Below are positions 1 to 64,000 of a stretch of DNA of 64,000 nucleotides, piece by piece (positions within the stretch are counted from its first letter, which is position 1; each line of letters starts with the position of its first letter). The position numbers were made by a program, and so were the translations under genes. Below the pieces are notes generated by a model that searched no databases, was not told the origin of the DNA, and worked only from the letters and a program-made list of their open reading frames with translations. The DNA lies in NCBI GenBank assembly GCA_965205015.1, contig OZ242029.1:5152001-5216000 (forward strand), written 5' to 3'. This stretch comes from Candidatus Poribacteria bacterium (GTDB taxonomy: Bacteria > Poribacteria > WGA-4E > WGA-3G).

Positions 1-10
1 GACGTGCAGG

Positions 11-2657
11 CTTGAAAAGATAAGACTCTCGATTACGAGATTGAAACTCAGTATCCCCAACCGTGTCTTTGAAGTCCGACATAGACTTGAAAAGATAAGA
101 CTCTCGATTACGAGATTGAAACTTGCATCAAAGCGAGGCGTATATATTCCCTCGACATCATCCTTGAAAAGATAAGACTCTCGATTACGAGATTGAAACA
201 ACGCTATATCCACGCGGGTCGCGGTTTCTCTTACGTAATGCTTGAAAAGATAAGACTCTCGATTACGAGATTGAAACTCTGGTCTATTGTGCTGGTAACC
301 TGTGCTCTCATTTTCTTGAAAAGATAAGACTCTCGATTACGAGATTGAAACTGGTTGCCTTGCCATGTCAATCTCCTCCCAATCGCTTGCTTGAAAAGAT
401 AAGACTCTCGATTACGAGATTGAAACCCGCTGGGGTCGGTCTATCACGACAACGAAACCGGCTACCTTGAAAAGATAAGACTCTCGATTACGAGATTGAA
501 ACCCCGTCCTTTATCATCTTCAGGAAGGTGTGGTTAGTGTCTGCTTGAAAAGATAAGACTCTCGATTACGAGATTGAAACGGTACCACGTCTCACTTCAA
601 AGACAAAGAGGGGATGCTTGAAAAGATAAGACTCTCGATTACGAGATTGAAACTACAACTACTATTTTTTCTTGGCAAAAAGCATAAAAAACTTGAAAAG
701 ATAAGACTCTCGATTACGAGATTGAAACCGCTGTTACGAGAATCCCCATGTATTCGCCGCTTACCCTTGAAAAGATAAGACTCTCGATTACGAGATTGAA
801 ACTCTATTTCTGTGAGTGTGGGCGTTACCGCTTGCGTGGGCCTTGAAAAGATAAGACTCTCGATTACGAGATTGAAACTCGTCCCCTTTTCGCCGGTGGT
901 GTATACCCATAGCATTCAACTTGAAAAGATAAGACTCTCGATTACGAGATTGAAACTGATGAAAAGTATCACGAGATTTGCAACGAGTTAGCAAGCTTGA
1001 AAAGATAAGACTCTCGATTACGAGATTGAAACCGTGTGGCAACGCACCGAACACCGCCGTACCGAGCCGCTTGAAAAGATAAGACTCTCGATTACGAGAT
1101 TGAAACAACCATAATGCAGTTGTTTCTATCAAAGAGATCGGCGCTTGAAAAGATAAGACTCTCGATTACGAGATTGAAACTCCGCACACGATGTCAAGGG
1201 CTACCACGCTCGTCAACGCTTGAAAAGATAAGACTCTCGATTACGAGATTGAAACGATATTGAAGCCGAACCGAAGCAGATAAAAGTTTCCTTGAAAAGA
1301 TAAGACTCTCGATTACGAGATTGAAACTGCCTGAAAACGGATGCATATGCTTCGGATCGAACTTCACTTGAAAAGATAAGACTCTCGATTACGAGATTGA
1401 AACAGGCGAGTGACCGTGCCCGTGCTCGTGCGCCCAGTCCTGACTTGAAAAGATAAGACTCTCGATTACGAGATTGAAACTTTCGCTGTCATCGCATTCG
1501 TCACGCTGATAGGTTTCTTCTTGAAAAGATAAGACTCTCGATTACGAGATTGAAACTATGTAAAGACTGATATTCGTATCAATGGCATAGACACCTTGAA
1601 AAGATAAGACTCTCGATTACGAGATTGAAACTCGGAATCGCAGAGAAACATAAGTCGCCTGCCGAGCGCACCTTCCACTTGAAAAGATAAGACTCTCGAT
1701 TACGAGATTGAAACTTGACCGTAATCTTGAACCACACCGGCGTAGGTTGTAACTTGAAAAGATAAGACTCTCGATTACGAGATTGAAACTGTGTAGACGT
1801 GGAAGGACACCGTGAAAGGCGTGTTTCTTGAAAAGATAAGACTCTCGATTACGAGATTGAAACTTCTGATCGGAAATTCAGGGGTCGGGACGTTAACGCT
1901 TGAAAAGATAAGACTCTCGATTACGAGATTGAAACTTCTGTTTCTATTATCCTATCGTTGAGTTCTCGGATGCTTGAAAAGATAAGACTCTCGATTACGA
2001 GATTGAAACTGAATTTGGACAGCAAGCGGGGAGCGCTGTCTACTCACTTGAAAAGATAAGACTCTCGATTACGAGATTGAAACTGCCGATAATAGAATAC
2101 TCGCAGTTATAGCACAGCCAAAACTTGAAAAGATAAGACTCTCGATTACGAGATTGAAACGATGTGGGTCGTGTTCCGCATCTGACGAATATCGCAGGCT
2201 TGAAAAGATAAGACTCTCGATTACGAGATTGAAACATGCCTTCTTCCGTTCATTCAAAATCCGTGCAACAACTTGAAAAGATAAGACTCTCGATTACGAG
2301 ATTGAAACAAGGGGATGTTTGCTTGCACACCTCCAAACAGCGTGCTTGAAAAGATAAGACTCTCGATTACGAGATTGAAACCTGAAGCTCCAATTCTCGT
2401 TTCCCCGTATCCTCGACACTTGAAAAGATAAGACTCTCGATTACGAGATTGAAACTGCTCCATTCCGGGCGTGGACTGCCGTCGCTATATTCTTGAAAAG
2501 ATAAGACTCTCGATTACGAGATTGAAACCGAGCATCTGTCACGCCATACGGATCGCTACTTGTGGCTTGAAAAGATAAGACTCTCGATTACGAGATTGAA
2601 ACGCTGTATGACCCCGATGTGTGAGTCGTCTACGTCTGTGCTGGAAAAGATAAGACT
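11..2657 (+). CRISPR. CRISPR array with repeat CTTGAAAAGATAAGACTCTCGATTACGAGATTGAAAC (37 bp): 35 complete repeats (11..2602) plus a degenerate, truncated 36th (2641..2657). Spacers are 35-46 bp. The array probably continues left of the window.
   Basis: Identical repeats read directly at 11, 86, 163, 241 ... 2492, 2566, separated by unique spacers. Internal hairpin CTCG-ATTA-CGAG is followed by the 8-nt ATTGAAAC handle typical of Cas6-processed class 1 repeats. The last repeat carries a substitution (CTGG), consistent with the trailer end. Confidence 0.99.
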
Positions 2658-2971
2658 GCAGTATCTTTCAAAAGCTTATATCACAACGCTCGAAGCACAT
2701 GGCGTTGAGATTTCGGTCGCACACCGAGGACGCCCTTGGGAGAACGGATATGCTGAGAGACTCATCCGCACGCTCAAGGAGGAAGAAGTTTACCTAAATG
2801 ACTATGAGGACATTCACGAAGTGAGAGTCCGCATTGGGCATTTTATCACACAGGTGTATCATCAGAAACGCCCGCATTCGGCGTTAGGGCATTTGACACC
2901 TATGGAATTCGAGCAACAAAACTTGGACCTAACTTTTCTAAATTGTGGTCTAAATAAATGTTGGCACTTCA
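2658..2971 (+). mobile_element. IS3-family remnant: 3' part of the transposase (integrase core) and probable right end
   Basis: Translation QYLSKAY...GRPWENGYAERLIRTLKEEEVY...YHQKRPHSALGHLTPMEFE is the C-terminal rve/rve_3 region of IS3 transposases. The segment ends in ...GGCACTTCA (IS3 elements end in CA). The 5' part is missing. Confidence 0.85.
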
Positions 2972-3042
2972 AGGATCGGATACTATCTGCGTTGACACAG
3001 CAAAAATTAAGTTTCACGTTTTAGATTTGAGAAAATTTCAAT

Positions 3043-3071
3043 TTGACAGAAAATGTTAAAAAATGTATACT
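3043..3071 (+). promoter_or_regulatory. sigma70-type promoter TTGACA-17-TATACT
   Basis: Near-consensus hexamers with 17-bp spacing in an AT-rich intergenic region. Confidence 0.65.
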
Positions 3072-3102
3072 CTTCAGAACGAAAAAATACTGCCTGAAAA
3101 AA

Positions 3103-3130
3103 TGTAACCTCTTCCGTAAAAGATTCGTCT
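3103..3130 (+). promoter_or_regulatory. Possible ECF sigma promoter TGTAAC-17-CGTCT
   Basis: AAC...CGTC motifs at the spacing typical of ECF promoters. Confidence 0.35.
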
Positions 3131-3441
3131 CTATATAGTTAGAGTAGGACTGCGGAATATACCGTCTCTCTGTTCAATTTGCGTCCGTCCTGAGAGAGAT
3201 GGGGTGAAACTCAACATTTTTCCATGGAGGTCTCGGTATCTATCAGAAGGTCACCAACGATGCGCATGAAGACTTATAGAGAACCAATCTGTCTGCACAC
3301 ACCCACCAATCTGCCTGCACACACCCACAGAAAACGCACATCCGTGCTGATCCGGGCATCCCGTCAGGATGCCGTTAAGCAAGACACGATTACCCCCCCC
3401 CACTCAATTTATGTAAAGTTGTTTTGCGTATTTATCTCATG

Positions 3442-3480
3442 AACTGCGTCCGCAGCGCTGCTGCTGTCGCGGTTTTTTTT
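3442..3480 (+). terminator. Intrinsic terminator-like hairpin within the long leader of the 3623 gene
   Basis: AACTGCG..GCAGC-GCT-GCTGC..CGCGGTT followed by a T run. Confidence 0.45.
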
Positions 3481-3622
3481 CGCGCCCGCCTGCGCTGCGT
3501 TTCCACACGCTTGCCGCGCTGCGGGCTATTTTTGTTAAAGTGTCCCTTATAGCATATAGGGCTACACTACAGAATTCCACAGATTCTTAATAACTTTCAA
3601 AAAAAGGTATCAATTATAGAAG

Positions 3623-5005
3623 ATGAAATCAAAAATATTTAGATTCAGTCTCTTATCAATTTTCTGTGTATACGTTACCGCATCAGTCGCGTTTGCGCAC
3701 ACGTATCCTGACGGTTACCTCTTACGCACTATCGTCAACGACGGCAACACCATCGAGGTCAGAGTCGGGGACAACGCGAAGCTCACGGGACACGAAAATC
3801 CTGACGGTGCAGGTTGGCACCGTCATACGTACACGTACACAATTGTGCTGGATGGGAATACGATAGAGATTACGAACAGTAGAGTAGTAAACGCATCCGA
3901 CACTGAAACTGACGACCCTCCGCCGACAGACAACACTCCTGTCGACCCTCTGCCGACAGACACGAATACTGGCGACCCTCCGCCGACAGACAATAACCCT
4001 CAGATTCGTGATTCTAAGGTGGATCTTTATCACTGCCATAGTGGGGGCTGGCATTATCATAGAGGTGTAGCAAATGAGGAAGGATTTGCTGATAATCACG
4101 ATAATCACCATAATGATCATAGTAAGACTGGATATGAAGTCGATGACCAGATATGCAGGAACACAGAGAAACTCCCAGATGATAACACAGGCGGGACACG
4201 GGATTCCACAACAACATCCCCAACGAATACAGACCAACCCCCGCCGCCCACAACAACTCCAATAGTGGTGGTGGGCGGCGGTCCCCCTGCGGTAGAGGAG
4301 CGTGGCACCCTTGAAGGGACATCCAGTCCGCAACCGGGCGCACCTGTTGCGACAGGCAGCGCGCCCCAAGAAACGCAACCGGAGTCTCCGCTGATGCTAC
4401 CGATACGCGTGACGGAGTATATGGTCAGAGATTGGAGCCGAGGTGTGTGGGGAGGTAATCTTCCACAATGGATAGAACTCCAGAATCCCAACGCCGCGGC
4501 AGTGAATCTGAAAGGCTACACGTTCCAATATGCGACGCGCCGGTTCGCCAACTCCGACTATACAATCCACACACTTACACTCGCCTCAGCAGAAGACGAC
4601 ACGGACGGATTTGTAATCGCAGGCGGGGGTGTCGCGATTCTGGTAACACACCATGTCCCGTCGCGGAAGTTCTCCGGCATTAAAGCCTCACAGGTTTACG
4701 ATTTGGACATAGAAAATGTGCTGAAGCGTGGGTGGGTGCTGACGGATGCCGAGGGCAGAGAGGTTCACCGTATCGGTAAAGATGTCTTCAATGCGTTACG
4801 GAATCCGGTGGCACCGCCGCACCAAGAAGCAGCGCGTGTCTCTTATCATACTTATCCGAGTGAAGCACCGACAGAAGCGTATTACTATGGATATAATAGA
4901 GACATAGGATCTCCTGGCTTTTATGAACCGCTTGTCCCGAAAGCACCGAGTGCCATCAGAGCGAAGCGAGTCGGTACCTGGGCGGCTCTGAAGCGAAGTC
5001 CGTAA
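3623..5005 (+). CDS. Secreted His-rich, Pro/Thr-repeat protein with a lamin-tail (LTD)-like domain and C-terminal GTWAALK motif
   Basis: Signal peptide ending VAFA; His clusters (HCHSGGWHYH, DNHDNHHNDH); DPPPTD-type repeats; IRVTEYM...QWIELQNPNAAAVNLKGYTF matches the LTD pattern. Confidence 0.75.
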   Translation: MKSKIFRFSLLSIFCVYVTASVAFAHTYPDGYLLRTIVNDGNTIEVRVGDNAKLTGHENPDGAGWHRHTYTYTIVLDGNTIEITNSRVVNASDTETDDPPPTDNTPVDPLPTDTNTGDPPPTDNNPQIRDSKVDLYHCHSGGWHYHRGVANEEGFADNHDNHHNDHSKTGYEVDDQICRNTEKLPDDNTGGTRDSTTTSPTNTDQPPPPTTTPIVVVGGGPPAVEERGTLEGTSSPQPGAPVATGSAPQETQPESPLMLPIRVTEYMVRDWSRGVWGGNLPQWIELQNPNAAAVNLKGYTFQYATRRFANSDYTIHTLTLASAEDDTDGFVIAGGGVAILVTHHVPSRKFSGIKASQVYDLDIENVLKRGWVLTDAEGREVHRIGKDVFNALRNPVAPPHQEAARVSYHTYPSEAPTEAYYYGYNRDIGSPGFYEPLVPKAPSAIRAKRVGTWAALKRSP

Positions 5006-5148
5006 AAAAGTCTTAGCATTTACGGCTTGGCTACGAAGATGCAGGAATACGTTTGATGGCAACGAGCGTTTTTAAACATCGTTTTTCTTTTTTTGTTTAA
5101 AACCATGAACCAGCGTGTCTGTTATTTCTCACATAGCCGCCAATTAGG

Positions 5149-5178
5149 AGCACGGAACTTGCGTTTCCGTGCTTTTTT
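5149..5178 (+). terminator. Rho-independent terminator
   Basis: AGCACGGAA-7nt-TTCCGTGCT followed by T5. Confidence 0.7.
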
Positions 5179-5255
5179 GGTTAAGTTTCCCTTCATGAGG
5201 GACTTAACCCACTTTGCTGAAAATTGTAACGCTTTCTTCAACGAGGTATAGATCA

Positions 5256-5522
5256 ATGCTGAGGTATACAGAGACAGATTTTGACTCTATCATTATTGTG
5301 CCCGATCGGCGTGTGCTTGATAGGCAGCTGCAGGACACCCTCAAGCAGATTGAAGGCGATAATTCAGAGAGCAACAAACGGTATAAGTTTGATGAGGTGT
5401 TTGATGCGATTTTACTGGATTTCGTCAATAGTAAGTTGGATCTCTATAAGAAATTATCACAACCCGAGATCAAGGCAGATCTCAAGCGTCACCTCTATCG
5501 GGCGTATCTGGATCAATCCTAA
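5256..5522 (+). pseudogene. hsdR: Internally deleted remnant of type I restriction subunit R (HsdR)
   Basis: FDSIIIVPDRRVLDRQLQDTLKQIE resembles HsdR helicase motif Ia (DRxxLDxQL). It is fused to a short helical tail resembling an HsdR C-terminus. Only ~90 aa versus ~1000 aa expected. Confidence 0.55.
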
Positions 5523-5584
5523 ATATCTGTAGGAGTTCCCTCCTACAGGAGAACTCAGTGCTCTCCTCCCCAATTAACTTTCCC

Positions 5585-5613
5585 TTGACTGTTTTTCCCA
5601 AATGCACTATGAT
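5585..5613 (+). promoter_or_regulatory. sigma70-type promoter for hflK (TTGACT-17-TATGAT)
   Basis: Hexamers and spacing read directly, 35 bp upstream of the ATG. Confidence 0.6.
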
Positions 5614-5648
5614 TGTAAGCGTTTGTTATGGGATATATCTGTACTTAA

Positions 5649-6647
5649 ATGTCAGAAATAAGAAAAGGAGAGATCTTCGTGCAAGATATCCAAGAATTAA
5701 TTACACAGCAACCGTACACACGTCTCATCACACCCAAGCGGATTGTATGGGCAGTTCTCGGTGTGATCGTCTTAGGGTGCTTAGCGACGAGTTTCTATAC
5801 GGTGGAAGCGGACGAGATCGCGGTTGTGCTGATGTTCGGTAAATCCGTCCGACAAGCCGAGCCGGGACTCCATTTCAAGTTACCCCTCGGTATTGAGAGA
5901 GCCATTAACGTGCCTGTCCGAAAGGTTTTCAAAGAGGAATTCGGGTTTCGGACGCTGAGAGCCGGCGTTCGGACGCAGTATGATACCCGTGATTACGCCG
6001 ATGAGTCGTTGCTGCTGACGGGGGACTTGAGTATCGCCGATGTGGAATGGGTCGTTCAGTATAAAATCAAAGACCCGAAGATGTTCCTGTTCTCTGTCCG
6101 GAATCCGCAGCGGGCTTTGCGCGACCTTTCTGAAGCCGTCATGAGCCGGATCGTCGGTGATCGGACTGTCACCGAGGTGTTGACGGTCGGTCGTATTGAA
6201 ATCGCCGCGGAAGTTGAACAACATCTGCAGCAACTGCTGGATCTCTACCAGACGGGATTAGATGTGGCAACGGTAACTTTGCAGGACGTGAATCCGCCAG
6301 AAGCGGTGAAGTCTGCCTTTAACGCCGTTAACGAGGCGAAGCAGGAGAAAGAGCGCTTGATCAACGAGGCGTGGCGCGATTACAACCAATCCGTTCCGAA
6401 AGCCAACGGTGTGGCGGCGCAAAAAATTTCGGAGGCACAGGGTTACGCACTGAAACGGGTGAACGAAGCACAGGGTGATGCGGATCGGTTCAAGGCGATT
6501 CGCTCGGAGTATGAGAAGGCGAAGACGGTTACGCGTCGCCGACTCTATCTCGAGGCGATGCGAGAGGTGTTGCCGCAGGTGAAAGAGATTTATGTCATTG
6601 ACGGTAACGCCAATGCACCTATCCCACTTCTGCAACTCAAAGAATAA
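5649..6647 (+). CDS. hflK: FtsH protease modulator HflK
   Basis: N-terminal TM; SPFH/Band7 domain (PGLHFKLP, LLTGD, LQDVNPPEAVKSAF); C-terminal VTRRRLYLEAMREVL; followed by hflC. Confidence 0.95.
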   Translation: MSEIRKGEIFVQDIQELITQQPYTRLITPKRIVWAVLGVIVLGCLATSFYTVEADEIAVVLMFGKSVRQAEPGLHFKLPLGIERAINVPVRKVFKEEFGFRTLRAGVRTQYDTRDYADESLLLTGDLSIADVEWVVQYKIKDPKMFLFSVRNPQRALRDLSEAVMSRIVGDRTVTEVLTVGRIEIAAEVEQHLQQLLDLYQTGLDVATVTLQDVNPPEAVKSAFNAVNEAKQEKERLINEAWRDYNQSVPKANGVAAQKISEAQGYALKRVNEAQGDADRFKAIRSEYEKAKTVTRRRLYLEAMREVLPQVKEIYVIDGNANAPIPLLQLKE

Positions 6648-6672
6648 GGCGTAGCACTTACGCAATCCCGCC

Positions 6673-6697
6673 GTAGGGGCGGTTTCCTAACCGCACC
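6673..6697. repeat. REP-like GTAG hairpin (GTAGGGGCGG-TTTCCTAA-CCGCACC). Related copies at 10916-10943, 12100-12122 and 56698-56726.
   Basis: Short palindromes with a GTAG/CTAC flank and a GGTT..AACC core recur in intergenic regions. Confidence 0.6.
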
Positions 6698-6713
6698 GAA
6701 TTAGACGCTAAAA

Positions 6714-6803
6714 CGCAGCCTGCAACAACGGAGCAGGCGGCTCGAACACGGAAAGCGTCAATTCATAAATCCCGTTACTTATCCGCAAGGTAAAATTAAA
6801 AAA
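6714..6803 (+). repeat. Start-codon-abutting dispersed element, copy A (upstream of hflC)
   Basis: CGCAGCCTGC-AACAACGGA-GCAGGCGG + 42 nt + CCGCAAGGTAAAATTAAAAAA-ATG. Homologous to copies at 46400, 60301 and 63208. Confidence 0.8.
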
Positions 6804-7766
6804 ATGAAGTCAAAAATAGTTCTCATTCCCTTGATTGTTATTGCAGTTCTGGTGTTGCTGGTTGTGTCGGGTGTATTCTATACTGTCTATGAGGGTGAAC
6901 AGGTCGTAATTACCGAGTTCGGTCGTCCTGTGGGGCAACCGATCATCACTGCTGGGTTAAAAGTAAAAACACCGTTTATTCAGCAGGTGCACCGCTTTGA
7001 AAAGCGTGTGCTTGAATGGGACGGATCCCCTAACCAGATTCCGACAAAGGACAAGCGATTCATCTGGTTGGACACCACGGCGCGGTGGCGTATTAAAGAC
7101 GCGCTTAAGTTCTATCAAGCACTCGGAACGGAACAGTTTGCGCAATCGCGTTTGGATGACATTATCGATTCTGCGGCGCGTGATTTAGTGACAGCGCAAC
7201 TCCTGATTGAAGTCGTGCGGGATTCAAATCGGGTGTTAGCGCTCGATTTGGAAGTCCTTGAAGGAGAGGAGGGACAGACGGGTGAACCGTTGGAAGAGAT
7301 TCAGATTGGTAGGGAACAGATTACGCGCATGATCCTGGAGAAGGTGCAAGAGACCGTTCCGCAATTCGGCATTGAACTCGTCGATGTTCAGATAAAACGA
7401 ATTAACTATGTAGACGAGGTCCGCAAGAAAGTCTTTGACCAAATGATTTCGGAACGTCAACGGATCTCTGAGAAATACAAATCCGAGGGTGAAGGCGAAG
7501 CCGCTGACATCATGGGGCAGAAGCAGAAAGAGTTAGAACGGATCCAATCTGAGGCGTATAAGGAAGCCGAGCAGATAAAAGGCGACGCAGACGCGCAAGC
7601 CATCCAGATTTATGCCGAAGCACACGGTCAGGATCCGGAGTTTTTCGCTTTTATCCAAACGCTTGAAACCTATCGTCAGACGACCAACGAGAGCACGAAA
7701 CTCATCTTGACGACGGATAGCGACCTCTATCGGTATCTCAAAAGCAGCGAATCGCTTCGACGTTAA
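6804..7766 (+). CDS. hflC: FtsH protease modulator HflC
   Basis: TM + SPFH domain; FEKRVLEWDG, DVQIKRI, MISERQRI, DPEFFAFIQTLETY. Confidence 0.95.
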   Translation: MKSKIVLIPLIVIAVLVLLVVSGVFYTVYEGEQVVITEFGRPVGQPIITAGLKVKTPFIQQVHRFEKRVLEWDGSPNQIPTKDKRFIWLDTTARWRIKDALKFYQALGTEQFAQSRLDDIIDSAARDLVTAQLLIEVVRDSNRVLALDLEVLEGEEGQTGEPLEEIQIGREQITRMILEKVQETVPQFGIELVDVQIKRINYVDEVRKKVFDQMISERQRISEKYKSEGEGEAADIMGQKQKELERIQSEAYKEAEQIKGDADAQAIQIYAEAHGQDPEFFAFIQTLETYRQTTNESTKLILTTDSDLYRYLKSSESLRR

Positions 7767-7771
7767 GCCTC

Positions 7772-9661
7772 GTGAACCGTCAACTCTCGCCTCTCAGTTT
7801 GAAAGCGGTTTGCATCGGGCTCCTGCTAATTCCAGCGAATGCGATGTGGCAGATGATGGGGCTGCGGTGGGACATCGCGCACATGTCGATGATCTCGCTG
7901 CTCTATAACACGATTACATTGCTGTTCGTGCTGACGATTGTGAACCGCTTCACGAGAAAATATTCGCCGCATCTCTCGCTTTCCACTGCCGAACTCCTGA
8001 CGATCTATGTCATGTTGTGCCTTTCGACCGCTATCGGGGGGCACATGTGCGTGCAGATTCTCCTCCCGATTATTAGTTACGCCTTCGCTTATGCCACACC
8101 GGAGAACGATTGGCAGTCCCTGTTTTGGCACTATGTCCCCTCATGGACCTCGGTCACCGATAAACGCGGACTCGCCAATTTTTTCGATGGGGGTTCCACG
8201 TTCTATCCGCACTTCGAGGCGTGGCGCACCCCTTTGTTGTGGTGGGGACTCTTTCTCGCAGCACTCTTTTCGGTGATGCTCAGTATCAACTTCATCTTCC
8301 GAAGGCAGTGGACGGAAAATGAGAAGTTGAGTTATCCGCTAATCCAATTGCCACTGGCGATGGCGAATCCGAGGAGCGGGTTCTTCCGTAGCAAGGCGAT
8401 GTGGATCGGGTTCGCTGTTGCGGCGGGTATCGATCTCCTCAACGGGATCAATTACCTGTTCCCGCAAGTGCCGCGACTCAGTGGGATCCGTGCGTATGAC
8501 ATCGCCGATTTCTTCACCGTCCGTCCATGGAACGCCATTACGTGGTTCCCGATTGGCATTTATCCATTTGCCGTTGGATTGGCGTTCTTCATGCCGTTGG
8601 AGCTGTCCTTTTCCTGTTGGTTCTTTTATCTGTATTGGCAGGCGTTCCGTGTGTTAGGAAGTGCCGTCGGTCTGTCGGCACCCTTCCCGTATGCGGCGGA
8701 GCAATCTTTTGGGGCATATCTCGGTATCGGTTTGGTGGCGGTGTGGAGCGCGCGCCGCTACTTAACCCAAGTGCTTCGAAGATTATTTGGTATGCAGTCT
8801 TCGTTTAAAGATCAGGACGAACCGATCTCTTACCGTGCGGCGGTGGTATGGATGCTGTTGAGCATGGTGTTCCTGGTTGGGTTCTGTTACAAACTCGGGA
8901 TGTCGTTGTGGGTCATCGCGACTTTCTTTGGACTCTTCTTCGGGTTGGCGACGGGGATTACACGGATGCGCGCCGAACTCGGTTCACCGGTTCACGACCA
9001 GCATTATGCGGGTCCCGATAGGATGATGTATTCAGTCTTCGGTGCGAAACGGCTCGGTGCGAGTAATCTGACGGGGTTGGCGTATCTCTACTTTTTCAAT
9101 CGTGCCTACGATTGCCTGTTGATGCCGCATCATCTGGAGGGTTTGAAGATAGCCGAGCGCGCTGACATCGAAAACAAGACCTTCGCGAAGGCGGTGATTG
9201 TTGCGATCGGTGTCAGCATCGTCGCGACGATCTGGGCATATCTGCATGTCTCGTATCAGGACGGGGTCTATACGGCGTGGGCTGGCAGAGAGACGTTCAG
9301 TCGGCTCGGTAGGCGGCTCGTCCAACCTGCGGGTCCCGATACTGCAGTGCTGAGTGCAGTGAGTGTTGGGACAGTAATGGCGATTCTCTTGGCTTTTCTA
9401 CGGGGACGGTGGATGTGGATGCCGTTCCATCCGGCGGGTTATGCCGTCACCAGCACCTTCACGATGAATTTCTTCTGGTTCTCGCTCCTTGTGAGTTTCA
9501 TTCTGAAATGGATTATTACCAAACACGGTGGCATCGGTGGTTTTCGGAGGGCGGCACCCTTTTTCCTCGGTCTCGTGTTGGGTGAGTTCGTCGTGACGAC
9601 CTTCTGGGGCACGGTGGCGATTCTGTTTCGGGTGGAGACCTACATTACGATTAATTTGTGA
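7772..9661 (+). CDS. Multi-pass membrane protein, DUF6785/DUF6784-like (putative transporter)
   Basis: Many hydrophobic helices. Motifs RRQWTENEKLSYP, RMRAELG, PFHPAGYA and FFLGLVLGE are shared with the paralog at 40963. Confidence 0.75.
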   Translation: MNRQLSPLSLKAVCIGLLLIPANAMWQMMGLRWDIAHMSMISLLYNTITLLFVLTIVNRFTRKYSPHLSLSTAELLTIYVMLCLSTAIGGHMCVQILLPIISYAFAYATPENDWQSLFWHYVPSWTSVTDKRGLANFFDGGSTFYPHFEAWRTPLLWWGLFLAALFSVMLSINFIFRRQWTENEKLSYPLIQLPLAMANPRSGFFRSKAMWIGFAVAAGIDLLNGINYLFPQVPRLSGIRAYDIADFFTVRPWNAITWFPIGIYPFAVGLAFFMPLELSFSCWFFYLYWQAFRVLGSAVGLSAPFPYAAEQSFGAYLGIGLVAVWSARRYLTQVLRRLFGMQSSFKDQDEPISYRAAVVWMLLSMVFLVGFCYKLGMSLWVIATFFGLFFGLATGITRMRAELGSPVHDQHYAGPDRMMYSVFGAKRLGASNLTGLAYLYFFNRAYDCLLMPHHLEGLKIAERADIENKTFAKAVIVAIGVSIVATIWAYLHVSYQDGVYTAWAGRETFSRLGRRLVQPAGPDTAVLSAVSVGTVMAILLAFLRGRWMWMPFHPAGYAVTSTFTMNFFWFSLLVSFILKWIITKHGGIGGFRRAAPFFLGLVLGEFVVTTFWGTVAILFRVETYITINL

Positions 9662-9748
9662 TACCACTGACGGCAGCGTGCCACTGACATTTTCCTTGAC
9701 ATCCGAAAATCAACATGCTTTACTATAAGTAGAAAAAAGGGAGTCATC

Positions 9749-10225
9749 ATGAAAACTGTTTTGCTTTTCATACTATTCTGTGCACTCGCTCTACCGGCTC
9801 TCGGTGAATTAACCGATGCCGATCTGGATAAAATTCGCTTGATTGTCCAAGAAGAAATCAAGAAGGAGACCACTTCATTAAAAACGGAGTTTAAAAACGA
9901 GATTGCTACAACTAACGAAAAAATTGATGGATTAGATGAACGTCTGCGAACCGTAGAAGCGGATGTTTCGGAAATCAAGGGTTATCAAACAGGGCACGAA
10001 TCTGGCACAGAGACAAAGATAAGTTGGATTATTGCCATTACTTCAATTGTAGCTGCGGTTGTTGCCTTTGGTGCCCTAATTGCGAATCAAATGAAAAAAG
10101 ACTCACCCTTAGAGACACTCTCAAAGGTAATAGTAGATTTAAGCGAAAAGAAATCATCTACTGCTGAAGTTGAGAAAGATGACATAGAGAACACAATCAC
10201 CGGGCAGGTTCCTCCGCAACAATAG
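9749..10225 (+). CDS. Signal-peptide, coiled-coil and TM hypothetical protein
   Basis: Good RBS (AAGGGAG); signal peptide ALPALG; heptad-rich region; one TM helix (ISWIIAITSIVAAVVAFGALIA). Confidence 0.75.
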   Translation: MKTVLLFILFCALALPALGELTDADLDKIRLIVQEEIKKETTSLKTEFKNEIATTNEKIDGLDERLRTVEADVSEIKGYQTGHESGTETKISWIIAITSIVAAVVAFGALIANQMKKDSPLETLSKVIVDLSEKKSSTAEVEKDDIENTITGQVPPQQ

Positions 10226-10338
10226 CGGATACCGATGTCTCCCCCGCGATCATTGCCTCTACCACCTTTGATAGTGATTCTTGTTTCTTGCCTCCTTCCG
10301 GCTGAAGAGGATGTCAATATAGGAACTTGGACGTGGTC

Positions 10339-10881
10339 ATGAAAGTTTTGGTCGGTTCTGAAAATCCAGTGAAAATTCAGAGCGTGCGGGACGGTTTTTT
10401 AACATTTTTCGAACACGTAGAGGTCGAAGGTATATCCGTTGATACGGGTGTTCCGCATCAACCTATGAATGATGAGACATTTGAGGGTGCCAAAAATCGC
10501 GCCGAGAACATCAAGCGCATCAATGATCAGCAGAACCTCGACGCGACGTTTTTTGTCGGAATTGAAGGCGGCGTTCTTCAACTGCAGGATAGGTGGTTTA
10601 GTGTGAATGTCGTTTATATTTTAGATCAACAGAATCGAGACAGCTTTGCCACAACGGGACTTTATGAATTGCCCAGTGCGCTATCGAAGGAACTTTTGAT
10701 GAAAAAAGACTTAGGACATGCGATTGCTGTTCTTGCCAATGATAGCTTCACTGCACGCGAGCGCGGCACTGTTGGATTTCTGACAGATGGTAAGATTGAT
10801 AGGTTCCAAAATCAGGTCCAAGGCGTCACTTTAGCATTAATCCCTTTTCTTAATGACCATCTTTATTTTCCTTCTTCCTGA
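10339..10881 (+). CDS. yjjX: Inosine/xanthosine triphosphatase (non-canonical NTPase, DUF84)
   Basis: VGSENPVKI, GVPHQPM, ETFEGAKNRA and VGIEGG motifs. Confidence 0.88.
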   Translation: MKVLVGSENPVKIQSVRDGFLTFFEHVEVEGISVDTGVPHQPMNDETFEGAKNRAENIKRINDQQNLDATFFVGIEGGVLQLQDRWFSVNVVYILDQQNRDSFATTGLYELPSALSKELLMKKDLGHAIAVLANDSFTARERGTVGFLTDGKIDRFQNQVQGVTLALIPFLNDHLYFPSS

Positions 10882-10972
10882 TAGGCGGCACGGGTTTTGA
10901 GGGAAGGTAGAACGGTAGGCGAGGTTAGGAAACCTCGCCAGCGAAGGGTGTGGCGCACTGCCCACGAGCGAT

Positions 10973-12052
10973 TTAATCTATTTCCCATTCGTTCAAACCG
11001 AGTGGCACAGGATCAGGCCGTTCCGTCGTGCTTTCAATAAGGACGTGTTCACCGGTTTCCGAGGATTTATCAAATGCGAGCATCACCTCAAGCACATGGT
11101 ATGCCAATGTTCCGTTTGCGCGGTGTGTGCGTCCTGAACGGATAGCGGATACCATGTCAATCACTCCGATCATCCGAGCATTGTTCGGATAAGGGATTTC
11201 CACCTGTTCCCAATCGCCGCCTGCGGGACAGACATTTACGGGACCCCCAAATCCGTTCGGATCGGGGACGGTCATTGAGCCGGTTTCGCCGTAGATTTCG
11301 ATGCAGGGTAAACTCTGTCGCCACATATCGAAACTCATGATTGTCGTGACGATCGTCCCGTTTTCAAATTCCAGCGTACCTGTGAGATGCGTTGTAATTT
11401 TGACAGGGATTTTCATGCCATTTAACGCTTCACTCGTTGCGATCCGTTCCGCAAACCCCTTGCCCGTAATCGCGGCGACACGCTTGACGGGACCGAGGAG
11501 GTTGACGAGGGCTGTCATATAGTAGGGTCCCATATCCAGCATCGGACCCCCACCGATGTCGTAAAAAAACGCAGGATTCGGGTGCCAGCCTTCGGGCCCG
11601 TGTCCACACATGAACGCACTCCCGGCAATAGGTCTCCCAATTTTCCCAGAATCCAATGTTTGCCTTGATGTTTGGATACCTGCACCGAGGAAGGTGTCGG
11701 GGGCTGAACCGACGCGGCGTCCTTTTTCTGCGGCGGTATCAATCAGTTGTTTTCCGCTCTCGGTGTCCACGCCGAGCGGTTTTTCGCTGTAGACGTGTTT
11801 ACCTGATTCTAAGACTTGCAAGCCGACATCTACGTGCGCTCTCGGAATCGTGAGATTCACGACGAGTTCGATCTCATCATCAGCGAGCAATTCGTCAACG
11901 GTGCGTGCCTCGCAGTTGTATTTCTCGGCTTGTGCGTGTGCGGCTTCCATTCGGAGGTCGGCACAGGCTTTGATTTCTAAGATGTCAGTTTTTCGGGCGC
12001 CCTCAAAATAGGCACCACTGATGACGCCACACCCAATAATTCCGATTTTCAT
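10973..12052 (-). CDS. Gfo/Idh/MocA family oxidoreductase
   Basis: IGIIGCG Rossmann fold, HVYSEKP, GGGPMLDMGPYY. Confidence 0.95.
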   Translation of the reverse strand: MKIGIIGCGVISGAYFEGARKTDILEIKACADLRMEAAHAQAEKYNCEARTVDELLADDEIELVVNLTIPRAHVDVGLQVLESGKHVYSEKPLGVDTESGKQLIDTAAEKGRRVGSAPDTFLGAGIQTSRQTLDSGKIGRPIAGSAFMCGHGPEGWHPNPAFFYDIGGGPMLDMGPYYMTALVNLLGPVKRVAAITGKGFAERIATSEALNGMKIPVKITTHLTGTLEFENGTIVTTIMSFDMWRQSLPCIEIYGETGSMTVPDPNGFGGPVNVCPAGGDWEQVEIPYPNNARMIGVIDMVSAIRSGRTHRANGTLAYHVLEVMLAFDKSSETGEHVLIESTTERPDPVPLGLNEWEID

Positions 12053-12177
12053 TTTTTAGTATTACCTTTCAGGGGCTTTAGTACAGGTATGATTCTCCAG
12101 TGCGGTTAGAAACCGCCCCTACTGGGCTTGGGAAATCGGATTGATATAGTTCAATCAATCTCCCATTCCTTAGAATT

Positions 12178-12299
12178 CAGGACTTACGCACAATTGGCTT
12201 CTATGCCAAAATTGAGGTGATATTCCCGAAGAAAGCGCAATAAATTGCGCTACTATGAACCAAAGACGGCACAAAAACAGGGAAACTGCGTAAGTCCTA
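12178..12299. mobile_element. MITE-like element with AGGACTTACGCA terminal inverted repeats and a possible 6-bp AGAATT target duplication
   Basis: AGGACTTACGCA ... TGCGTAAGTCCT; AGAATT at 12172-12177 and 12300-12305; internal AGCGCAAT-AA-ATTGCGCT hairpin. A lone half occurs near 33341. Confidence 0.6.
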
Positions 12300-12304
12300 A
12301 GAAT

Positions 12305-12421
12305 TATAGTAAAGTTTAGAATTAATTAGACACTTTAAAGAGGCGAGGATACAATCCTCGCCAGCGGCGGAGAGGATTGTTTCGCTAAGCAACTGTCTAC
12401 ATATTTTTCGACTTTACTATA
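12305..12421. mobile_element. TA-flanked MITE (IS630/mariner-like ends), copy 1
   Basis: TATAGTAAAGT...ACTTTACTATA; ~26-bp imperfect TIR; internal GGCGAGG..CCTCGCC hairpin. Second copy at 13213. Confidence 0.65.
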
Positions 12422-12474
12422 AAAGTAGTAGGCACACGCTGTGTGCCGCAACATATTCATCTCCTAACTGCGAT

Positions 12475-13146
12475 CTAACTTGGCAAAAATACAGCAACAA
12501 ACGTTGTATCAAGACTAATTCTGAATAGCCAAATGCTGAGTGCTACGAAAAGAGCTTTGGTTTTACTGACTTCTGCGAAGATATGGATACCGATTGTTAG
12601 GACAAAAACATACCATACAGCTACCGGGTTTACGTAGGCAAGAAACATTAAAAGGTGTTTATTTTGGAGGGATCCCGCCAACAGGTGCAACCCTGGAATA
12701 ACTCTTGCGTCTATTGTTGTATGGATTTCTTCAATATCTCTAAAAACTGGGAGTAGTCCTGCATTCACAAGAAATGTCATTGTCCGAATCAGCATGATAT
12801 GGAAAAAGGCTGCGCAGATATGTTTGAATTTTATGGCACTCTTTATCTTTACTATTTTGGCTGTGAGCGTGAGAACGACACTCAATAAAATTGCCATTAA
12901 GATCGTGTAAGCCATCGAAAATACCGTAATAGATACAACAGAGAGTGTTTTGCTATATGACGGGGTATCAACGGCGCGCACAGCGAGAAGTTTCTGCGTA
13001 TATGGCAGAAGTGTCCACGCTAATATAAAAGAAAGGATACAATAGATCGTGAATACAGTTACCCACTTTGGCTCGGATTTCAGGCGTGTAAACGCTGCCG
13101 TGGGGTTTATAATAATGTCAACGACGTTTTTTAAGCTATCTTTCAT
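12475..13146 (-). CDS. YIP1-family membrane protein
   Basis: IIINPTAAFTRLK..P.W N-terminal Yip1 motif; ~5 TM helices; NP...WY...L.IG motif. Confidence 0.8.
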   Translation of the reverse strand: MKDSLKNVVDIIINPTAAFTRLKSEPKWVTVFTIYCILSFILAWTLLPYTQKLLAVRAVDTPSYSKTLSVVSITVFSMAYTILMAILLSVVLTLTAKIVKIKSAIKFKHICAAFFHIMLIRTMTFLVNAGLLPVFRDIEEIHTTIDARVIPGLHLLAGSLQNKHLLMFLAYVNPVAVWYVFVLTIGIHIFAEVSKTKALFVALSIWLFRISLDTTFVAVFLPS

Positions 13147-13212
13147 AGCGTAGTAACTTCGGGGGTAGGTATCTAAAATTCAAAGATAGAAAAGATTGGT
13201 AAATTTCCCATT

Positions 13213-13328
13213 TATAGTAAGTCCCACAATTACGTGGACACTGGGGCGAGGTTAGAAACCTCGCCAGCGGGATGCAGGATGGTGCTGCTACTCCTTGAGG
13301 TGTTAACTTATTTTTCGACTTTGCTATA
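13213..13328. mobile_element. TA-flanked MITE, copy 2, inserted at the stop-codon position of the Gfo/Idh/MocA pseudogene
   Basis: TATAGTAAGT...GACTTTGCTATA, 116 bp, with the same internal GGCGAGGTTAGAAACCTCGCCAGCGG hairpin. Confidence 0.65.
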
Positions 13329-13627
13329 ATCGATTTCCCATTCATTCAAACCCGTAGGGATAGGATCAGGTCGTTCCGTTGTGCTTTCGATGACGACGTG
13401 TTCGCCGGTTTCCGAGGATTTATCGAAGGCGCACATCACCTCAAGCACGTGGTATGCCAACGCGCCGTTTGCGCGGTGCATGCGTGGGAGTTGTATTTCT
13501 CGGCTTGTGCCTGCGCCGCTTCCATTCGGAGGTCAGCGCAGGCTTTGATCGCTAAGAGTTCGGTTTTTCGGGCGCCTTCAAAATAGGCACTGCTAATCGT
13601 GCCGCACCCAATAATTCCAATTTTCAT
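13327..13627 (-). pseudogene. Internally deleted paralog of the Gfo/Idh/MocA gene at 10973-12052
   Basis: The first ~50 codons and last ~50 codons closely match the intact gene. ~780 bp of the middle is missing, with CACCG microhomology at the junction. Confidence 0.9.
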
Positions 13628-13644
13628 TTTTTTCCTATGAACTC

Positions 13645-15636
<1,992 letters not shown>

Positions 15637-15807
15637 TCAGTTTGCATTTATGTTAATTGTCTGGGCATCTGTTGCAAGTCATTTTGCGGTGTCGCTTTCC
15701 ACACCGCACGTAATATATTCACTTGAAAAAAAGATGAATCTCTGTTCCATTTAACATACTAACATAAGTTCTACATTTTCGCAAGTCGTATGAGATCGGT
15801 CAAAAAG

Positions 15808-17167
15808 GTCACTTACCCCCATTTTTTTCTGAAGGTTTGTGGTGAAAGGTTTTTGTTGTAAAAAGTGTGAGAAAGTCAGTGGGTTTATGATAAAATACCT
15901 CCTTACGGCAACCGTTTGTAATCGAGTTTACAAAACATGTAAGGAGGTATTTTATGAAAAAGAGATACCCAAAACGGGTAAATCCAGAAACAATGATAGC
16001 ACGTTTTGGAGAAATCTTCAAGTCTGTTGGTATGAAAAAACCGGTTTTTCGGAATCTGGTGTTGGTCTTGATAGCGATCAGTGTTGCCCCGACGTTTCGG
16101 ATCAATGAAATTGCGTCGCGTTTGTCGCTCGTCGTCAAGCGGGAAAAGTCGAAACAGAAAAGGTTTCTGCGTTTCCTTGACACCCCGTTGCCTGTGGATG
16201 CGCTGAAACGTGCTTGGTTTGTGTCGGTTGTAGGTTGGTTTTCCAAGGATGCCAACGCTCATCTGTATTTGCTCGTTGATGAGACGTCTCTGATTGCCGG
16301 GTGGAAAGCACTTGTTGTTTCGATCCCGTTTCGGCATCGTGCGATCCCTGTCTTTTGGTTCATCTATAGCGATCAACAGCTTCACGAGGGTATCTATAAG
16401 AGTCATAATGAAATCATCCAATACTTCTGTGTTCATGTTTATCAAGAGGCTTTAGGGGTCGTGTCGCGGCATCAACAACGACCTGTTCTGGTGTTTGACC
16501 GTGGTTTTGGGCGTGCGCGATACGTCATCAAGTTTCTCAAGGCACGGGATATTGCGTTCGTGATGCGTGTTGCGAGGCATGTCGGTATCAGGCATGATGG
16601 GAGTCTGAAGAAACTTGATGACCTTGAAGCGGGCTGGTATCCGTATATCCTTTATCAGTCGCAGGAGCAGATACCGCTTCAACTTTATATCCTCAGAGAC
16701 GGTGCCTTTAAAGACCCGATGTATCTTATCTCAAATCGCCTCAGTGGACATCAGATACATCACTGCTACAAAAGACGCATGCAGATTGAACACGGGTTCC
16801 GAGATATAAAGTCGTGCTTCGGCTTTGGCAAACTCGTCTTGAAAAAACCGACACAAACGCGTCTGGATGTTCTCTGGCTGTGTGCCTGCTTGGCTTATGG
16901 ATTGGTGTTTATCAGTTATGAGAAGGTCGCCTCTACACACTGGCAGAAGGCACATAATAGTAATAACAGAAAAACTTTTTCTGTTATTACTATTATCAAA
17001 CGCGTGCTCACCGACTTATGGAACCAACATTTTCTCATCTCCTTTTTCACGCAGATACATTCCAGGGGCGATCCGCCTTGGGAAACCCTTGGAAACTGAC
17101 TTTCTCGCATACAAACCTGATGGCATCAACTACAATCTACTCTCGAAAAAAAATGGGGGTAAGTGAC
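15808..17167 (+). mobile_element. IS4-family insertion sequence, copy 1 (1360 bp, 21-bp TIR, 9-bp TSD GTCAAAAAG)
   Basis: GTCACTTACCCCCATTTTTTT at both ends in inverted orientation; direct repeat at 15799-15807 and 17168-17176. Confidence 0.93.
15954..17099 (+). CDS. IS4-family DDE transposase
   Basis: LLVDET, FDRGF and the YREK signature YKRRMQIEHGFRDIK. Confidence 0.93.
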   Translation: MKKRYPKRVNPETMIARFGEIFKSVGMKKPVFRNLVLVLIAISVAPTFRINEIASRLSLVVKREKSKQKRFLRFLDTPLPVDALKRAWFVSVVGWFSKDANAHLYLLVDETSLIAGWKALVVSIPFRHRAIPVFWFIYSDQQLHEGIYKSHNEIIQYFCVHVYQEALGVVSRHQQRPVLVFDRGFGRARYVIKFLKARDIAFVMRVARHVGIRHDGSLKKLDDLEAGWYPYILYQSQEQIPLQLYILRDGAFKDPMYLISNRLSGHQIHHCYKRRMQIEHGFRDIKSCFGFGKLVLKKPTQTRLDVLWLCACLAYGLVFISYEKVASTHWQKAHNSNNRKTFSVITIIKRVLTDLWNQHFLISFFTQIHSRGDPPWETLGN

Positions 17168-17316
17168 GTCAAAAAGGCGTTGGCAATTGTCTGAAAATAG
17201 AGTATAATTAATATTACCGTCGTGGGTGGGAATGCATCCGTATTGGGGATATTCTTGGTATAAACTGATATTGAAACCGTCTTGGGCGCGACACAAACTG
17301 CCTGGAGATATTCAGC

Positions 17317-18117
17317 ATGAAACAGCAAAAGCCTCGGAGACCGGCGCGTAATTTTACGATCAGAAAAGGTGGCTACATCACCAAATCCCAACTCGGAAAA
17401 CGTGGCACGATTCTCTCTGAATCCCAACTCCATGATTTTGAAGTCGAAAGAAAATTAGGGAGAACGGTGGATGGCGTTACTGTGATTACAGTCGAGGATT
17501 TAAACGCGGTTCGGCTCTTTCGTTACAACGATATCGAGAAGGCAGAAAAAGAATTGATGCTTGAGAATTTCCACAATGTCTCAATGCGAAAGAAATTCTG
17601 TGAGATTTGGAATATAGAAATGGAAGTGCATCCCGACACCCACTTTTCGCATGAAGAATTGTTGAGGCGTGGACATTGGACCCCCGAACGCGTAGAGAGG
17701 TTCTTGTCGTGTGAGTCTTTCTCTATGACTTTTTTAGGGGGACGTTTAACCTATCCAGTTTATCTAAAATCCGATGTCCGCAAAGTCGAACGTTCAGACG
17801 ATTACAAAATATTATGGCAAACCGAAAAGCAGCAGAGAATTGCAGCACGCAAAGCAGCGCGTGAGAAAGAAAAAATCACCCAGACACGGCTCATCTCTGA
17901 ACGTGGCTGGACAAAAGGTCTCATCAACGAATTGTTAGGCGAACCCGATGTTTTTCTGGATAACCCGCATTATAAATCTGCAGCGCCGATGCGCCTGTAC
18001 TTCCTGGATCGTGTGAAACACATTGAACAGACGAGTGATGTGTTTAAATCGCGGCGTAAGGATCGGCGAAAATCCGCCATCAAGAAAAGAAACCAGCCGA
18101 ATTATCCGAGCGTTTAG
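17317..18117 (+). CDS. Basic hypothetical protein with repeated putative DNA-binding modules
   Basis: 266-aa ORF containing ERGWTKGLINELLGEPD...NPHYKSAAPMRLY plus two weaker similar segments. Confidence 0.7.
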   Translation: MKQQKPRRPARNFTIRKGGYITKSQLGKRGTILSESQLHDFEVERKLGRTVDGVTVITVEDLNAVRLFRYNDIEKAEKELMLENFHNVSMRKKFCEIWNIEMEVHPDTHFSHEELLRRGHWTPERVERFLSCESFSMTFLGGRLTYPVYLKSDVRKVERSDDYKILWQTEKQQRIAARKAAREKEKITQTRLISERGWTKGLINELLGEPDVFLDNPHYKSAAPMRLYFLDRVKHIEQTSDVFKSRRKDRRKSAIKKRNQPNYPSV

Positions 18118-18195
18118 TGAAACTTAACCCAAATTGCGACTCACAGAATTTTAGGTATACAGCCCCTATAAAACCGTAATTTGTCAAAAAAGCAA

Positions 18196-18224
18196 TTGAC
18201 AGATGACAGCGTTGTTGCTATGAT
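18196..18224 (+). promoter_or_regulatory. sigma70-type promoter for glcB (TTGACA-17-TATGAT)
   Basis: Read directly. Confidence 0.65.
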
Positions 18225-18317
18225 AATTGACAACTGCGGTAAAAGTTGTTGCCGGTGCAACGAAGCATCGGCGAACGGAGATCTAACACCTTATAGCACC
18301 TCGGAATGGAGAAAAGC

Positions 18318-20501
18318 ATGGGAAACCGGATTGAAATCGGTAATCTCAGGATAGATGAAGATTTGTATGCATTGGTAAGAGACGAGATCGCACCCGGCAC
18401 CGGCGTAGCGGCGGATGCCTTCTGGAAAGCGTTGGGCGACATCGTTGCGGCGTTCGCATCAGAAAACAAGGCACTCTTGGAGAAACGAGATACGCTCCAG
18501 CAGCAGATCGACGAGTGGCATTTGGCGCGCAAAGATGCGCCCTTGGATGGTGAGGCGTATTCGGCGTTTCTTACGGACATAGGGTATCTGCTCCCGGAAG
18601 GACGGGATTTTACTGTGATTACCGAAGACGTTGACACAGAGATTTCGCTCATCTCGGGTCCGCAATTGGTTGTCCCGACTGATAATGCGCGCTATGCCTT
18701 AAACGCCGCGAACGCGCGCTGGGGAAGCCTTTACGATGCACTCTACGGCACCGATGTCATTGATGAATCGGATGGGGCGACACGCGGAACGACCTATAAC
18801 CCGATCCGAGGTAAGAAAGTCATCGACTATACCGAAAATTTTTTAGATGAAATGACGGAACTTGAAATTGGGAGTTTCTCTGACGTTACGGAATTTTCCC
18901 TAAAAACCGTTCATGATGAGCAACAGTTACGGGCAACTCTCGGTGATGGCAGCGAGGTCGGCTTAGCGGATCCGACCAAGTTTGTAGGGTTTACGCAGAC
19001 CGATGGCGAACTCAATGCGATTCTGCTGCGAAACCACGGATTGCACATTGAAATACAGATAGACCGAGAGCATCCCGTTGGAAAGGCACATTCCGCTGGT
19101 GTGGTTGATGTTATCCTTGAATCCGCAATTACGACAATTCAGGATTGTGAGGATTCCGTTGCGGCGGTGGATGCGGCGGACAAGGTGCGCGTCTATAGCA
19201 ACTGGAACGGTATCATGAAGGGGACGCTGGAGACAACGTTCGAGAAAAACGGCGAAATGCTGACCCGTCGCCTTGAACCGGATAAGACGTTTACCGCGCC
19301 CGATGGAAGTACGGTAACGCTACCGGGCAGAAGTCTGCTTCTGATCCGGAACGTTGGGCTCCACATGTATACGGATGCTGTCACGACGGCAGAAGGGGAC
19401 GAAATTCCGGAGGGCATCCTTGATGCCATGGTAACGAGTTTCGCCGCAATGCATGACCTGCAGGGCAACAGTCTCCGCACCAATAGCAAAACGGGGAGTA
19501 TCTACATCGTCAAGCCGAAGTTTCACGGACCCGAAGAGGTAGATATGACGATTCGGTTGTTTGAGTGGATTGAATCGGCACTTGGACTTCCGACGAATAC
19601 TATTAAAATTGGGATCATGGATGAGGAACGCCGGACGACTGTGAATCTCAAGGAAGCGATCCGAATTGCACAGGAACGCCTCGTCTTTATTAACACCGGA
19701 TTTTTGGATAGAACCGGCGATGAGATCCATACGAGTATGGAAGCGGGACCGATGATTCCCAAAATGGACATCCGCGACGAACCCTGGATGATCGCTTATG
19801 AGGATTGGAACGTCGATATCGGGATTGAAACGGCGTTGCTCGGCACTGCACAGATTGGGAAGGGGATGTGGACGAAACCGGATCAGATGGCAGAAATGGT
19901 CGAAACGAAGATGAATCACCCGTTGGCGGGAGCGACGACGGCGTGGGTGCCATCACCGACAGCCGCAACACTTCATGCGATGCACTATCACCGGGTTGAC
20001 GTTGCAAACTGGATAAAGGAGTTGTCGGCGAGGCAACGTGCGAGTTTGGCGGACTTACTCACACCGCCACTGTTGAAAGATCGCCAGCTGCACCCCGATG
20101 AAATTCAGCGTGAGTTGGATAACAACGCGCAAGGTATCTTGGGATACGTCGTCCGATGGGTGGATCAAGGGATCGGCTGCTCAAAAATACCCGATATTAA
20201 CAACGTCGGCTTGATGGAAGATAGGGCAACGCTGCGGATTTCGAGTCAACACATTGCGAATTGGCTGCACCACGGGATCGTTACGAAGGAACAGGTAACC
20301 GAAACGTTCCAACGGATGGCGAAGATCGTTGACGAGCAGAACGCCGGTGACCCGAATTATCGGGATATGGCACCAAACTACGATCAGAGTATCGCATTCC
20401 AAGCAGCTTTGGACCTTGTGTTCAAGGGGTGTGAGTTACCAAACGGGTATACCGAATTTGTACTGCATCCACGGCGGCGAGAAGTCAAAGCGGGCGGTTA
20501 A
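18318..20501 (+). CDS. glcB: Malate synthase G
   Basis: [64 protein letters not shown]. Start could also be 18306. Confidence 0.98.
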
Positions 20502-20529
20502 TAGTCGTAAGCGCAGAGAATTGAAAGAT

Positions 20530-20572
20530 AAAAGAAGGGAAGGGTGAACAAGCACCCTTCCCTTTTCTTTTT
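20530..20572. terminator. Bidirectional terminator between convergent glcB and the amidohydrolase gene
   Basis: AAGGGAAGGGTG-AACAAG-CACCCTTCCCTT with T-rich and A-rich flanks. Confidence 0.8.
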
Positions 20573-20583
20573 CGGAATTTCTT

Positions 20584-21441
20584 CTATGCGTCGAGTCGGT
20601 AAAATTTGATGGCGTTGTCGCGGAAGAGATTGCCTAACGCCTCAGATGAGCACCCTGAGACAGCCTCTGTTAATGTGTGCACCCACCGCTGATAATCGGT
20701 CGCTTGTGTGGAGACGGGCCAATCGCTACCGTATATGACGCGATCAAAACCGAAACAGGTAATGACATGTTCGATATACGGTTGTAGGTCGGCGGGTGTC
20801 CATGCCTCGAAGTCGGCTTCGGTTACCAAGCCCGATATTTTGCAATGGACATTCGGGAACGTCGCAAGCGTTTGGATCTCCTGTTTCCATGGATCAAAAA
20901 GTTGGTTCTTGATGTCGGGTTTGCCGATGTGGTCTAAGATGAATTGAACATGCGGACACTGTTCCACAAGCCGAATCGCATTGGCGAGTTGCGGGTGAAA
21001 GATACAGATATCGAAGTTGAGTCCGTAGCGAGAAAGCGTTTTAACACCACTTACAAAGTCGGGTTGGACGCAGAAGTCCACGCTCTCGGATTGGATGAGA
21101 CGGCGGATACCTTTGACGAGTGGGTTCTCTGCCAGTTTTTCGACAAAGGGTGCCACCTGTTCTCCCTCTTCAAGGGGTGCCCAGGCGACAATGCCCTGAA
21201 TCCGAGGATCGACTGTTGTTGCGAGATCAGTGACCCACGCCGTCTCTTTCAAGCCGTCATCGGGGTGTGTATCGCATTGGACAAAGACGATGGATTCGAT
21301 GTCCAATGCGCCGGAGGCGTCGTTGTAATCTTTTAGGAGATAAGGTCTATTGAGAGCGGGGACTTCCGTAAGCCATGGGTATCTCAACCGTTCCGGGTGC
21401 CAGAGGTGAACATGCGTGTCAACGATCGGGAATTTCTCCAT
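20584..21441 (-). CDS. Amidohydrolase family 2 protein (L-fuconolactonase-like)
   Basis: DTHVHLW, ILDHIGKP, CKISGL, YGSDWPV. Confidence 0.92.
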   Translation of the reverse strand: MEKFPIVDTHVHLWHPERLRYPWLTEVPALNRPYLLKDYNDASGALDIESIVFVQCDTHPDDGLKETAWVTDLATTVDPRIQGIVAWAPLEEGEQVAPFVEKLAENPLVKGIRRLIQSESVDFCVQPDFVSGVKTLSRYGLNFDICIFHPQLANAIRLVEQCPHVQFILDHIGKPDIKNQLFDPWKQEIQTLATFPNVHCKISGLVTEADFEAWTPADLQPYIEHVITCFGFDRVIYGSDWPVSTQATDYQRWVHTLTEAVSGCSSEALGNLFRDNAIKFYRLDA

Positions 21442-21512
21442 TGCGGTGCTCCTTTATTATCTTGCGTTTGGGGTATTTTAAGGCTGCTATGCAAGATTGT
21501 CAAGTTGAAAAA

Positions 21513-21541
21513 TTGACATCCACAACGAGAACGTGTATAAT
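21513..21541 (+). promoter_or_regulatory. Consensus sigma70 promoter TTGACA-17-TATAAT
   Basis: Perfect consensus upstream of the ThuA pair. Confidence 0.8.
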
Positions 21542-21580
21542 TGTAGCATAGTAGATACTCCGAATGGGGGAACGAAAAAT

Positions 21581-22384
21581 ATGGCAAAGAAATCTCGAAT
21601 TGTTATGGTGGCAGGAAGTGCAAGTCATGGTGGGGGTTCACATGAACATCCTGCTGGATGTGCCTATCTCGCGGATCAGTTAAACAAGTCTGTGGACGGT
21701 GTGGAAGTCGTGGTCTCTCAAGGATGGCCCGAAGATCCGACAGCTTTCGCCGATACAGATGCCATTATTGTTTATTCGGACGGTGGCACCGGGCACCTTA
21801 GCATTCCACACCTTGAACAGATCTCAGGACTGATGGAACAGGGTATTGGACTTGCGATGTTGCACTATGCTGTTGAAGTACCGAAGGGTGAACCGGGGGA
21901 TCGTTTCTTGGATTGGATCGGCGGCTACTTTGAGACGCACCTTTCGGTGAATCCGTATTGGACAGCAACGTTTACCGGATTTCCTGAACACCCGATAACA
22001 CGCGGGATAGCACCGTTTTCACTGGAGGATGAATGGTATTATCACATGCGGTTTCGTGAAAATATGCAAGGTGTGACACCGTTGTTGAGTGCTATCGCAC
22101 CTGCATCAACACTCGAAAGACCCGACGGCCCGCATAGCGGAAATCCGCATGTGCGCGCATCGGTAGCCAACGGTGAGCCCCAACATTTAGGGTGGTGTGT
22201 AGAGCGGCCGGATGGAGGTCGTGGATTCGGGTTTACCGGTGGACATCTCCATCGGAATTGGGCGGATGATCAGCTCCGTAAATTCATTCTCAATGCCATT
22301 GCTTGGACAGCGAAGATAGAGATCCCTGAAGGCGGTATTTCTACACCGACACCCACCGAAGCGGCATTGGATGCGTATCTGTAG
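21581..22384 (+). CDS. ThuA-like (class I glutamine amidotransferase-fold) protein, copy 1
   Basis: SHG.GSHEH, LHYA, HPITRG, DEWYYHMRF, GRGFGFTGGH.H.NW. Confidence 0.88.
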   Translation: MAKKSRIVMVAGSASHGGGSHEHPAGCAYLADQLNKSVDGVEVVVSQGWPEDPTAFADTDAIIVYSDGGTGHLSIPHLEQISGLMEQGIGLAMLHYAVEVPKGEPGDRFLDWIGGYFETHLSVNPYWTATFTGFPEHPITRGIAPFSLEDEWYYHMRFRENMQGVTPLLSAIAPASTLERPDGPHSGNPHVRASVANGEPQHLGWCVERPDGGRGFGFTGGHLHRNWADDQLRKFILNAIAWTAKIEIPEGGISTPTPTEAALDAYL

Positions 22385-22427
22385 TTTTATAATGATTTGG
22401 GTAATTCTACTGGAGGATCGAAAAAAT

Positions 22428-23240
22428 ATGGCAAAGAAATCTCGAATTGTTATGGTGGCAGGAAGTGGAGGTCGTGGGAGTGGGGCGCATGAGCATCCTG
22501 CTGGGTGTGACTTTCTCGCCGATCAGTTAAACAAAAATGTGGACGGTGTAGCGGCAGTGGTTTCTCAGGGGTGGCCCGAAGATCCAGCGATTTTCGCCGA
22601 TACAGATGCGATTATTGTTTATTCAGGCGGTGGTGAAGAACACCTGAGCATCCCGCATCTTGATCAGATCGGTGAATTGATGGCACAGGGCATAGGACTC
22701 GCGATGTTACACTTTGCAGTCGAGGTGCCAAAGGGCAAGCCGGGTAATTGCTTCTTAGACTGGATCGGGGGTTACTTTGAACCGGGCCTTTCGGTGAATC
22801 CTTATTGGATTGCAACGTTTACTGAATTTCCTGAACATCCGATAACACGAGGGATGAAGCCATTTTCATTGAAAGACGAGTGGTATTACCACATGCGGTT
22901 TCGTGAAAATATGCGGGGCGTGACACCTGTGTTGAGTGCGATTGCGCCTGCCTCAACGCTCAAAAGACCCGATGGACCCTACAGCGGCAATCCACATGTC
23001 CGTGTCTCGGTAGCCAACGGTGAGCCTCAGCACTTGGGATGGTGCGTTGAACGTCCAGATGGCGGGCGTGGGTTCGGATGTACCGGTGGGCATTACCATC
23101 AGAATTGGGGGAATGATCAATTCCGTAAGTTAATTCTCAACGGGATTCTCTGGACAGCAAAGATGGAAGTCCCTGAGGGAGGTATCTCCACACCGACCCC
23201 GACTGAAGCGGAATTGGAGGCATATCTGTCATATTTGTAG
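22428..23240 (+). CDS. ThuA-like protein, copy 2 (tandem paralog)
   Basis: Highly similar to copy 1 over its full length. Confidence 0.88.
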   Translation: MAKKSRIVMVAGSGGRGSGAHEHPAGCDFLADQLNKNVDGVAAVVSQGWPEDPAIFADTDAIIVYSGGGEEHLSIPHLDQIGELMAQGIGLAMLHFAVEVPKGKPGNCFLDWIGGYFEPGLSVNPYWIATFTEFPEHPITRGMKPFSLKDEWYYHMRFRENMRGVTPVLSAIAPASTLKRPDGPYSGNPHVRVSVANGEPQHLGWCVERPDGGRGFGCTGGHYHQNWGNDQFRKLILNGILWTAKMEVPEGGISTPTPTEAELEAYLSYL

Positions 23241-23259
23241 TTTTATAAGGAGACGGAAC

Positions 23260-24114
23260 ATGGATCAAGAGATACAAGATTATCTGTTCGACCTACAAGG
23301 CTATCTGGTTTTAGAGAACGCAATCTCGAAACCCGATCTGGATGAAATGAACGCGTGGATCGATGACCATTGGACTTACGTTGAAAATCCGTGGGAGGAC
23401 GAAACCGAAGACAGACGGATTCCACGCTGGATCGAGAACATCGAAACGCATACCTACAACATTGAGAACGGTGTGAATTTCCAGAATATTATTGAGGGGG
23501 GAGACGTTTTTCAAAAGCTTATTGACCATCCGTCCTGGATCGGTCTGGTGCGGAAATACGTCCACGAGGTCAACGGGCTTTCTATCCACGAGAATTTTCT
23601 CAACGTCCGGGGACCCGGCGGTTTCATTCATATCCACTGTGGTGGACATGTCCCGCTGAGTTACCTGACGTTCCGACAGGAGAATACCGGCGAATGGATG
23701 GTCGGACAGATTAACGTCCTGATGGCACTCAACGATATTGGACCTGGAGATGGCGCGCCAGTACTCGTGCCGGGGAGCCATAAATGCACAGAGATTCATC
23801 CGCGTCTGAAGGTCGATGGGAAAGGTTTGGTCTATGACGGTGTGAGCGGTAAACCCGCAGGGACAGCCTTTGGGACGCAGGAGATTTATCTCAAGGCAGG
23901 CGATGTCGTCATGTTCACAGATGCGATTACACACGGGTCGGCAGAGCGGACGAATGCGGGATATCGCCGATCGATCGTCTATCGTTATTCTCCGAGATAT
24001 GTCCGTGAGCGTTTTGACTATCCGCATTCCAAAGCGTTGTTGGCACGTTTGACACCCGATCAACGCAAAATTATCCAACCGACATCAGTCCGTCGCCCGC
24101 CGCAAACGGTATGA
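23260..24114 (+). CDS. Phytanoyl-CoA dioxygenase (PhyH) family protein
   Basis: YLFDLQGYLVLENA, DIGPGDG..VLVPGSHK, AGDVVMFTDAITHGS, RR..VYRY. Confidence 0.88.
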   Translation: MDQEIQDYLFDLQGYLVLENAISKPDLDEMNAWIDDHWTYVENPWEDETEDRRIPRWIENIETHTYNIENGVNFQNIIEGGDVFQKLIDHPSWIGLVRKYVHEVNGLSIHENFLNVRGPGGFIHIHCGGHVPLSYLTFRQENTGEWMVGQINVLMALNDIGPGDGAPVLVPGSHKCTEIHPRLKVDGKGLVYDGVSGKPAGTAFGTQEIYLKAGDVVMFTDAITHGSAERTNAGYRRSIVYRYSPRYVRERFDYPHSKALLARLTPDQRKIIQPTSVRRPPQTV

Positions 24115-24227
24115 GCGTGGTGTTTTTCTTGATGTAGGCTTTGGACGGTTTCTGTTACTATCTAATTAAACCGAATATGTAATTCTGTCATAGAGTCTAT
24201 CCGATCTACTTTATGAGGTATTGGCAC

Positions 24228-24452
24228 ATGAGTACAATCCAAGAAATAACAGCAGCTTTGTCGAACCTAAGTACCGACGAGCTGCAACACATTGAGCGAA
24301 TTATTCGCGATTTATATCGGGATCGTCATGAAACTATTATTTATGATGATGGCTACGGAATTTGGACGGAACAAGATCAGGTTTCGGTCGCAGCGGAGGT
24401 TTTTCAATTGTTGGAGAGAGAGGAAGATTTAGAAAACGATGGCGATACCTAA
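24228..24452 (+). CDS. Putative antitoxin (small acidic protein overlapping the MazF gene)
   Basis: 74 aa, acidic C-terminus, overlaps the toxin start. Confidence 0.65.
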   Translation: MSTIQEITAALSNLSTDELQHIERIIRDLYRDRHETIIYDDGYGIWTEQDQVSVAAEVFQLLEREEDLENDGDT

Positions 24453-24783
24453 ACGTGGTGAAATCTGGTTAGCTGACCTTGGATTAGCGGCAAAGACGCG
24501 CCCAGTTTTGGTTTTGAGTGTGCCTTTTTCGGATTCGGATTATGCTTTAATAACGGTTGTACCGCGGACGACAAACCGGAGACCCTCCGCCTTCCAAGTT
24601 GAGATTTCTACATCGGGTTTAAGACCTGGTGCTTTCAATGTTCAGGGACTTACGGCAATTCCGCCATCCAAGTTCATTCGCCGGTTGGGAACATTGCGAT
24701 CTACCCAGATGAGATTGATTGAAGATACAGTAAAGGAATGGTTGGGGTTTCAGACTACTTCTGGAAAGCCATCGGAAAACTGA
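24439..24783 (+). CDS. Type II toxin, PemK/MazF family
   Basis: RGEIWLADL...KTRPVLVLS...VVP.TT...RRLGTL. Confidence 0.9.
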   Translation: MAIPKRGEIWLADLGLAAKTRPVLVLSVPFSDSDYALITVVPRTTNRRPSAFQVEISTSGLRPGAFNVQGLTAIPPSKFIRRLGTLRSTQMRLIEDTVKEWLGFQTTSGKPSEN

Positions 24784-24789
24784 TAGACT

Positions 24790-26283
24790 ATGGGAAAACC
24801 GAGAAAGACCCTCTGGAGTGGACGTTTCAGCACGAGCCTCACTACAGAGACAATAGCCTTCACGCACTCCATTGAAGCAGACACCCGCCTCATCGGATAC
24901 GATATTTGGGGGAGTCAAGCGCATGCGATTATGCTCGCTCGTCAGGGGATTATCTCCGATGCCGATCTACGCGAGATTTTGCGCTGGCTCCAGAAGGCAG
25001 CGGCGGATTTTCAGAACGGCGATTTTACGCTCGATCCGAATAAAGAGGACGTGCACATGAACGTCGAATCGTATCTGATTGAGAACGCCGGACGCGAGTT
25101 CGGGGGCAAACTCCACACCGCTCGTTCTCGCAACGATCAGGTACTCGTGGACGCCCATCTCTACATTCGGGATGAGATTCTCAACGTCCAGCGCAGTCTC
25201 TCCGAACTCTGCGAAGCCTTCCTACATGTTGCGAAAACACATGCAGGGACCGTCATGCCCGGCTATACACATACCCAACACGCACAGCCGATCAGTCTCG
25301 GTTTCTGGGCGACGGCTTATGTGAGTATGTTCCTACGGGATCAGAAACGACTACAATCTGCTTATGCACTTGCCAATACGAACCCTCTCGGTGCGTGTGC
25401 ATTAGCCGGCACGACATTCCCAATTGATCGACACCTGACCACGGAACTGCTCGGTTTCGACGCACCACACGAACACGCCCTTGATGTCATCAGCAGCCGA
25501 GATTTTATCGCTGAGGTGCTTTTTGCGTTGTCGCTTGTGATGGCGAACCTCTCACGGATTAGCGAGGAAATTATCTATTGGACGACTTATGAGTTTGGGA
25601 TGGCGGTGCTTGACGATGCCTATAGTTTCGGGAGCTCCATCATGCCCCAGAAGAAGAATCCCGACATTGCGGAACTCACGCGAGGGCGTACCGGGCGCGT
25701 CTACGGGGCATTGCTCGACCTGTTGACGAATCTCAAGGGATTGCCGATGGGCTATAATCGGGATTTTCAGGAGGATAAACCGCCACTGTGGGAGGTGTTT
25801 GATGTTGTGAAGGCGTGCCTCGGTCTGTTACCCGAACTCCTCAGAACCACGGATTTCAAAACGGAACGGATGGCGGCGTTGGCGAATGCGAACTTCGCGA
25901 CGGCGACGGAGTTGGCAAATTACCTCGTTAAAGAGCATCAGATCAGTTTTCGGGAGTGCCATGAGATTGTCGGATGGCTCGTCGGGGAACTCGTGCAGCA
26001 GGAAAAGACGTTTGCCGATTGGGAGCTCACGCAAAAACTTTTGAAACAGCACAAGGTTGACATCCCTATTGAGCAACTCAAGCAGATACTGGATGCGGAA
26101 TCAGCGATTCAGAATAACCAGAGTCTCGGTGGCACATCGCCTGCCGAGGTGCATCGGATGATCGACAGCTTTGAAGCACAACTGGATGATATTGCGTCGC
26201 ATATTCATACCTGTCAGACACAAATTGAGGACGCCCACCGAGAGACGCTGCGAATCGTTGATGAAGTTTGCGGTGCCGATTGA
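24790..26283 (+). CDS. argH: Argininosuccinate lyase
   Basis: LWSGRF, EDVH, LHTARSRNDQ, GSSIMPQKKNPD. Confidence 0.98.
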   Translation: MGKPRKTLWSGRFSTSLTTETIAFTHSIEADTRLIGYDIWGSQAHAIMLARQGIISDADLREILRWLQKAAADFQNGDFTLDPNKEDVHMNVESYLIENAGREFGGKLHTARSRNDQVLVDAHLYIRDEILNVQRSLSELCEAFLHVAKTHAGTVMPGYTHTQHAQPISLGFWATAYVSMFLRDQKRLQSAYALANTNPLGACALAGTTFPIDRHLTTELLGFDAPHEHALDVISSRDFIAEVLFALSLVMANLSRISEEIIYWTTYEFGMAVLDDAYSFGSSIMPQKKNPDIAELTRGRTGRVYGALLDLLTNLKGLPMGYNRDFQEDKPPLWEVFDVVKACLGLLPELLRTTDFKTERMAALANANFATATELANYLVKEHQISFRECHEIVGWLVGELVQQEKTFADWELTQKLLKQHKVDIPIEQLKQILDAESAIQNNQSLGGTSPAEVHRMIDSFEAQLDDIASHIHTCQTQIEDAHRETLRIVDEVCGAD

Positions 26284-26353
26284 GATAATATTGTAAGAGA
26301 AGAAATACAAGGAATTAATGCGTAACACAGCGCGCGTCACCCTTACATAGGAG

Positions 26354-27076
26354 ATGAGAAAATTGAAAAACAGATTGATCGTCGCATTGGATACGGACGA
26401 TGATGAGAAGATGGGTCGGTTATCCAGCAGGCTTAGAGATACAGTCGGTTGGTTTAAGATGGGCTTTCAGGCGTTTAGTGCGCTCGGAATGGAAGCTTTT
26501 CCACGGTTTGAACAAAACGGGCATAAAGTCTTTGTTGACCTGAAATTCCACGACATTCCGAACACAGTGGCACGCGATGTCGGTATGATGGCAAAGCACG
26601 GTGCGCACATGATTAACATGCACGCCTCCGGTGGATTTGAAATGATGCAGGCAGCACGGAAAAGCGCGGAGGATGCAACTGCTGAGAACGGTATCCCACT
26701 GCCAATTCTGCTCGGTGTAACGGTTCTGACGAGTATTGACGAAACAGGATTTCAGCGAAGTTTCGGCTCAGAACGGGGACTGACGAAACAGGTCGTCTAT
26801 CTCGCACAGTTAGCGCAGGAAGCAGGATTGAGTGGGGTCGTGGCATCACCACTGGAAATCGAACCGATACGGAAAGCGTGTGGCGACGATTTTGTGATCG
26901 TCACGCCGGGTATCCGTCCCAAGTGGTCGAAGAGTGGGGATCAGCGTCGTATTACCACGCCGGGGGCGGCGATTCAACGCGGCGCGGATTATATTGTTGT
27001 CGGGAGACCGATTATTGAGGCAGAGGATCCGTTGGCAGCCGCCGAAATGATCCTTGAGGAGATGAAAGGGGCATAA
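26354..27076 (+). CDS. pyrF: Orotidine 5'-phosphate decarboxylase
   Basis: LIVALD, DLKFHDIPNT, VTPGIRP, VVGRPI. Confidence 0.98.
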   Translation: MRKLKNRLIVALDTDDDEKMGRLSSRLRDTVGWFKMGFQAFSALGMEAFPRFEQNGHKVFVDLKFHDIPNTVARDVGMMAKHGAHMINMHASGGFEMMQAARKSAEDATAENGIPLPILLGVTVLTSIDETGFQRSFGSERGLTKQVVYLAQLAQEAGLSGVVASPLEIEPIRKACGDDFVIVTPGIRPKWSKSGDQRRITTPGAAIQRGADYIVVGRPIIEAEDPLAAAEMILEEMKGA

Positions 27077-27080
27077 GACT

Positions 27081-28517
27081 ATGAACATTGTCTGTATCTG
27101 CTTGGACACGTTTCGTGCAGACATCATTGGTGAAGGCAAGAAATATAGCCACGTGCAAACCCCGAACCTTGATGCTTTGGCATCCGAGAGCGTCCGTTTC
27201 ACACGGGCGTTTGGTGAGGGACAACCGACGCTTCAGATCCGTCGGGGCAACTTTACGGGGATGCGGAGTTTTCCGTGGCGGTATAATTTTGATCGGCGTG
27301 GACATTGGCACCATGCCCCCGGTTGGCATAAGATCCCACCCGAACAGGATACGATCGCTGAAGTCTTACTGGAACGCGGTTATCTCACTGCGCTGGTCGC
27401 AGATACGTATCACATGTTCAAGCCGACGATGAATTTCTCGCGCGGGTTCGCCCATTTCGATTTCATCCGTGGACAGGAATCGGATAACTGGCACAGTGGT
27501 GATCCGAGGTTGATTGAGGCACAACTCCGAAAACATGTCCGTGAACCCCTCAATTGGCAACGGCACGCTGGACTCGTCAACTATCTGTTGTCGCAACGGC
27601 ATCGGCGGTCGGAAGATGACTATAGTTGTGCGCGGGTCTTCCGGGCCGCGGCGGATTGGTTGCAGGACAATCACACCGTCGGTCCGTTCTTCTTATGGGT
27701 GGACAGTTTCGATCCGCACGAGCCGTGGGATCCACCGAAGTCCTATGCGGACCTCTATTTCCCCGACTATTCGGGCAAGGATTTCATCATACCGGGCAGT
27801 GCGAACGAAGGCGACGGTCCCACGGAAGAGGAACGCCGCCGTATTGAGGCACTCTACCTCGGTGAAGTGACGTTTGTCGATAAATGGATCGGCGTGTTAC
27901 TTGATAAGATAGAGCAGCTGGGCATCCGAGACGAGACCCTGATTGTGCTCATGTCCGACCACGGCACACAACTCCGAGATCACGGGAGTTTCGGAAAGGG
28001 ACCGAACAAGTTACACCCCTTTAATACACAACTGAACCTAATGATTCGGCATCCGGAGGGACCCCATGACAAGGAGATTTTCGCGTTCGTGCAGAACCAC
28101 GATCTAATGCCGACACTCCTAAATCAGCTTGACATCCCGTGCGGTTGGACGGATGGCGAGGATATGTGGCAGCTCGTTACGCAGGAGAAGGCGTCCCTCC
28201 GTCAACGGATTATCACGGGTTGGGCAGGATTCATCACGGGCAATGCGCGCGGTCGCGTCAGTGTGCGCGATGACCACTGGAACTTCTGCACTTCAGTCGG
28301 CTATCAAGATGAGAATGGTGATGAGCTTTTTGACATCCGAAACGATCCTGAAGAAAGGGTCAACGTTGCGAGTGACCATCCAGCGATCGTTTCTGAACGA
28401 CGACGGGATGTCGAGGCGTTGATCGGACAACCTTTACCCGGACATTTCATTGAGGTTTGCGATCCGGGGCAGGCACCGATGACGCAATGGCTTCAGAAGA
28501 AGTTAGCGGATATGTAG
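27081..28517 (+). CDS. Sulfatase-like (alkaline phosphatase superfamily) hydrolase
   Basis: LDTFRAD, TPNLD, DPHEPWDPP, SDHG, ELFDIRNDPEE. Lacks the canonical CxPxR motif. Confidence 0.9.
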   Translation: MNIVCICLDTFRADIIGEGKKYSHVQTPNLDALASESVRFTRAFGEGQPTLQIRRGNFTGMRSFPWRYNFDRRGHWHHAPGWHKIPPEQDTIAEVLLERGYLTALVADTYHMFKPTMNFSRGFAHFDFIRGQESDNWHSGDPRLIEAQLRKHVREPLNWQRHAGLVNYLLSQRHRRSEDDYSCARVFRAAADWLQDNHTVGPFFLWVDSFDPHEPWDPPKSYADLYFPDYSGKDFIIPGSANEGDGPTEEERRRIEALYLGEVTFVDKWIGVLLDKIEQLGIRDETLIVLMSDHGTQLRDHGSFGKGPNKLHPFNTQLNLMIRHPEGPHDKEIFAFVQNHDLMPTLLNQLDIPCGWTDGEDMWQLVTQEKASLRQRIITGWAGFITGNARGRVSVRDDHWNFCTSVGYQDENGDELFDIRNDPEERVNVASDHPAIVSERRRDVEALIGQPLPGHFIEVCDPGQAPMTQWLQKKLADM

Positions 28518-28521
28518 AGAA

Positions 28522-28560
28522 ATGGCGGTCAGCGGTCGGCTGGTTTCCGATGGCTGATCA
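28522..28560. repeat. Heptamer-based hairpin (TCAGCGG/CTGAT family) between convergent genes
   Basis: GGTCAGCGGTCGG...CCGATGGCTGATC. Same family as 59900-59993, 62175-62280 and 63120-63160. Confidence 0.5.
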
Positions 28561-30546
28561 CTATTTGAGTGTTTCCCAATCCCAGAGGAGGATTGTGCCG
28601 TCGTAGCTTCCGCTTGCGAGTGTTTTCCCGTCTGGAGAGAACATCAACACACCGACAGCGTCTTGATGTCCTTTGCGGGTCGCGTGTATCTGGTACTTCG
28701 GATCTGATTTCCATATCTGAATTAACCCTGTTTCACTTCCGCCTGCGAGCATTTTTCCATCAGGGGAAAAGGCTAACGCAGTAATATTTTCAACAGCATC
28801 AAAGGTGCCGATCGGATTACCAGTATTGCTCTTCCATAGACGAATCTCGTTTTCACTGCCACTGGCGAGTGTCTTGCTGTTTGCAGAGAAGGTTAGCGCG
28901 CTGATCTGCTGCGTGTGTCCCGTGAGGTTCGATAGGCTTTCACCCGTCTTGGTATTCCATGAAACGATGGTTCCATCTTCACCACCACTTGCGAAGACCT
29001 TGCTGTTTGGTGAGAATGTGTATTCACTCACAGCCTCTGTGTGTCCTTCAAGTGTGAACAGTTGGGCACCGGTATCGGTCTGCCAAAACTTGACTATATT
29101 ACTGAGGCGTGTGGCTCCGCCTCTGCTGGCGAGGATTTTACCGTCTGGTGAAAATACCAGGGGCCAGTAATGATCCATACGGTCTACGCCTTCCAGGGCA
29201 AACAGGTGTTCTTTCGTCCCAGCATCCCACACATGTACACCACTGAGAAAAACACGTCCGACAAGTTTCTTGGCGTCAGAAGAGAATGAGAGTCCGATAA
29301 CATCTTGGGGGGGTGTAAGAATACTGTGTTGTGTGAAGGTTTCTACATTCCAAACGCGTGCCCTCGCTTCAAGCGCATTATTACTGACAAGATATTTACT
29401 GTCTGCCGAAAAGGCAAGCGTGCTTACCCAATCGGTGTGTTCCCCGAGAGCGGAGGATAATAGATAGCGTCCAGTATCAACGTCCCATAGATGGAGACTG
29501 CCATCGTTACTCATACTGATAAGTTGGGAGCCGTCTTTAGAGAATTTCACACTATGAACGTTATCCCGCTCTTTTGGGAGGATCCCCTGCTCAAGATACT
29601 TGAGTATTTGGGCTGCTGCCACGTGCGGGTTGATTGCGTCATCGGGGGTGGGAAGATTCTTCTGTTCAGTGCCGGTGTTGACATCCCATAACCGCATTGT
29701 CCGATCACGACTCGCGGTGATGAGTCTTGTGCTATCTGGCGAAAACGCCATGTCCCGAATTTTATCGGTGTGCCCCTTGAGACCTGTCTGGAGCCTCCCC
29801 GTGTTGATATTCCACAGATGCACTGTGTGATCCCATCCACCGCCGGTTGCGAGTATTTTGCCATCGGGTGAAAAGACGAGCAGGTCGATGGATCCCAAGT
29901 CTCTGCTATCGGTGTGTAGCGATTCACCGGTATCTGCATCCCATAGGTGGAGCGTACTTCCGGCACTCGCAAGGATTTTACCGTCTGGCGAAAATGCGAC
30001 CGAGTTTACTGCACTCGAATGCCCTGTCAGACTGGTGATGTATTTACCTATACCGACCTCCCATAAACGTACCACCCAGTCTCCACCTGCAGTGGCGAGT
30101 TTTGTGCCGTCCGGTGAGAGTGCGATTGCGTTAATTGAATCCGGGTGTTCCTCGAGCATCGCGAAGGCGTTACCTGTGAAGGTGTCCCAGACGTAAATGC
30201 TATTTCCGTGTGCAGTTGCTACAATTGAAGCGTCAGGGGAGAACGCCAATGCCTCTGGTGGTATTTGGGACCAATATTCATCTTTTTCGCCGATTTGGGA
30301 CTCTGTGAACAGTGAAACGACTTCGCCGGTCTGTGCGTCATAAATCCAGATACCGATGGCCGTTGACGCGACAACCCGTGTGTTGTCGGGTGAGAGTTTG
30401 ATGTTTATTAATCTGCCTCTTCCCAAACGGGCTTTCGCACCTTCGGGCAGATGCCACTGTGTCGCAAAGTCTTGTGCGAGACCGTTGAGGGGCAGTAGAC
30501 TGGAAAACAAAAAACATACGATACAGAGAAGATGGATCTTTTGCAT
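28561..30546 (-). CDS. Secreted WD40-repeat protein
   Basis: Signal peptide; ~14 GH...FSPDG..LAS...W repeats. Confidence 0.93.
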   Translation of the reverse strand: MQKIHLLCIVCFLFSSLLPLNGLAQDFATQWHLPEGAKARLGRGRLINIKLSPDNTRVVASTAIGIWIYDAQTGEVVSLFTESQIGEKDEYWSQIPPEALAFSPDASIVATAHGNSIYVWDTFTGNAFAMLEEHPDSINAIALSPDGTKLATAGGDWVVRLWEVGIGKYITSLTGHSSAVNSVAFSPDGKILASAGSTLHLWDADTGESLHTDSRDLGSIDLLVFSPDGKILATGGGWDHTVHLWNINTGRLQTGLKGHTDKIRDMAFSPDSTRLITASRDRTMRLWDVNTGTEQKNLPTPDDAINPHVAAAQILKYLEQGILPKERDNVHSVKFSKDGSQLISMSNDGSLHLWDVDTGRYLLSSALGEHTDWVSTLAFSADSKYLVSNNALEARARVWNVETFTQHSILTPPQDVIGLSFSSDAKKLVGRVFLSGVHVWDAGTKEHLFALEGVDRMDHYWPLVFSPDGKILASRGGATRLSNIVKFWQTDTGAQLFTLEGHTEAVSEYTFSPNSKVFASGGEDGTIVSWNTKTGESLSNLTGHTQQISALTFSANSKTLASGSENEIRLWKSNTGNPIGTFDAVENITALAFSPDGKMLAGGSETGLIQIWKSDPKYQIHATRKGHQDAVGVLMFSPDGKTLASGSYDGTILLWDWETLK

Positions 30547-30834
30547 GAACCGAAGCTCCTTTTTCAAATGAGACTCTATATCATAATAGGGAGCAAATTC
30601 CGTGCCAGTTTGAATGAGACCATACTCGGACTTTTCGCAGCGGAGTGAAAGAAAACTGCACAAGATTGGGCATCCTTTGTGCGCAATTGCACGAAATAGG
30701 GCAGATTCGGTTCATCTTTGGGGTTTACTGACCGCTGATTGCTGCTTCTGTAGGAGGGAACTCCGATTCCCGACGTCCCTCTCCATCTAAAACGGATAGA
30801 AAACTGAAAACTGAATGGTTCTGTCGCATAAAAA

Positions 30835-32196
30835 GTCACTTACCCCCATTTTTTTTCGAGAGTAGATTGTAGTTGATGTAGTCAGGTTTTTCTGTGAGAA
30901 AGTCAGTCAGTGAGTGGGTCCGAAAAGTGGATCCCCTCTGGCACCTATCTCGGTGAAAAAGGAGATAAGAAAGTGTTGGTTCCATAAGTCGGTGAGCACG
31001 CGTTTGATAATAGTAATAACAGAAAAAGTTTTTCTGTTATTACTATTATATGCCCTCTGCCAATGCGTAGAGGCGACCTTCTCGTAACTGATAAACAGCA
31101 ATCCATAAGCGAGGCAGGCACATAACCAAAGGACCTCCAGACGCGCTTGTGTCGGTTTTTTCAAGACGAGTTTACCAAATCCGAAGCACGACTTTATATC
31201 TCGAAACCCGTGTTCAATCTGCATGCGGCGTTTGTAGCAGTGATGTATCTGATGTCCACTGAGGCGATTGGAGATAAGATACATCGGGTCTTTGAAGGTC
31301 TCATCTCTGAGGATATAGAGTTGAAGCGGTATCTGCTCCTGCGCCTGATAAAGGATATGCCGATACCAGCCCGCTTCGAGGTCATCAAGTTTCTTCAGAC
31401 TCCCATCATGCCGGATACCGACATTTCTCGCAACACGCATCACGAACGGGATATCCCGTGCCTTGAGAAACTTGATGACGTATCGCGCACGCCCAAAACC
31501 ACGGTCAAACACCAGAACAGGTCGTTGTTGATGCCGCGACACCACCCCTAAAGCCTCTTGATAAACATGGACACAGAAGTATTGGATAATCTCATTATGA
31601 CTCTTATAGATACCCTCGTGAAGCTGGTGATCGCTATAGATGAACCAAAAGACAGGGATCGCACGATGCCGAAACGGGATCGAAACAACAAGGGCTTTCC
31701 ACCCGGCAATCAGAGACGTCTCATCAACGAGCAAATACAGATGAGCACCCGCATCCTTGAAAAACCAACCCACAACCGACACGAACCACGCTTCTTTGAG
31801 CGCATCAATCGGCAGTGGGGTGTCAAGGAAACGCAGAAACCTTTTCTGTTTCGACTTCTCCCGCTTGACGACGAGCGACAAACGCGACGCAACTTCATTG
31901 ATCCGAAACGTCGGGGCAACACTGATCGCTATCAAGACCAATACCAGATTCCGAAAAACCGGTTTTTTCATACCAACAGACTTGAAGATTTCTCCAAAAC
32001 GTGTTATCATCGTTTCTGGATTTACCCGTTTTGGGTATCTCTTTTTCATAAAATACCTCCTTACATGTTTTGTAAAATGCGTTTACAAACAGTTGCTGTA
32101 AGGAGGTATTTTATCATAAACCCACTGAGTTTCTCACACTTTTTACAACTAAAACCTTTCACCACAAACCTTCAGAAAAAAATGGGGGTAAGTGAC
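30835..32196 (-). mobile_element. IS4-family insertion sequence, copy 2 (1362 bp, 11-bp TSD TCGCATAAAAA)
   Basis: Same TIRs as copy 1; direct repeat at 30824-30834 and 32197-32207. Confidence 0.93.
30907..32049 (-). CDS. IS4-family DDE transposase (diverged paralog of 15954-17099)
   Basis: Near-identical protein; differs mainly at scattered sites and the C-terminus. Confidence 0.93.
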   Translation of the reverse strand: MKKRYPKRVNPETMITRFGEIFKSVGMKKPVFRNLVLVLIAISVAPTFRINEVASRLSLVVKREKSKQKRFLRFLDTPLPIDALKEAWFVSVVGWFFKDAGAHLYLLVDETSLIAGWKALVVSIPFRHRAIPVFWFIYSDHQLHEGIYKSHNEIIQYFCVHVYQEALGVVSRHQQRPVLVFDRGFGRARYVIKFLKARDIPFVMRVARNVGIRHDGSLKKLDDLEAGWYRHILYQAQEQIPLQLYILRDETFKDPMYLISNRLSGHQIHHCYKRRMQIEHGFRDIKSCFGFGKLVLKKPTQARLEVLWLCACLAYGLLFISYEKVASTHWQRAYNSNNRKTFSVITIIKRVLTDLWNQHFLISFFTEIGARGDPLFGPTH

Positions 32197-32239
32197 TCGC
32201 ATAAAAAAACTTGATTTCAATTTTCATTTTAAGTATAAT

Positions 32240-32424
32240 AACCGAAGTTGCTACCTTAGGAAACAGTCCTGTTTTCTCCATGTATTCATCCCCAGTGGGG
32301 CGACATCTATGTAGAAACGGTGTTTAAACCAAAGAATAAGCCCCAGCGGGGCGACATCTTTCTAAAATAGTACAAAGCATTTACAGAAAATTTCACATGA
32401 ACTCGTCCAGTGGCAACTTGGATT
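32240..32424. repeat. MITE-like element: outer inverted repeat AAGTTGCTAC/GTGGCAACTT with two internal direct copies of CCCCAG(T/C)GGGGCGACATCT
   Basis: Read directly at ~32245 and ~32410 (outer) and ~32290 and ~32341 (inner). Confidence 0.55.
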
Positions 32425-32514
32425 GTAATATGCTGAAAAAGAATCAATAATCTATTACTTTTCGGCGTGGTTTACGAGTCGAAACCTATCATAGAAAATT
32501 TGAAGGGAACAATT

Positions 32515-33291
32515 ATGGGAAGAAGAAGACGCTCCAGAGCGCAATATTTAAAGGGTGAATTGATTGAACGTGAAGACTTTTCTGAAGATTTAGCCGCGTT
32601 CAGATTCCGTGTTGATAAACAGTTGCCGTTCATACCCGGGCAATACGCTACGATCGGTTTTCAGGTTGGCGAAAAGATCGTCCAACGTCCGTATTCGATC
32701 GTCTCCTCACCGCACGAGCCGTTTATGGAGGTTTTCGTGGAGTTGGTGCCGGAGGGTGCGACGACTCCCCTGTTTTGGGAACTGAAATTGGGGGACAGCG
32801 TGTTTATTCGGGACCGTCTCGTTGGCAGGTTCGTCTTGGACACGGAAAGCGGGATGACACGCCACGTGATGGCGGGAACTGTCACGGGAGCTGCGCCGTA
32901 TATTAGTATTGCGCGGACGCAAAAGATTGAGCAGGAACAGGGTAAAGCGAGTCCGCATCAGATTTTAGCGATCGTCGGTGCGAGCCGTTCGTGGGAGCTT
33001 GGGTATTACATGGAGGAACTCAACGAACTCGCCGCGCAGGAAGAGTGGTTCACATTCGTTCCGACGGTGAGTCGTCCGTGGGAGGATCCGGAATGGCAAG
33101 GTGAGAGCGGACGTGCCGAAGATGTGGTTCGGAAGTATGGCGATCAACTCGGTTACGATCACACGAATGCGGTCGTCTATGCGTGTGGACACCCACAGAT
33201 GATCGAGAATGCGAAGGCGATCTGGGCGCGTGCGCGGTTCCCTGAAGAACGGATTAAAGAGGAAAAATTCTTCGTGATTAAAGAAGAGTAG
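32515..33291 (+). CDS. fpr: Ferredoxin/flavodoxin-NADP+ reductase
   Basis: FIPGQY, RPYSIVS, TVTG.APY.S, VYACGHPQMI, EKFF. Confidence 0.88.
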   Translation: MGRRRRSRAQYLKGELIEREDFSEDLAAFRFRVDKQLPFIPGQYATIGFQVGEKIVQRPYSIVSSPHEPFMEVFVELVPEGATTPLFWELKLGDSVFIRDRLVGRFVLDTESGMTRHVMAGTVTGAAPYISIARTQKIEQEQGKASPHQILAIVGASRSWELGYYMEELNELAAQEEWFTFVPTVSRPWEDPEWQGESGRAEDVVRKYGDQLGYDHTNAVVYACGHPQMIENAKAIWARARFPEERIKEEKFFVIKEE

Positions 33292-33436
33292 GTGCCACGT
33301 GAAGCGGCTCGTAATCTAACAGATTGCGCTACAGTCAAACTGCGTAAGTCCTGCTAAAATCAACCTCTTACCGAGAGTTGGATAGTTTCGGAAGATTTTG
33401 TTTGATTTCGTGTGTGCTTTGGGGTATAATTGCCAC

Positions 33437-33717
33437 ATGCCGTATTATGATGAGGTTTTCAAGCATGTTACGGGTAAGTTTCCGTATGAGTTGGCAGCGT
33501 TAGCGTTGAATACGTCGGAGGTTGAAGTCGGGGAGCGCCTCGGTACCGAACACACCACGGTTCAGAGTCATCATAGCGATATGACGTTTCATATCCGCTT
33601 GCCAGATGAAGAGGCGATCCTCCATATAGAAGCGCAAACCGACGACTCTACACATAGACCGATGCCGTTACGGATGTTGGCGTATTCGAGTTTCCTCGCC
33701 CTATATGGGAGGCAATC
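33437..33717 (+). pseudogene. N-terminal part of an Rpn-family PD-(D/E)XK nuclease, internally deleted and frameshifted
   Basis: YDEVFK, SD, LHIEAQT, MPLRMLAY. The middle of the protein is missing. TATAAT lies 6 bp before the ATG (leaderless-like). Confidence 0.75.
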
Positions 33718-33975
33718 ATGCAAGAATCTCCTTTTTACCAACAAGCGAAGCAACATTGGATTGAACAAGGAATTGAACAAGGAATTGAACAAGGGATTGA
33801 ACAAGGGGCTACACGCGCCACGCGCGAAGCTGTTCTCAAACTCTTGCAGCACCGATTTGGCGAAGTCCCCGAATCCATCACGAACCACATGATCGAACTC
33901 CGTCATATCTCACAGTTGGAAGCGTTCTTTGAAAAGGTGATGCAAGCAGAAACACTTGATGATATTCAATGGTGA
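33718..33975 (+). CDS. Rpn C-terminal small protein (RpnS/DUF4351-like)
   Basis: Own RBS GGGAGG 5 nt upstream; MQESPFYQ...(IEQG)x4...LLQHRFGEVP. Confidence 0.7.
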   Translation: MQESPFYQQAKQHWIEQGIEQGIEQGIEQGATRATREAVLKLLQHRFGEVPESITNHMIELRHISQLEAFFEKVMQAETLDDIQW

Positions 33976-34024
33976 AACAGCGGCACCGCGCGGATATAAT
34001 CAGTTTCGCGTAGTGCCGCTGTTT
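33974..34024. terminator. Long hairpin between convergent genes
   Basis: GAAACAGCGGCAC ... GTGCCGCTGTTTC. Confidence 0.55.
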
Positions 34025-34051
34025 CGCGTGGTAAGATGTTATTTCACGAAG

Positions 34052-35836
34052 TTAATTGTTGTTAGTTGTTTGTGATGTTATTTGGTCTATATCCCAAAGA
34101 AGAACGGTGCCATCTTCACTACCGCTAACAAGGGTTCCACTATCCTCGGAGAAGATAAGGGCGGTTATCTTGCGGGTATGCCGTGTATATATGCGGATCT
34201 CCCGGTTTTCCTCTGCTGCGTCAAAATCGAATAACCTAATTTTTCCTATCTTATCCCCAATTGCGAGAAAACGTCCAGTCTGAGAAAATGCTAATGCCGT
34301 AATGGCACTGAACGAACCTCTGTAATCCGATATCTCTCTGCCAGTAGAATCCCAACGTCGGATAGTTCCATTTTCTTCGCCGCTGAAAAGGTGGTTGCCA
34401 TCGGCGAAGAATGTCAATGCCGTAACCGTCCCTTGGGGACCTCTAAATCTGTTTAGCTCCGTGCTGTGCCGAACATCAAATAAATGGATCCTGCCATCTG
34501 CCCCGCCACTGGCAAGTGTGGTGTCTGCTGGTGAGAGTGCGAGTGCGGTGATACCGAGTGTATTCCCTGTCAGTGTTGCTATTAGGTTGTCTTCGTCGGA
34601 TTCGGAAATATTCGATACGAAAATGGTGCCGTCTTGGCTTCCGCCGCTCGCAAGGATTTTGCCATTCTTTGAGAAAGCGACTGCTTGTGCTAATCCTCTA
34701 TGGTCTTGGAGTTTAGAGAGCTGCTTACCTGTGCTGGCATCCCACAACCGAAGTTTGTTATCAAATCCAGTACCGCATGCGAGAATGCGGTTATCTTCTG
34801 TGTATGTCAATGCTTTAATTCCACCGGTATGTCCCGTGAGTGCTAACCGCTCTCGAAAGAGGCGCATGTCCCATAAGCGGACTGTTCCATCTAAACTGCC
34901 ACTGGCGAGAATAGTACCATCTGGCGATAATTCGATAGTTGGAACTATGTCGTTATGCCCTTCAAGGGTAGATGTAAGTTCGCGGGTGTGGGCGTTCCAT
35001 ACTCGAACTTTCTCATCTGCTCCACTGGTGGCGAAGTTGTGTCCATCCGGTGAGAAGTTAACTGCATAGAAGGGTGTGTTATGTTGTGTCGGTTCGGTAA
35101 GCCGACCTCCAGGGGCAACGAGGTCCCATAGTTGAATTGTGCCGTCCAAACTCGCGCTGATAAGAATTCTACTGTCCGGTGAGAAGTCAACTTCCCAGAC
35201 TGCGTCTGTATGTCCGTCAAACTCGTAGATTCGATCTCCGGTTCCAGCATCCCAAACCTGAATTGAACCGTCCTCACTTCCACCAGCTATCATCTGACTA
35301 TCTGACGAGAAGGCGACTGTGTTAATAGTGTCTCTATATGGCAAGATTGAGGTAAGTTCTTCAGTCTGAACATTCCACACTCGAATCGTGTTGTCAGTAC
35401 TGCCGCTGGCAAGCATGCTGCTGTCCGGTGAGAATGTGACAGCGTGGATTTCGCCTCTATGTCCTGTGAAAGTGGATCGTGGTCGACGGTTACCAGTGTT
35501 AACGTCCCATAACCTAACTGTCTGATCCCAGTGTGCTGCTGCGAGTATGGATCCCCTTGGGGAATATGATACGGCGTTAGCACCCCCCATAATTCCCGAT
35601 AATAGAACTTGTTCTTCTCCTGTCCGGACGTTATAAATCCAAACGCCAATAGTAGTTGCTACGGCTAACTGATCGCTGAAAGGAGAAAACTCTATATCAC
35701 GAACCCAACCTTTGCCAAAGCGGGCTTTCGCACCTGGCGGTAATTCCCATTGCGTAGAATTTTGTGCGAAAGTATCGGATAGGAATAGATTCGTGATTAA
35801 TAGGTATACGACGATTGATAAATAAATTTTTTTCAT
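34052..35836 (-). CDS. Secreted WD40-repeat protein
   Basis: Signal peptide; QWELPPGAKARFGKG; ~13 WD40 repeats; RBS AGGAG. Confidence 0.93.
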   Translation of the reverse strand: MKKIYLSIVVYLLITNLFLSDTFAQNSTQWELPPGAKARFGKGWVRDIEFSPFSDQLAVATTIGVWIYNVRTGEEQVLLSGIMGGANAVSYSPRGSILAAAHWDQTVRLWDVNTGNRRPRSTFTGHRGEIHAVTFSPDSSMLASGSTDNTIRVWNVQTEELTSILPYRDTINTVAFSSDSQMIAGGSEDGSIQVWDAGTGDRIYEFDGHTDAVWEVDFSPDSRILISASLDGTIQLWDLVAPGGRLTEPTQHNTPFYAVNFSPDGHNFATSGADEKVRVWNAHTRELTSTLEGHNDIVPTIELSPDGTILASGSLDGTVRLWDMRLFRERLALTGHTGGIKALTYTEDNRILACGTGFDNKLRLWDASTGKQLSKLQDHRGLAQAVAFSKNGKILASGGSQDGTIFVSNISESDEDNLIATLTGNTLGITALALSPADTTLASGGADGRIHLFDVRHSTELNRFRGPQGTVTALTFFADGNHLFSGEENGTIRRWDSTGREISDYRGSFSAITALAFSQTGRFLAIGDKIGKIRLFDFDAAEENREIRIYTRHTRKITALIFSEDSGTLVSGSEDGTVLLWDIDQITSQTTNNN

Positions 35837-35881
35837 ATAGCTCACTCCTTTTAAGATGATTGGTGCATGGGATAGAGGCTC

Positions 35882-36174
35882 CATAGGTGTCAATTTAGGA
35901 TTCCTTGTAGGTTGGGTTGAACGCTTCTGTGAGGTCTGATGCAGGCGACACAAATACAGGTCAAATCCAAGGTGTCTCATAGACACCCAAAAGCTGCGTG
36001 AAACCCAACTTCATATAAATATAGGGTGTGTCTTGAGGTGTTGGGTTTCGCTGTGGTATTAGGATGCTGACGCGTCTTGGGAACTTCGATTTTTTTTTCG
36101 AGTATAGGTACTTTGTTTTCATACTTCGCTCAACCCAACCTACGATGCAGCTTTTCCTAAAATTGACGGTTATG
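35882..36174. mobile_element. Non-autonomous element (293 bp) with CAT-starting TIRs, 19-bp flanking direct repeat and internal REP-like inverted pair
   Basis: CATAGGTGTCAATTTAGG ... CCTAAAATTGACGGTTATG; GTG(C/T)ATGGGATAGAGGCTC at 35863-35881 and 36175-36193; internal GTAGGTTGGGTTGA...TCAACCCAACCTAC. Confidence 0.75.
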
Positions 36175-36201
36175 GTGTATGGGATAGAGGCTCGCGTTGG
36201 G

Positions 36202-36408
36202 TTATGAAACGAGATTATTAATGGCATGACGGAGCCATTGGAAAAATCTATTGATGCCTCTCGGAAAACCCTCAGTAATTTCAGAGGATCCCTCCGGTGT
36301 CTCAGTTTGTAATTCCCCCCAACGTTTATGCGCGAGCCTTGAAATTTCCTCAAACGTGCCTTTCTCTTTGAGGTATTCCTCAAACTTGCTGCCATGATAT
36401 TTATTCAT
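36202..36408 (-). CDS. Small protein resembling the N-terminus of HigA-type antitoxins; HTH apparently lost
   Basis: MNKYHGSKFEEYLKEKG resembles the GSxF(D/E)xxLxExG start of antitoxins paired with Gp49-like toxins. TAATG coupling with the upstream remnant. Confidence 0.55.
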   Translation of the reverse strand: MNKYHGSKFEEYLKEKGTFEEISRLAHKRWGELQTETPEGSSEITEGFPRGINRFFQWLRHAINNLVS

Positions 36409-36571
36409 TATGACACACTCCCACTTCTTGATAGGTCTCTTCGTCTTCGAGCCAAACGTAAATCCTTTCGCGGTGTCCTTCTCGACTCCTTCCTTCTTCG
36501 CCCAAGTTGCTTAGCCATACTCGCACAGGTTCATTGCCTCGAGGGGTGCGAAAAAAAATAACATCAAGCAT
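36408..36571 (-). pseudogene. Internally deleted Gp49/DUF891 (RelE-like) toxin
   Basis: My translation: MLDVIFFRTPRGNEPVRVWLSNL..., then in a shifted frame RTPRKDLRLARRRR...stop. These are both termini of a Gp49-like toxin. Confidence 0.65.
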
Positions 36572-36699
36572 GAAATCCTCGTATAAAAAAAGGAGACGAA
36601 CAGATATTTTCGAGTATAAAGATTATAACACAACCTGGGATACTGAATCAAGGAAGCGGCGGGTCTGCAGGTATGGATACTCCTGATCCTTGATCGGAG

Positions 36700-38592
36700 T
36701 TAGTCAGTTATAAACTCTAAAAGTATGCGTGCAGGTTCATAATTCGGATATATTCTTAAAGCCTCATTGGTGGCTTTTCTCGCACATTCAAATTCGCCAA
36801 GTTCTAAACACGCGAGAGCGAGGTTGAAGTATGCCTCCTTAAACCGTTCATCAATATTTATTGCTTTTTTAAGTGCGTGTATCGCTTCAGTGTATTTTTC
36901 CTGTTTAATATAAACTACTCCTAAGTGGTTGTGTGCTTTTTTAAACTCTGGGTCAATATTTATGGCACTTCTGAATTCAATAATTGCTCTGTTGTATTGT
37001 TCTTCGTCAAAAAAAGTCCAACCGAGGCCGTAGTATCTCTGTTTTATTTTTAACAGAAGTGTGTGAGCGGATTCATAATTTGGATCGAGATTTAGGGCAT
37101 GTCTTGCCATTTCCGTTGCTTCTTCAAGTTCTCCACTTCCAAGATGGACGTAACCTTGGTCGACTAAGGGACCGGGATCTGAAACAGGTGGTGGCGGAGG
37201 GAGCGGAGGGAGTTCTAACTTTGGCATAACTATCTTTTTAATTTCCTGCATACGACTCAGCCATCCACGGTTCTTGACCTCATCACTGTCGGTATATTTC
37301 TCATTGGCTTCCTCTACTGTGTTGATGGCTAACTGACATTTGGATGTGTTACCAGGTGTTTTTGCCCAATCCACATATACTGAACTCAAGTGATAATAGG
37401 CTTCAATTGTGTACTCTCCGCTGCTATAATTTCCAATAAGTCTTTTGAAAGCACTCACCGATTTGTTGAATAGGCTTGAGTTCGTGAGAGCTGCTTCATG
37501 ATAGCAGCGACCCGCCCAATAGAGCGCGTAAACTATATCTTCGGCAGAGAGATTGTTATTGGTAAGCTTTTCATATATCTCGGCTGCCTCCAAGAATCGC
37601 TTTTCCTTCCGAAGAAGTCGGGCCTTTACAAAAAGTTCATCACTGGAACCGTGTTGTCTTTTTGGGTCTGCATATTCAGGGACGAGGTAAGTGCGATGGT
37701 ATGCCTCATGAAGTTCTATTGTTCGTTCTGCGTTGGTCGTGCTATACATGGCTGCTTCGTAGTACTCACGTGCCTTCACGTAATCCTCTGCCTCGAGGTA
37801 AATTTCTGCTTTTCCAATATAGGCATCAGTGATATATTCGCTTTCAGGGCACCGTGCGATAAGATCTGTATAACCTTGGTCTGCATCGTGGACTTTGCCT
37901 TGTCGTTGTAAATTAGAAGCGGCTTCATACATCGATTGGCACGAATCCGGCACAGGTAGGCGGGATTCATTACACAACAGAGTTAGTTCGGCAATGCGTC
38001 GTTCTGCTTCTGCTTTAAGTTCAGAGTGTGGAAATTCAGCAATAAGTTTTTGAAAAGTCTTACATGCTGTGTCATAATTTTGTTGTTCATAGTTAATTGC
38101 CCCAATAACATAAAGGGCATTCGGTGCCCACTGGCTGTTTGGAAATTGTTCTATTAGCCAAGAGAATTTGGAGTTCGCCTGATCGAGTTTCCCGATTTCG
38201 TAGAGGGTTTCTGCCCAAAGATACGTGAGTTCTTCTTGGTGTTTGACAACTTGTGCATCTAACACGACCTCTTCGATATACATGAGCGCGCTTTGATAAT
38301 GTCTCACGTCACTGCTATTCTCAGCGAGTTCATAGTAACATCGCGCGATTCTAAGATTAACGAGGGTGGTGAAGTCCTTGTCGATTTGTTCTGTTTTCGC
38401 ACCGAACTTTTTTGATTCCTTTAGTGCCTCCTTATATTTTACGATCGCGCCTTTATGATCTGAGCGTTCATATAATGCTTCGGCGGCTTCAAAAAGTCGT
38501 TCTACCTTTTGGGCACTTCCTAATACAAGCGGTGATAAGAGGGCAAGGACCAAGGCGACTCCACCGATGATACCCCAAATTCTGGTATTCAT
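36700..38592 (-). CDS. Membrane-anchored TPR protein (BamD/CpoB-like repeats)
   Basis: N-terminal TM; LIxxFPxS-type TPR units; Pro linker; C-terminal canonical TPRs. Confidence 0.9.
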   Translation of the reverse strand: MNTRIWGIIGGVALVLALLSPLVLGSAQKVERLFEAAEALYERSDHKGAIVKYKEALKESKKFGAKTEQIDKDFTTLVNLRIARCYYELAENSSDVRHYQSALMYIEEVVLDAQVVKHQEELTYLWAETLYEIGKLDQANSKFSWLIEQFPNSQWAPNALYVIGAINYEQQNYDTACKTFQKLIAEFPHSELKAEAERRIAELTLLCNESRLPVPDSCQSMYEAASNLQRQGKVHDADQGYTDLIARCPESEYITDAYIGKAEIYLEAEDYVKAREYYEAAMYSTTNAERTIELHEAYHRTYLVPEYADPKRQHGSSDELFVKARLLRKEKRFLEAAEIYEKLTNNNLSAEDIVYALYWAGRCYHEAALTNSSLFNKSVSAFKRLIGNYSSGEYTIEAYYHLSSVYVDWAKTPGNTSKCQLAINTVEEANEKYTDSDEVKNRGWLSRMQEIKKIVMPKLELPPLPPPPPVSDPGPLVDQGYVHLGSGELEEATEMARHALNLDPNYESAHTLLLKIKQRYYGLGWTFFDEEQYNRAIIEFRSAINIDPEFKKAHNHLGVVYIKQEKYTEAIHALKKAINIDERFKEAYFNLALACLELGEFECARKATNEALRIYPNYEPARILLEFITD

Positions 38593-38607
38593 TACTATCT
38601 CCTTGTT

Positions 38608-40800
38608 CTACCGTTCTGTGTCAAAAATCCTGAGGAGCAAATTTTGGGTTACTGGTCTCGTTCCATTCTGCGCGAGTAATTTGATTGTTAAGGATACTTC
38701 TTGGGTTCCTGCATTCCTATCTGCTGCAATAGGAATTGTAATCTTTTCTTCGCCGTTTTCGCTTACTTGCGGAATAGGTGCGGGGAGTTCATAGTTTATT
38801 CTGTCTCCAGACTGTGGTTGAAGTTGGATTTTGACATTATGTGCCGTGCCACCGCTGTTTTTGATTGTCAATGTGAGTTTTATTGTTTTACCTGCCAAGA
38901 GATGGGCGCTACTTAAAGATGCATCTATTGAGAGATTTGGAGGCGTAAGAGGGTGATCCGTAGTCCTTGATTCCCTCTTTGATTTTGCTGTTGAATCATC
39001 TCTGCCTCCGTCTGTATTGATAATTTCAAAAATAAAAAAGACAACTATAGCAACGATGCCTAAGACAATGGCATAGGATAGTCCTTTTTTCCAAAATCTC
39101 CGGCGGCGCAGACTTCTTTCAGCAACCTTTATTGCTGTGAGCAGTTCGTGTATCAGTTGGCGATCGGCTTTGAGTCTGGACGCTTCTTCCGCTGACGTTT
39201 TTGCGTCATCAAGTGCACCCATTTCCAGATAAGCGACCCCTAAACCGTAGTGGGCATCTGCAAAGTTCGGATCTGTCTTTATCACTCTTTTGAATGCAGC
39301 AGCGGCTTCGTTATACTGCTTATTATTGAGGAACGCCTCTCCCCGTTCGTAGTATTTTTTTACATCGGATGCGTTTGCGGAAGGAACAGTTGACTGCGTA
39401 GTTTGAGATGGCCTCGCCTGTTTAATATCGTCCAGAAGTTGGCGCGCAGGTTGGGAGTTCGCATCAATCCTTAACGCTGCGTTCACTGCATTTTCTGCGT
39501 CATCGAGTTGTCCCATTTCGAGATAGACTTCGCCTGAACTTGTGTGCGCCGCTACGAAATCTGGATCCAGGTCTACCACTTTTTGGAACTCCGCGAGTGC
39601 CTCCGTATACATTTTCGAGTCTCGGTAAGCGATACCGAGTTCATAGTGCGTTTCCTGTCTCGGTTTTGCAGCGGGTTGTTGCTGTATAGGTTGTTCCGGT
39701 TCTGGAGGCGTAACAACCTGTGTCTCAGAAGGTGTGAAACTCGGATCGATGGCTTCCAGAAGCGAACGTGCGGGTTGATAGTTTGGGTCCAGTTTCAACG
39801 CTTCTCTTGCGGCATCCCGCGCTTTTCCGAGTTCCTGCTGTCCGAGGTAGGCAAGCGCAAGCGAGTGGTACGCAACTTTGTAGCTACCATCTAAGGCGAT
39901 CGTCCTCTCGAGCGCATCTACGGCGCGGGAGTAGGTTTCCATTTTGAGATAGGTTAACCCCAAGTTGTAGTGTGCAGTGGTGAAATCGGGGTCGAGGGTG
40001 GTAGCGTTCTGAAAAGCTGTAACGGCTTCGCTATAGCGTTCATCGTTGAGGTAGGTGATGCCTCTGTTGTAGTGCGCTTGTTTTATCGCGTTTGCGAGTT
40101 CCTGCGCGCGTTGATAATTGGGGTCGAGCCTTAAGGTCTCTGTGAGGGCATGTGTTGCGGCTTCCAAATTGCCTAATTCTCGGTGGGCGTGGGCGAGGTG
40201 ATAGTGGGCGCGTTTGAGATTCGGGGCACTCGCTATGGCACGCTCAAGATGTGGTAGTGCTTGGTCGTAGGATCCCTGTTCGACGTAAGCATAGCCGAGG
40301 TTATAGTGTGCATCAACGAGATCGGCATCTAAAGCGATCGCGTTTTGTAGGGCGTTGATCGCCTCCTGATACGCCTTTAGTCTAATGTAAGCGGCACCGA
40401 GGTGTACATAGATATGCTTATTTTCAACATCGGAGACTTGTGAACCGCGCGCCAAGTCTGCATTAAGGGTTAACCCTTTCTGGAATATAGAGGCGGCTTC
40501 AACGTAGCGTTCGGTGTTGAGATATTCTTTGCCTCTGTCGTAGTGTGCTTGTATTAAAGTGTCACACAACAGCAGCGCGGGTTGGTAAGTGGCATCCAGT
40601 TTTAACGCCGCTCTGACTGAGGTGCTGGCTTTCTCTAATTCGTTCTGTTCGAGATACGCGCGGCAGAGCGCGCAGTGTGCACCAATGAAATCCGCATCCA
40701 ACTTTATGGCTGCTTCAAACTCAGGAACGGCTCTGTCGTATTGCCCCGCCTCCAGATAAGCGATACCGAGATTATAGTGTGCCTCTTTTATAGCGTCCAT
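38608..40800 (-). CDS. TPR-repeat protein with TM helix and C-terminal Ig-like domain
   Basis: Many AHYNLG.AY repeats; TM (SYAIVLGIVAIVVFFIF); LTLTIKNSGG.A.NV beta-sandwich. Confidence 0.9.
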   Translation of the reverse strand: MDAIKEAHYNLGIAYLEAGQYDRAVPEFEAAIKLDADFIGAHCALCRAYLEQNELEKASTSVRAALKLDATYQPALLLCDTLIQAHYDRGKEYLNTERYVEAASIFQKGLTLNADLARGSQVSDVENKHIYVHLGAAYIRLKAYQEAINALQNAIALDADLVDAHYNLGYAYVEQGSYDQALPHLERAIASAPNLKRAHYHLAHAHRELGNLEAATHALTETLRLDPNYQRAQELANAIKQAHYNRGITYLNDERYSEAVTAFQNATTLDPDFTTAHYNLGLTYLKMETYSRAVDALERTIALDGSYKVAYHSLALAYLGQQELGKARDAAREALKLDPNYQPARSLLEAIDPSFTPSETQVVTPPEPEQPIQQQPAAKPRQETHYELGIAYRDSKMYTEALAEFQKVVDLDPDFVAAHTSSGEVYLEMGQLDDAENAVNAALRIDANSQPARQLLDDIKQARPSQTTQSTVPSANASDVKKYYERGEAFLNNKQYNEAAAAFKRVIKTDPNFADAHYGLGVAYLEMGALDDAKTSAEEASRLKADRQLIHELLTAIKVAERSLRRRRFWKKGLSYAIVLGIVAIVVFFIFEIINTDGGRDDSTAKSKRESRTTDHPLTPPNLSIDASLSSAHLLAGKTIKLTLTIKNSGGTAHNVKIQLQPQSGDRINYELPAPIPQVSENGEEKITIPIAADRNAGTQEVSLTIKLLAQNGTRPVTQNLLLRIFDTER

Positions 40801-40962
40801 TTGCTTGAGAAAGAAGAAGGTTGTTTTCAGGTTAATTTTAGTCGTATTTTATCAGATATGCTTTAATGTTGCAAACAAAAATCTTGAGCGCAGTTCAATT
40901 TTGCGGTATAATGGCGTTGTGGTTCTACGGGTAAACGACACGCACCTTGACTGGGGCTCTCT

Positions 40963-42870
40963 ATGCAGCAACACTCGCCTGCCCTCTCTACGTCTCCACG
41001 CCAGAAGATCCGTTGGCGGATTATCTGGCTTGGGCTCGCGCTGATTCCCTTCAATAATTATTGGGTCTTCGCATCGCTGCGTTGGGATCAGGGGTTCCCG
41101 ACGACGATGTCCCTCTTTTTCAATACCATCTTCGCACTCGCTATCCTGGTTGCTATCAATGCAATTCTTCACCGGTTCGCACCGCGCGCTACGCTCACCC
41201 AAGGCGAATTGCTGACGCTCTACGCCATGCTCTCTATAGCCTCGGCTATCTGTGGACACGACCTGTTTGAGGTAATCATCACGAATATCGCCACGGTCGG
41301 TTGGTTGGCGACGGAGGAGAATGAATGGGCGACGCTTTTCCACCGTTATCTCCCAGATTGGCTCGCCTTGACGGATAAGAACCGTTTGACCGTCTATTTT
41401 ACAGGAGAATCCAGTCTTTATCTGCGTCCCCACCTTGAGATGTGGTGGCGGCCTGTGCTGGCGTGGAGTGGGTTTATCATCGTCCTGCTGTTCACAACGT
41501 TTTGCATCAACGTGATGCTACGCAGACAGTGGATTGAAATAGAACGGCTCAGTTACCCGATCATTGAATTACCGTATCAGATGACAACCGTGCGTTTCTT
41601 CCGCTCAAAACCGTTGTGGATCGGCATCATCCTCGCAGGTGGGATAGATGTCGTTAACGGGCTGCATTTTCTATATCCAAATTTTCCGGGACTCGGGGGT
41701 GAGTTCTATGATTTACGTCCCCTGTTTACGACGAAACCGTGGAACGCGATTGGCTGGACGCCGATCGTTTTCTTTCCCTTCGTTATCGGAATGGCGTATT
41801 TTATTCCACTTGACCTTTCATTTACGTTCTGGTTCTTCTATATCTTCTGGAAGTTTGAGATGATCTTCGGGAGTATCGCTGGTTTGCAACGGATTCCCGG
41901 GTTCCCGTTCATCTTCGATCAGTCGTTCGGGGTTTGCGTCGGTGTCCTGTGTATGGCGTTGTGGAGTGCGAGGGACCATTTGCGAGATGTCCTTAGACAG
42001 GCGTGGTACGGAATCAGAAGAACAGGGGCAAACGAACCGATGTCTTATCGTATCGCTGTGTTAGGGCTTATCTGTGGATTTCTACTGCTCGCCGGTTTTT
42101 GGTGGGTGGCGGGCATGTCGTTCTGGGTAGCAGTCCTCGTCTTTGCTATCCATCTGACGACGGTGACGGTGATTACGCGCGTCCGTGCTGAACTGGGTCC
42201 ACCGATCCACGACTTACGCTCCATGGGACCCGATGTCTTACTCCCCAAAATGTTTGGGATGCGACGGCTCGGCGGACAAAATCTGGCACTCTTTTCGCTG
42301 ATATTCTGCTTTAATCGTGCCTACCGAGGCAATACAATGCCGCATCAGTTAGAAGGGTTTAAATTGGCGGAACGGTCGCGTAGTTCTTCGCGACGAATTG
42401 CCGTTGCGATGCTCCTCGCGATGGTACTAAGTCCCTTCGCAGCGTTTTGGGGCGCGCTCCATCTCGGTTATGAGAGTGGCGCGATTGAAGTCTGGTCGGG
42501 GTCTGTGTTCAACCGCACCCAGAGTTGGTTGACGAACCCGATGCCTGTGGACGTTCCGTCTTTGATCGCCATGGTTTGTGGACTGCTGTTCGCGTTCGGT
42601 CTGACGTTGGTTCGACTCCGCTTTTTCTGGTGGCCCCTGTACCCGATTGGCTACGCCATCTCTGGGACGTGGGCAGTGAACTTTTTTTGGTTTTCAGTTT
42701 TTATCAGTTATTTCATCAAATTGGCGATTCTGCGTTTCGGCGGTGTGCGGACGTTTCGGCGGGTCGCCCCATTCTTTCTGGGACTGATTGTGGGCGAATT
42801 CTTGGTAGGCAGTGTCTGGGGACTGCTGGGCATCTTCCTCGAAAAGCCGATGTATCGATTTATATGGTGA
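40963..42870 (+). CDS. Multi-pass membrane protein, DUF6785/DUF6784-like (paralog of 7772-9661)
   Basis: Shared motifs RRQWIEIERLSYP, RVRAELG, FNRAY, FFLGLIVGE. Confidence 0.75.
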   Translation: MQQHSPALSTSPRQKIRWRIIWLGLALIPFNNYWVFASLRWDQGFPTTMSLFFNTIFALAILVAINAILHRFAPRATLTQGELLTLYAMLSIASAICGHDLFEVIITNIATVGWLATEENEWATLFHRYLPDWLALTDKNRLTVYFTGESSLYLRPHLEMWWRPVLAWSGFIIVLLFTTFCINVMLRRQWIEIERLSYPIIELPYQMTTVRFFRSKPLWIGIILAGGIDVVNGLHFLYPNFPGLGGEFYDLRPLFTTKPWNAIGWTPIVFFPFVIGMAYFIPLDLSFTFWFFYIFWKFEMIFGSIAGLQRIPGFPFIFDQSFGVCVGVLCMALWSARDHLRDVLRQAWYGIRRTGANEPMSYRIAVLGLICGFLLLAGFWWVAGMSFWVAVLVFAIHLTTVTVITRVRAELGPPIHDLRSMGPDVLLPKMFGMRRLGGQNLALFSLIFCFNRAYRGNTMPHQLEGFKLAERSRSSSRRIAVAMLLAMVLSPFAAFWGALHLGYESGAIEVWSGSVFNRTQSWLTNPMPVDVPSLIAMVCGLLFAFGLTLVRLRFFWWPLYPIGYAISGTWAVNFFWFSVFISYFIKLAILRFGGVRTFRRVAPFFLGLIVGEFLVGSVWGLLGIFLEKPMYRFIW

Positions 42871-42993
42871 GGGACCGCCTCTACCGTTTTTCGCTTGACA
42901 AAGCGTCGTGGATTCCCATAGAATATAATAAGATTTCTGCCTATTCGGTATACCGTAATATGTTCGCAAATTGAGGGGTTCCGAGACTTAACG

Positions 42994-43899
42994 ATGGGAC
43001 ACATACAACAACTTCGTCGAATTACAATATGGGGTGTCGGTTTAATCGGGGGATCGCTTGGACTCGCACTGAAAAAGAACGGATTTCAAGGGCAACGCGT
43101 CGGGTTGGGACGCAACATCGGCAGGCTTGAAAAGGCACTCCAACACGATGCGGTTGATGTGGTTACGACAGATATGGTGGAAGGCCTGCACGAAAGCGAT
43201 CTTGTCGTTCTATGCCCTCCTGTTGAGTTGGTGCCAGTGTTGGTCCAGCATATTGTTGAAGTTGTTGGTTCGCAACAGTCTATGGTGCTGACGGATGTCG
43301 GTAGTACGAAATCGGTGTTAGTGCAGCGGGTCGAGGCGCAGCTGAGGGAACAGGGGTCGGAGACCCTTTCCTTTGTCGGTGGACATCCAATGGCAGGTTC
43401 ACACGAAACCGGCGTCGACGCGGCGCGGGCAACGCTTTTTGAAAACGCCACGTGTATTGTGACACCCACAGAAAGTACGCAGTCGGATTCCCTACAGTTG
43501 GTCAGAAATCTATGGGAATTTGTCGGTGGTGTCCCGTGTTTCCTCACGCCTGAAACCCACGATCTCCTCATCGGTGCCGCAAGCCACCTCCCACATCTCA
43601 TTGCCAGTTTGCTCACCAATACCGTTGCGAATGTAGAAACGGAACAGCAGAAAGCGTTGGACTTTACAGCGACCGGCTTTCGGGATTCCACGCGTATTGC
43701 AGCGGGTTCGCCCGACTTGTGGACCGGCATTTTCTCCCAAAACAGAGATGTCCTTTTATCCCTCATAGATGACATCGTTAACAACTTAACTGAATTCAAA
43801 ACCTTGCTTCAGACGGATGACCTTGCTGAGATGGAACGTGTACTTCTGGAGGCGCAAGGTATCGTCGAGAAGCGTAGGAAAGCCTTAGGAGGCGTATGA
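42994..43899 (+). CDS. tyrA: Prephenate dehydrogenase
   Basis: GVGLIGGS, TDVGSTK, GGHPMAGS, HD...SHLPH, GFRDSTRIA. Confidence 0.93.
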   Translation: MGHIQQLRRITIWGVGLIGGSLGLALKKNGFQGQRVGLGRNIGRLEKALQHDAVDVVTTDMVEGLHESDLVVLCPPVELVPVLVQHIVEVVGSQQSMVLTDVGSTKSVLVQRVEAQLREQGSETLSFVGGHPMAGSHETGVDAARATLFENATCIVTPTESTQSDSLQLVRNLWEFVGGVPCFLTPETHDLLIGAASHLPHLIASLLTNTVANVETEQQKALDFTATGFRDSTRIAAGSPDLWTGIFSQNRDVLLSLIDDIVNNLTEFKTLLQTDDLAEMERVLLEAQGIVEKRRKALGGV

Positions 43900-44570
43900 A
43901 AAAAACGGAATCTCAGGTGACGATTGCGATAGATGGACCCGCCGGGTCTGGGAAAAGCACAGTGGCTCGGCGTGTCGCGGAAAAACTCAGACTGCTGTAT
44001 CTCGATTCCGGGGCGATGTACCGAGCGGTGACCCTGTTGGCATTACAGGAAGGACTTGCAGCGGATAGCCCGAAATTGATTGACCGTGTGAAAGCGTGTC
44101 ATATTGAATTCACGGATAACGGTAGAACCATTCTGCTGAATACGGAGGATGTTTCTGTCCAGATCCGAACGCCAGCCGTCAACAGAGTGGTCGCAGATGT
44201 CGCGAAGATCCCAGAGATTCGCCGTGAAATTGTGAAACACCAACAGCGGATCGGTGCTGAAGGGAGCATCATCGCTGAGGGTAGGGATTTAACGACGATC
44301 GTTTTCCCGAACGCCGATTTTAAATTCTATCTTGATGCTTCTGTGACGGAGCGGGCAAAACGGAGACTCGCTGAACTCCAAGCGCAAGATGAAGAGGCAA
44401 CATTAGCAGTGGTTGAAGCAGAGATTCGCGAGCGGGATGAAAAAGATACGACGCGGGAACACAGTCCTTTGCGTGCGGCTCATGACGCGATTGTCGTGGA
44501 TACGACTGATAAAACGATTGAAGAAGTGGTTGATTTTATTATTACACGTGTGTGTGCAAACGAACGATGA
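43896..44570 (+). CDS. cmk: Cytidylate kinase
   Basis: IDGPAGSGKST, DSGAMYR, EGRD, RD.KD..R.HSPL. Confidence 0.97.
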   Translation: MKKTESQVTIAIDGPAGSGKSTVARRVAEKLRLLYLDSGAMYRAVTLLALQEGLAADSPKLIDRVKACHIEFTDNGRTILLNTEDVSVQIRTPAVNRVVADVAKIPEIRREIVKHQQRIGAEGSIIAEGRDLTTIVFPNADFKFYLDASVTERAKRRLAELQAQDEEATLAVVEAEIRERDEKDTTREHSPLRAAHDAIVVDTTDKTIEEVVDFIITRVCANER

Positions 44571-44603
44571 GAATAGGAGGGGTTTGTAACCCCGATATTT
44601 TTT

Positions 44604-45275
44604 ATGTGGTATACCAATAATCAGTTCTGGACATCTCGTGCGGTCTATCGGTGGGGGCATCGGCTCACAAACCTTTTCTGTAAAACTTTCGGGCGGCTTG
44701 AAGCACAAGGCGTTCACCATATTCCGAGAGAAGGTGGGGTGCTCCTCGTTTCGAATCACGTCAGTTTTCTGGACCCCGTTATCGTCGGTTCCGCCGCCAA
44801 CCGTGAGGTCCATTATATGGCGCGAAGTAATGCCTTCGACATTCCCGGCTTAGGGAAACTCATCTCCGCCTATAATGCTTATCCGGTGAATAGAGGGGCA
44901 CCGGACTTAGGGGCGTTACGAAACACGATCTCTCTCTTGAAAAATGGCAACGCTGTGCTTATATTTCCCGAAGGCACTCGTAGTGTTGATGGCACGTTAG
45001 GGAAGGCGCGGGACGGTGCCTGCTTTATTGCACACCGGGCAGGCGTGCCGACGATTCCTGTTTTCCATAGTGGTGCGGAACGGATGTTACCGCGCCACAG
45101 TAAACGGCTGCGTCGGTCAAAGTTGACTGTCGTCTTCGGTCCGCCGCTTGAACTCACTGTCGAAAAGTTTGAGACGAAGCGCGAGATGTATCAACAGATG
45201 GGCAATCAGATGATGGAAGCAATCGCTAATTTGCGGGAGAGTCTGTTAGGAAGTCGGATTCGCCAGAATGAGTAA
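44604..45275 (+). CDS. plsC: 1-acyl-sn-glycerol-3-phosphate acyltransferase
   Basis: NHVSFLD, FPEGTRS. Confidence 0.9.
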   Translation: MWYTNNQFWTSRAVYRWGHRLTNLFCKTFGRLEAQGVHHIPREGGVLLVSNHVSFLDPVIVGSAANREVHYMARSNAFDIPGLGKLISAYNAYPVNRGAPDLGALRNTISLLKNGNAVLIFPEGTRSVDGTLGKARDGACFIAHRAGVPTIPVFHSGAERMLPRHSKRLRRSKLTVVFGPPLELTVEKFETKREMYQQMGNQMMEAIANLRESLLGSRIRQNE

Positions 45276-46340
45276 AACATCCCCCTCTTGAACCTGATAG
45301 GTCTTGCCCTCGGCTCGCAATAGACCTTTACTTCGGGCTTGTGGGTAACTGCCGCACGCGACTAAGTCAGCCCAGTTAATTGTTTCAGAACGGATGAACC
45401 CTTTTGCGAAATCGGTATGGACACGTCCCGCTGCATCGACAGCAGTCTGTCCCTTCTGCAGCGTCCAGGCGCGTGTCTCGACGGGACCCGTCGTAAAGAA
45501 CGTTAGCAGTCCTAATAACTGATACGATGTCTGGATGAACCGCTCTAAAGCGGATTCGCGCAGTCCCATTTCCTCCATGAAAATTTCGGTATCCGTTTCA
45601 TCGAGTTGCGACAACTCCATTTCCAGTTGTGCGGCGAGGACAATGACTTCCGTTTGGGGTTCTGTCTTATATTGCGTAAAGCGTTCGAGAATTTCATCAG
45701 CGGCGTCGAGTTGGGTTTCACCGATGTTGCAGACTAACAACAACGGTTTCTGGGTCAAGAACCCATAGCCGCGTATCACTTTCTCTTCATTGGCAGAGAG
45801 GTCGAGCCTCCGGAGCGGTTTGCCGGCTTCAAGCGTTTTCTGACACGCCTCTAAAAGTCTAATTTCACTTTGCTGTTCCGCAAGTTTCTGATTCTGAAAT
45901 TGCTTACGGAGCCGCGTCAGTCTGCCTTCAACGATCTGCAAATCTGCCAATGCGAACTCAAGGGCGACGCTTTCAATATCGCGTGCGCCGTCAACGCTGC
46001 CGTCAACGTGTGGAACCGCGTCGTCTTCAAAGAGTCTGACGACATGTGCAAGGGCATCGACTGTGCGGAGTTCTGCGAGCATTCCAGAATCTAATTCTGC
46101 TTGTTCCATGTCCGATTTTGTTACCCCAGCAACGTCCACGTAGTCGATTGTCGCCGGTGTTGTTTTGTTAGATTCGGATATCTTTGCTATCGGGTCCAAG
46201 CGTTCGTCTGGGACGTTGGCGGTACTCAGGTTTATCTGCCCGCGACTGGTATAGCCCCCAATTTCTGCGTTGGATTGGGCTAAGGTATTGAACACTGTCG
46301 TTTTTCCGACTTGGGGTCTGCCGACAATTCCTATTTTCAT
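45246..46340 (-). CDS. ychF: YchF/Obg-family ATPase
   Basis: GIVGRPQVGKTT, DVAG, TFFTTG..E.RAW, AAGRVHTDF.KGFIR, EGK.Y.V..GD. Confidence 0.92.
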   Translation of the reverse strand: MKIGIVGRPQVGKTTVFNTLAQSNAEIGGYTSRGQINLSTANVPDERLDPIAKISESNKTTPATIDYVDVAGVTKSDMEQAELDSGMLAELRTVDALAHVVRLFEDDAVPHVDGSVDGARDIESVALEFALADLQIVEGRLTRLRKQFQNQKLAEQQSEIRLLEACQKTLEAGKPLRRLDLSANEEKVIRGYGFLTQKPLLLVCNIGETQLDAADEILERFTQYKTEPQTEVIVLAAQLEMELSQLDETDTEIFMEEMGLRESALERFIQTSYQLLGLLTFFTTGPVETRAWTLQKGQTAVDAAGRVHTDFAKGFIRSETINWADLVACGSYPQARSKGLLRAEGKTYQVQEGDVLLILANPTS

Positions 46341-46358
46341 TTTTTTTCTAAAAATCTA

Positions 46359-46387
46359 TTGACAACATCCGTCTAAAGTATTAAGAT
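46359..46387 (+). promoter_or_regulatory. sigma70-type promoter TTGACA-17-TAAGAT
   Basis: Read directly; lies immediately upstream of element copy D. Confidence 0.6.
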
Positions 46388-46399
46388 AAGGGGTGAATG

Positions 46400-46518
46400 G
46401 TAGCCTTCAACAACGGCACAGGGTTTTTGCTTGGGTATTTCTGCGAATTTCTTCAGATTTAAGGGACGCATTTGATAGTTCTAACGGACGTTGTTTAACC
46501 ACAAGGAATAACTAAAAA
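46400..46518 (+). repeat. Start-codon-abutting dispersed element, copy D (diverged; internal cassette inverted relative to copy C)
   Basis: GTAGCCTTCAACAACGG...GTTTTTGCTTGGGTATTTCTGCG...42 nt...CCACAAGGAATAACTAAAAA-ATG. Confidence 0.72.
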
Positions 46519-46908
46519 ATGGCAGCAGAAAAAGGAACATGGAGACGGCACATCGTCAAAGGTTTAACAGTGCTCTTAATCCTCACGATATGTCTTGCCG
46601 TTTTGCAATGGTTTATCATCAAAGAATTATTTGGTTTCGGTGCCGATATGGTGAAGGATGCCCTGGTGCGGCAAGCCCCTGAAGGGGTGGATCGATATAA
46701 CATTGAGGCGACATTTGATCGGGTCAAAACAGCGGGTATGCAGCTGCCGTTCAGTTTCCTTACGGGAAAAATCAGTCTTCGCAAAATCAGAGCCGTTGGT
46801 AGATATGCGATAGAAGCGAATGCTGATGAATCTTGGGACGCCGAGGAGGTTAATACACTCCTGCGAATGATGAACGCCTCTGTCGGGGTTAAAGGAGGAA
46901 CCGAGTAA
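46519..46908 (+). CDS. Hypothetical protein with N-terminal TM helix
   Basis: 129-aa ORF with promoter and RBS. Confidence 0.75.
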   Translation: MAAEKGTWRRHIVKGLTVLLILTICLAVLQWFIIKELFGFGADMVKDALVRQAPEGVDRYNIEATFDRVKTAGMQLPFSFLTGKISLRKIRAVGRYAIEANADESWDAEEVNTLLRMMNASVGVKGGTE

Positions 46909-46942
46909 CTGACAGTATCGGTTTGCAAGCGACGCTTAAACA

Positions 46943-47701
46943 ATGCGAACACAACTAACTCCCCCTTATGAGAAGTTCGCCTATGCCTATGATAGGATGA
47001 TGACGAACGTCAACTATACGCGTTGGACCCATTATATTGAGTCGCTTTTCGACAAATATGATGCCAAACCGCGCACGGTTCTTGATGTAGCCTGTGGTAC
47101 CTGTGCCTTGACGATAGAACTCGCATTGAGAGACTATGAGATGACTGGCGTGGACCGGGCAGTGGGTATGCTGGACATCGCGAAGGAAAAAGCCGCGGCG
47201 CACGATGTAAATATCGAACTCCATTCCGGTGACATGCGCGAATTTCAACTGAACCAACGGTTTGACGCCGTCCTCTGCACTTACGATAGCATTAACTATG
47301 CTTACGATGAAACCGAATTAAGCAACGTCTTTCAGTGTGTCGCCGAGCATCTCGAACCGGATGGCTTATTTATCTTTGATGTGACGACGGAACGGAACAT
47401 CGTTGAGCATTTTCACAACAGAACGTTCGCGTCAAACCATGAGGATTATACCTACATCTGGAAAAACAACTACCTCCATCACTCCAAGATGTGCCGCACC
47501 GTCCTAACCTTTTTTATTCGAGAGGGCGACCTGTTTCGCCGTTATGAAGAGATTCACCAACAGCGAATCTTTGAAGTTAGCACCGTCAATGACTTGCTCA
47601 AAGCCGCCGGTTACAAGCCGCTGAGTGCTTACGACATGTACACCTTCAATCGTTGGAACCGCTATTCAGATCGGATTAATTTTACAGCGCGTTTACTCTG
47701 A
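46943..47701 (+). CDS. Class I SAM-dependent methyltransferase
   Basis: FAYAYD, VLDVACGT, GVD, GDMR, DSINY. Confidence 0.92.
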   Translation: MRTQLTPPYEKFAYAYDRMMTNVNYTRWTHYIESLFDKYDAKPRTVLDVACGTCALTIELALRDYEMTGVDRAVGMLDIAKEKAAAHDVNIELHSGDMREFQLNQRFDAVLCTYDSINYAYDETELSNVFQCVAEHLEPDGLFIFDVTTERNIVEHFHNRTFASNHEDYTYIWKNNYLHHSKMCRTVLTFFIREGDLFRRYEEIHQQRIFEVSTVNDLLKAAGYKPLSAYDMYTFNRWNRYSDRINFTARLL

Positions 47702-47742
47702 AGGTTCGCCGGGCTTGCCGTTGAAAAAAACGATCCCACGTA

Positions 47743-48795
47743 TTACAATCCCTCTACAACAAGATCGCCAACCTCTTCAGTCGTGTAGCCCATTCGTCCG
47801 GCACCGAGGTCTTTAATTTTCCCACTTGCCAACAGGTCACTGATAGATTTCTCCACTTTTGTTGCCGCTTCTGCGTGTCCGAGATGGTCGAGCATCATTC
47901 CGGCAGCCCCTATCGCTGCGATCGGATTAATCTGATTTTTGCCGGTGTAACGCGGCGCGGAGCCGTGAATCGGTTCAAACATGGCGACGCTTTCTGGGTT
48001 CAGGTTGCCAGACGCTGCCACCCCCATGCCCCCTTGAATCATCGCACCAAGATCGGTGATAATGTCTCCAAACATGTTGCATGTCACAATGACATCGAAC
48101 CACTCTGGGTTTTTCACCATCCACATTGTTGTCGCATCGACAAAGGCATATTCCTTCTTGATGTCGGGATAATCTTCGCCTACCTCGTCAAAGACCCGCC
48201 GCCACAAATCGTGTGCGTAAGTGAGGACGTTGGCTTTGTCGCAGAGCGTCAGCGTATTTTCCCTGTTGCGCTTTTTGGTGAGTTCGTAGGCATAGCGCAC
48301 GCAGCGTTCTACACCTTTGTAGGTGTTAATCATTTCCTGAATTGCCACTTCATCGCGTGTGCCGCGTTTCAGGAAACCTCCGATACCGGCGTATAAACCT
48401 TCGGTGTTCTCGCGAACAATGATGAAGTCGATTTCTTCCGGTCCCTTGTCTTTCACGGGGGTTGGGACACCGGGATAGAGTTTGACGGGACGGAGGTTGA
48501 TGTAGAGATCGAGTTCAAACCGGACCTTGAGCAGGATGCCTTTCTCTAAAATACCGGGTTTGACATCGGGATGCCCGATGGCACCAAGGTAGATAGCGTC
48601 TAATCCCCGGAGCTCCTCTAAAACTGAATCCGGTAAGACTTCTCCCGTTGCCAGGTACCGGTCGCCGCCGACATCGTATTCGACTGTCTCGTATTGAATT
48701 CCTGCTTGTTTCGCTGCTGCCCCGAAGACCTTCATCGCTTCGCGCGTTACTTCGGGGCCGATTCCATCGCCAGGGATAAGCCCGATTTTGTACAT
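47743..48795 (-). CDS. leuB: 3-isopropylmalate dehydrogenase
   Basis: [45 protein letters not shown]. Confidence 0.9.
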
Positions 48796-48904
48796 AGATA
48801 TTCTCCAAGATGTTATAGTTTGCAAGTCAAGACTTGCTTTAGAAAAGTAGACTCCTTATATTTTACTACATTCGGGACGATATTGCAAATTGGGTAGGAC
48901 GTAC

Positions 48905-50050
48905 TCATCTCGCTTTCAAAATAGTGTATTGCTGCGGTTGACCCTCAACAATTTTCAACACACGGATACCGGCAGCAGGTTTGATAGGATGACGGTTCTT
49001 ATCAAAGCTGGAAATAGTTGTCGCCCCTTGGTAGTCAGTGATAGCGGCAACTGCATCCCGAATCATAACAGGGTCTGTGGATTGCGCGTTTTCAATCGCT
49101 ATTACCAATAACTTCATGGCATCGTAACCTAATGGCGCAATACCGATAGGCTGAGCTTTAAACATTGTTTCATAAGCACCCGTAAAATCTGCAGCAAGTT
49201 CATCCGAGATACTACAATAGTAGGAATTTTCGAGAGGGGTGTTATCCTCTAAAATGTCTAACATTAACGGATCATCCCAACCATCGCTGCCGATAAAGAT
49301 GGACTTAAGGCGCATCTCCCGCGCTTGTTTCACGATGCGCGGGTTCTCTGGCGGAAAACTCGCGAGCAGCAGAACATCAGGGCTTGACTCTTTGATGATC
49401 GCCAGTTGTGCATGAAACGTTGTATCGCCTTGTTCATACGTTTGACTGGCAACAATGCGACCGCCAAGTTCTTGGAAATTCGCATCAAATGCGTTAACGA
49501 AACCTTTAGAGTAAACATCCCCGTTCTGCCAAAGCATCGCTGCAGTTTTCTTGCCGAGGTCGTTCACTACAAAACCTGCCATGACTTTCGCTTGCAAGGC
49601 GTTTGAATTCGCCACGAGAAAGAGAAAATCTCTGGGATCATTCCCAGTATTCGTCACGTCGGCACCAGTTGCCCCGACAATGACGGGGATATTGATGATC
49701 GGTCCAACTTTAACGGCACTACTTGAAAACATCGGACCTAATATAGCGACAACGTTTTCCATTTTAGCTAATTCTATTGCAGAATCAGCAATGGATTCCG
49801 CTTCCACTTTATAGATAAGCTCTACCTGCCTCCCAAGAACACCGCCTGCCTTGTTGATTTCGGCTAAGGCGAGTCTTGCCCCGTCGCCAAAAGTGGCGTA
49901 ATTTAGCAACGGATGAATCAAACCCACTTTAAGGGTAGGCGTTGACTCTCCAATTATTTCGACATCTTCCGTTCTCTCCCCCGCAGACAGGTAAGCGACT
50001 GAGAGTCCGATTAATACGCATACTGTTAACCTAAAAATTTTCGGATTCAT
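48905..50050 (-). CDS. ABC transporter substrate-binding protein (branched-chain amino acid/LivJ-like), orphan
   Basis: Signal peptide; EINKAGGVLGR, GSDGWD, GYDA, YQGAT. Confidence 0.9.
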   Translation of the reverse strand: MNPKIFRLTVCVLIGLSVAYLSAGERTEDVEIIGESTPTLKVGLIHPLLNYATFGDGARLALAEINKAGGVLGRQVELIYKVEAESIADSAIELAKMENVVAILGPMFSSSAVKVGPIINIPVIVGATGADVTNTGNDPRDFLFLVANSNALQAKVMAGFVVNDLGKKTAAMLWQNGDVYSKGFVNAFDANFQELGGRIVASQTYEQGDTTFHAQLAIIKESSPDVLLLASFPPENPRIVKQAREMRLKSIFIGSDGWDDPLMLDILEDNTPLENSYYCSISDELAADFTGAYETMFKAQPIGIAPLGYDAMKLLVIAIENAQSTDPVMIRDAVAAITDYQGATTISSFDKNRHPIKPAAGIRVLKIVEGQPQQYTILKAR

Positions 50051-50344
50051 GAACTGCTCCTATGTTTTTAGACCAAGGTACCCAGGGCAGGATAGTCTAA
50101 TATTCTGTTTGAGGGTTTTCGGTTAGATAATGATGGGCTTGCAATCCATCTGAATGCTGCTGTCCTATCATTATTCAATCTTCAAAAGTATAACAAATGT
50201 AAGAAAATAGTCAAGAAAAAACTGGTACTTCAAGTCATGACTGAATGCGGCTGCGATGAGCGGATTTGATGTTTCCGCAAAAAGTAGGGATGTGGTATAA
50301 TAGTTACCTACATTGCAGTGTATTTGAGACACTGGAGGAACACA

Positions 50345-51397
50345 TTGATTAGCGAAGCGCGCCTGAAGACAATTCTCAATCAATTTCGCGACCAACGTAT
50401 CCTTGTCGTTGGTGATTTTTATCTTGACGCCTATTGGTACATAGACAAGACCCGTTCAACGCTCTCCTTGGAAACGCCGTGGCATACCAATCCCGTTGTT
50501 GCGCAACGTTATAGTCCCGGGGCTGCTGGAACGGTTACAAATAACCTGAAGGCGTTAGGCGTAGGCACGGTCTATACATTGGGTGTTATTGGTGAAGACG
50601 GATTCGGGGGGACGCTGCTGGAGTGTTTACAGACGAGCGGATGCCTGACGGATTTTATGATACAGGTGCCGGGACGGGTAACGCCTACCTATCTTAAACC
50701 TATGCATCGTGGCTATGAAGGCGTGGAGACGGAGGGACCGCGGTTCGATATTGAGAACCGATCGGCGATGGATGGAGCGGTTGAAACTGCGGTTATTAAT
50801 GCCCTTCGGAATTGTATACCACTGGTTGATGGTGTAATTGTCGGGGATCAGATGCCGATTGAGAACTTGGGTGTTGTTACTAACCGAGTGAGAGAAGCGT
50901 TATGTGAGTTGGGCGTGGCGTTTCCTGATAAAGTCTTTTTCGCCGACGCTCGCACGCGGATTGGTCAGTATCGAAACGTCATTATTAAACCGAATCGGTT
51001 TGAAGCGAAACGTGCGCTTCAACCAGAGTGGCATGGACGGGAAGTTGACATCGAGGACGCGAGACAATGTGCCGTTGCCCTCGGAGAACAGACCCAAAGA
51101 ACGGTATACGTCACCCTCGGCGAAAACGGTATTCTCGTCTACAATAGCGGTGAGTTTACGCACATCCCCGGTGTCTCCCTTAACGATGAGATTGATCCAG
51201 TTGGCGCGGGGGATAGTGTTTCGGCGGGACTTGTTGCAACGCTCTGTAGTCTACGCGCTTCACAAGTAGAGGCATCTGTTGAGGCGGCTTATGTTGGGAA
51301 TCTGGTGGCTTCAATTACCGTCACTAAAATCGGTACGACGGGTACCGCGTCACCCGCAGAAATCCTACAACGTCATCGGAACTATGAGAATCTATGA
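50345..51397 (+). CDS. PfkB-family kinase, HldE/RfaE kinase-domain-like
   Basis: ILVVGDFYLD, PGAAG.V..NL..LG, IKPNRFEA, DPVGAGD. TTG start after GGAGG. Confidence 0.88.
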   Translation: MISEARLKTILNQFRDQRILVVGDFYLDAYWYIDKTRSTLSLETPWHTNPVVAQRYSPGAAGTVTNNLKALGVGTVYTLGVIGEDGFGGTLLECLQTSGCLTDFMIQVPGRVTPTYLKPMHRGYEGVETEGPRFDIENRSAMDGAVETAVINALRNCIPLVDGVIVGDQMPIENLGVVTNRVREALCELGVAFPDKVFFADARTRIGQYRNVIIKPNRFEAKRALQPEWHGREVDIEDARQCAVALGEQTQRTVYVTLGENGILVYNSGEFTHIPGVSLNDEIDPVGAGDSVSAGLVATLCSLRASQVEASVEAAYVGNLVASITVTKIGTTGTASPAEILQRHRNYENL

Positions 51398-52164
51398 ATA
51401 TTTTCGACGCGATAACACAGCGACGCAGCCATCGTGGGACGTTTCAGAACCGCGCAATTGATGCGGCAGACCTTGAAAAACTTATTGAGGCTGCGCGGTG
51501 GACGCCGTCACCGTTCAATGTTCAACCGTGGGAACTTGTGCTCATCCAGGAAGCAGCGGGCAAGGTTGCCCTCGCCGAGGTAACGGAGCACGCTATCGTT
51601 GAACAATTCAAAGATGCCAAGTTTCTTGATGACAACAGCCGGTGGATGCGTCTTACAGAGGCGGACTTGAAGACGTTCGGTGATGGTGTACTCCTGACGG
51701 ACCACGTGACGCTGCCGAAAGTGCTTCAGGACGCGCCGAATGGGGTATTGGAAGGGATGTTGAAAAACGCGAAGGCGTTCACACTTTTGGGGCATCTGGG
51801 GGCAGGGAAGATACCCGCGAAGGAGATCGCCGCGCAGGTCCGTGAGGCGCCCCTCCTCATGTTGGTTACAATGAATTGCAAGAGATATCCGCCTGGTGAC
51901 GGGGGAACGCGATGGATGTGGTTGAGTATGGGAATGTTAATTCAGAATGTGCTTCTGGCTGCAACTGCTTTAGACATCGGTGTGCAATTTGTCAGTGCGC
52001 CTCTGGAACGCACTGCGGATCGTGAACGGGTTCGTCAACTTTTCAATATTCCGACTTCTCATGAAGTAATTACGCTGCTCAGGATGGGATATATTGAAAA
52101 GAGTCGTGGGAGCTCCGTCCGGTTGCAGCCATCAGCGTTTGTTCACCTTGAAAAGCGAGAGTAG
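51394..52164 (+). CDS. Nitroreductase family protein
   Basis: RRSHR, AARWTPSPFNVQPW, QNVLLAATAL. Confidence 0.9.
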   Translation: MNIFDAITQRRSHRGTFQNRAIDAADLEKLIEAARWTPSPFNVQPWELVLIQEAAGKVALAEVTEHAIVEQFKDAKFLDDNSRWMRLTEADLKTFGDGVLLTDHVTLPKVLQDAPNGVLEGMLKNAKAFTLLGHLGAGKIPAKEIAAQVREAPLLMLVTMNCKRYPPGDGGTRWMWLSMGMLIQNVLLAATALDIGVQFVSAPLERTADRERVRQLFNIPTSHEVITLLRMGYIEKSRGSSVRLQPSAFVHLEKRE

Positions 52165-52203
52165 GCGGGCAACAGCGACCCGCCGCTATTGAAATGTGGT
52201 ATA

Positions 52204-52323
52204 TTATGTACCGCTGTTCTGTAAAAGTTCTTTCAATGCTGCTTTCTTTTTTTTCAGTCGTCGTTGTTGGCGTTGGCGGATTTGTGTCCTACGTCGGACC
52301 TGTCCGCTTTTACTTCGTGGCAT
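52204..52323 (-). CDS. Small highly basic 39-aa protein (not in the ORF track)
   Basis: MPRSKSGQVRRRTQIRQRQQRRLKKKKAALKELLQNSGT. Starts 4 nt after the upstream stop, with an AAGGGGG RBS. Confidence 0.6.
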   Translation of the reverse strand: MPRSKSGQVRRRTQIRQRQQRRLKKKKAALKELLQNSGT

Positions 52324-52327
52324 GACA

Positions 52328-53581
52328 TTACCCCCTTTCTTCGATTGTTTTGGCGAGATACATGACTGCCGATCGGCACTGTGCTTCTACCTCTGCCATT
52401 GCAAGCGTCAATTCTGCGCCTGAACGTGCGTGTAACTGCAACCGCTCTTCGGTAACCGTAATATAGCGTTCGTTTTCCACATCAACAAATTCAACCTTTT
52501 CTTCACTTTCATTCACCAAAGCGTAATTGGTAAGTCCGCCTTGTAGGGATGCGTCGCCTGTCCCCTCCTCAAAACGCTTCTGTATTGCCAAGCCGTTGAA
52601 GTTTTTATAAAGTGCCCGAGCGGGGAGTTCGTCAGGTGACACGACCGATTCCACTATTGCTGAGGCAAGTGTGCCGGGACGCGTGGCTGGATCTAAAGGT
52701 AATGCAGAAGTCTCCTCAGGAAGCGGTACAGCATTTTCCGGGTCGGGTATTTTGATATGTGCTGGGTCGAAATCGGACGCAACCGATTCTGTTAAGCCGA
52801 CTTCGGCGTCCTCTCCGTTGTGGGGTTCCGGGGTTTGTCCAGTATCTGAAAAGACAGGAATCGCTTGAGACTCATACGCTTCTGAGTCTTCGTATTCCAG
52901 GACGTTAGAAAGAATCTCTTTAACCTCTTCATGCCTATCAATAATCAGATCCGGTTCTTCCACGAGTATCCGTAGGGTTTCAATACCGATACTTTGGATC
53001 AGCGGGTGGAACGTTAGTATGTCCGGCGGCGCTGCCTCAAAGAGCGAACGGGTAACATAAGCGACCTCGGCGAGGTCGCGGTTCCCTATTAGTTTTAGGC
53101 GTTTTTCACATGCCGTGAGTGCTTGTACTAATTGTTGCATGAAATCGGGTGTAACGAGGTGTGGGAGCACTTCAACCCGAAAATGCTCACATGCACGTTC
53201 CGCTTCCGGTAAAGGATTCGGTGCCTCTTCACTCGCGACGTCTTCATCCATTACAATCGTTAGATGCGTGAGGTCTTCTTCAAATTCATCTACGTCTGTT
53301 TCATCTACGTCTGTTTCATCTGCTTGGTAATTATCGAGGACTTCCGTCACGCGTGTATACATCAGTTCAAAGTCGAAAAGAATGCCTTCAAGTTCAGGTT
53401 CATTGAGAAGTTTTCGACTCTGTGAGATACAGGCGTGCAAATGCGCTTCTTCTGACTTTGCGTAGGGGAGTCTACGTTGTTTTTCGAGAGCAAGTTGTTT
53501 TTGCCTAAATTTCCGGTCGCGGTTTCGTTTTTCGCGCTTCCGTGCCACATTTATGGAGCGGCGTCCCTTTTTCTTTGCCAT
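52328..53581 (-). CDS. Hypothetical protein with basic N-terminus and acidic body
   Basis: 417-aa ORF; divergent promoter TTGACA-17-TATACT near 53691-53719. Confidence 0.8.
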   Translation of the reverse strand: MAKKKGRRSINVARKREKRNRDRKFRQKQLALEKQRRLPYAKSEEAHLHACISQSRKLLNEPELEGILFDFELMYTRVTEVLDNYQADETDVDETDVDEFEEDLTHLTIVMDEDVASEEAPNPLPEAERACEHFRVEVLPHLVTPDFMQQLVQALTACEKRLKLIGNRDLAEVAYVTRSLFEAAPPDILTFHPLIQSIGIETLRILVEEPDLIIDRHEEVKEILSNVLEYEDSEAYESQAIPVFSDTGQTPEPHNGEDAEVGLTESVASDFDPAHIKIPDPENAVPLPEETSALPLDPATRPGTLASAIVESVVSPDELPARALYKNFNGLAIQKRFEEGTGDASLQGGLTNYALVNESEEKVEFVDVENERYITVTEERLQLHARSGAELTLAMAEVEAQCRSAVMYLAKTIEERG

Positions 53582-53751
53582 GATAATCTTTTTCGTTATT
53601 TTAAGGTAGCTACTGAGTGAACTTTTTCGGGCTTTTTAGATTCCGAACGTAGGTTAACACCAAGTTTAGCGTGCTATGCGTCATTAAACAAGTATATACC
53701 ATTACCAATTTATTGTCAAGTTTTAAATTTTTAACGCCTCTCGCTTAAAAC

Positions 53752-53780
53752 TTGACTCAATAGAAGTTTTGTGGTATTAT
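53752..53780 (+). promoter_or_regulatory. sigma70-type promoter TTGACT-17-TATTAT with extended -10
   Basis: Read directly. Confidence 0.6.
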
Positions 53781-53957
53781 ATTATATATTGTTAATTAAT
53801 TCCAGATTGCCACTTACCAAATTTTAGGGAAGATGGCAGTTTCGGTTGTTAATTAAGGTTATATTTTTTTAACGTGAAGTGTGGGGTGTCCCATTCTACG
53901 TTTTTGTGTTTATTATATTAAGAGTAGGTTTATAGTAAAACCAAGAGGAGGAATTCT

Positions 53958-56660
53958 ATGTATTGTCGTAAATACATTAAACCTATCGTCTTAGCCCTCA
54001 GCATTTTTGTAGGCGTTTTGATGTGTGCGTTTACGGCGGTTATAGCGGACGAACATGCTGAAGAAGCAGCGGCAGCGGAGGCCACGGACGAGGCTGAAGC
54101 GTCTGAGGAAGCATCTGAGGCGGCGTCTGAAAGTGCGGCTCCTGTGAGGCTTGAGAGTCTTGTTGTTGTGGGTAGCCGTGCGCAGCCACGTTCTGTCTTG
54201 GATTCGGCAGTCCCGATTGATATTGTGTCAAATGAAGCTTTTGAGAAGCAGGGCGGCGCGGATCTACCGGATCTACTGAGAACTTTGGTGCCATCTTATA
54301 ACGTCAATACGCAACCGATTAGCGATGCGTCAACAGTCGTACGTCCGGCGAATTTACGGGGACTTGCCCCAGACCATACGCTGGTACTGGTTAACGGTAA
54401 ACGGCGACACCGTGCCGCAGTGATTCACTGGCTCGGAAACGGTTTGTCTGATGGTTCACAGGGACCTGACCTGGCACCTATTCCCGCAATTGCTCTGCAA
54501 CAGGTAGAGGTCCTCCGTGATGGCGCCTCCGCACAATATGGGTCGGACGCTATTGCGGGTGTGATGAATTTTCGATTGAAAGACAACTACGAAGGCGGTT
54601 CGATTGAATTTAAACCCGGTATCTACCAATACGGCGACGGTCGACAGTTTGCTGTCGCAGGGAATATCGGTTTAGGGAATCCAGACGCCTGGAGTAACCT
54701 CAGTTTTGAATACGGTGGCGCAGATCCGACCATCCGGTCTATCCAACGTAATGATGCCATATCCTTGATTAACGCAGGCAATTTCAGTGTGAAAGACCCG
54801 GCGCAAATTTGGGGACAGCCGATTATAGAGAATGACATCAAACTCTTCGCCAACTACGGTGCCTCCATCACGGATAGCATCGACTTCTATGGACATGCCA
54901 ACTACGCACGTAAGCGGGTTGAAGGTGGGTTCTATTTCCGTAACCCGAATACCCGCGGCGGTGTGTTTAGTACGACGGGTGGCAAGACGTTGCTCGTTGG
55001 GGATATGCGGGGTTTGACAGCTGAGATGACGGCGTGGGAAGCCCGAAAGCAGGCAGCGGAGGCTGCCGGGCAGGAGTTTACCGAACTGTCGCCTCACGAT
55101 GCTGACGATATCCCGATAACCAATCACGTTCCTGATTCCACACGGTTGCAAGCCGTCAAGAATGACCCGAATCTATTCACATTCCAAGAGATGTTCCCAG
55201 GCGGATTCACACCCAGATTTGGTGCATTCATGTGGGATAGTTCCGTCGTCGTTGGCGTTAAAGGCACTGCTCTGGAAGAGGCATTAGGCAAACCCTTAAC
55301 GTGGGATGTGAGTGGTTCTTTTGGACGGAATCATGCTGATTTCTTTATCTTCAACACTGTTAATGCTTCACTCGGACCCGATACACCGACATATTTTGAT
55401 CCGGGTGACTATATCCAGACGGATTATAACCTCAACTTCGATGTAGCGTATCCGTTGCACGATATGGTGTTCCTCGCTTCGGGTTTGGAATATCGGGACG
55501 AAGGCTTTGAAATTATAGAGGGCGAACGCGAGTCGCATCAGATCGGGCCCCTCGCAGCGCAAGGCTTCACGGCTGCCTCCAACGGATTTTCGGGGTTCAG
55601 CCCAGTTGCGGCAGGCACGTGGCACCGTTACAACGTTGCGGCGTATCTGGAAACTGAAATCAGACCGATTGATCCGCTCCTGATCGCGCTGGCTGTGCGC
55701 GGTGAACAATTTGAGATTTTCGGTGGCACCCTGAACTACAAAGCCGCTGTAAACTACAAGGTTACAGAAACGATGCGGTTACGGGGAAGTTATAGTACCG
55801 GGTTCCGCGCACCGACGCCCGGGCAGCAAAATACGTTCAACATTACCACTGAATACGATTTTGCGAAGGGTGATCTCGTGAATAAGGGAACAATTCCTTC
55901 CACCAACCCTGCTGTCGGTGTTGTGACAGGTAAGGAAGATAACTCGCTTGACCCGGAAACATCAAATAACTTCACAGGTGGATTTACCGTTGATATTTTG
56001 GGTGTAAATTTCACGATGGACTTTTTTGATATTCGGCTGAAAAACCGGTTATCGGTGTCCCAACACTTTACATTGACCGATTCGCAGAAGGCGCAGCTCA
56101 TCGCCGCAGGTGTAACCAGTGCGGCGAATCTGGAAACATTCCAGTTCTTTATCAATGACTTCGCTACGACAACCAATGGTATTGACTTTGTCATTACAGC
56201 ACCAATACCCAACGGAAACCTCATCGCCGTGTATAACTTCACGAACACCACAGTTACCGATCACAATCCGGACACGCTGGACGATCATCGAATCAGGGAA
56301 CTGCAAGAGAATTTACCCGCACACCGCGCCAGTTTGACTGCCGTTCAATCCATAACGGATGCCTGGGGAGTCCTCGGGCGCGCCAGTTATTTCAGCGGTT
56401 GGTTCGATTCTGAAGATTACTTACAGAATCCAGATGTGCCAGGCACTGGAGAATACACTGGAAGGGTTATTTTCGACTTGGAAACTACTTACACCGTGGG
56501 CGGCGGATTGGCGCTCACGCTCGGTGGAAGAAATATCCTGAATACCTATCCCGATGAAAATCCGAATGGTGCTGATTCTGTTGGCAACAAATACGGGCAG
56601 TTCAGTCCGTTTGGGTTTGATGGGGCATACTGGTATGCCAAAGTCGGATACAGTTTCTAA
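53958..56660 (+). CDS. TonB-dependent receptor
   Basis: Signal peptide; TonB box LESLVVVGSR; plug LRGL..DHTLVLVNGKR and VEVLRDGASAQYGSDAIAGV; terminal aromatic beta strand ending in F. Confidence 0.97.
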   Translation: MYCRKYIKPIVLALSIFVGVLMCAFTAVIADEHAEEAAAAEATDEAEASEEASEAASESAAPVRLESLVVVGSRAQPRSVLDSAVPIDIVSNEAFEKQGGADLPDLLRTLVPSYNVNTQPISDASTVVRPANLRGLAPDHTLVLVNGKRRHRAAVIHWLGNGLSDGSQGPDLAPIPAIALQQVEVLRDGASAQYGSDAIAGVMNFRLKDNYEGGSIEFKPGIYQYGDGRQFAVAGNIGLGNPDAWSNLSFEYGGADPTIRSIQRNDAISLINAGNFSVKDPAQIWGQPIIENDIKLFANYGASITDSIDFYGHANYARKRVEGGFYFRNPNTRGGVFSTTGGKTLLVGDMRGLTAEMTAWEARKQAAEAAGQEFTELSPHDADDIPITNHVPDSTRLQAVKNDPNLFTFQEMFPGGFTPRFGAFMWDSSVVVGVKGTALEEALGKPLTWDVSGSFGRNHADFFIFNTVNASLGPDTPTYFDPGDYIQTDYNLNFDVAYPLHDMVFLASGLEYRDEGFEIIEGERESHQIGPLAAQGFTAASNGFSGFSPVAAGTWHRYNVAAYLETEIRPIDPLLIALAVRGEQFEIFGGTLNYKAAVNYKVTETMRLRGSYSTGFRAPTPGQQNTFNITTEYDFAKGDLVNKGTIPSTNPAVGVVTGKEDNSLDPETSNNFTGGFTVDILGVNFTMDFFDIRLKNRLSVSQHFTLTDSQKAQLIAAGVTSAANLETFQFFINDFATTTNGIDFVITAPIPNGNLIAVYNFTNTTVTDHNPDTLDDHRIRELQENLPAHRASLTAVQSITDAWGVLGRASYFSGWFDSEDYLQNPDVPGTGEYTGRVIFDLETTYTVGGGLALTLGGRNILNTYPDENPNGADSVGNKYGQFSPFGFDGAYWYAKVGYSF

Positions 56661-56697
56661 ACCTATCTCCTGAAAAGTACTGAATATGCTTTTCACA

Positions 56698-56726
56698 ATA
56701 GGCGCGGTTTCCTACCGCGCCTTTTC
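56698..56726 (+). terminator. REP-derived hairpin/terminator
   Basis: AGGCGCGGT-TTCCT-ACCGCGCCT followed by a short T run. Confidence 0.6.
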
Positions 56727-56947
56727 ACTATTATATAACCTACAGTTGCCACCTTGGCATGACAGGCACCTATCGCATTTTGATGAAAATCGGCATGCAA
56801 TTAAAAGCCCTGTTATCAGCACTGTCAAAGATGGAAAGACACAGTTCCATCAATTTATTTTTCCGTAATACTTGCAATTATAGGTCTATTGTACGTATAC
56901 GACTCCCGCTCCAGCGGAGCGGTATATCTATAGAGGGGTAAATTGAC

Positions 56948-57784
56948 ATGAGTAATCAGAACCGAGACGCAGAATATACAATGGGCCGCAGCCAAGAGGA
57001 AACGGAACGCTTAATCGAGCAATCACAACTCTATGACGATGTGACACGACGTTTTTTCCTCAGAAGCGGTATCGCCAACGGAATGAAAGTCCTTGATGTT
57101 GGGAGTGGCGCTGGCGATGTGGCACTCACACTCGCCGAATTTGTCGGACCTGAAGGCGCAGTTGTTGGCGTAGATGTCAATCCTGATGTTCTCAAAACAG
57201 CACAAGACCGAGCGGATGCCGCAGGTTTTTCAAACGTTGAATTCATCGCGGGTGATGCCCGAACCCTTGAGCTTCCAAACGATTTTGATGCAGTCGTCGG
57301 TAGACTCGTCCTGCTGTATATGGCAGACCCGGCGGAGGCACTTAAAAAGTTGGTTACCCATCTTCGCCGTGGCGGGATTATCGCCTTTCAGGATACTGAA
57401 CTCGCGCTCTACCAGACAGTGATACATCCGGATACACCTTTGATAAACCAGTTGGTTGAATGGGGGCTCACGGTGTTTGAACGTTCAGGGGCGCATCTCA
57501 ACATGGGGATGGAACTTTACCGGGTCTTCGTTGATGCAGGTTTGCCTGAACCGACTTTACACTTTGAAGCCCCCATGGGCGGTCCTGAGGGCTGGCCCGG
57601 ATTTGAATATCTCGCCAATAGTTTCCGAAGCCTCATTCCGCTCATGGAGGCGTATGGCATCGCCACAGCTGAAGATGTAGATATTGACACACTCGCAGAA
57701 CGAATACAGGCGGAGGTCACTACATCAAAACGCCCGCTTTTGTTGCCACCCCACATCACGGCGTATGCATCTCTACCGGCATAG
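56948..57784 (+). CDS. Class I SAM-dependent methyltransferase, copy 1
   Basis: ETERL, VLDVGSGAGD, FDAVVGRLVL. Confidence 0.92.
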   Translation: MSNQNRDAEYTMGRSQEETERLIEQSQLYDDVTRRFFLRSGIANGMKVLDVGSGAGDVALTLAEFVGPEGAVVGVDVNPDVLKTAQDRADAAGFSNVEFIAGDARTLELPNDFDAVVGRLVLLYMADPAEALKKLVTHLRRGGIIAFQDTELALYQTVIHPDTPLINQLVEWGLTVFERSGAHLNMGMELYRVFVDAGLPEPTLHFEAPMGGPEGWPGFEYLANSFRSLIPLMEAYGIATAEDVDIDTLAERIQAEVTTSKRPLLLPPHITAYASLPA

Positions 57785-57796
57785 ATGGTTCCACGC

Positions 57797-58657
57797 ATGG
57801 CGAAAAATAATTCAGAGACTTCACACACACCACATCGCGATGCCACCTATACATTAGGACGCACCTCACACGAAACAACGCGTCTCATGGAACAATCAAG
57901 AATCTATGGGGCGTCGACGCAACGTCTCTGTAGGCGAGCCGGTATAACGGAAGGGATGCGAATCCTTGAGATCGGTAGTGGGGCTGGTGATGTCGCCTTT
58001 ATGCTTGCTGAACTTGTCGGACCCACGGGACATGTCATTGGTGTAGATGTCAATGCCACAATTCTGGACACCGCACGCCAACGAGCAACCGATGCAGGCA
58101 TGCGGAACGTGGAATTTATTGCCGGCGATGCGCGGATGCTGACTTTCGCCGACCAATTTGATGCGATTGTTGGACGGTTTGTGTTGATGTATATGGCGGA
58201 TCCGAGGGAGGCATTCGCGACGCTCATAACCCATTTAAAGCCGGGCGGTATTGCCGCGTTTCAAGAGCCAGAATACACGCTCTATCCTGCGGTTTTACAT
58301 CCCGATACGCCGCTCATGAACCAACTGATTCAATGGATTTTGGAGGTGTTTGAACATTCAGGTGCACATCTTGACATGGGCTTTGGGCTGTATCGTGCTT
58401 TTGTTGATGCAGGTTTGCCGCCACCAATGATGCATCTTGAATCGCCTATCGGTGCCGCCGAAACTTGGGCAGGTTACCGTTATATGGCAACTATCTTTCA
58501 GAGTCTTCTGCCGCTCTTAGAGAAATACGGGCTTGCGACTGCAGAGCAGGTCGATGTGGAGACATTAGCCGCGCGGATCCGAGAAGAGGTTCTCGTATCG
58601 AAACGGCCGTTTTTCTTGCCGTTGCATATAACCGCACATGCGATACTTCCAACCTGA
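57797..58657 (+). CDS. Class I SAM-dependent methyltransferase, copy 2 (tandem paralog)
   Basis: ILEIGSGAGD, FDAIVGRFVL; colinear with copy 1. Confidence 0.92.
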   Translation: MAKNNSETSHTPHRDATYTLGRTSHETTRLMEQSRIYGASTQRLCRRAGITEGMRILEIGSGAGDVAFMLAELVGPTGHVIGVDVNATILDTARQRATDAGMRNVEFIAGDARMLTFADQFDAIVGRFVLMYMADPREAFATLITHLKPGGIAAFQEPEYTLYPAVLHPDTPLMNQLIQWILEVFEHSGAHLDMGFGLYRAFVDAGLPPPMMHLESPIGAAETWAGYRYMATIFQSLLPLLEKYGLATAEQVDVETLAARIREEVLVSKRPFFLPLHITAHAILPT

Positions 58658-58707
58658 AATTAAGGAACAGGTTGCGGGTTAAAGCCTCAAAAAATTGTGA
58701 TTTTGGG

Positions 58708-58736
58708 TTGATATACATATTGGAATGTGATATAAT
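58708..58736 (+). promoter_or_regulatory. rpsF operon promoter TTGATA-17-TATAAT (extended -10)
   Basis: Read directly. Confidence 0.7.
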
Positions 58737-58836
58737 TGTATTAACTAAAATTAAAGAATGGAATTCCATCTAATCTGTAATCATCCTTTTGATTCAATGG
58801 CGATTCACAGGTATCAGGTGGGGTTTACGTAATTAA

Positions 58837-58891
58837 TCTCTGCTCCCTGTTTTTGTTTCAAAAGCGGTGGAGCCATTAGTCCGAAGAGAGG
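58837..58891 (+). ncRNA. S6:S18 ribosomal protein leader
   Basis: CTCT-GCTCC-CTGTTTT...AAAAGCGG-T-GGAGC-CATTAGT-CCG-AAGAGAGG: a hairpin with an unpaired CCG just before the paired SD, directly upstream of rpsF. Matches the known S6:S18 leader architecture. Confidence 0.75.
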
Positions 58892-58900
58892 CATAAAAAT

Positions 58901-59335
58901 TTGAATCCTTACGAATTGTTGCTGATCATTACGCCCGACCACGATGAAAACGAAGCAGAGGCTCTTACGAATCAAGTAAGGGGCATTATTGAAGGTGGCG
59001 GGACTCTCCTGAAGGTTGATCCTTGGGGAAAAAAACGACTCGCTTATCCCATCCGGAAACGGAATGAAGGCTATTATGTGCTCTACATTTTTGAGTGCGT
59101 CCCGAGTTTCGTTGCCGAGTTAAATCAATCCTTGCATGTTATTGAAGCGATTTTGCGGTATATGATCGTTCAATGCGAGGATGATATTGAGAAGTTGAAA
59201 GCTGAACTCACCCCTGAGGCGGCCAAGGTCGAAGAATCAACGCCGGATACGGAATCAGCGTCGGGTGATAAGGCAGCGGCTGAAAATACAATAGATGATG
59301 ACGCAGCGGCTGAAGATACAACAGCGTCTGCCTGA
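58901..59335 (+). CDS. rpsF: 30S ribosomal protein S6 (TTG start, acidic tail)
   Basis: YELLLII.P, WGKKRLAYPI, EGYY, ILRYMIV. Confidence 0.97.
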   Translation: MNPYELLLIITPDHDENEAEALTNQVRGIIEGGGTLLKVDPWGKKRLAYPIRKRNEGYYVLYIFECVPSFVAELNQSLHVIEAILRYMIVQCEDDIEKLKAELTPEAAKVEESTPDTESASGDKAAAENTIDDDAAAEDTTASA

Positions 59336-59420
59336 AAGAAGCGTCATCCAAATTTTAAACCAACTTTTGGCGTGTAGGCTCCCTCAAAAGGTCTGAGCCT
59401 ACGCATAAAAAGGAGCAACC

Positions 59421-59891
59421 ATGGCAAGTTACAACAAGGTTATCCTGATGGGAAATCTCACTCGGGATCCTGAAGTGAAATTCCTGCCGAGTGGAACAGC
59501 CATCGCGAATTTTGGATTGGCTATGAATGAAAGTTACACCGATCAGCAGACGGGTGAACGAAAAGACATTCCCTGTTTTGTTGATATAGAAGCATGGGGT
59601 AGGCAGGCGGAAATAGTGGGTGAATATTTCAGTAAGGGCAGACCGATTCTGATTGAAGGTTCCCTCAGATATGATTCCTGGGAAGCTGAAGATGGCACGA
59701 AGCGGAACCGTCTGAAAGTCCGCCTGCAGCGGTTTCAATTTGTTGGGAGACGTGAGGACAACGAGGCGGGCGGCGGCTACACCGATGCCCAACCCGCAGC
59801 TGCATCAGGACAGGCGGCATCTTATCAGGAGGCACCTGCTCCCACTGTGAGTGACGCGTCTTCCACAACAGAGGACGATATTCCGTTTTAA
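59421..59891 (+). CDS. ssb: Single-stranded DNA-binding protein
   Basis: NKVILMGNLTRDPE; C-terminal DDIPF. Confidence 0.98.
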   Translation: MASYNKVILMGNLTRDPEVKFLPSGTAIANFGLAMNESYTDQQTGERKDIPCFVDIEAWGRQAEIVGEYFSKGRPILIEGSLRYDSWEAEDGTKRNRLKVRLQRFQFVGRREDNEAGGGYTDAQPAAASGQAASYQEAPAPTVSDASSTTEDDIPF

Positions 59892-59899
59892 GTAAGCAA

Positions 59900-59993
59900 T
59901 AGCGGTCGGTGATCAGCAGTCGGCAGTCAGTAAGAGAGGTTTGTTAGATGAAAATCTCCCTTCTGATAGCCGAAGGCTGACAGCCGAATGCCG
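59900..59993. repeat. Heptamer-based long hairpin element
   Basis: (TCGG/TCAG)-containing heptamers, AAGAGAGG...CTCCCTT, then complementary CTGA/CCGA heptamers. Confidence 0.6.
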
Positions 59994-60016
59994 CAAAAAA
60001 AAGGAACAGAATTGAT

Positions 60017-60217
60017 ATGGCATTCCGTCGCAGGCAGCGCTATCATAAAATAGAATCTTTCGATTACAAAGATGTTGATATGCTGCGAAAGTTTATTAAT
60101 GAACGTGGCAAGATTGTGAGTCGCCGAGTCACTGGACTATCGGCGAAGCAACAACGTATGGTAACACGGGCAGTCAAGCGTGCCCGTAGTATGGCACTAT
60201 TGCCGTTTACGCGATAG
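60017..60217 (+). CDS. rpsR: 30S ribosomal protein S18 (no zinc cysteines)
   Basis: [26 protein letters not shown]....AVKRAR.MALLPF. Confidence 0.97.
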
Positions 60218-60300
60218 CGGTAGGGATTCAGACACGGACAATGGGTGTCCCTATGAAGGATGGATTTTTTTTCGAAAAATCCAAACTGAAAACTTTTCTA

Positions 60301-60391
60301 CCGTAGCCCGTAATGAAATGGAGGGCGGATCTCAGGAACGCACGTAAAATATCCAAATTCACGTCGTTTCTCCGCAAGGTATAATTAAAAA
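60301..60391 (+). repeat. Start-codon-abutting dispersed element, copy B (upstream of rplI)
   Basis: CCGTAGCCC...GGGCGG + 43 nt + CCGCAAGGTATAATTAAAAA-ATG. Confidence 0.8.
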
Positions 60392-60838
60392 ATGGAAGTC
60401 ATTCTAAAAGAAAGTGTTGAAGGTCTCGGGCTACCGGGCGATGTACTGAAGGTTGCAGATGGCTACGCACGTAACTATCTGCTTCCCATGCAGTTAGCCG
60501 TGCATGCCACGGAACGAAACCGTCGACACTTAGAGCACCAGAAACGGGTCATTGATCATCAAGAGACGAAGAATAAAGAACGGGCACGTGAAATCGCCGG
60601 ACAGATGGCGGGGGTCACATGTACACTGAGCAGACGTGCTGGTGAAAATGATCGTCTCTTCGGGTCAGTTACCTCTATGGATATCGCAGAAAATTTACGA
60701 ACGCAGGGGTTCGATTTGGAACGACGGTTTTTTGAACTCGCAGAGCCGATTCGTGAACTCGGTGTCTTCATGGTACCTATCAAATTGTATACAGACGTTG
60801 TCGTCGAACTCCGCGTTGTCGTTGAGCGTGAAGCGTAA
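60392..60838 (+). CDS. rplI: 50S ribosomal protein L9
   Basis: MEVIL, GLG..GD...V.DGYARNYLLP, LFGSVT. Confidence 0.98.
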   Translation: MEVILKESVEGLGLPGDVLKVADGYARNYLLPMQLAVHATERNRRHLEHQKRVIDHQETKNKERAREIAGQMAGVTCTLSRRAGENDRLFGSVTSMDIAENLRTQGFDLERRFFELAEPIRELGVFMVPIKLYTDVVVELRVVVEREA

Positions 60839-60840
60839 TT

Positions 60841-62172
60841 ATGCAGGCACAACTGGTTGACTCCCTCTCTGACAAGGAAGCTGAACAAGCCGTCTTGGGC
60901 GCGATGATGACCGAGAAATCAGTTATTCCGCCAGTAATCACCAAGCTCGGCCAGACCGCTGATGTGTTTTTCACTGTAGACCATCAGTTGATCTATTCAG
61001 TGATCCTTGCTGTATATGACCGGGTTAGCAGTGCGGATCCCCTTCTTGTTGCTGATGAATTGAAACGGAGGGACCAGTTGAATCGCGCAGGGGGAACGGA
61101 GTACTTATACGAACTACAGGCGCCAATTGTAGAGACCGAGAGTACGGAGTTTTACGCAGATATCCTATATGAAAAGGCGACGCGCCGTCGATTAATTCGA
61201 GCGACCGCTGAGATTCGCGAGATGGCGTACGACGAAAGTGTAGAAATCGTTGAAGTGCTGAATCAATCACAGGAAGCGGTTTTTGATCTGAGTCAGTCAG
61301 ATACCCAACGCGGGTTTGTCGCTATCCACTCCTTACTCACAGAGAGTCTGAGTGCGGTTGAACGTTTGTATCACAAAAAGAGTAGATATTTAGGCGTGCC
61401 AACCGGTTTTATGGATTTTGACCATCTGACATCCGGGCTGCAACCCGGTAATCTTATTATCATTGCTGCTCGACCGAGCATGGGAAAAACGACCTTGGTG
61501 CTGAACATCGCACAAAACATCTCCCTTGAACAAAAGCGTCCCGTCGCCATTTTTAGTCTTGAGATGCCGTCCCAGGATATCGCTATGCGAATGTTAGCCA
61601 CCGAATCCCGAATTGATTTTAAACGGCTCCGAACCGGTAACTTCGGTGAAGAGCATTGGAGACCTTTGACCGAAAGCGCAAGTCGATTGGCAGAAGCCCC
61701 GGTCCTCATTAACGATAATCGGGGTCTTACCGTTCAAAGTTTACGCGCCGAGGGCCGACGCTTAAAAGGCGAACACAGCAATCTGGCACTCATTATCGTT
61801 GATTACCTGCAACTCTTGAGAGGGACGGGTAGATATCATTCGCGTGAACAGGAGATTTCTGAAATTTCACGCGCTTTGAAAATCCTTGCTTGGGAACTGA
61901 ATGTTCCGATTATCGCGTGTTCGCAATTGAGTCGTGAGATTGAGCGGCGTCCTGATAAACGTCCGCAACTTTCAGATTTACGGGAGTCCGGGGCAATCGA
62001 ACAGGATGCCGATCTCGTCGCCTTTTTACACCGGGATGATTATTACGAAGATGAAGATATCGCAGAGAGGGTTGAAGCCTTCATCATGATTAAGAAACAA
62101 CGGAATGGACCGACTGGCGTCGTCCCTCTCTTTTTTACAAAAAATCAGATGCGGTTTGAGAACCCCAGTTAG
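60841..62172 (+). CDS. dnaB: Replicative DNA helicase
   Basis: EAEQAVLG, AARPSMGKT, IVDYLQL, SQLSR, DLRESGAIEQDAD, KQRNGPTG. Confidence 0.98.
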   Translation: MQAQLVDSLSDKEAEQAVLGAMMTEKSVIPPVITKLGQTADVFFTVDHQLIYSVILAVYDRVSSADPLLVADELKRRDQLNRAGGTEYLYELQAPIVETESTEFYADILYEKATRRRLIRATAEIREMAYDESVEIVEVLNQSQEAVFDLSQSDTQRGFVAIHSLLTESLSAVERLYHKKSRYLGVPTGFMDFDHLTSGLQPGNLIIIAARPSMGKTTLVLNIAQNISLEQKRPVAIFSLEMPSQDIAMRMLATESRIDFKRLRTGNFGEEHWRPLTESASRLAEAPVLINDNRGLTVQSLRAEGRRLKGEHSNLALIIVDYLQLLRGTGRYHSREQEISEISRALKILAWELNVPIIACSQLSREIERRPDKRPQLSDLRESGAIEQDADLVAFLHRDDYYEDEDIAERVEAFIMIKKQRNGPTGVVPLFFTKNQMRFENPS

Positions 62173-62174
62173 AT

Positions 62175-62280
62175 GGCTGTCAGCACGCGACGCTTTCAGT
62201 TCGGTTTTCAGTTAAGAGGTATTTTGCCGAAATCAGAACCCTCTTTTAACCGATAACTGACAACTGACAACTGGTAACGA
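62175..62280. repeat. Heptamer-based long hairpin element
   Basis: TTTCAG..TTTTCAGTTAAGAGG...CCTCTTTTAACCGATAACTGACAACTGACAACTG. Confidence 0.6.
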
Positions 62281-62293
62281 TTACACTAAAAAT

Positions 62294-63118
62294 ATGGAGC
62301 AGCAGCCCACTATATACGAAGCCCCGGGTGGTTTCCGTGATTTGGTTAAGATCCGGTTGCACAACGTGCTTTCCGAGATAGGACACGCCTTTACGCTCTT
62401 TTTTCAAACCCTTATCCAAATTTTTCGTCCTCCCTTTCAGTTTGATCTGTTAGTTAAGCAGTTGTTGTTGATCGGCTTCAATTCTTTAGCGGTTGTTATT
62501 GTCTCTGGGTTTTTCACGGGAATGGTGTTGGGCGTTCAGGGATATATTCAACTCAAACCTTATGCGGTGGAAGGCTCGGTGGCGAGATTTGTCTGTGTCT
62601 CAGTCGTGAAGGAACTCGGGCCAATGATTACTGCGTTTGTGCTTGCCGGACGTATCGGTGCCTCAATTACTGCTGAACTTTCAACGATGAAGGTTACGGA
62701 GCAAATTGACGCACTTGAAGTGATGGGCACAAATCCTGTCAAATATCTGGTTGTGCCGCGGTTTCTCGCCTGTTCTATGATGTTGCCGACGCTTACGATC
62801 TATTCGACGTTTGCGGGCATTGCTGGCGGTTTCGTCGCTGTTGTTACGCTATTTGATGTAAATGGTTCCTTCTTTCTCTTGGAAGTACAGAAGAATCTTT
62901 TTGTCGGAAGTGTTCTGATTAGTTTGATTAAAGCGACTTCCTTCGGAATGGCGATTGCTGCGGTCGGTTGCTACAAGGGCTTTAGTATCTCGACGGCGGG
63001 TGGAGCAGAGGGGGTTGGAATTGCTACAACTGGCTCTGCTGTAATCTCTCTTATTGCAATTCTCGTTTTAGATTTTGTCTTGAATCATATACTCTTTAAC
63101 ATTTTGGGGTTGGTATAA
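62294..63118 (+). CDS. mlaE: MlaE-family ABC permease
   Basis: KELGPMITAFVLAGRIGASITAELSTMKVTEQIDALEVMG.NP..YLVVPR. Confidence 0.95.
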   Translation: MEQQPTIYEAPGGFRDLVKIRLHNVLSEIGHAFTLFFQTLIQIFRPPFQFDLLVKQLLLIGFNSLAVVIVSGFFTGMVLGVQGYIQLKPYAVEGSVARFVCVSVVKELGPMITAFVLAGRIGASITAELSTMKVTEQIDALEVMGTNPVKYLVVPRFLACSMMLPTLTIYSTFAGIAGGFVAVVTLFDVNGSFFLLEVQKNLFVGSVLISLIKATSFGMAIAAVGCYKGFSISTAGGAEGVGIATTGSAVISLIAILVLDFVLNHILFNILGLV

Positions 63119-63207
63119 TTAGCCGTCAGGCATCAGCCGTCGGTAAAGAGGTTTTCGCCTTATAAAGGTATAAAGGTTTCCTCAATGTATAATAAGAATA
63201 ATAAGAA

Positions 63208-63356
63208 CCGTAGCCTGCAACAATACGCAGAAATACCCAAGCAATACGCAGAAATGCCCAAGCAAAAACACCCCAAGCAAAAACACGCAGGCGGATATGA
63301 GCAACGCCCGTCAAAGTCCAAACGCACGCTGTGTCTCCGCAAGGTAAAATTAAAAG
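63208..63356 (+). repeat. Start-codon-abutting dispersed element, copy C (upstream of mlaF), with tandemly amplified loop cassette
   Basis: CCGTAGCCTGCAACAA...GCAGGCGG + 42 nt + CCGCAAGGTAAAATTAAAAG-ATG. Loop contains 21-bp and 15-bp tandem units. Confidence 0.8.
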
Positions 63357-64000
63357 ATGATTTCAATTAGGAATATCACAAAAAATTTTGGGGGCAAAAG
63401 CGTTTTAAATGGGTTAAGCCTCGAAATTCCGAGCGGTGAGACGCTTGTGATTATGGGACAGAGTGGGTGTGGTAAGAGTGTACTCCTCAAGATTATTACT
63501 GGATTAATGTCTGCGGATTCCGGTGAAATTTGGTTTGATGGAACGGAAATATCAAGCCTAAAAGGCAAAAAAATAAATAACCTCCGCCGAAGGATTGGAA
63601 TGTTATTTCAATCTGCTGCGCTTTTTGATTCGATGACCGTCGCGGAGAACGTCGCTTTTATGCTCGATCAGCATACAGATCTCAACAAGCGAGAGGTGCG
63701 TAAGGTTGTTGACGAGAAGCTCGGTCTTGTGGATTTAGAAGGGGTCCAAGACTTGCGTCCTGCTGAATTGAGTGGCGGGATGCGAAAACGGGTGGGACTC
63801 GCACGCGCCTTGGCGTTTGATCCAGAGGTTATTCTCTACGATGAACCCACGACCGGGCTTGACCCGGTTACCTGTACCGAAATCAATCAACTTATTCGAG
63901 ATCTCCATGAGAGGTTGCAAGTCACCTCCGTTGTGGTTACACATGATATGCACAGTGCCTTCAGTGTCGCGACCCGAATGGCGATGATTCACGAAGGTCG
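63357..64000 (+). CDS. mlaF: MlaF-like ABC ATP-binding protein (runs off the window end)
   Basis: My translation: MISIRNITKNFGGKSVL...GQSGCGKS (Walker A), FQSAALFDS, LSGGMRKRVGLARA, YDEPTTGLDP, VTHD. Confidence 0.92.
   Translation, partial: MISIRNITKNFGGKSVLNGLSLEIPSGETLVIMGQSGCGKSVLLKIITGLMSADSGEIWFDGTEISSLKGKKINNLRRRIGMLFQSAALFDSMTVAENVAFMLDQHTDLNKREVRKVVDEKLGLVDLEGVQDLRPAELSGGMRKRVGLARALAFDPEVILYDEPTTGLDPVTCTEINQLIRDLHERLQVTSVVVTHDMHSAFSVATRMAMIHEG

Follow-up and report, generated by a model that had tools for sequence, protein, structure and literature searches.

A GTAG-tagged repeat of Poribacteria that ends at start codons and may serve as a portable leader

Why do genes with no common function share the sequence immediately in front of their start codons? 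This question is raised by a stretch of 64,000 nt from Candidatus Poribacteria bacterium (the window; OZ242029.1 of GCA_965205015.1, positions 5,152,001-5,216,000, forward strand), for which an original prediction described four related intergenic segments, each ending at an ATG. We found all four at the predicted places, with the common architecture of G[T/C]AGCC, a core, CC(G/A)CAAGG, 12-13 A/T bases and the ATG. Their flanking genes are also as named, with Pfam matches to a Band_7/Band_7 pair (hflK/hflC-like), S18/L9 and MlaE/ABC ATPase, and a 129-aa ORF without a family. A profile made from 69 copies recovered precisely these segments in the window (copies A, B, C and D), and the 3′ motif, with up to 3 mismatches allowed, occurs 5 times in the window against a mean of 0.02 in 100 shuffles. 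The four segments are homologous copies of a single element. Over about 90 nt it comprises a 5′ hairpin with a GTAG tag, a core of about 45 nt that varies between copies, and a near-invariant 3′ module, CCGCAAGG followed by 11-13 A/T bases. The count of four holds for full copies, but overlooked a partial fifth (copy E) in front of a GFO/IDH/MocA oxidoreductase gene on the minus strand (10973-12052). Copy E lacks the family hairpin and core, gave no match with the nhmmer profile in the window, and is preceded by a REP of another class.

Table 1. Positions, in window coordinates, of the element copies and of neighbouring features
Feature	Position	Strand	Context	Parts	Score
Copy A	6715..6803	+	hflK-like/hflC-like junction	arms 6718-6723 and 6733-6738; CCGCAAGG 6783-6790; A/T tail 6791-6803; ATG 6804	nhmmer E 5e-16
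Copy B	46400..46518	+	before 129-aa ORF without Pfam family	degenerate hairpin; 25-nt inserted module 46421-46445; CCACAAGG 46499-46506; tail 46507-46518; ATG 46519	profile E 1e-7
Copy C	60303..60391	+	rpsR/rplI junction	stem 60306-60309 with 60323-60326; CCGCAAGG 60372-60379; tail 60380-60391; ATG 60392	profile E 2e-20
Copy D	63210..63356	+	mlaE/mlaF-like junction	arms 63212-63217 and 63287-63292; 69-nt loop; CCGCAAGG 63336-63343; tail to 63356; ATG 63357	profile E 2e-13 for 63286-63355
Copy E, partial	12053..12068	-	ends at ATG 12052-12050	AAGG and A/T tail like the 3′ module	
Promoter-like site	46359..46387	+	ends 12 nt before copy B	TTGACA-17-TAAGAT	10/12 matches
REP of another, RAYT-associated class	6673..6696	+	just upstream of copy A	GTAGG-tagged hairpin	
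Second REP of that class	12100..12122	-	upstream of copy E		

The element belongs to a repeat family restricted to Poribacteria. A search with the 3′ 19-mer found at least 128 loci, with Poribacteria in 78 of the 80 titles among the matches listed. As the original prediction had anticipated, copies are numerous genome-wide: the exact 19-mer is present 200-290 times per genome in 14 of 150 sampled Poribacteria genomes, and a reversed control pattern is absent from all 150. A profile search of 200 kb of one genome (G001) gave 35 copies. Similarity between copies has sharp ends; it starts 1-3 nt before AGCC and stops in the tail, and the 5′ flanks are conserved no farther than about 9 nt. The ATG is not included in the repeat, as gene-less copies do without it. 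Mean column identity over the whole element alignment is 66% with the invariant columns counted in, and the cores of canonical copies are far more variable than the 19-mer.

The hairpin is the part of the element for which folding is best supported. In the alignment, 88.2% of hairpin cells can pair compared with 78.1% in shuffles (0/500 reach this value), double-sided changes are found in 5 of 6 pairs, and slid controls pair in 32-51%. T precedes AG in 72% of 74 copies, which places a GTAG tag at the end of the palindrome. The arms GCCTGC/GCAGGC were correctly assigned to copy A, but GCCC/GGGC belongs to the rplI copy and not to copy B; nor has copy D lost its 3′ arm, because GCCTGC pairs with GCAGGC across a loop composed of tandem copies of a small module. 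An alternative pairing of GCGG(A) with (T)CCGC, also proposed, showed no double-sided changes and paired in 78.6% of cells versus 79.0% in shuffles. RNAalifold found no conserved fold except the hairpin and a 2-bp CC/GG closure. A candidate second helix is weakly supported (cognate -10.09 versus non-cognate -9.29 kcal/mol; 5/5000 permutations reach this). Folding predicts a single-stranded tail (pairing probability at most 0.14).

Next, we consider the register with start codons. A co-oriented gene has its long-ORF start codon 0-7 nt past the 19-mer in 50 of 144 sampled copies (51/145 in the comparison with controls). The same test gave 1-3 of 142-143 at control shifts upstream (7/570 pooled) and 10-18 of 96-144 downstream. 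The element thus ends at start codons far beyond chance expectation. Its polarity is equally marked: a co-oriented long ORF starts within 60 nt of the 3′ end in 27 of 39 copies, versus a divergent start near the 5′ end in 2 of 39 (Fisher 3e-9). Pfam domains of the downstream proteins begin at residue 1-10, indicating that the called N-termini are true. The spacing from AAGG to the start is 11 nt in 6 copies, 12 in 30, 13 in 7 and 14 in 5. AAGG is the only Shine-Dalgarno-like (SD-like) motif of the copies in register, and the anti-SD of the host is canonical. A 4-bp AAGG is a weak SD, and such spacing lies at the long end of the usable range.

These data, together with those below, lead us to favour, with somewhat more confidence than doubt, the reading that the host has retained an old REP/BIME-like mosaic repeat as a portable cassette that provides the leader and the translation-initiation region. 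About two-thirds of the copies point toward the start of the following gene, and in about one-third the tail stops 0-3 nt before the start codon. In such start-flush copies, the native SD region has been replaced, or displaced about 90-140 nt upstream, and translation would probably start from parts of the repeat itself, namely its weak SD (AAGG, at 11-14 nt from the start codon) and its open A/U-rich tail. The leader would begin with the 5′ hairpin, which we infer to act at the RNA level. Copies in the opposite orientation have the tail against a stop codon, which it often supplies, and the hairpin in the 3′ region of that gene.

The 3′ module can also be read as part of a promoter. In the modal spacing class (30/48 in-register copies), TAWAAT ends 6 nt before the ATG, so that it could act as a -10 element with transcription from the A of ATG, giving leaderless mRNAs; copy C even offers TTCACG-16-TATAAT (10/12). 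We regard this as very improbable. Of 140 copies, 11 (7.9%) have a hexamer resembling a -35 element at a spacing of 16-18 nt, as opposed to 11.7% at random positions, there is no TG extension, and many copies lie within operons or tandem arrays. Copy B has a predicted upstream promoter of its own (one site of this quality found versus 0.5 expected), and the short distance between that candidate promoter and the copy suggests that copy B makes up nearly the entire 5′ UTR. An RNA-library contig spanning rpsR into the hairpin of copy C also speaks against leaderless transcription, weakly, since DNA carry-over is possible.

Start codons are not the only partners of the element. Among 144 copies with an intact 19-mer, 27 (about 19%) face the 3′ end of an opposite-strand gene, and in 23 the tail is flush with its stop codon. 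The original prediction was right about the start-codon register and the sole SD-like motif, but not in taking starts as the sole partner. In 19 of the 23 stop-flush copies the tail provides the TAA, and of the 22 opposite-strand ORFs extending into the tail, 19 terminate at its TAA (binomial 4e-7). Overall, 73 of 144 copies have the tail end flush with an ORF end, compared with 1 of 75 for the hairpin end. In antisense copies the hairpin is located in the 3′ region of the gene, as in classical REPs. As a leader role is impossible for these 27 copies, in which the 19-mer is nevertheless intact, conservation of the 3′ module cannot come from initiation alone.

We compared filled with empty sites among orthologous loci. 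Presence of the element varies at five of the six loci on the start side and at four of six on the stop side. Copy A, for instance, has orthologous copies in three genomes (G002, G004, G005) and partial ones in G001 and G003; the copy C locus is filled in the same three, empty in G001, and has just the 3′ module in G003. At loci without the element, orthologues have a native AGGA or GGAGG 5-8 nt upstream of the same ATG, and these SDs are lost where the element abuts the ATG. At one locus, a clean insertion sits immediately in front of the ATG, with the native AGGA still present about 137 nt upstream of the insertion. Orthologous copies, core included, are conserved above third codon positions (identity 0.86-0.92 versus 0.67-0.76 in 10 comparisons at 3 loci).

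Do these differences reflect an active non-autonomous mobile element aimed at ORF boundaries, at starts in one orientation and stops in the other, and rendered harmless by its own initiation region and stop codon? The sharp ends, the variable presence, the clean insertion, the one-sided contact with ORF ends and the use of the tail TAA would all fit, and of four empty stop-side sites, two already have TTT TAA or TTC TAA at their end. However, one of these two is an Omp85 protein, and Omp85 proteins end in Phe anyway. At start-side empty sites, the tail sequence was found in 0 of 4 and there is no fixed target word. No direct repeats flank the filled/empty junctions examined on either side, and terminal inverted repeats (TIRs) are lacking (by eye, the 5′ word matches the 3′ complement at up to 6/8 bases in one hairpin type and 4/8 in the other); a MITE was rejected on these two grounds. 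Best paralogues are 84-92% identical (three queries), and we saw neither near-identical copies nor a clean recent insertion, so active start-codon homing is not demonstrated. Over 100 kb, tandem copy number and internal deletions are the only differences between genomes of about 95% identity (BLAST average), and copies are retained at orthologous sites between genomes of about 85% coding identity. We therefore judge active mobility improbable. Of the mobile, start-targeting element first proposed, variable presence between orthologous loci is borne out; how the copies arose we can only infer.

A partner transposase was likewise sought. Y1_Tnp gave 27 matches in 5 genomes, of which 20 were inspected; the other 7 resemble those or score under the cut-off. 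The GTAGCC hairpin flanks none of the 20, so that the suggested REP hallmark holds for the covarying hairpin but not for a RAYT or IS flanked by it. Each inspected RAYT is flanked by another REP class, of which the same genomes hold at least six; the class found just upstream of copy A also flanks RAYT genes at L162 and L166. The ends of 5 IS200/IS605 copies (tnpA and tnpB) are unrelated to the element, and close hairpin pairs flank ordinary genes. IS200/IS605-type elements do resemble it in lacking TIRs and target duplication, in having a hairpin near one end, and in keeping one end beside a fixed short sequence context; they differ in the unrelated resident ends and in the absence of a fixed word at start-side empty sites.

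We next compare the element with known repeats. REP/BIME/REPIN sequences are described as high-copy, extragenic, mosaic imperfect palindromes with a GTAG tag and vertical persistence, mainly downstream of genes, often in inverted pairs and flanking their RAYT (PMC3733652). The element shares the tag, the covarying imperfect palindrome, the extragenic high copy number, the mosaic make-up and the long vertical descent, and its antisense copies put the hairpin just downstream of a gene. It differs in being a polar unit that occurs singly and continues for 65 nt of non-palindromic sequence, in that two-thirds of its copies face gene starts, and in lacking a cognate RAYT among the 20 examined Y1 genes. 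Its REP affinity is one of form only. REP/REPIN inverted pairs or clusters downstream of genes were ruled out, as the copies are single polar units of which 95 of 144 face a downstream gene or another copy and 27 lie antisense after a gene. MIRUs, by the same kind of description, are intra-operon, co-transcribed repeats of 40-100 bp whose ends meet flanking start and stop codons, with small ORFs overlapping the neighbouring genes and short direct repeats at filled sites (PMC3184786). The element is similarly short, intra-operonic and bounded by start or stop codons. By contrast, a gap of 67-90 nt separates copies A, C and D from the upstream genes, no ORF crosses a window copy, the tail TAA is in frame with the ATG, and direct repeats are missing; the gap and the in-frame TAA rule out a MIRU.

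The closest known kind, going by PMC3184786, is that of Neisseria REP2 (contact-regulated upstream repeat) and the Borrelia plasmid IR, and it is a rare kind. Both are given as dispersed intergenic repeats without TIRs, directly upstream of unrelated ORFs, carrying a ribosome-binding site and stem-loops near the 5′ end, and interpreted as shared 5′ UTRs (PMC3184786). These features recur in the Poribacteria element, which we likewise read as a leader. REP2, of 120-150 bp and 23-26 copies, is described as also containing a promoter and the ATG (PMC3184786); the element, compared by description only, is about 90 nt in several hundred copies, has no -35 enrichment, leaves the ATG outside, has in addition a hairpin with a GTAG tag, and also occurs at stop codons. 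The original prediction had considered an undescribed kind. The Rfam search it called for gave no window match at gathering score, with no more than chance-level matches (E of at least 3) at copies C and D, but REP2 and the Borrelia IR precede the element as repeats carrying a ribosome-binding site.

We also take seriously, as a minority possibility, that the element is a cis-regulatory leader RNA or DNA read by one trans-acting factor, hundreds of genes forming one translational or stability regulon and repetition being the mode by which the site spread. Slow evolution of the whole element, the exact 19-mer beside variable cores, hairpin covariation, the fixed orientation toward the downstream gene and copy B as nearly a whole predicted 5′ UTR are consistent with it, and an intact 3′ module in antisense contexts fits factor recognition better than a pure ribosome-binding role. 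Against it, the downstream genes are functionally unrelated (28 of 33 scanned proteins had families), Rfam and folding yield no family or conserved structure beyond the hairpin, the antisense fifth of the copies cannot serve as leaders, and a candidate factor was not found. It is barely credible to us that the element is a neutral, selfish repeat of REP type that does nothing for the host and whose register reflects which insertions are tolerated. Such a repeat would account for the REP-like hairpin, for the mosaic make-up in which other small modules are inserted in the loop, and for tandem amplification (7 copies at L104). However, it does not predict conservation above third codon positions or the loss of native SDs, and tolerance alone cannot explain why one terminus lies 7 nt or less from an ORF end in half of the copies, whereas the other does so in 1 of 75.

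A bolder combination, which we offer as speculation and think unlikely as a whole, is a self-propagating 'gene punctuation' cassette. Such a cassette would home to ORF boundaries by a mechanism undescribed in bacteria, without TIRs, target duplication or a known transposase, its A/T tail perhaps being joined by a microhomology or template-switch type event. At gene starts, a standard leader would take the place of the native 5′ UTR; at gene ends, the cassette would supply the stop codon; and a dedicated Poribacteria factor reading the 3′ module would place about 5-8% of genes (a rough estimate) under one translational control point.

If retention as a leader cassette is the correct reading, one shared, transplanted leader would serve the translation of several hundred unrelated genes in a phylum of uncultured sponge symbionts, and the element would be a rare natural portable translation-start cassette; the recorded families of this kind are, as far as the source goes, the small ones of REP2 and the Borrelia IR. 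AAGG and the tail may then drive initiation, making the family a natural system for asking how little a portable initiation region needs, here a weak SD and an open A/U tract behind a 5′ hairpin. It also raises the question of the route by which a repeat comes to end flush with both start and stop codons. In practice, the element can mislead start-codon calling in Poribacteria MAGs. It also breaks short-read assemblies at gene starts, where contigs end at its copies.

All four segments of the original prediction are present where it placed them, before the genes listed in the table, and the observation is real and far larger than four copies. A search of the window for the 3' motif of the element (AAGG, A/T tail, ATG; up to 3 mismatches) gave 5 matches against a mean of 0.02 over 100 shuffles. 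The fifth match is the partial copy E. When 69 copies were turned into an nhmmer profile, its matches in the window were the four reported ones and no others. When one genome per species was scanned for exact matches to the 19-mer CCGCAAGGTAWAAYTAAAA of the 3' module, at least 128 stretches were found. Poribacteria accounted for 78 of the 80 titles among the matches listed, and the other two were an untitled MAG with the full element and an Oscillospiraceae contig without the rest of it. A slightly wider 19-mer was then applied to a phylum sample of 150 genomes. It was present in 62 of them and reached 200-290 occurrences each in 14, whereas none of the 150 contained the control pattern, its reverse. 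G001, one of five complete Poribacteria chromosomes (G001-G005) that window genes match at 76-92% identity, has 289 occurrences. A profile search of 200 kb of G001 identified 35 copies. In the same 200 kb, all 14 occurrences of the commonest hairpin word have a 3' module behind them, and 26 of the 29 3' modules fall within a profile match, two of the three exceptions being tandem extras. This co-occurrence indicates that hairpin, core and 3' module form one unit, rather than the 3' module being a native ribosome-binding sequence in general use.

Features in the window and their positions
Feature	Position	Strand	Neighbours or description
Copy A			Band_7/Band_7
Copy B			YchF (divergent)/129-aa ORF
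Copy C			SSB-S18/L9-DnaB
Copy D			MlaE/ABC ATPase
Copy E, partial		-	ends at ATG of gene 10973-12052
RAYT-associated REP class	6673-6696	+	
RAYT-associated REP class	12100-12122	-	
381-aa ORF	15954-17099	+	
381-aa ORF	30907-32049	-	
~25-nt module	46421-46445	+	
~25-nt module	63226-63286	reverse complement	about 2.5 tandem copies
Hairpin GTAGGG...CCCTA	60218-60252		directly 3' of rpsR stop codon
Contig stops, DNA runs	60329/60379		depth up 10-30 fold
Contig stops, DNA runs	63233/63278		depth up 10-30 fold

A fixed register with start codons, as originally proposed, holds well above shifted controls. An ATG, GTG or TTG of a long ORF lies 0-7 nt behind the 19-mer in 51 of 145 exact copies (27 of the 51 with ATG at offset 1), compared with 1-3 of 142-143 when the position was shifted upstream and 10-18 of 96-144 when it was shifted downstream (Fisher, 1e-31 and 1e-10). 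AAGG precedes the start codon by 12 nt in 30 cases, and by 11, 13 and 14 nt in 6, 7 and 5 cases. Among 144 classifiable copies, the start codon is at 0-3 nt in 48, at 4-7 nt in 2 and at 8-40 nt in 24; the tail in the last class is often followed immediately by a native AGGAG. Another copy or 3' module comes next in 21, 27 run into an opposite-strand ORF, and 22 belong to none of these classes. The hairpin end, by contrast, is flush with an ORF boundary (within 8 nt) in only 1 of 75 copies. The same polarity appears in an unbiased, profile-defined set of 39 copies, where a co-oriented ORF starts within 60 nt of the tail in 27 and a divergent start lies near the hairpin in only 2; split more finely, this set has 13 copies in register, 12 at 5-40 nt, 5 in tandem, 3 at a stop, 2 with an opposite-strand stop elsewhere and 4 others. 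A Pfam scan of 28 of the 51 in-register ORFs plus 5 window proteins assigned families to 28 of 33. The downstream proteins are unrelated in function, and their domains begin at residues 1-10 (L9_N 1-47 on 1-47; CstA 1-198 on 2-198).

The element also precedes a gene that has no ATG, GTG or TTG at its conserved N-terminus (loci L055, L094 and L125, and 88068-88139 in the G001 sample). By eye, its N-terminal sequence resembles homocysteine methyltransferase. The frame is continuous from an ATT inside the tail in four genomes, and this ATT may be the start codon. At another locus (L104), a 142-bp unit made up of the element and 50 nt of flank is present in seven head-to-tail copies before one gene, the last of them adjoining the ATG.

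The 3' end of the 16S rRNA is canonical, and in other window genes the ATG is preceded, at 5-8 nt, by a site of GGAGG or AGGA type. The only stretch of flush copies complementary to the 16S end is AAGG, which lies 11-14 nt upstream and is followed by an A/U tract. Such spacing is at the long end of usable Shine-Dalgarno spacings. AAGG with an open A/U tract would plausibly give flush genes a weak initiation region, and we infer that the element functions as one. Alternatively, the tail could act as a leaderless promoter with its −10 inside the element. TAWAAT in the tail, 6 nt before ATG, has this geometry, and copy C scores 10 of 12 together with its −35; across the family, however, −35-like hexamers occur in 11 of 140 copies as against 11.7% at random positions, and a promoter inside the element is rejected as a general feature. 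A promoter just upstream was likewise dropped as a general feature, a −10-like hexamer being found in 21 of 61 copies and a good −35 in only 3. Copy B lies 12 nt after a good promoter-like site, which would make the element the entire 5' UTR of that gene. Contigs from RNA libraries cover copies, and one joins rpsR and the copy C hairpin; the two runs were sampled as small shares and as contigs, which carry neither starts, ends nor strand. A separate hairpin directly behind rpsR (see table) is kept in G001 and is distinct from the element.

The element has a second habit, unreported before, of adjoining stop codons. Among the 27 opposite-strand ORFs into which copies run, 19 take their stop codon, TAA, from within the tail (as TTT TAA), 4 end 3-6 nt before the tail, 3 use other frames and 1 could not be placed. 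The TAA frame is therefore used by 19 of 22 tail-reaching ORFs, compared with an expected one third (p = 4e-7). These ORFs are real genes, because in 16 of 22 the Pfam match at the C-terminus extends to the end of the profile. The intact 3' module of these stop-side, antisense copies speaks for its being maintained by more than initiation, the candidates being a factor that recognises it and the copying mechanism.

Canonical copies are 88-92 nt long. The stem behind (G)TAG covaries (GCCTGC/GCAGGC, GCCC/GGGC, GTCC/GGAC, GCAC/GTGC, GCTT/AAGC), with double-sided changes in 5 of 6 pairs. Of its cells 88.2% are paired; shuffles give 78.1%, none of the 500 attaining the observed value, and sliding the partner as a control gives 32-51%. 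The exceptions, 6 G-U and 5 A-C, are about equally frequent, so the data do not distinguish the folding strand, or RNA from single-stranded DNA. The original prediction had mixed up hairpin assignments among the copies, and the mlaF copy, which it described as lacking the 3' arm, retains this arm around a 69-nt loop. Its alternative GCGG/CCGC pairing gained no support from the covariation test. The core is variable (mean column identity of the whole alignment, 66%) and splits into subfamilies differing in register; a second helix enclosing it by joining its two ends is weakly supported. The 3' module CCGCAAGG is able to close as CC/GG around GCAA, and the A/T tail is predicted to be unpaired. 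CsrA-type GGA sites were dropped by eye, as T and A both follow AAGG among the 19-mer matches listed. An IHF site was dropped by eye too, the element not fitting the IHF consensus, and a likeness to 16S helix 45 was judged superficial by eye and dropped.

Small modules are often inserted in hairpin loops and junctions of the element. A ~25-nt module, in one orientation or the other, is found within hairpin loops or next to them, not only here but also in REPs of unrelated classes adjoining RAYT genes (L162, L168, L169), and has the appearance of a small element targeting hairpin loops. At the rplI locus of G002, G004 and G005 (L129-L131), a ~48-nt insert splits the hairpin loop, and the same insert is found in another copy elsewhere (L084).

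The presence of the element varies among orthologous loci, as the empty and filled sites proposed for comparison reveal. At the rpsR/rplI junction it is found in the window, G002, G004 and G005, in G001 the same ATG is preceded at 8 nt by a native AGGA, and G003 has the 3' module only. Element or parts occur at the hflC junction in 6 of 6 genomes, and the element at the mlaF junction in five. Among three further loci, a ClpB-like gene is preceded by the element in three genomes and begins as GGAGG-N6-ATG in two others, of which one is ~95% identical to a genome with the element. A G001 gene has the element, together with 45 unique bases, exactly between the native AGGA-N5 and ATG. On the stop side, two element-free orthologues already end in TTT TAA or TTC TAA, GAA TAG was replaced in one gene, and in another the element was inserted 6 codons ahead of the old stop. 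Similarity between copies starts 1-3 nt before AGCC and stops in the tail, and the best paralogue identities are 84-92% (three queries examined). Comparison of a syntenic 100 kb of three genomes averaging ~95% BLAST identity revealed no recent insertions, the differences there being tandem copy number and internal deletions only. Orthologous elements are 0.86-0.92 identical, compared with 0.67-0.76 at third codon positions and 0.92-0.96 at first plus second positions of adjacent genes, in 10 non-independent comparisons at 3 loci. Cumulatively, conservation, paralogue identities and turnover indicate that the family is old, under constraint and slow in turnover.

A search for a RAYT/HUH gene flanked by the element had been suggested. 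The Y1 transposase family (PF01797) has 27 matches in G001-G005, and no GTAGCC hairpin flanks the Y1 gene in any of the 20 loci examined. Five of these are IS200/IS605 copies (tnpA plus tnpB) with ends unrelated to the element; the rest comprise at least six kinds of RAYT-like gene, and every one has a GTAGG-tagged REP of its own on its flanks. One such REP class occurs in the window, and the RAYT-flanking hairpins sometimes form long tandem arrays (L156-L172). Three close, oppositely oriented pairs of the hairpin in G001 enclose ordinary metabolic genes, none of which could be linked to the element as a partner. Flanks give no support to TSD, TIR, TTAA or TTA target models.

No Rfam family matches the element, in answer to a check that the original prediction had proposed. 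Full-text searches of the accessible literature found no paper on intergenic repeats of Poribacteria. The hairpin has the formal REP signature, whereas the RAYT link and usual placement of REPs, as the relevant passages of PMC3733652 describe them, are not those of the element. Its nearest described kind, in the relevant passages of PMC3184786, is Neisseria REP2 with the similar Borrelia IR repeats. REP2 is present in 23-26 copies of 120-150 bp, has no TIRs and bears stem-loops near its 5' end; it carries promoter, RBS and ATG directly upstream of unrelated ORFs, and how it proliferated is a question that the review itself raises (PMC3184786). MIRUs resemble the element in their contact with flanking start and stop codons, but they make it through internal ORFs, according to the same passages (PMC3184786). 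The element would work like a REP2-type portable leader and has a REP-type head. It belongs to a known, rare kind of repeat, of which it is a new variant.

Short-read contigs of the DNA runs stop at copies (see table), and the element thus breaks assemblies at gene starts. The two copies of a 381-aa ORF in the window have palindromic upstream regions that are nearly identical, as well as a strong GGAGG site, and are probably copies of an insertion sequence.
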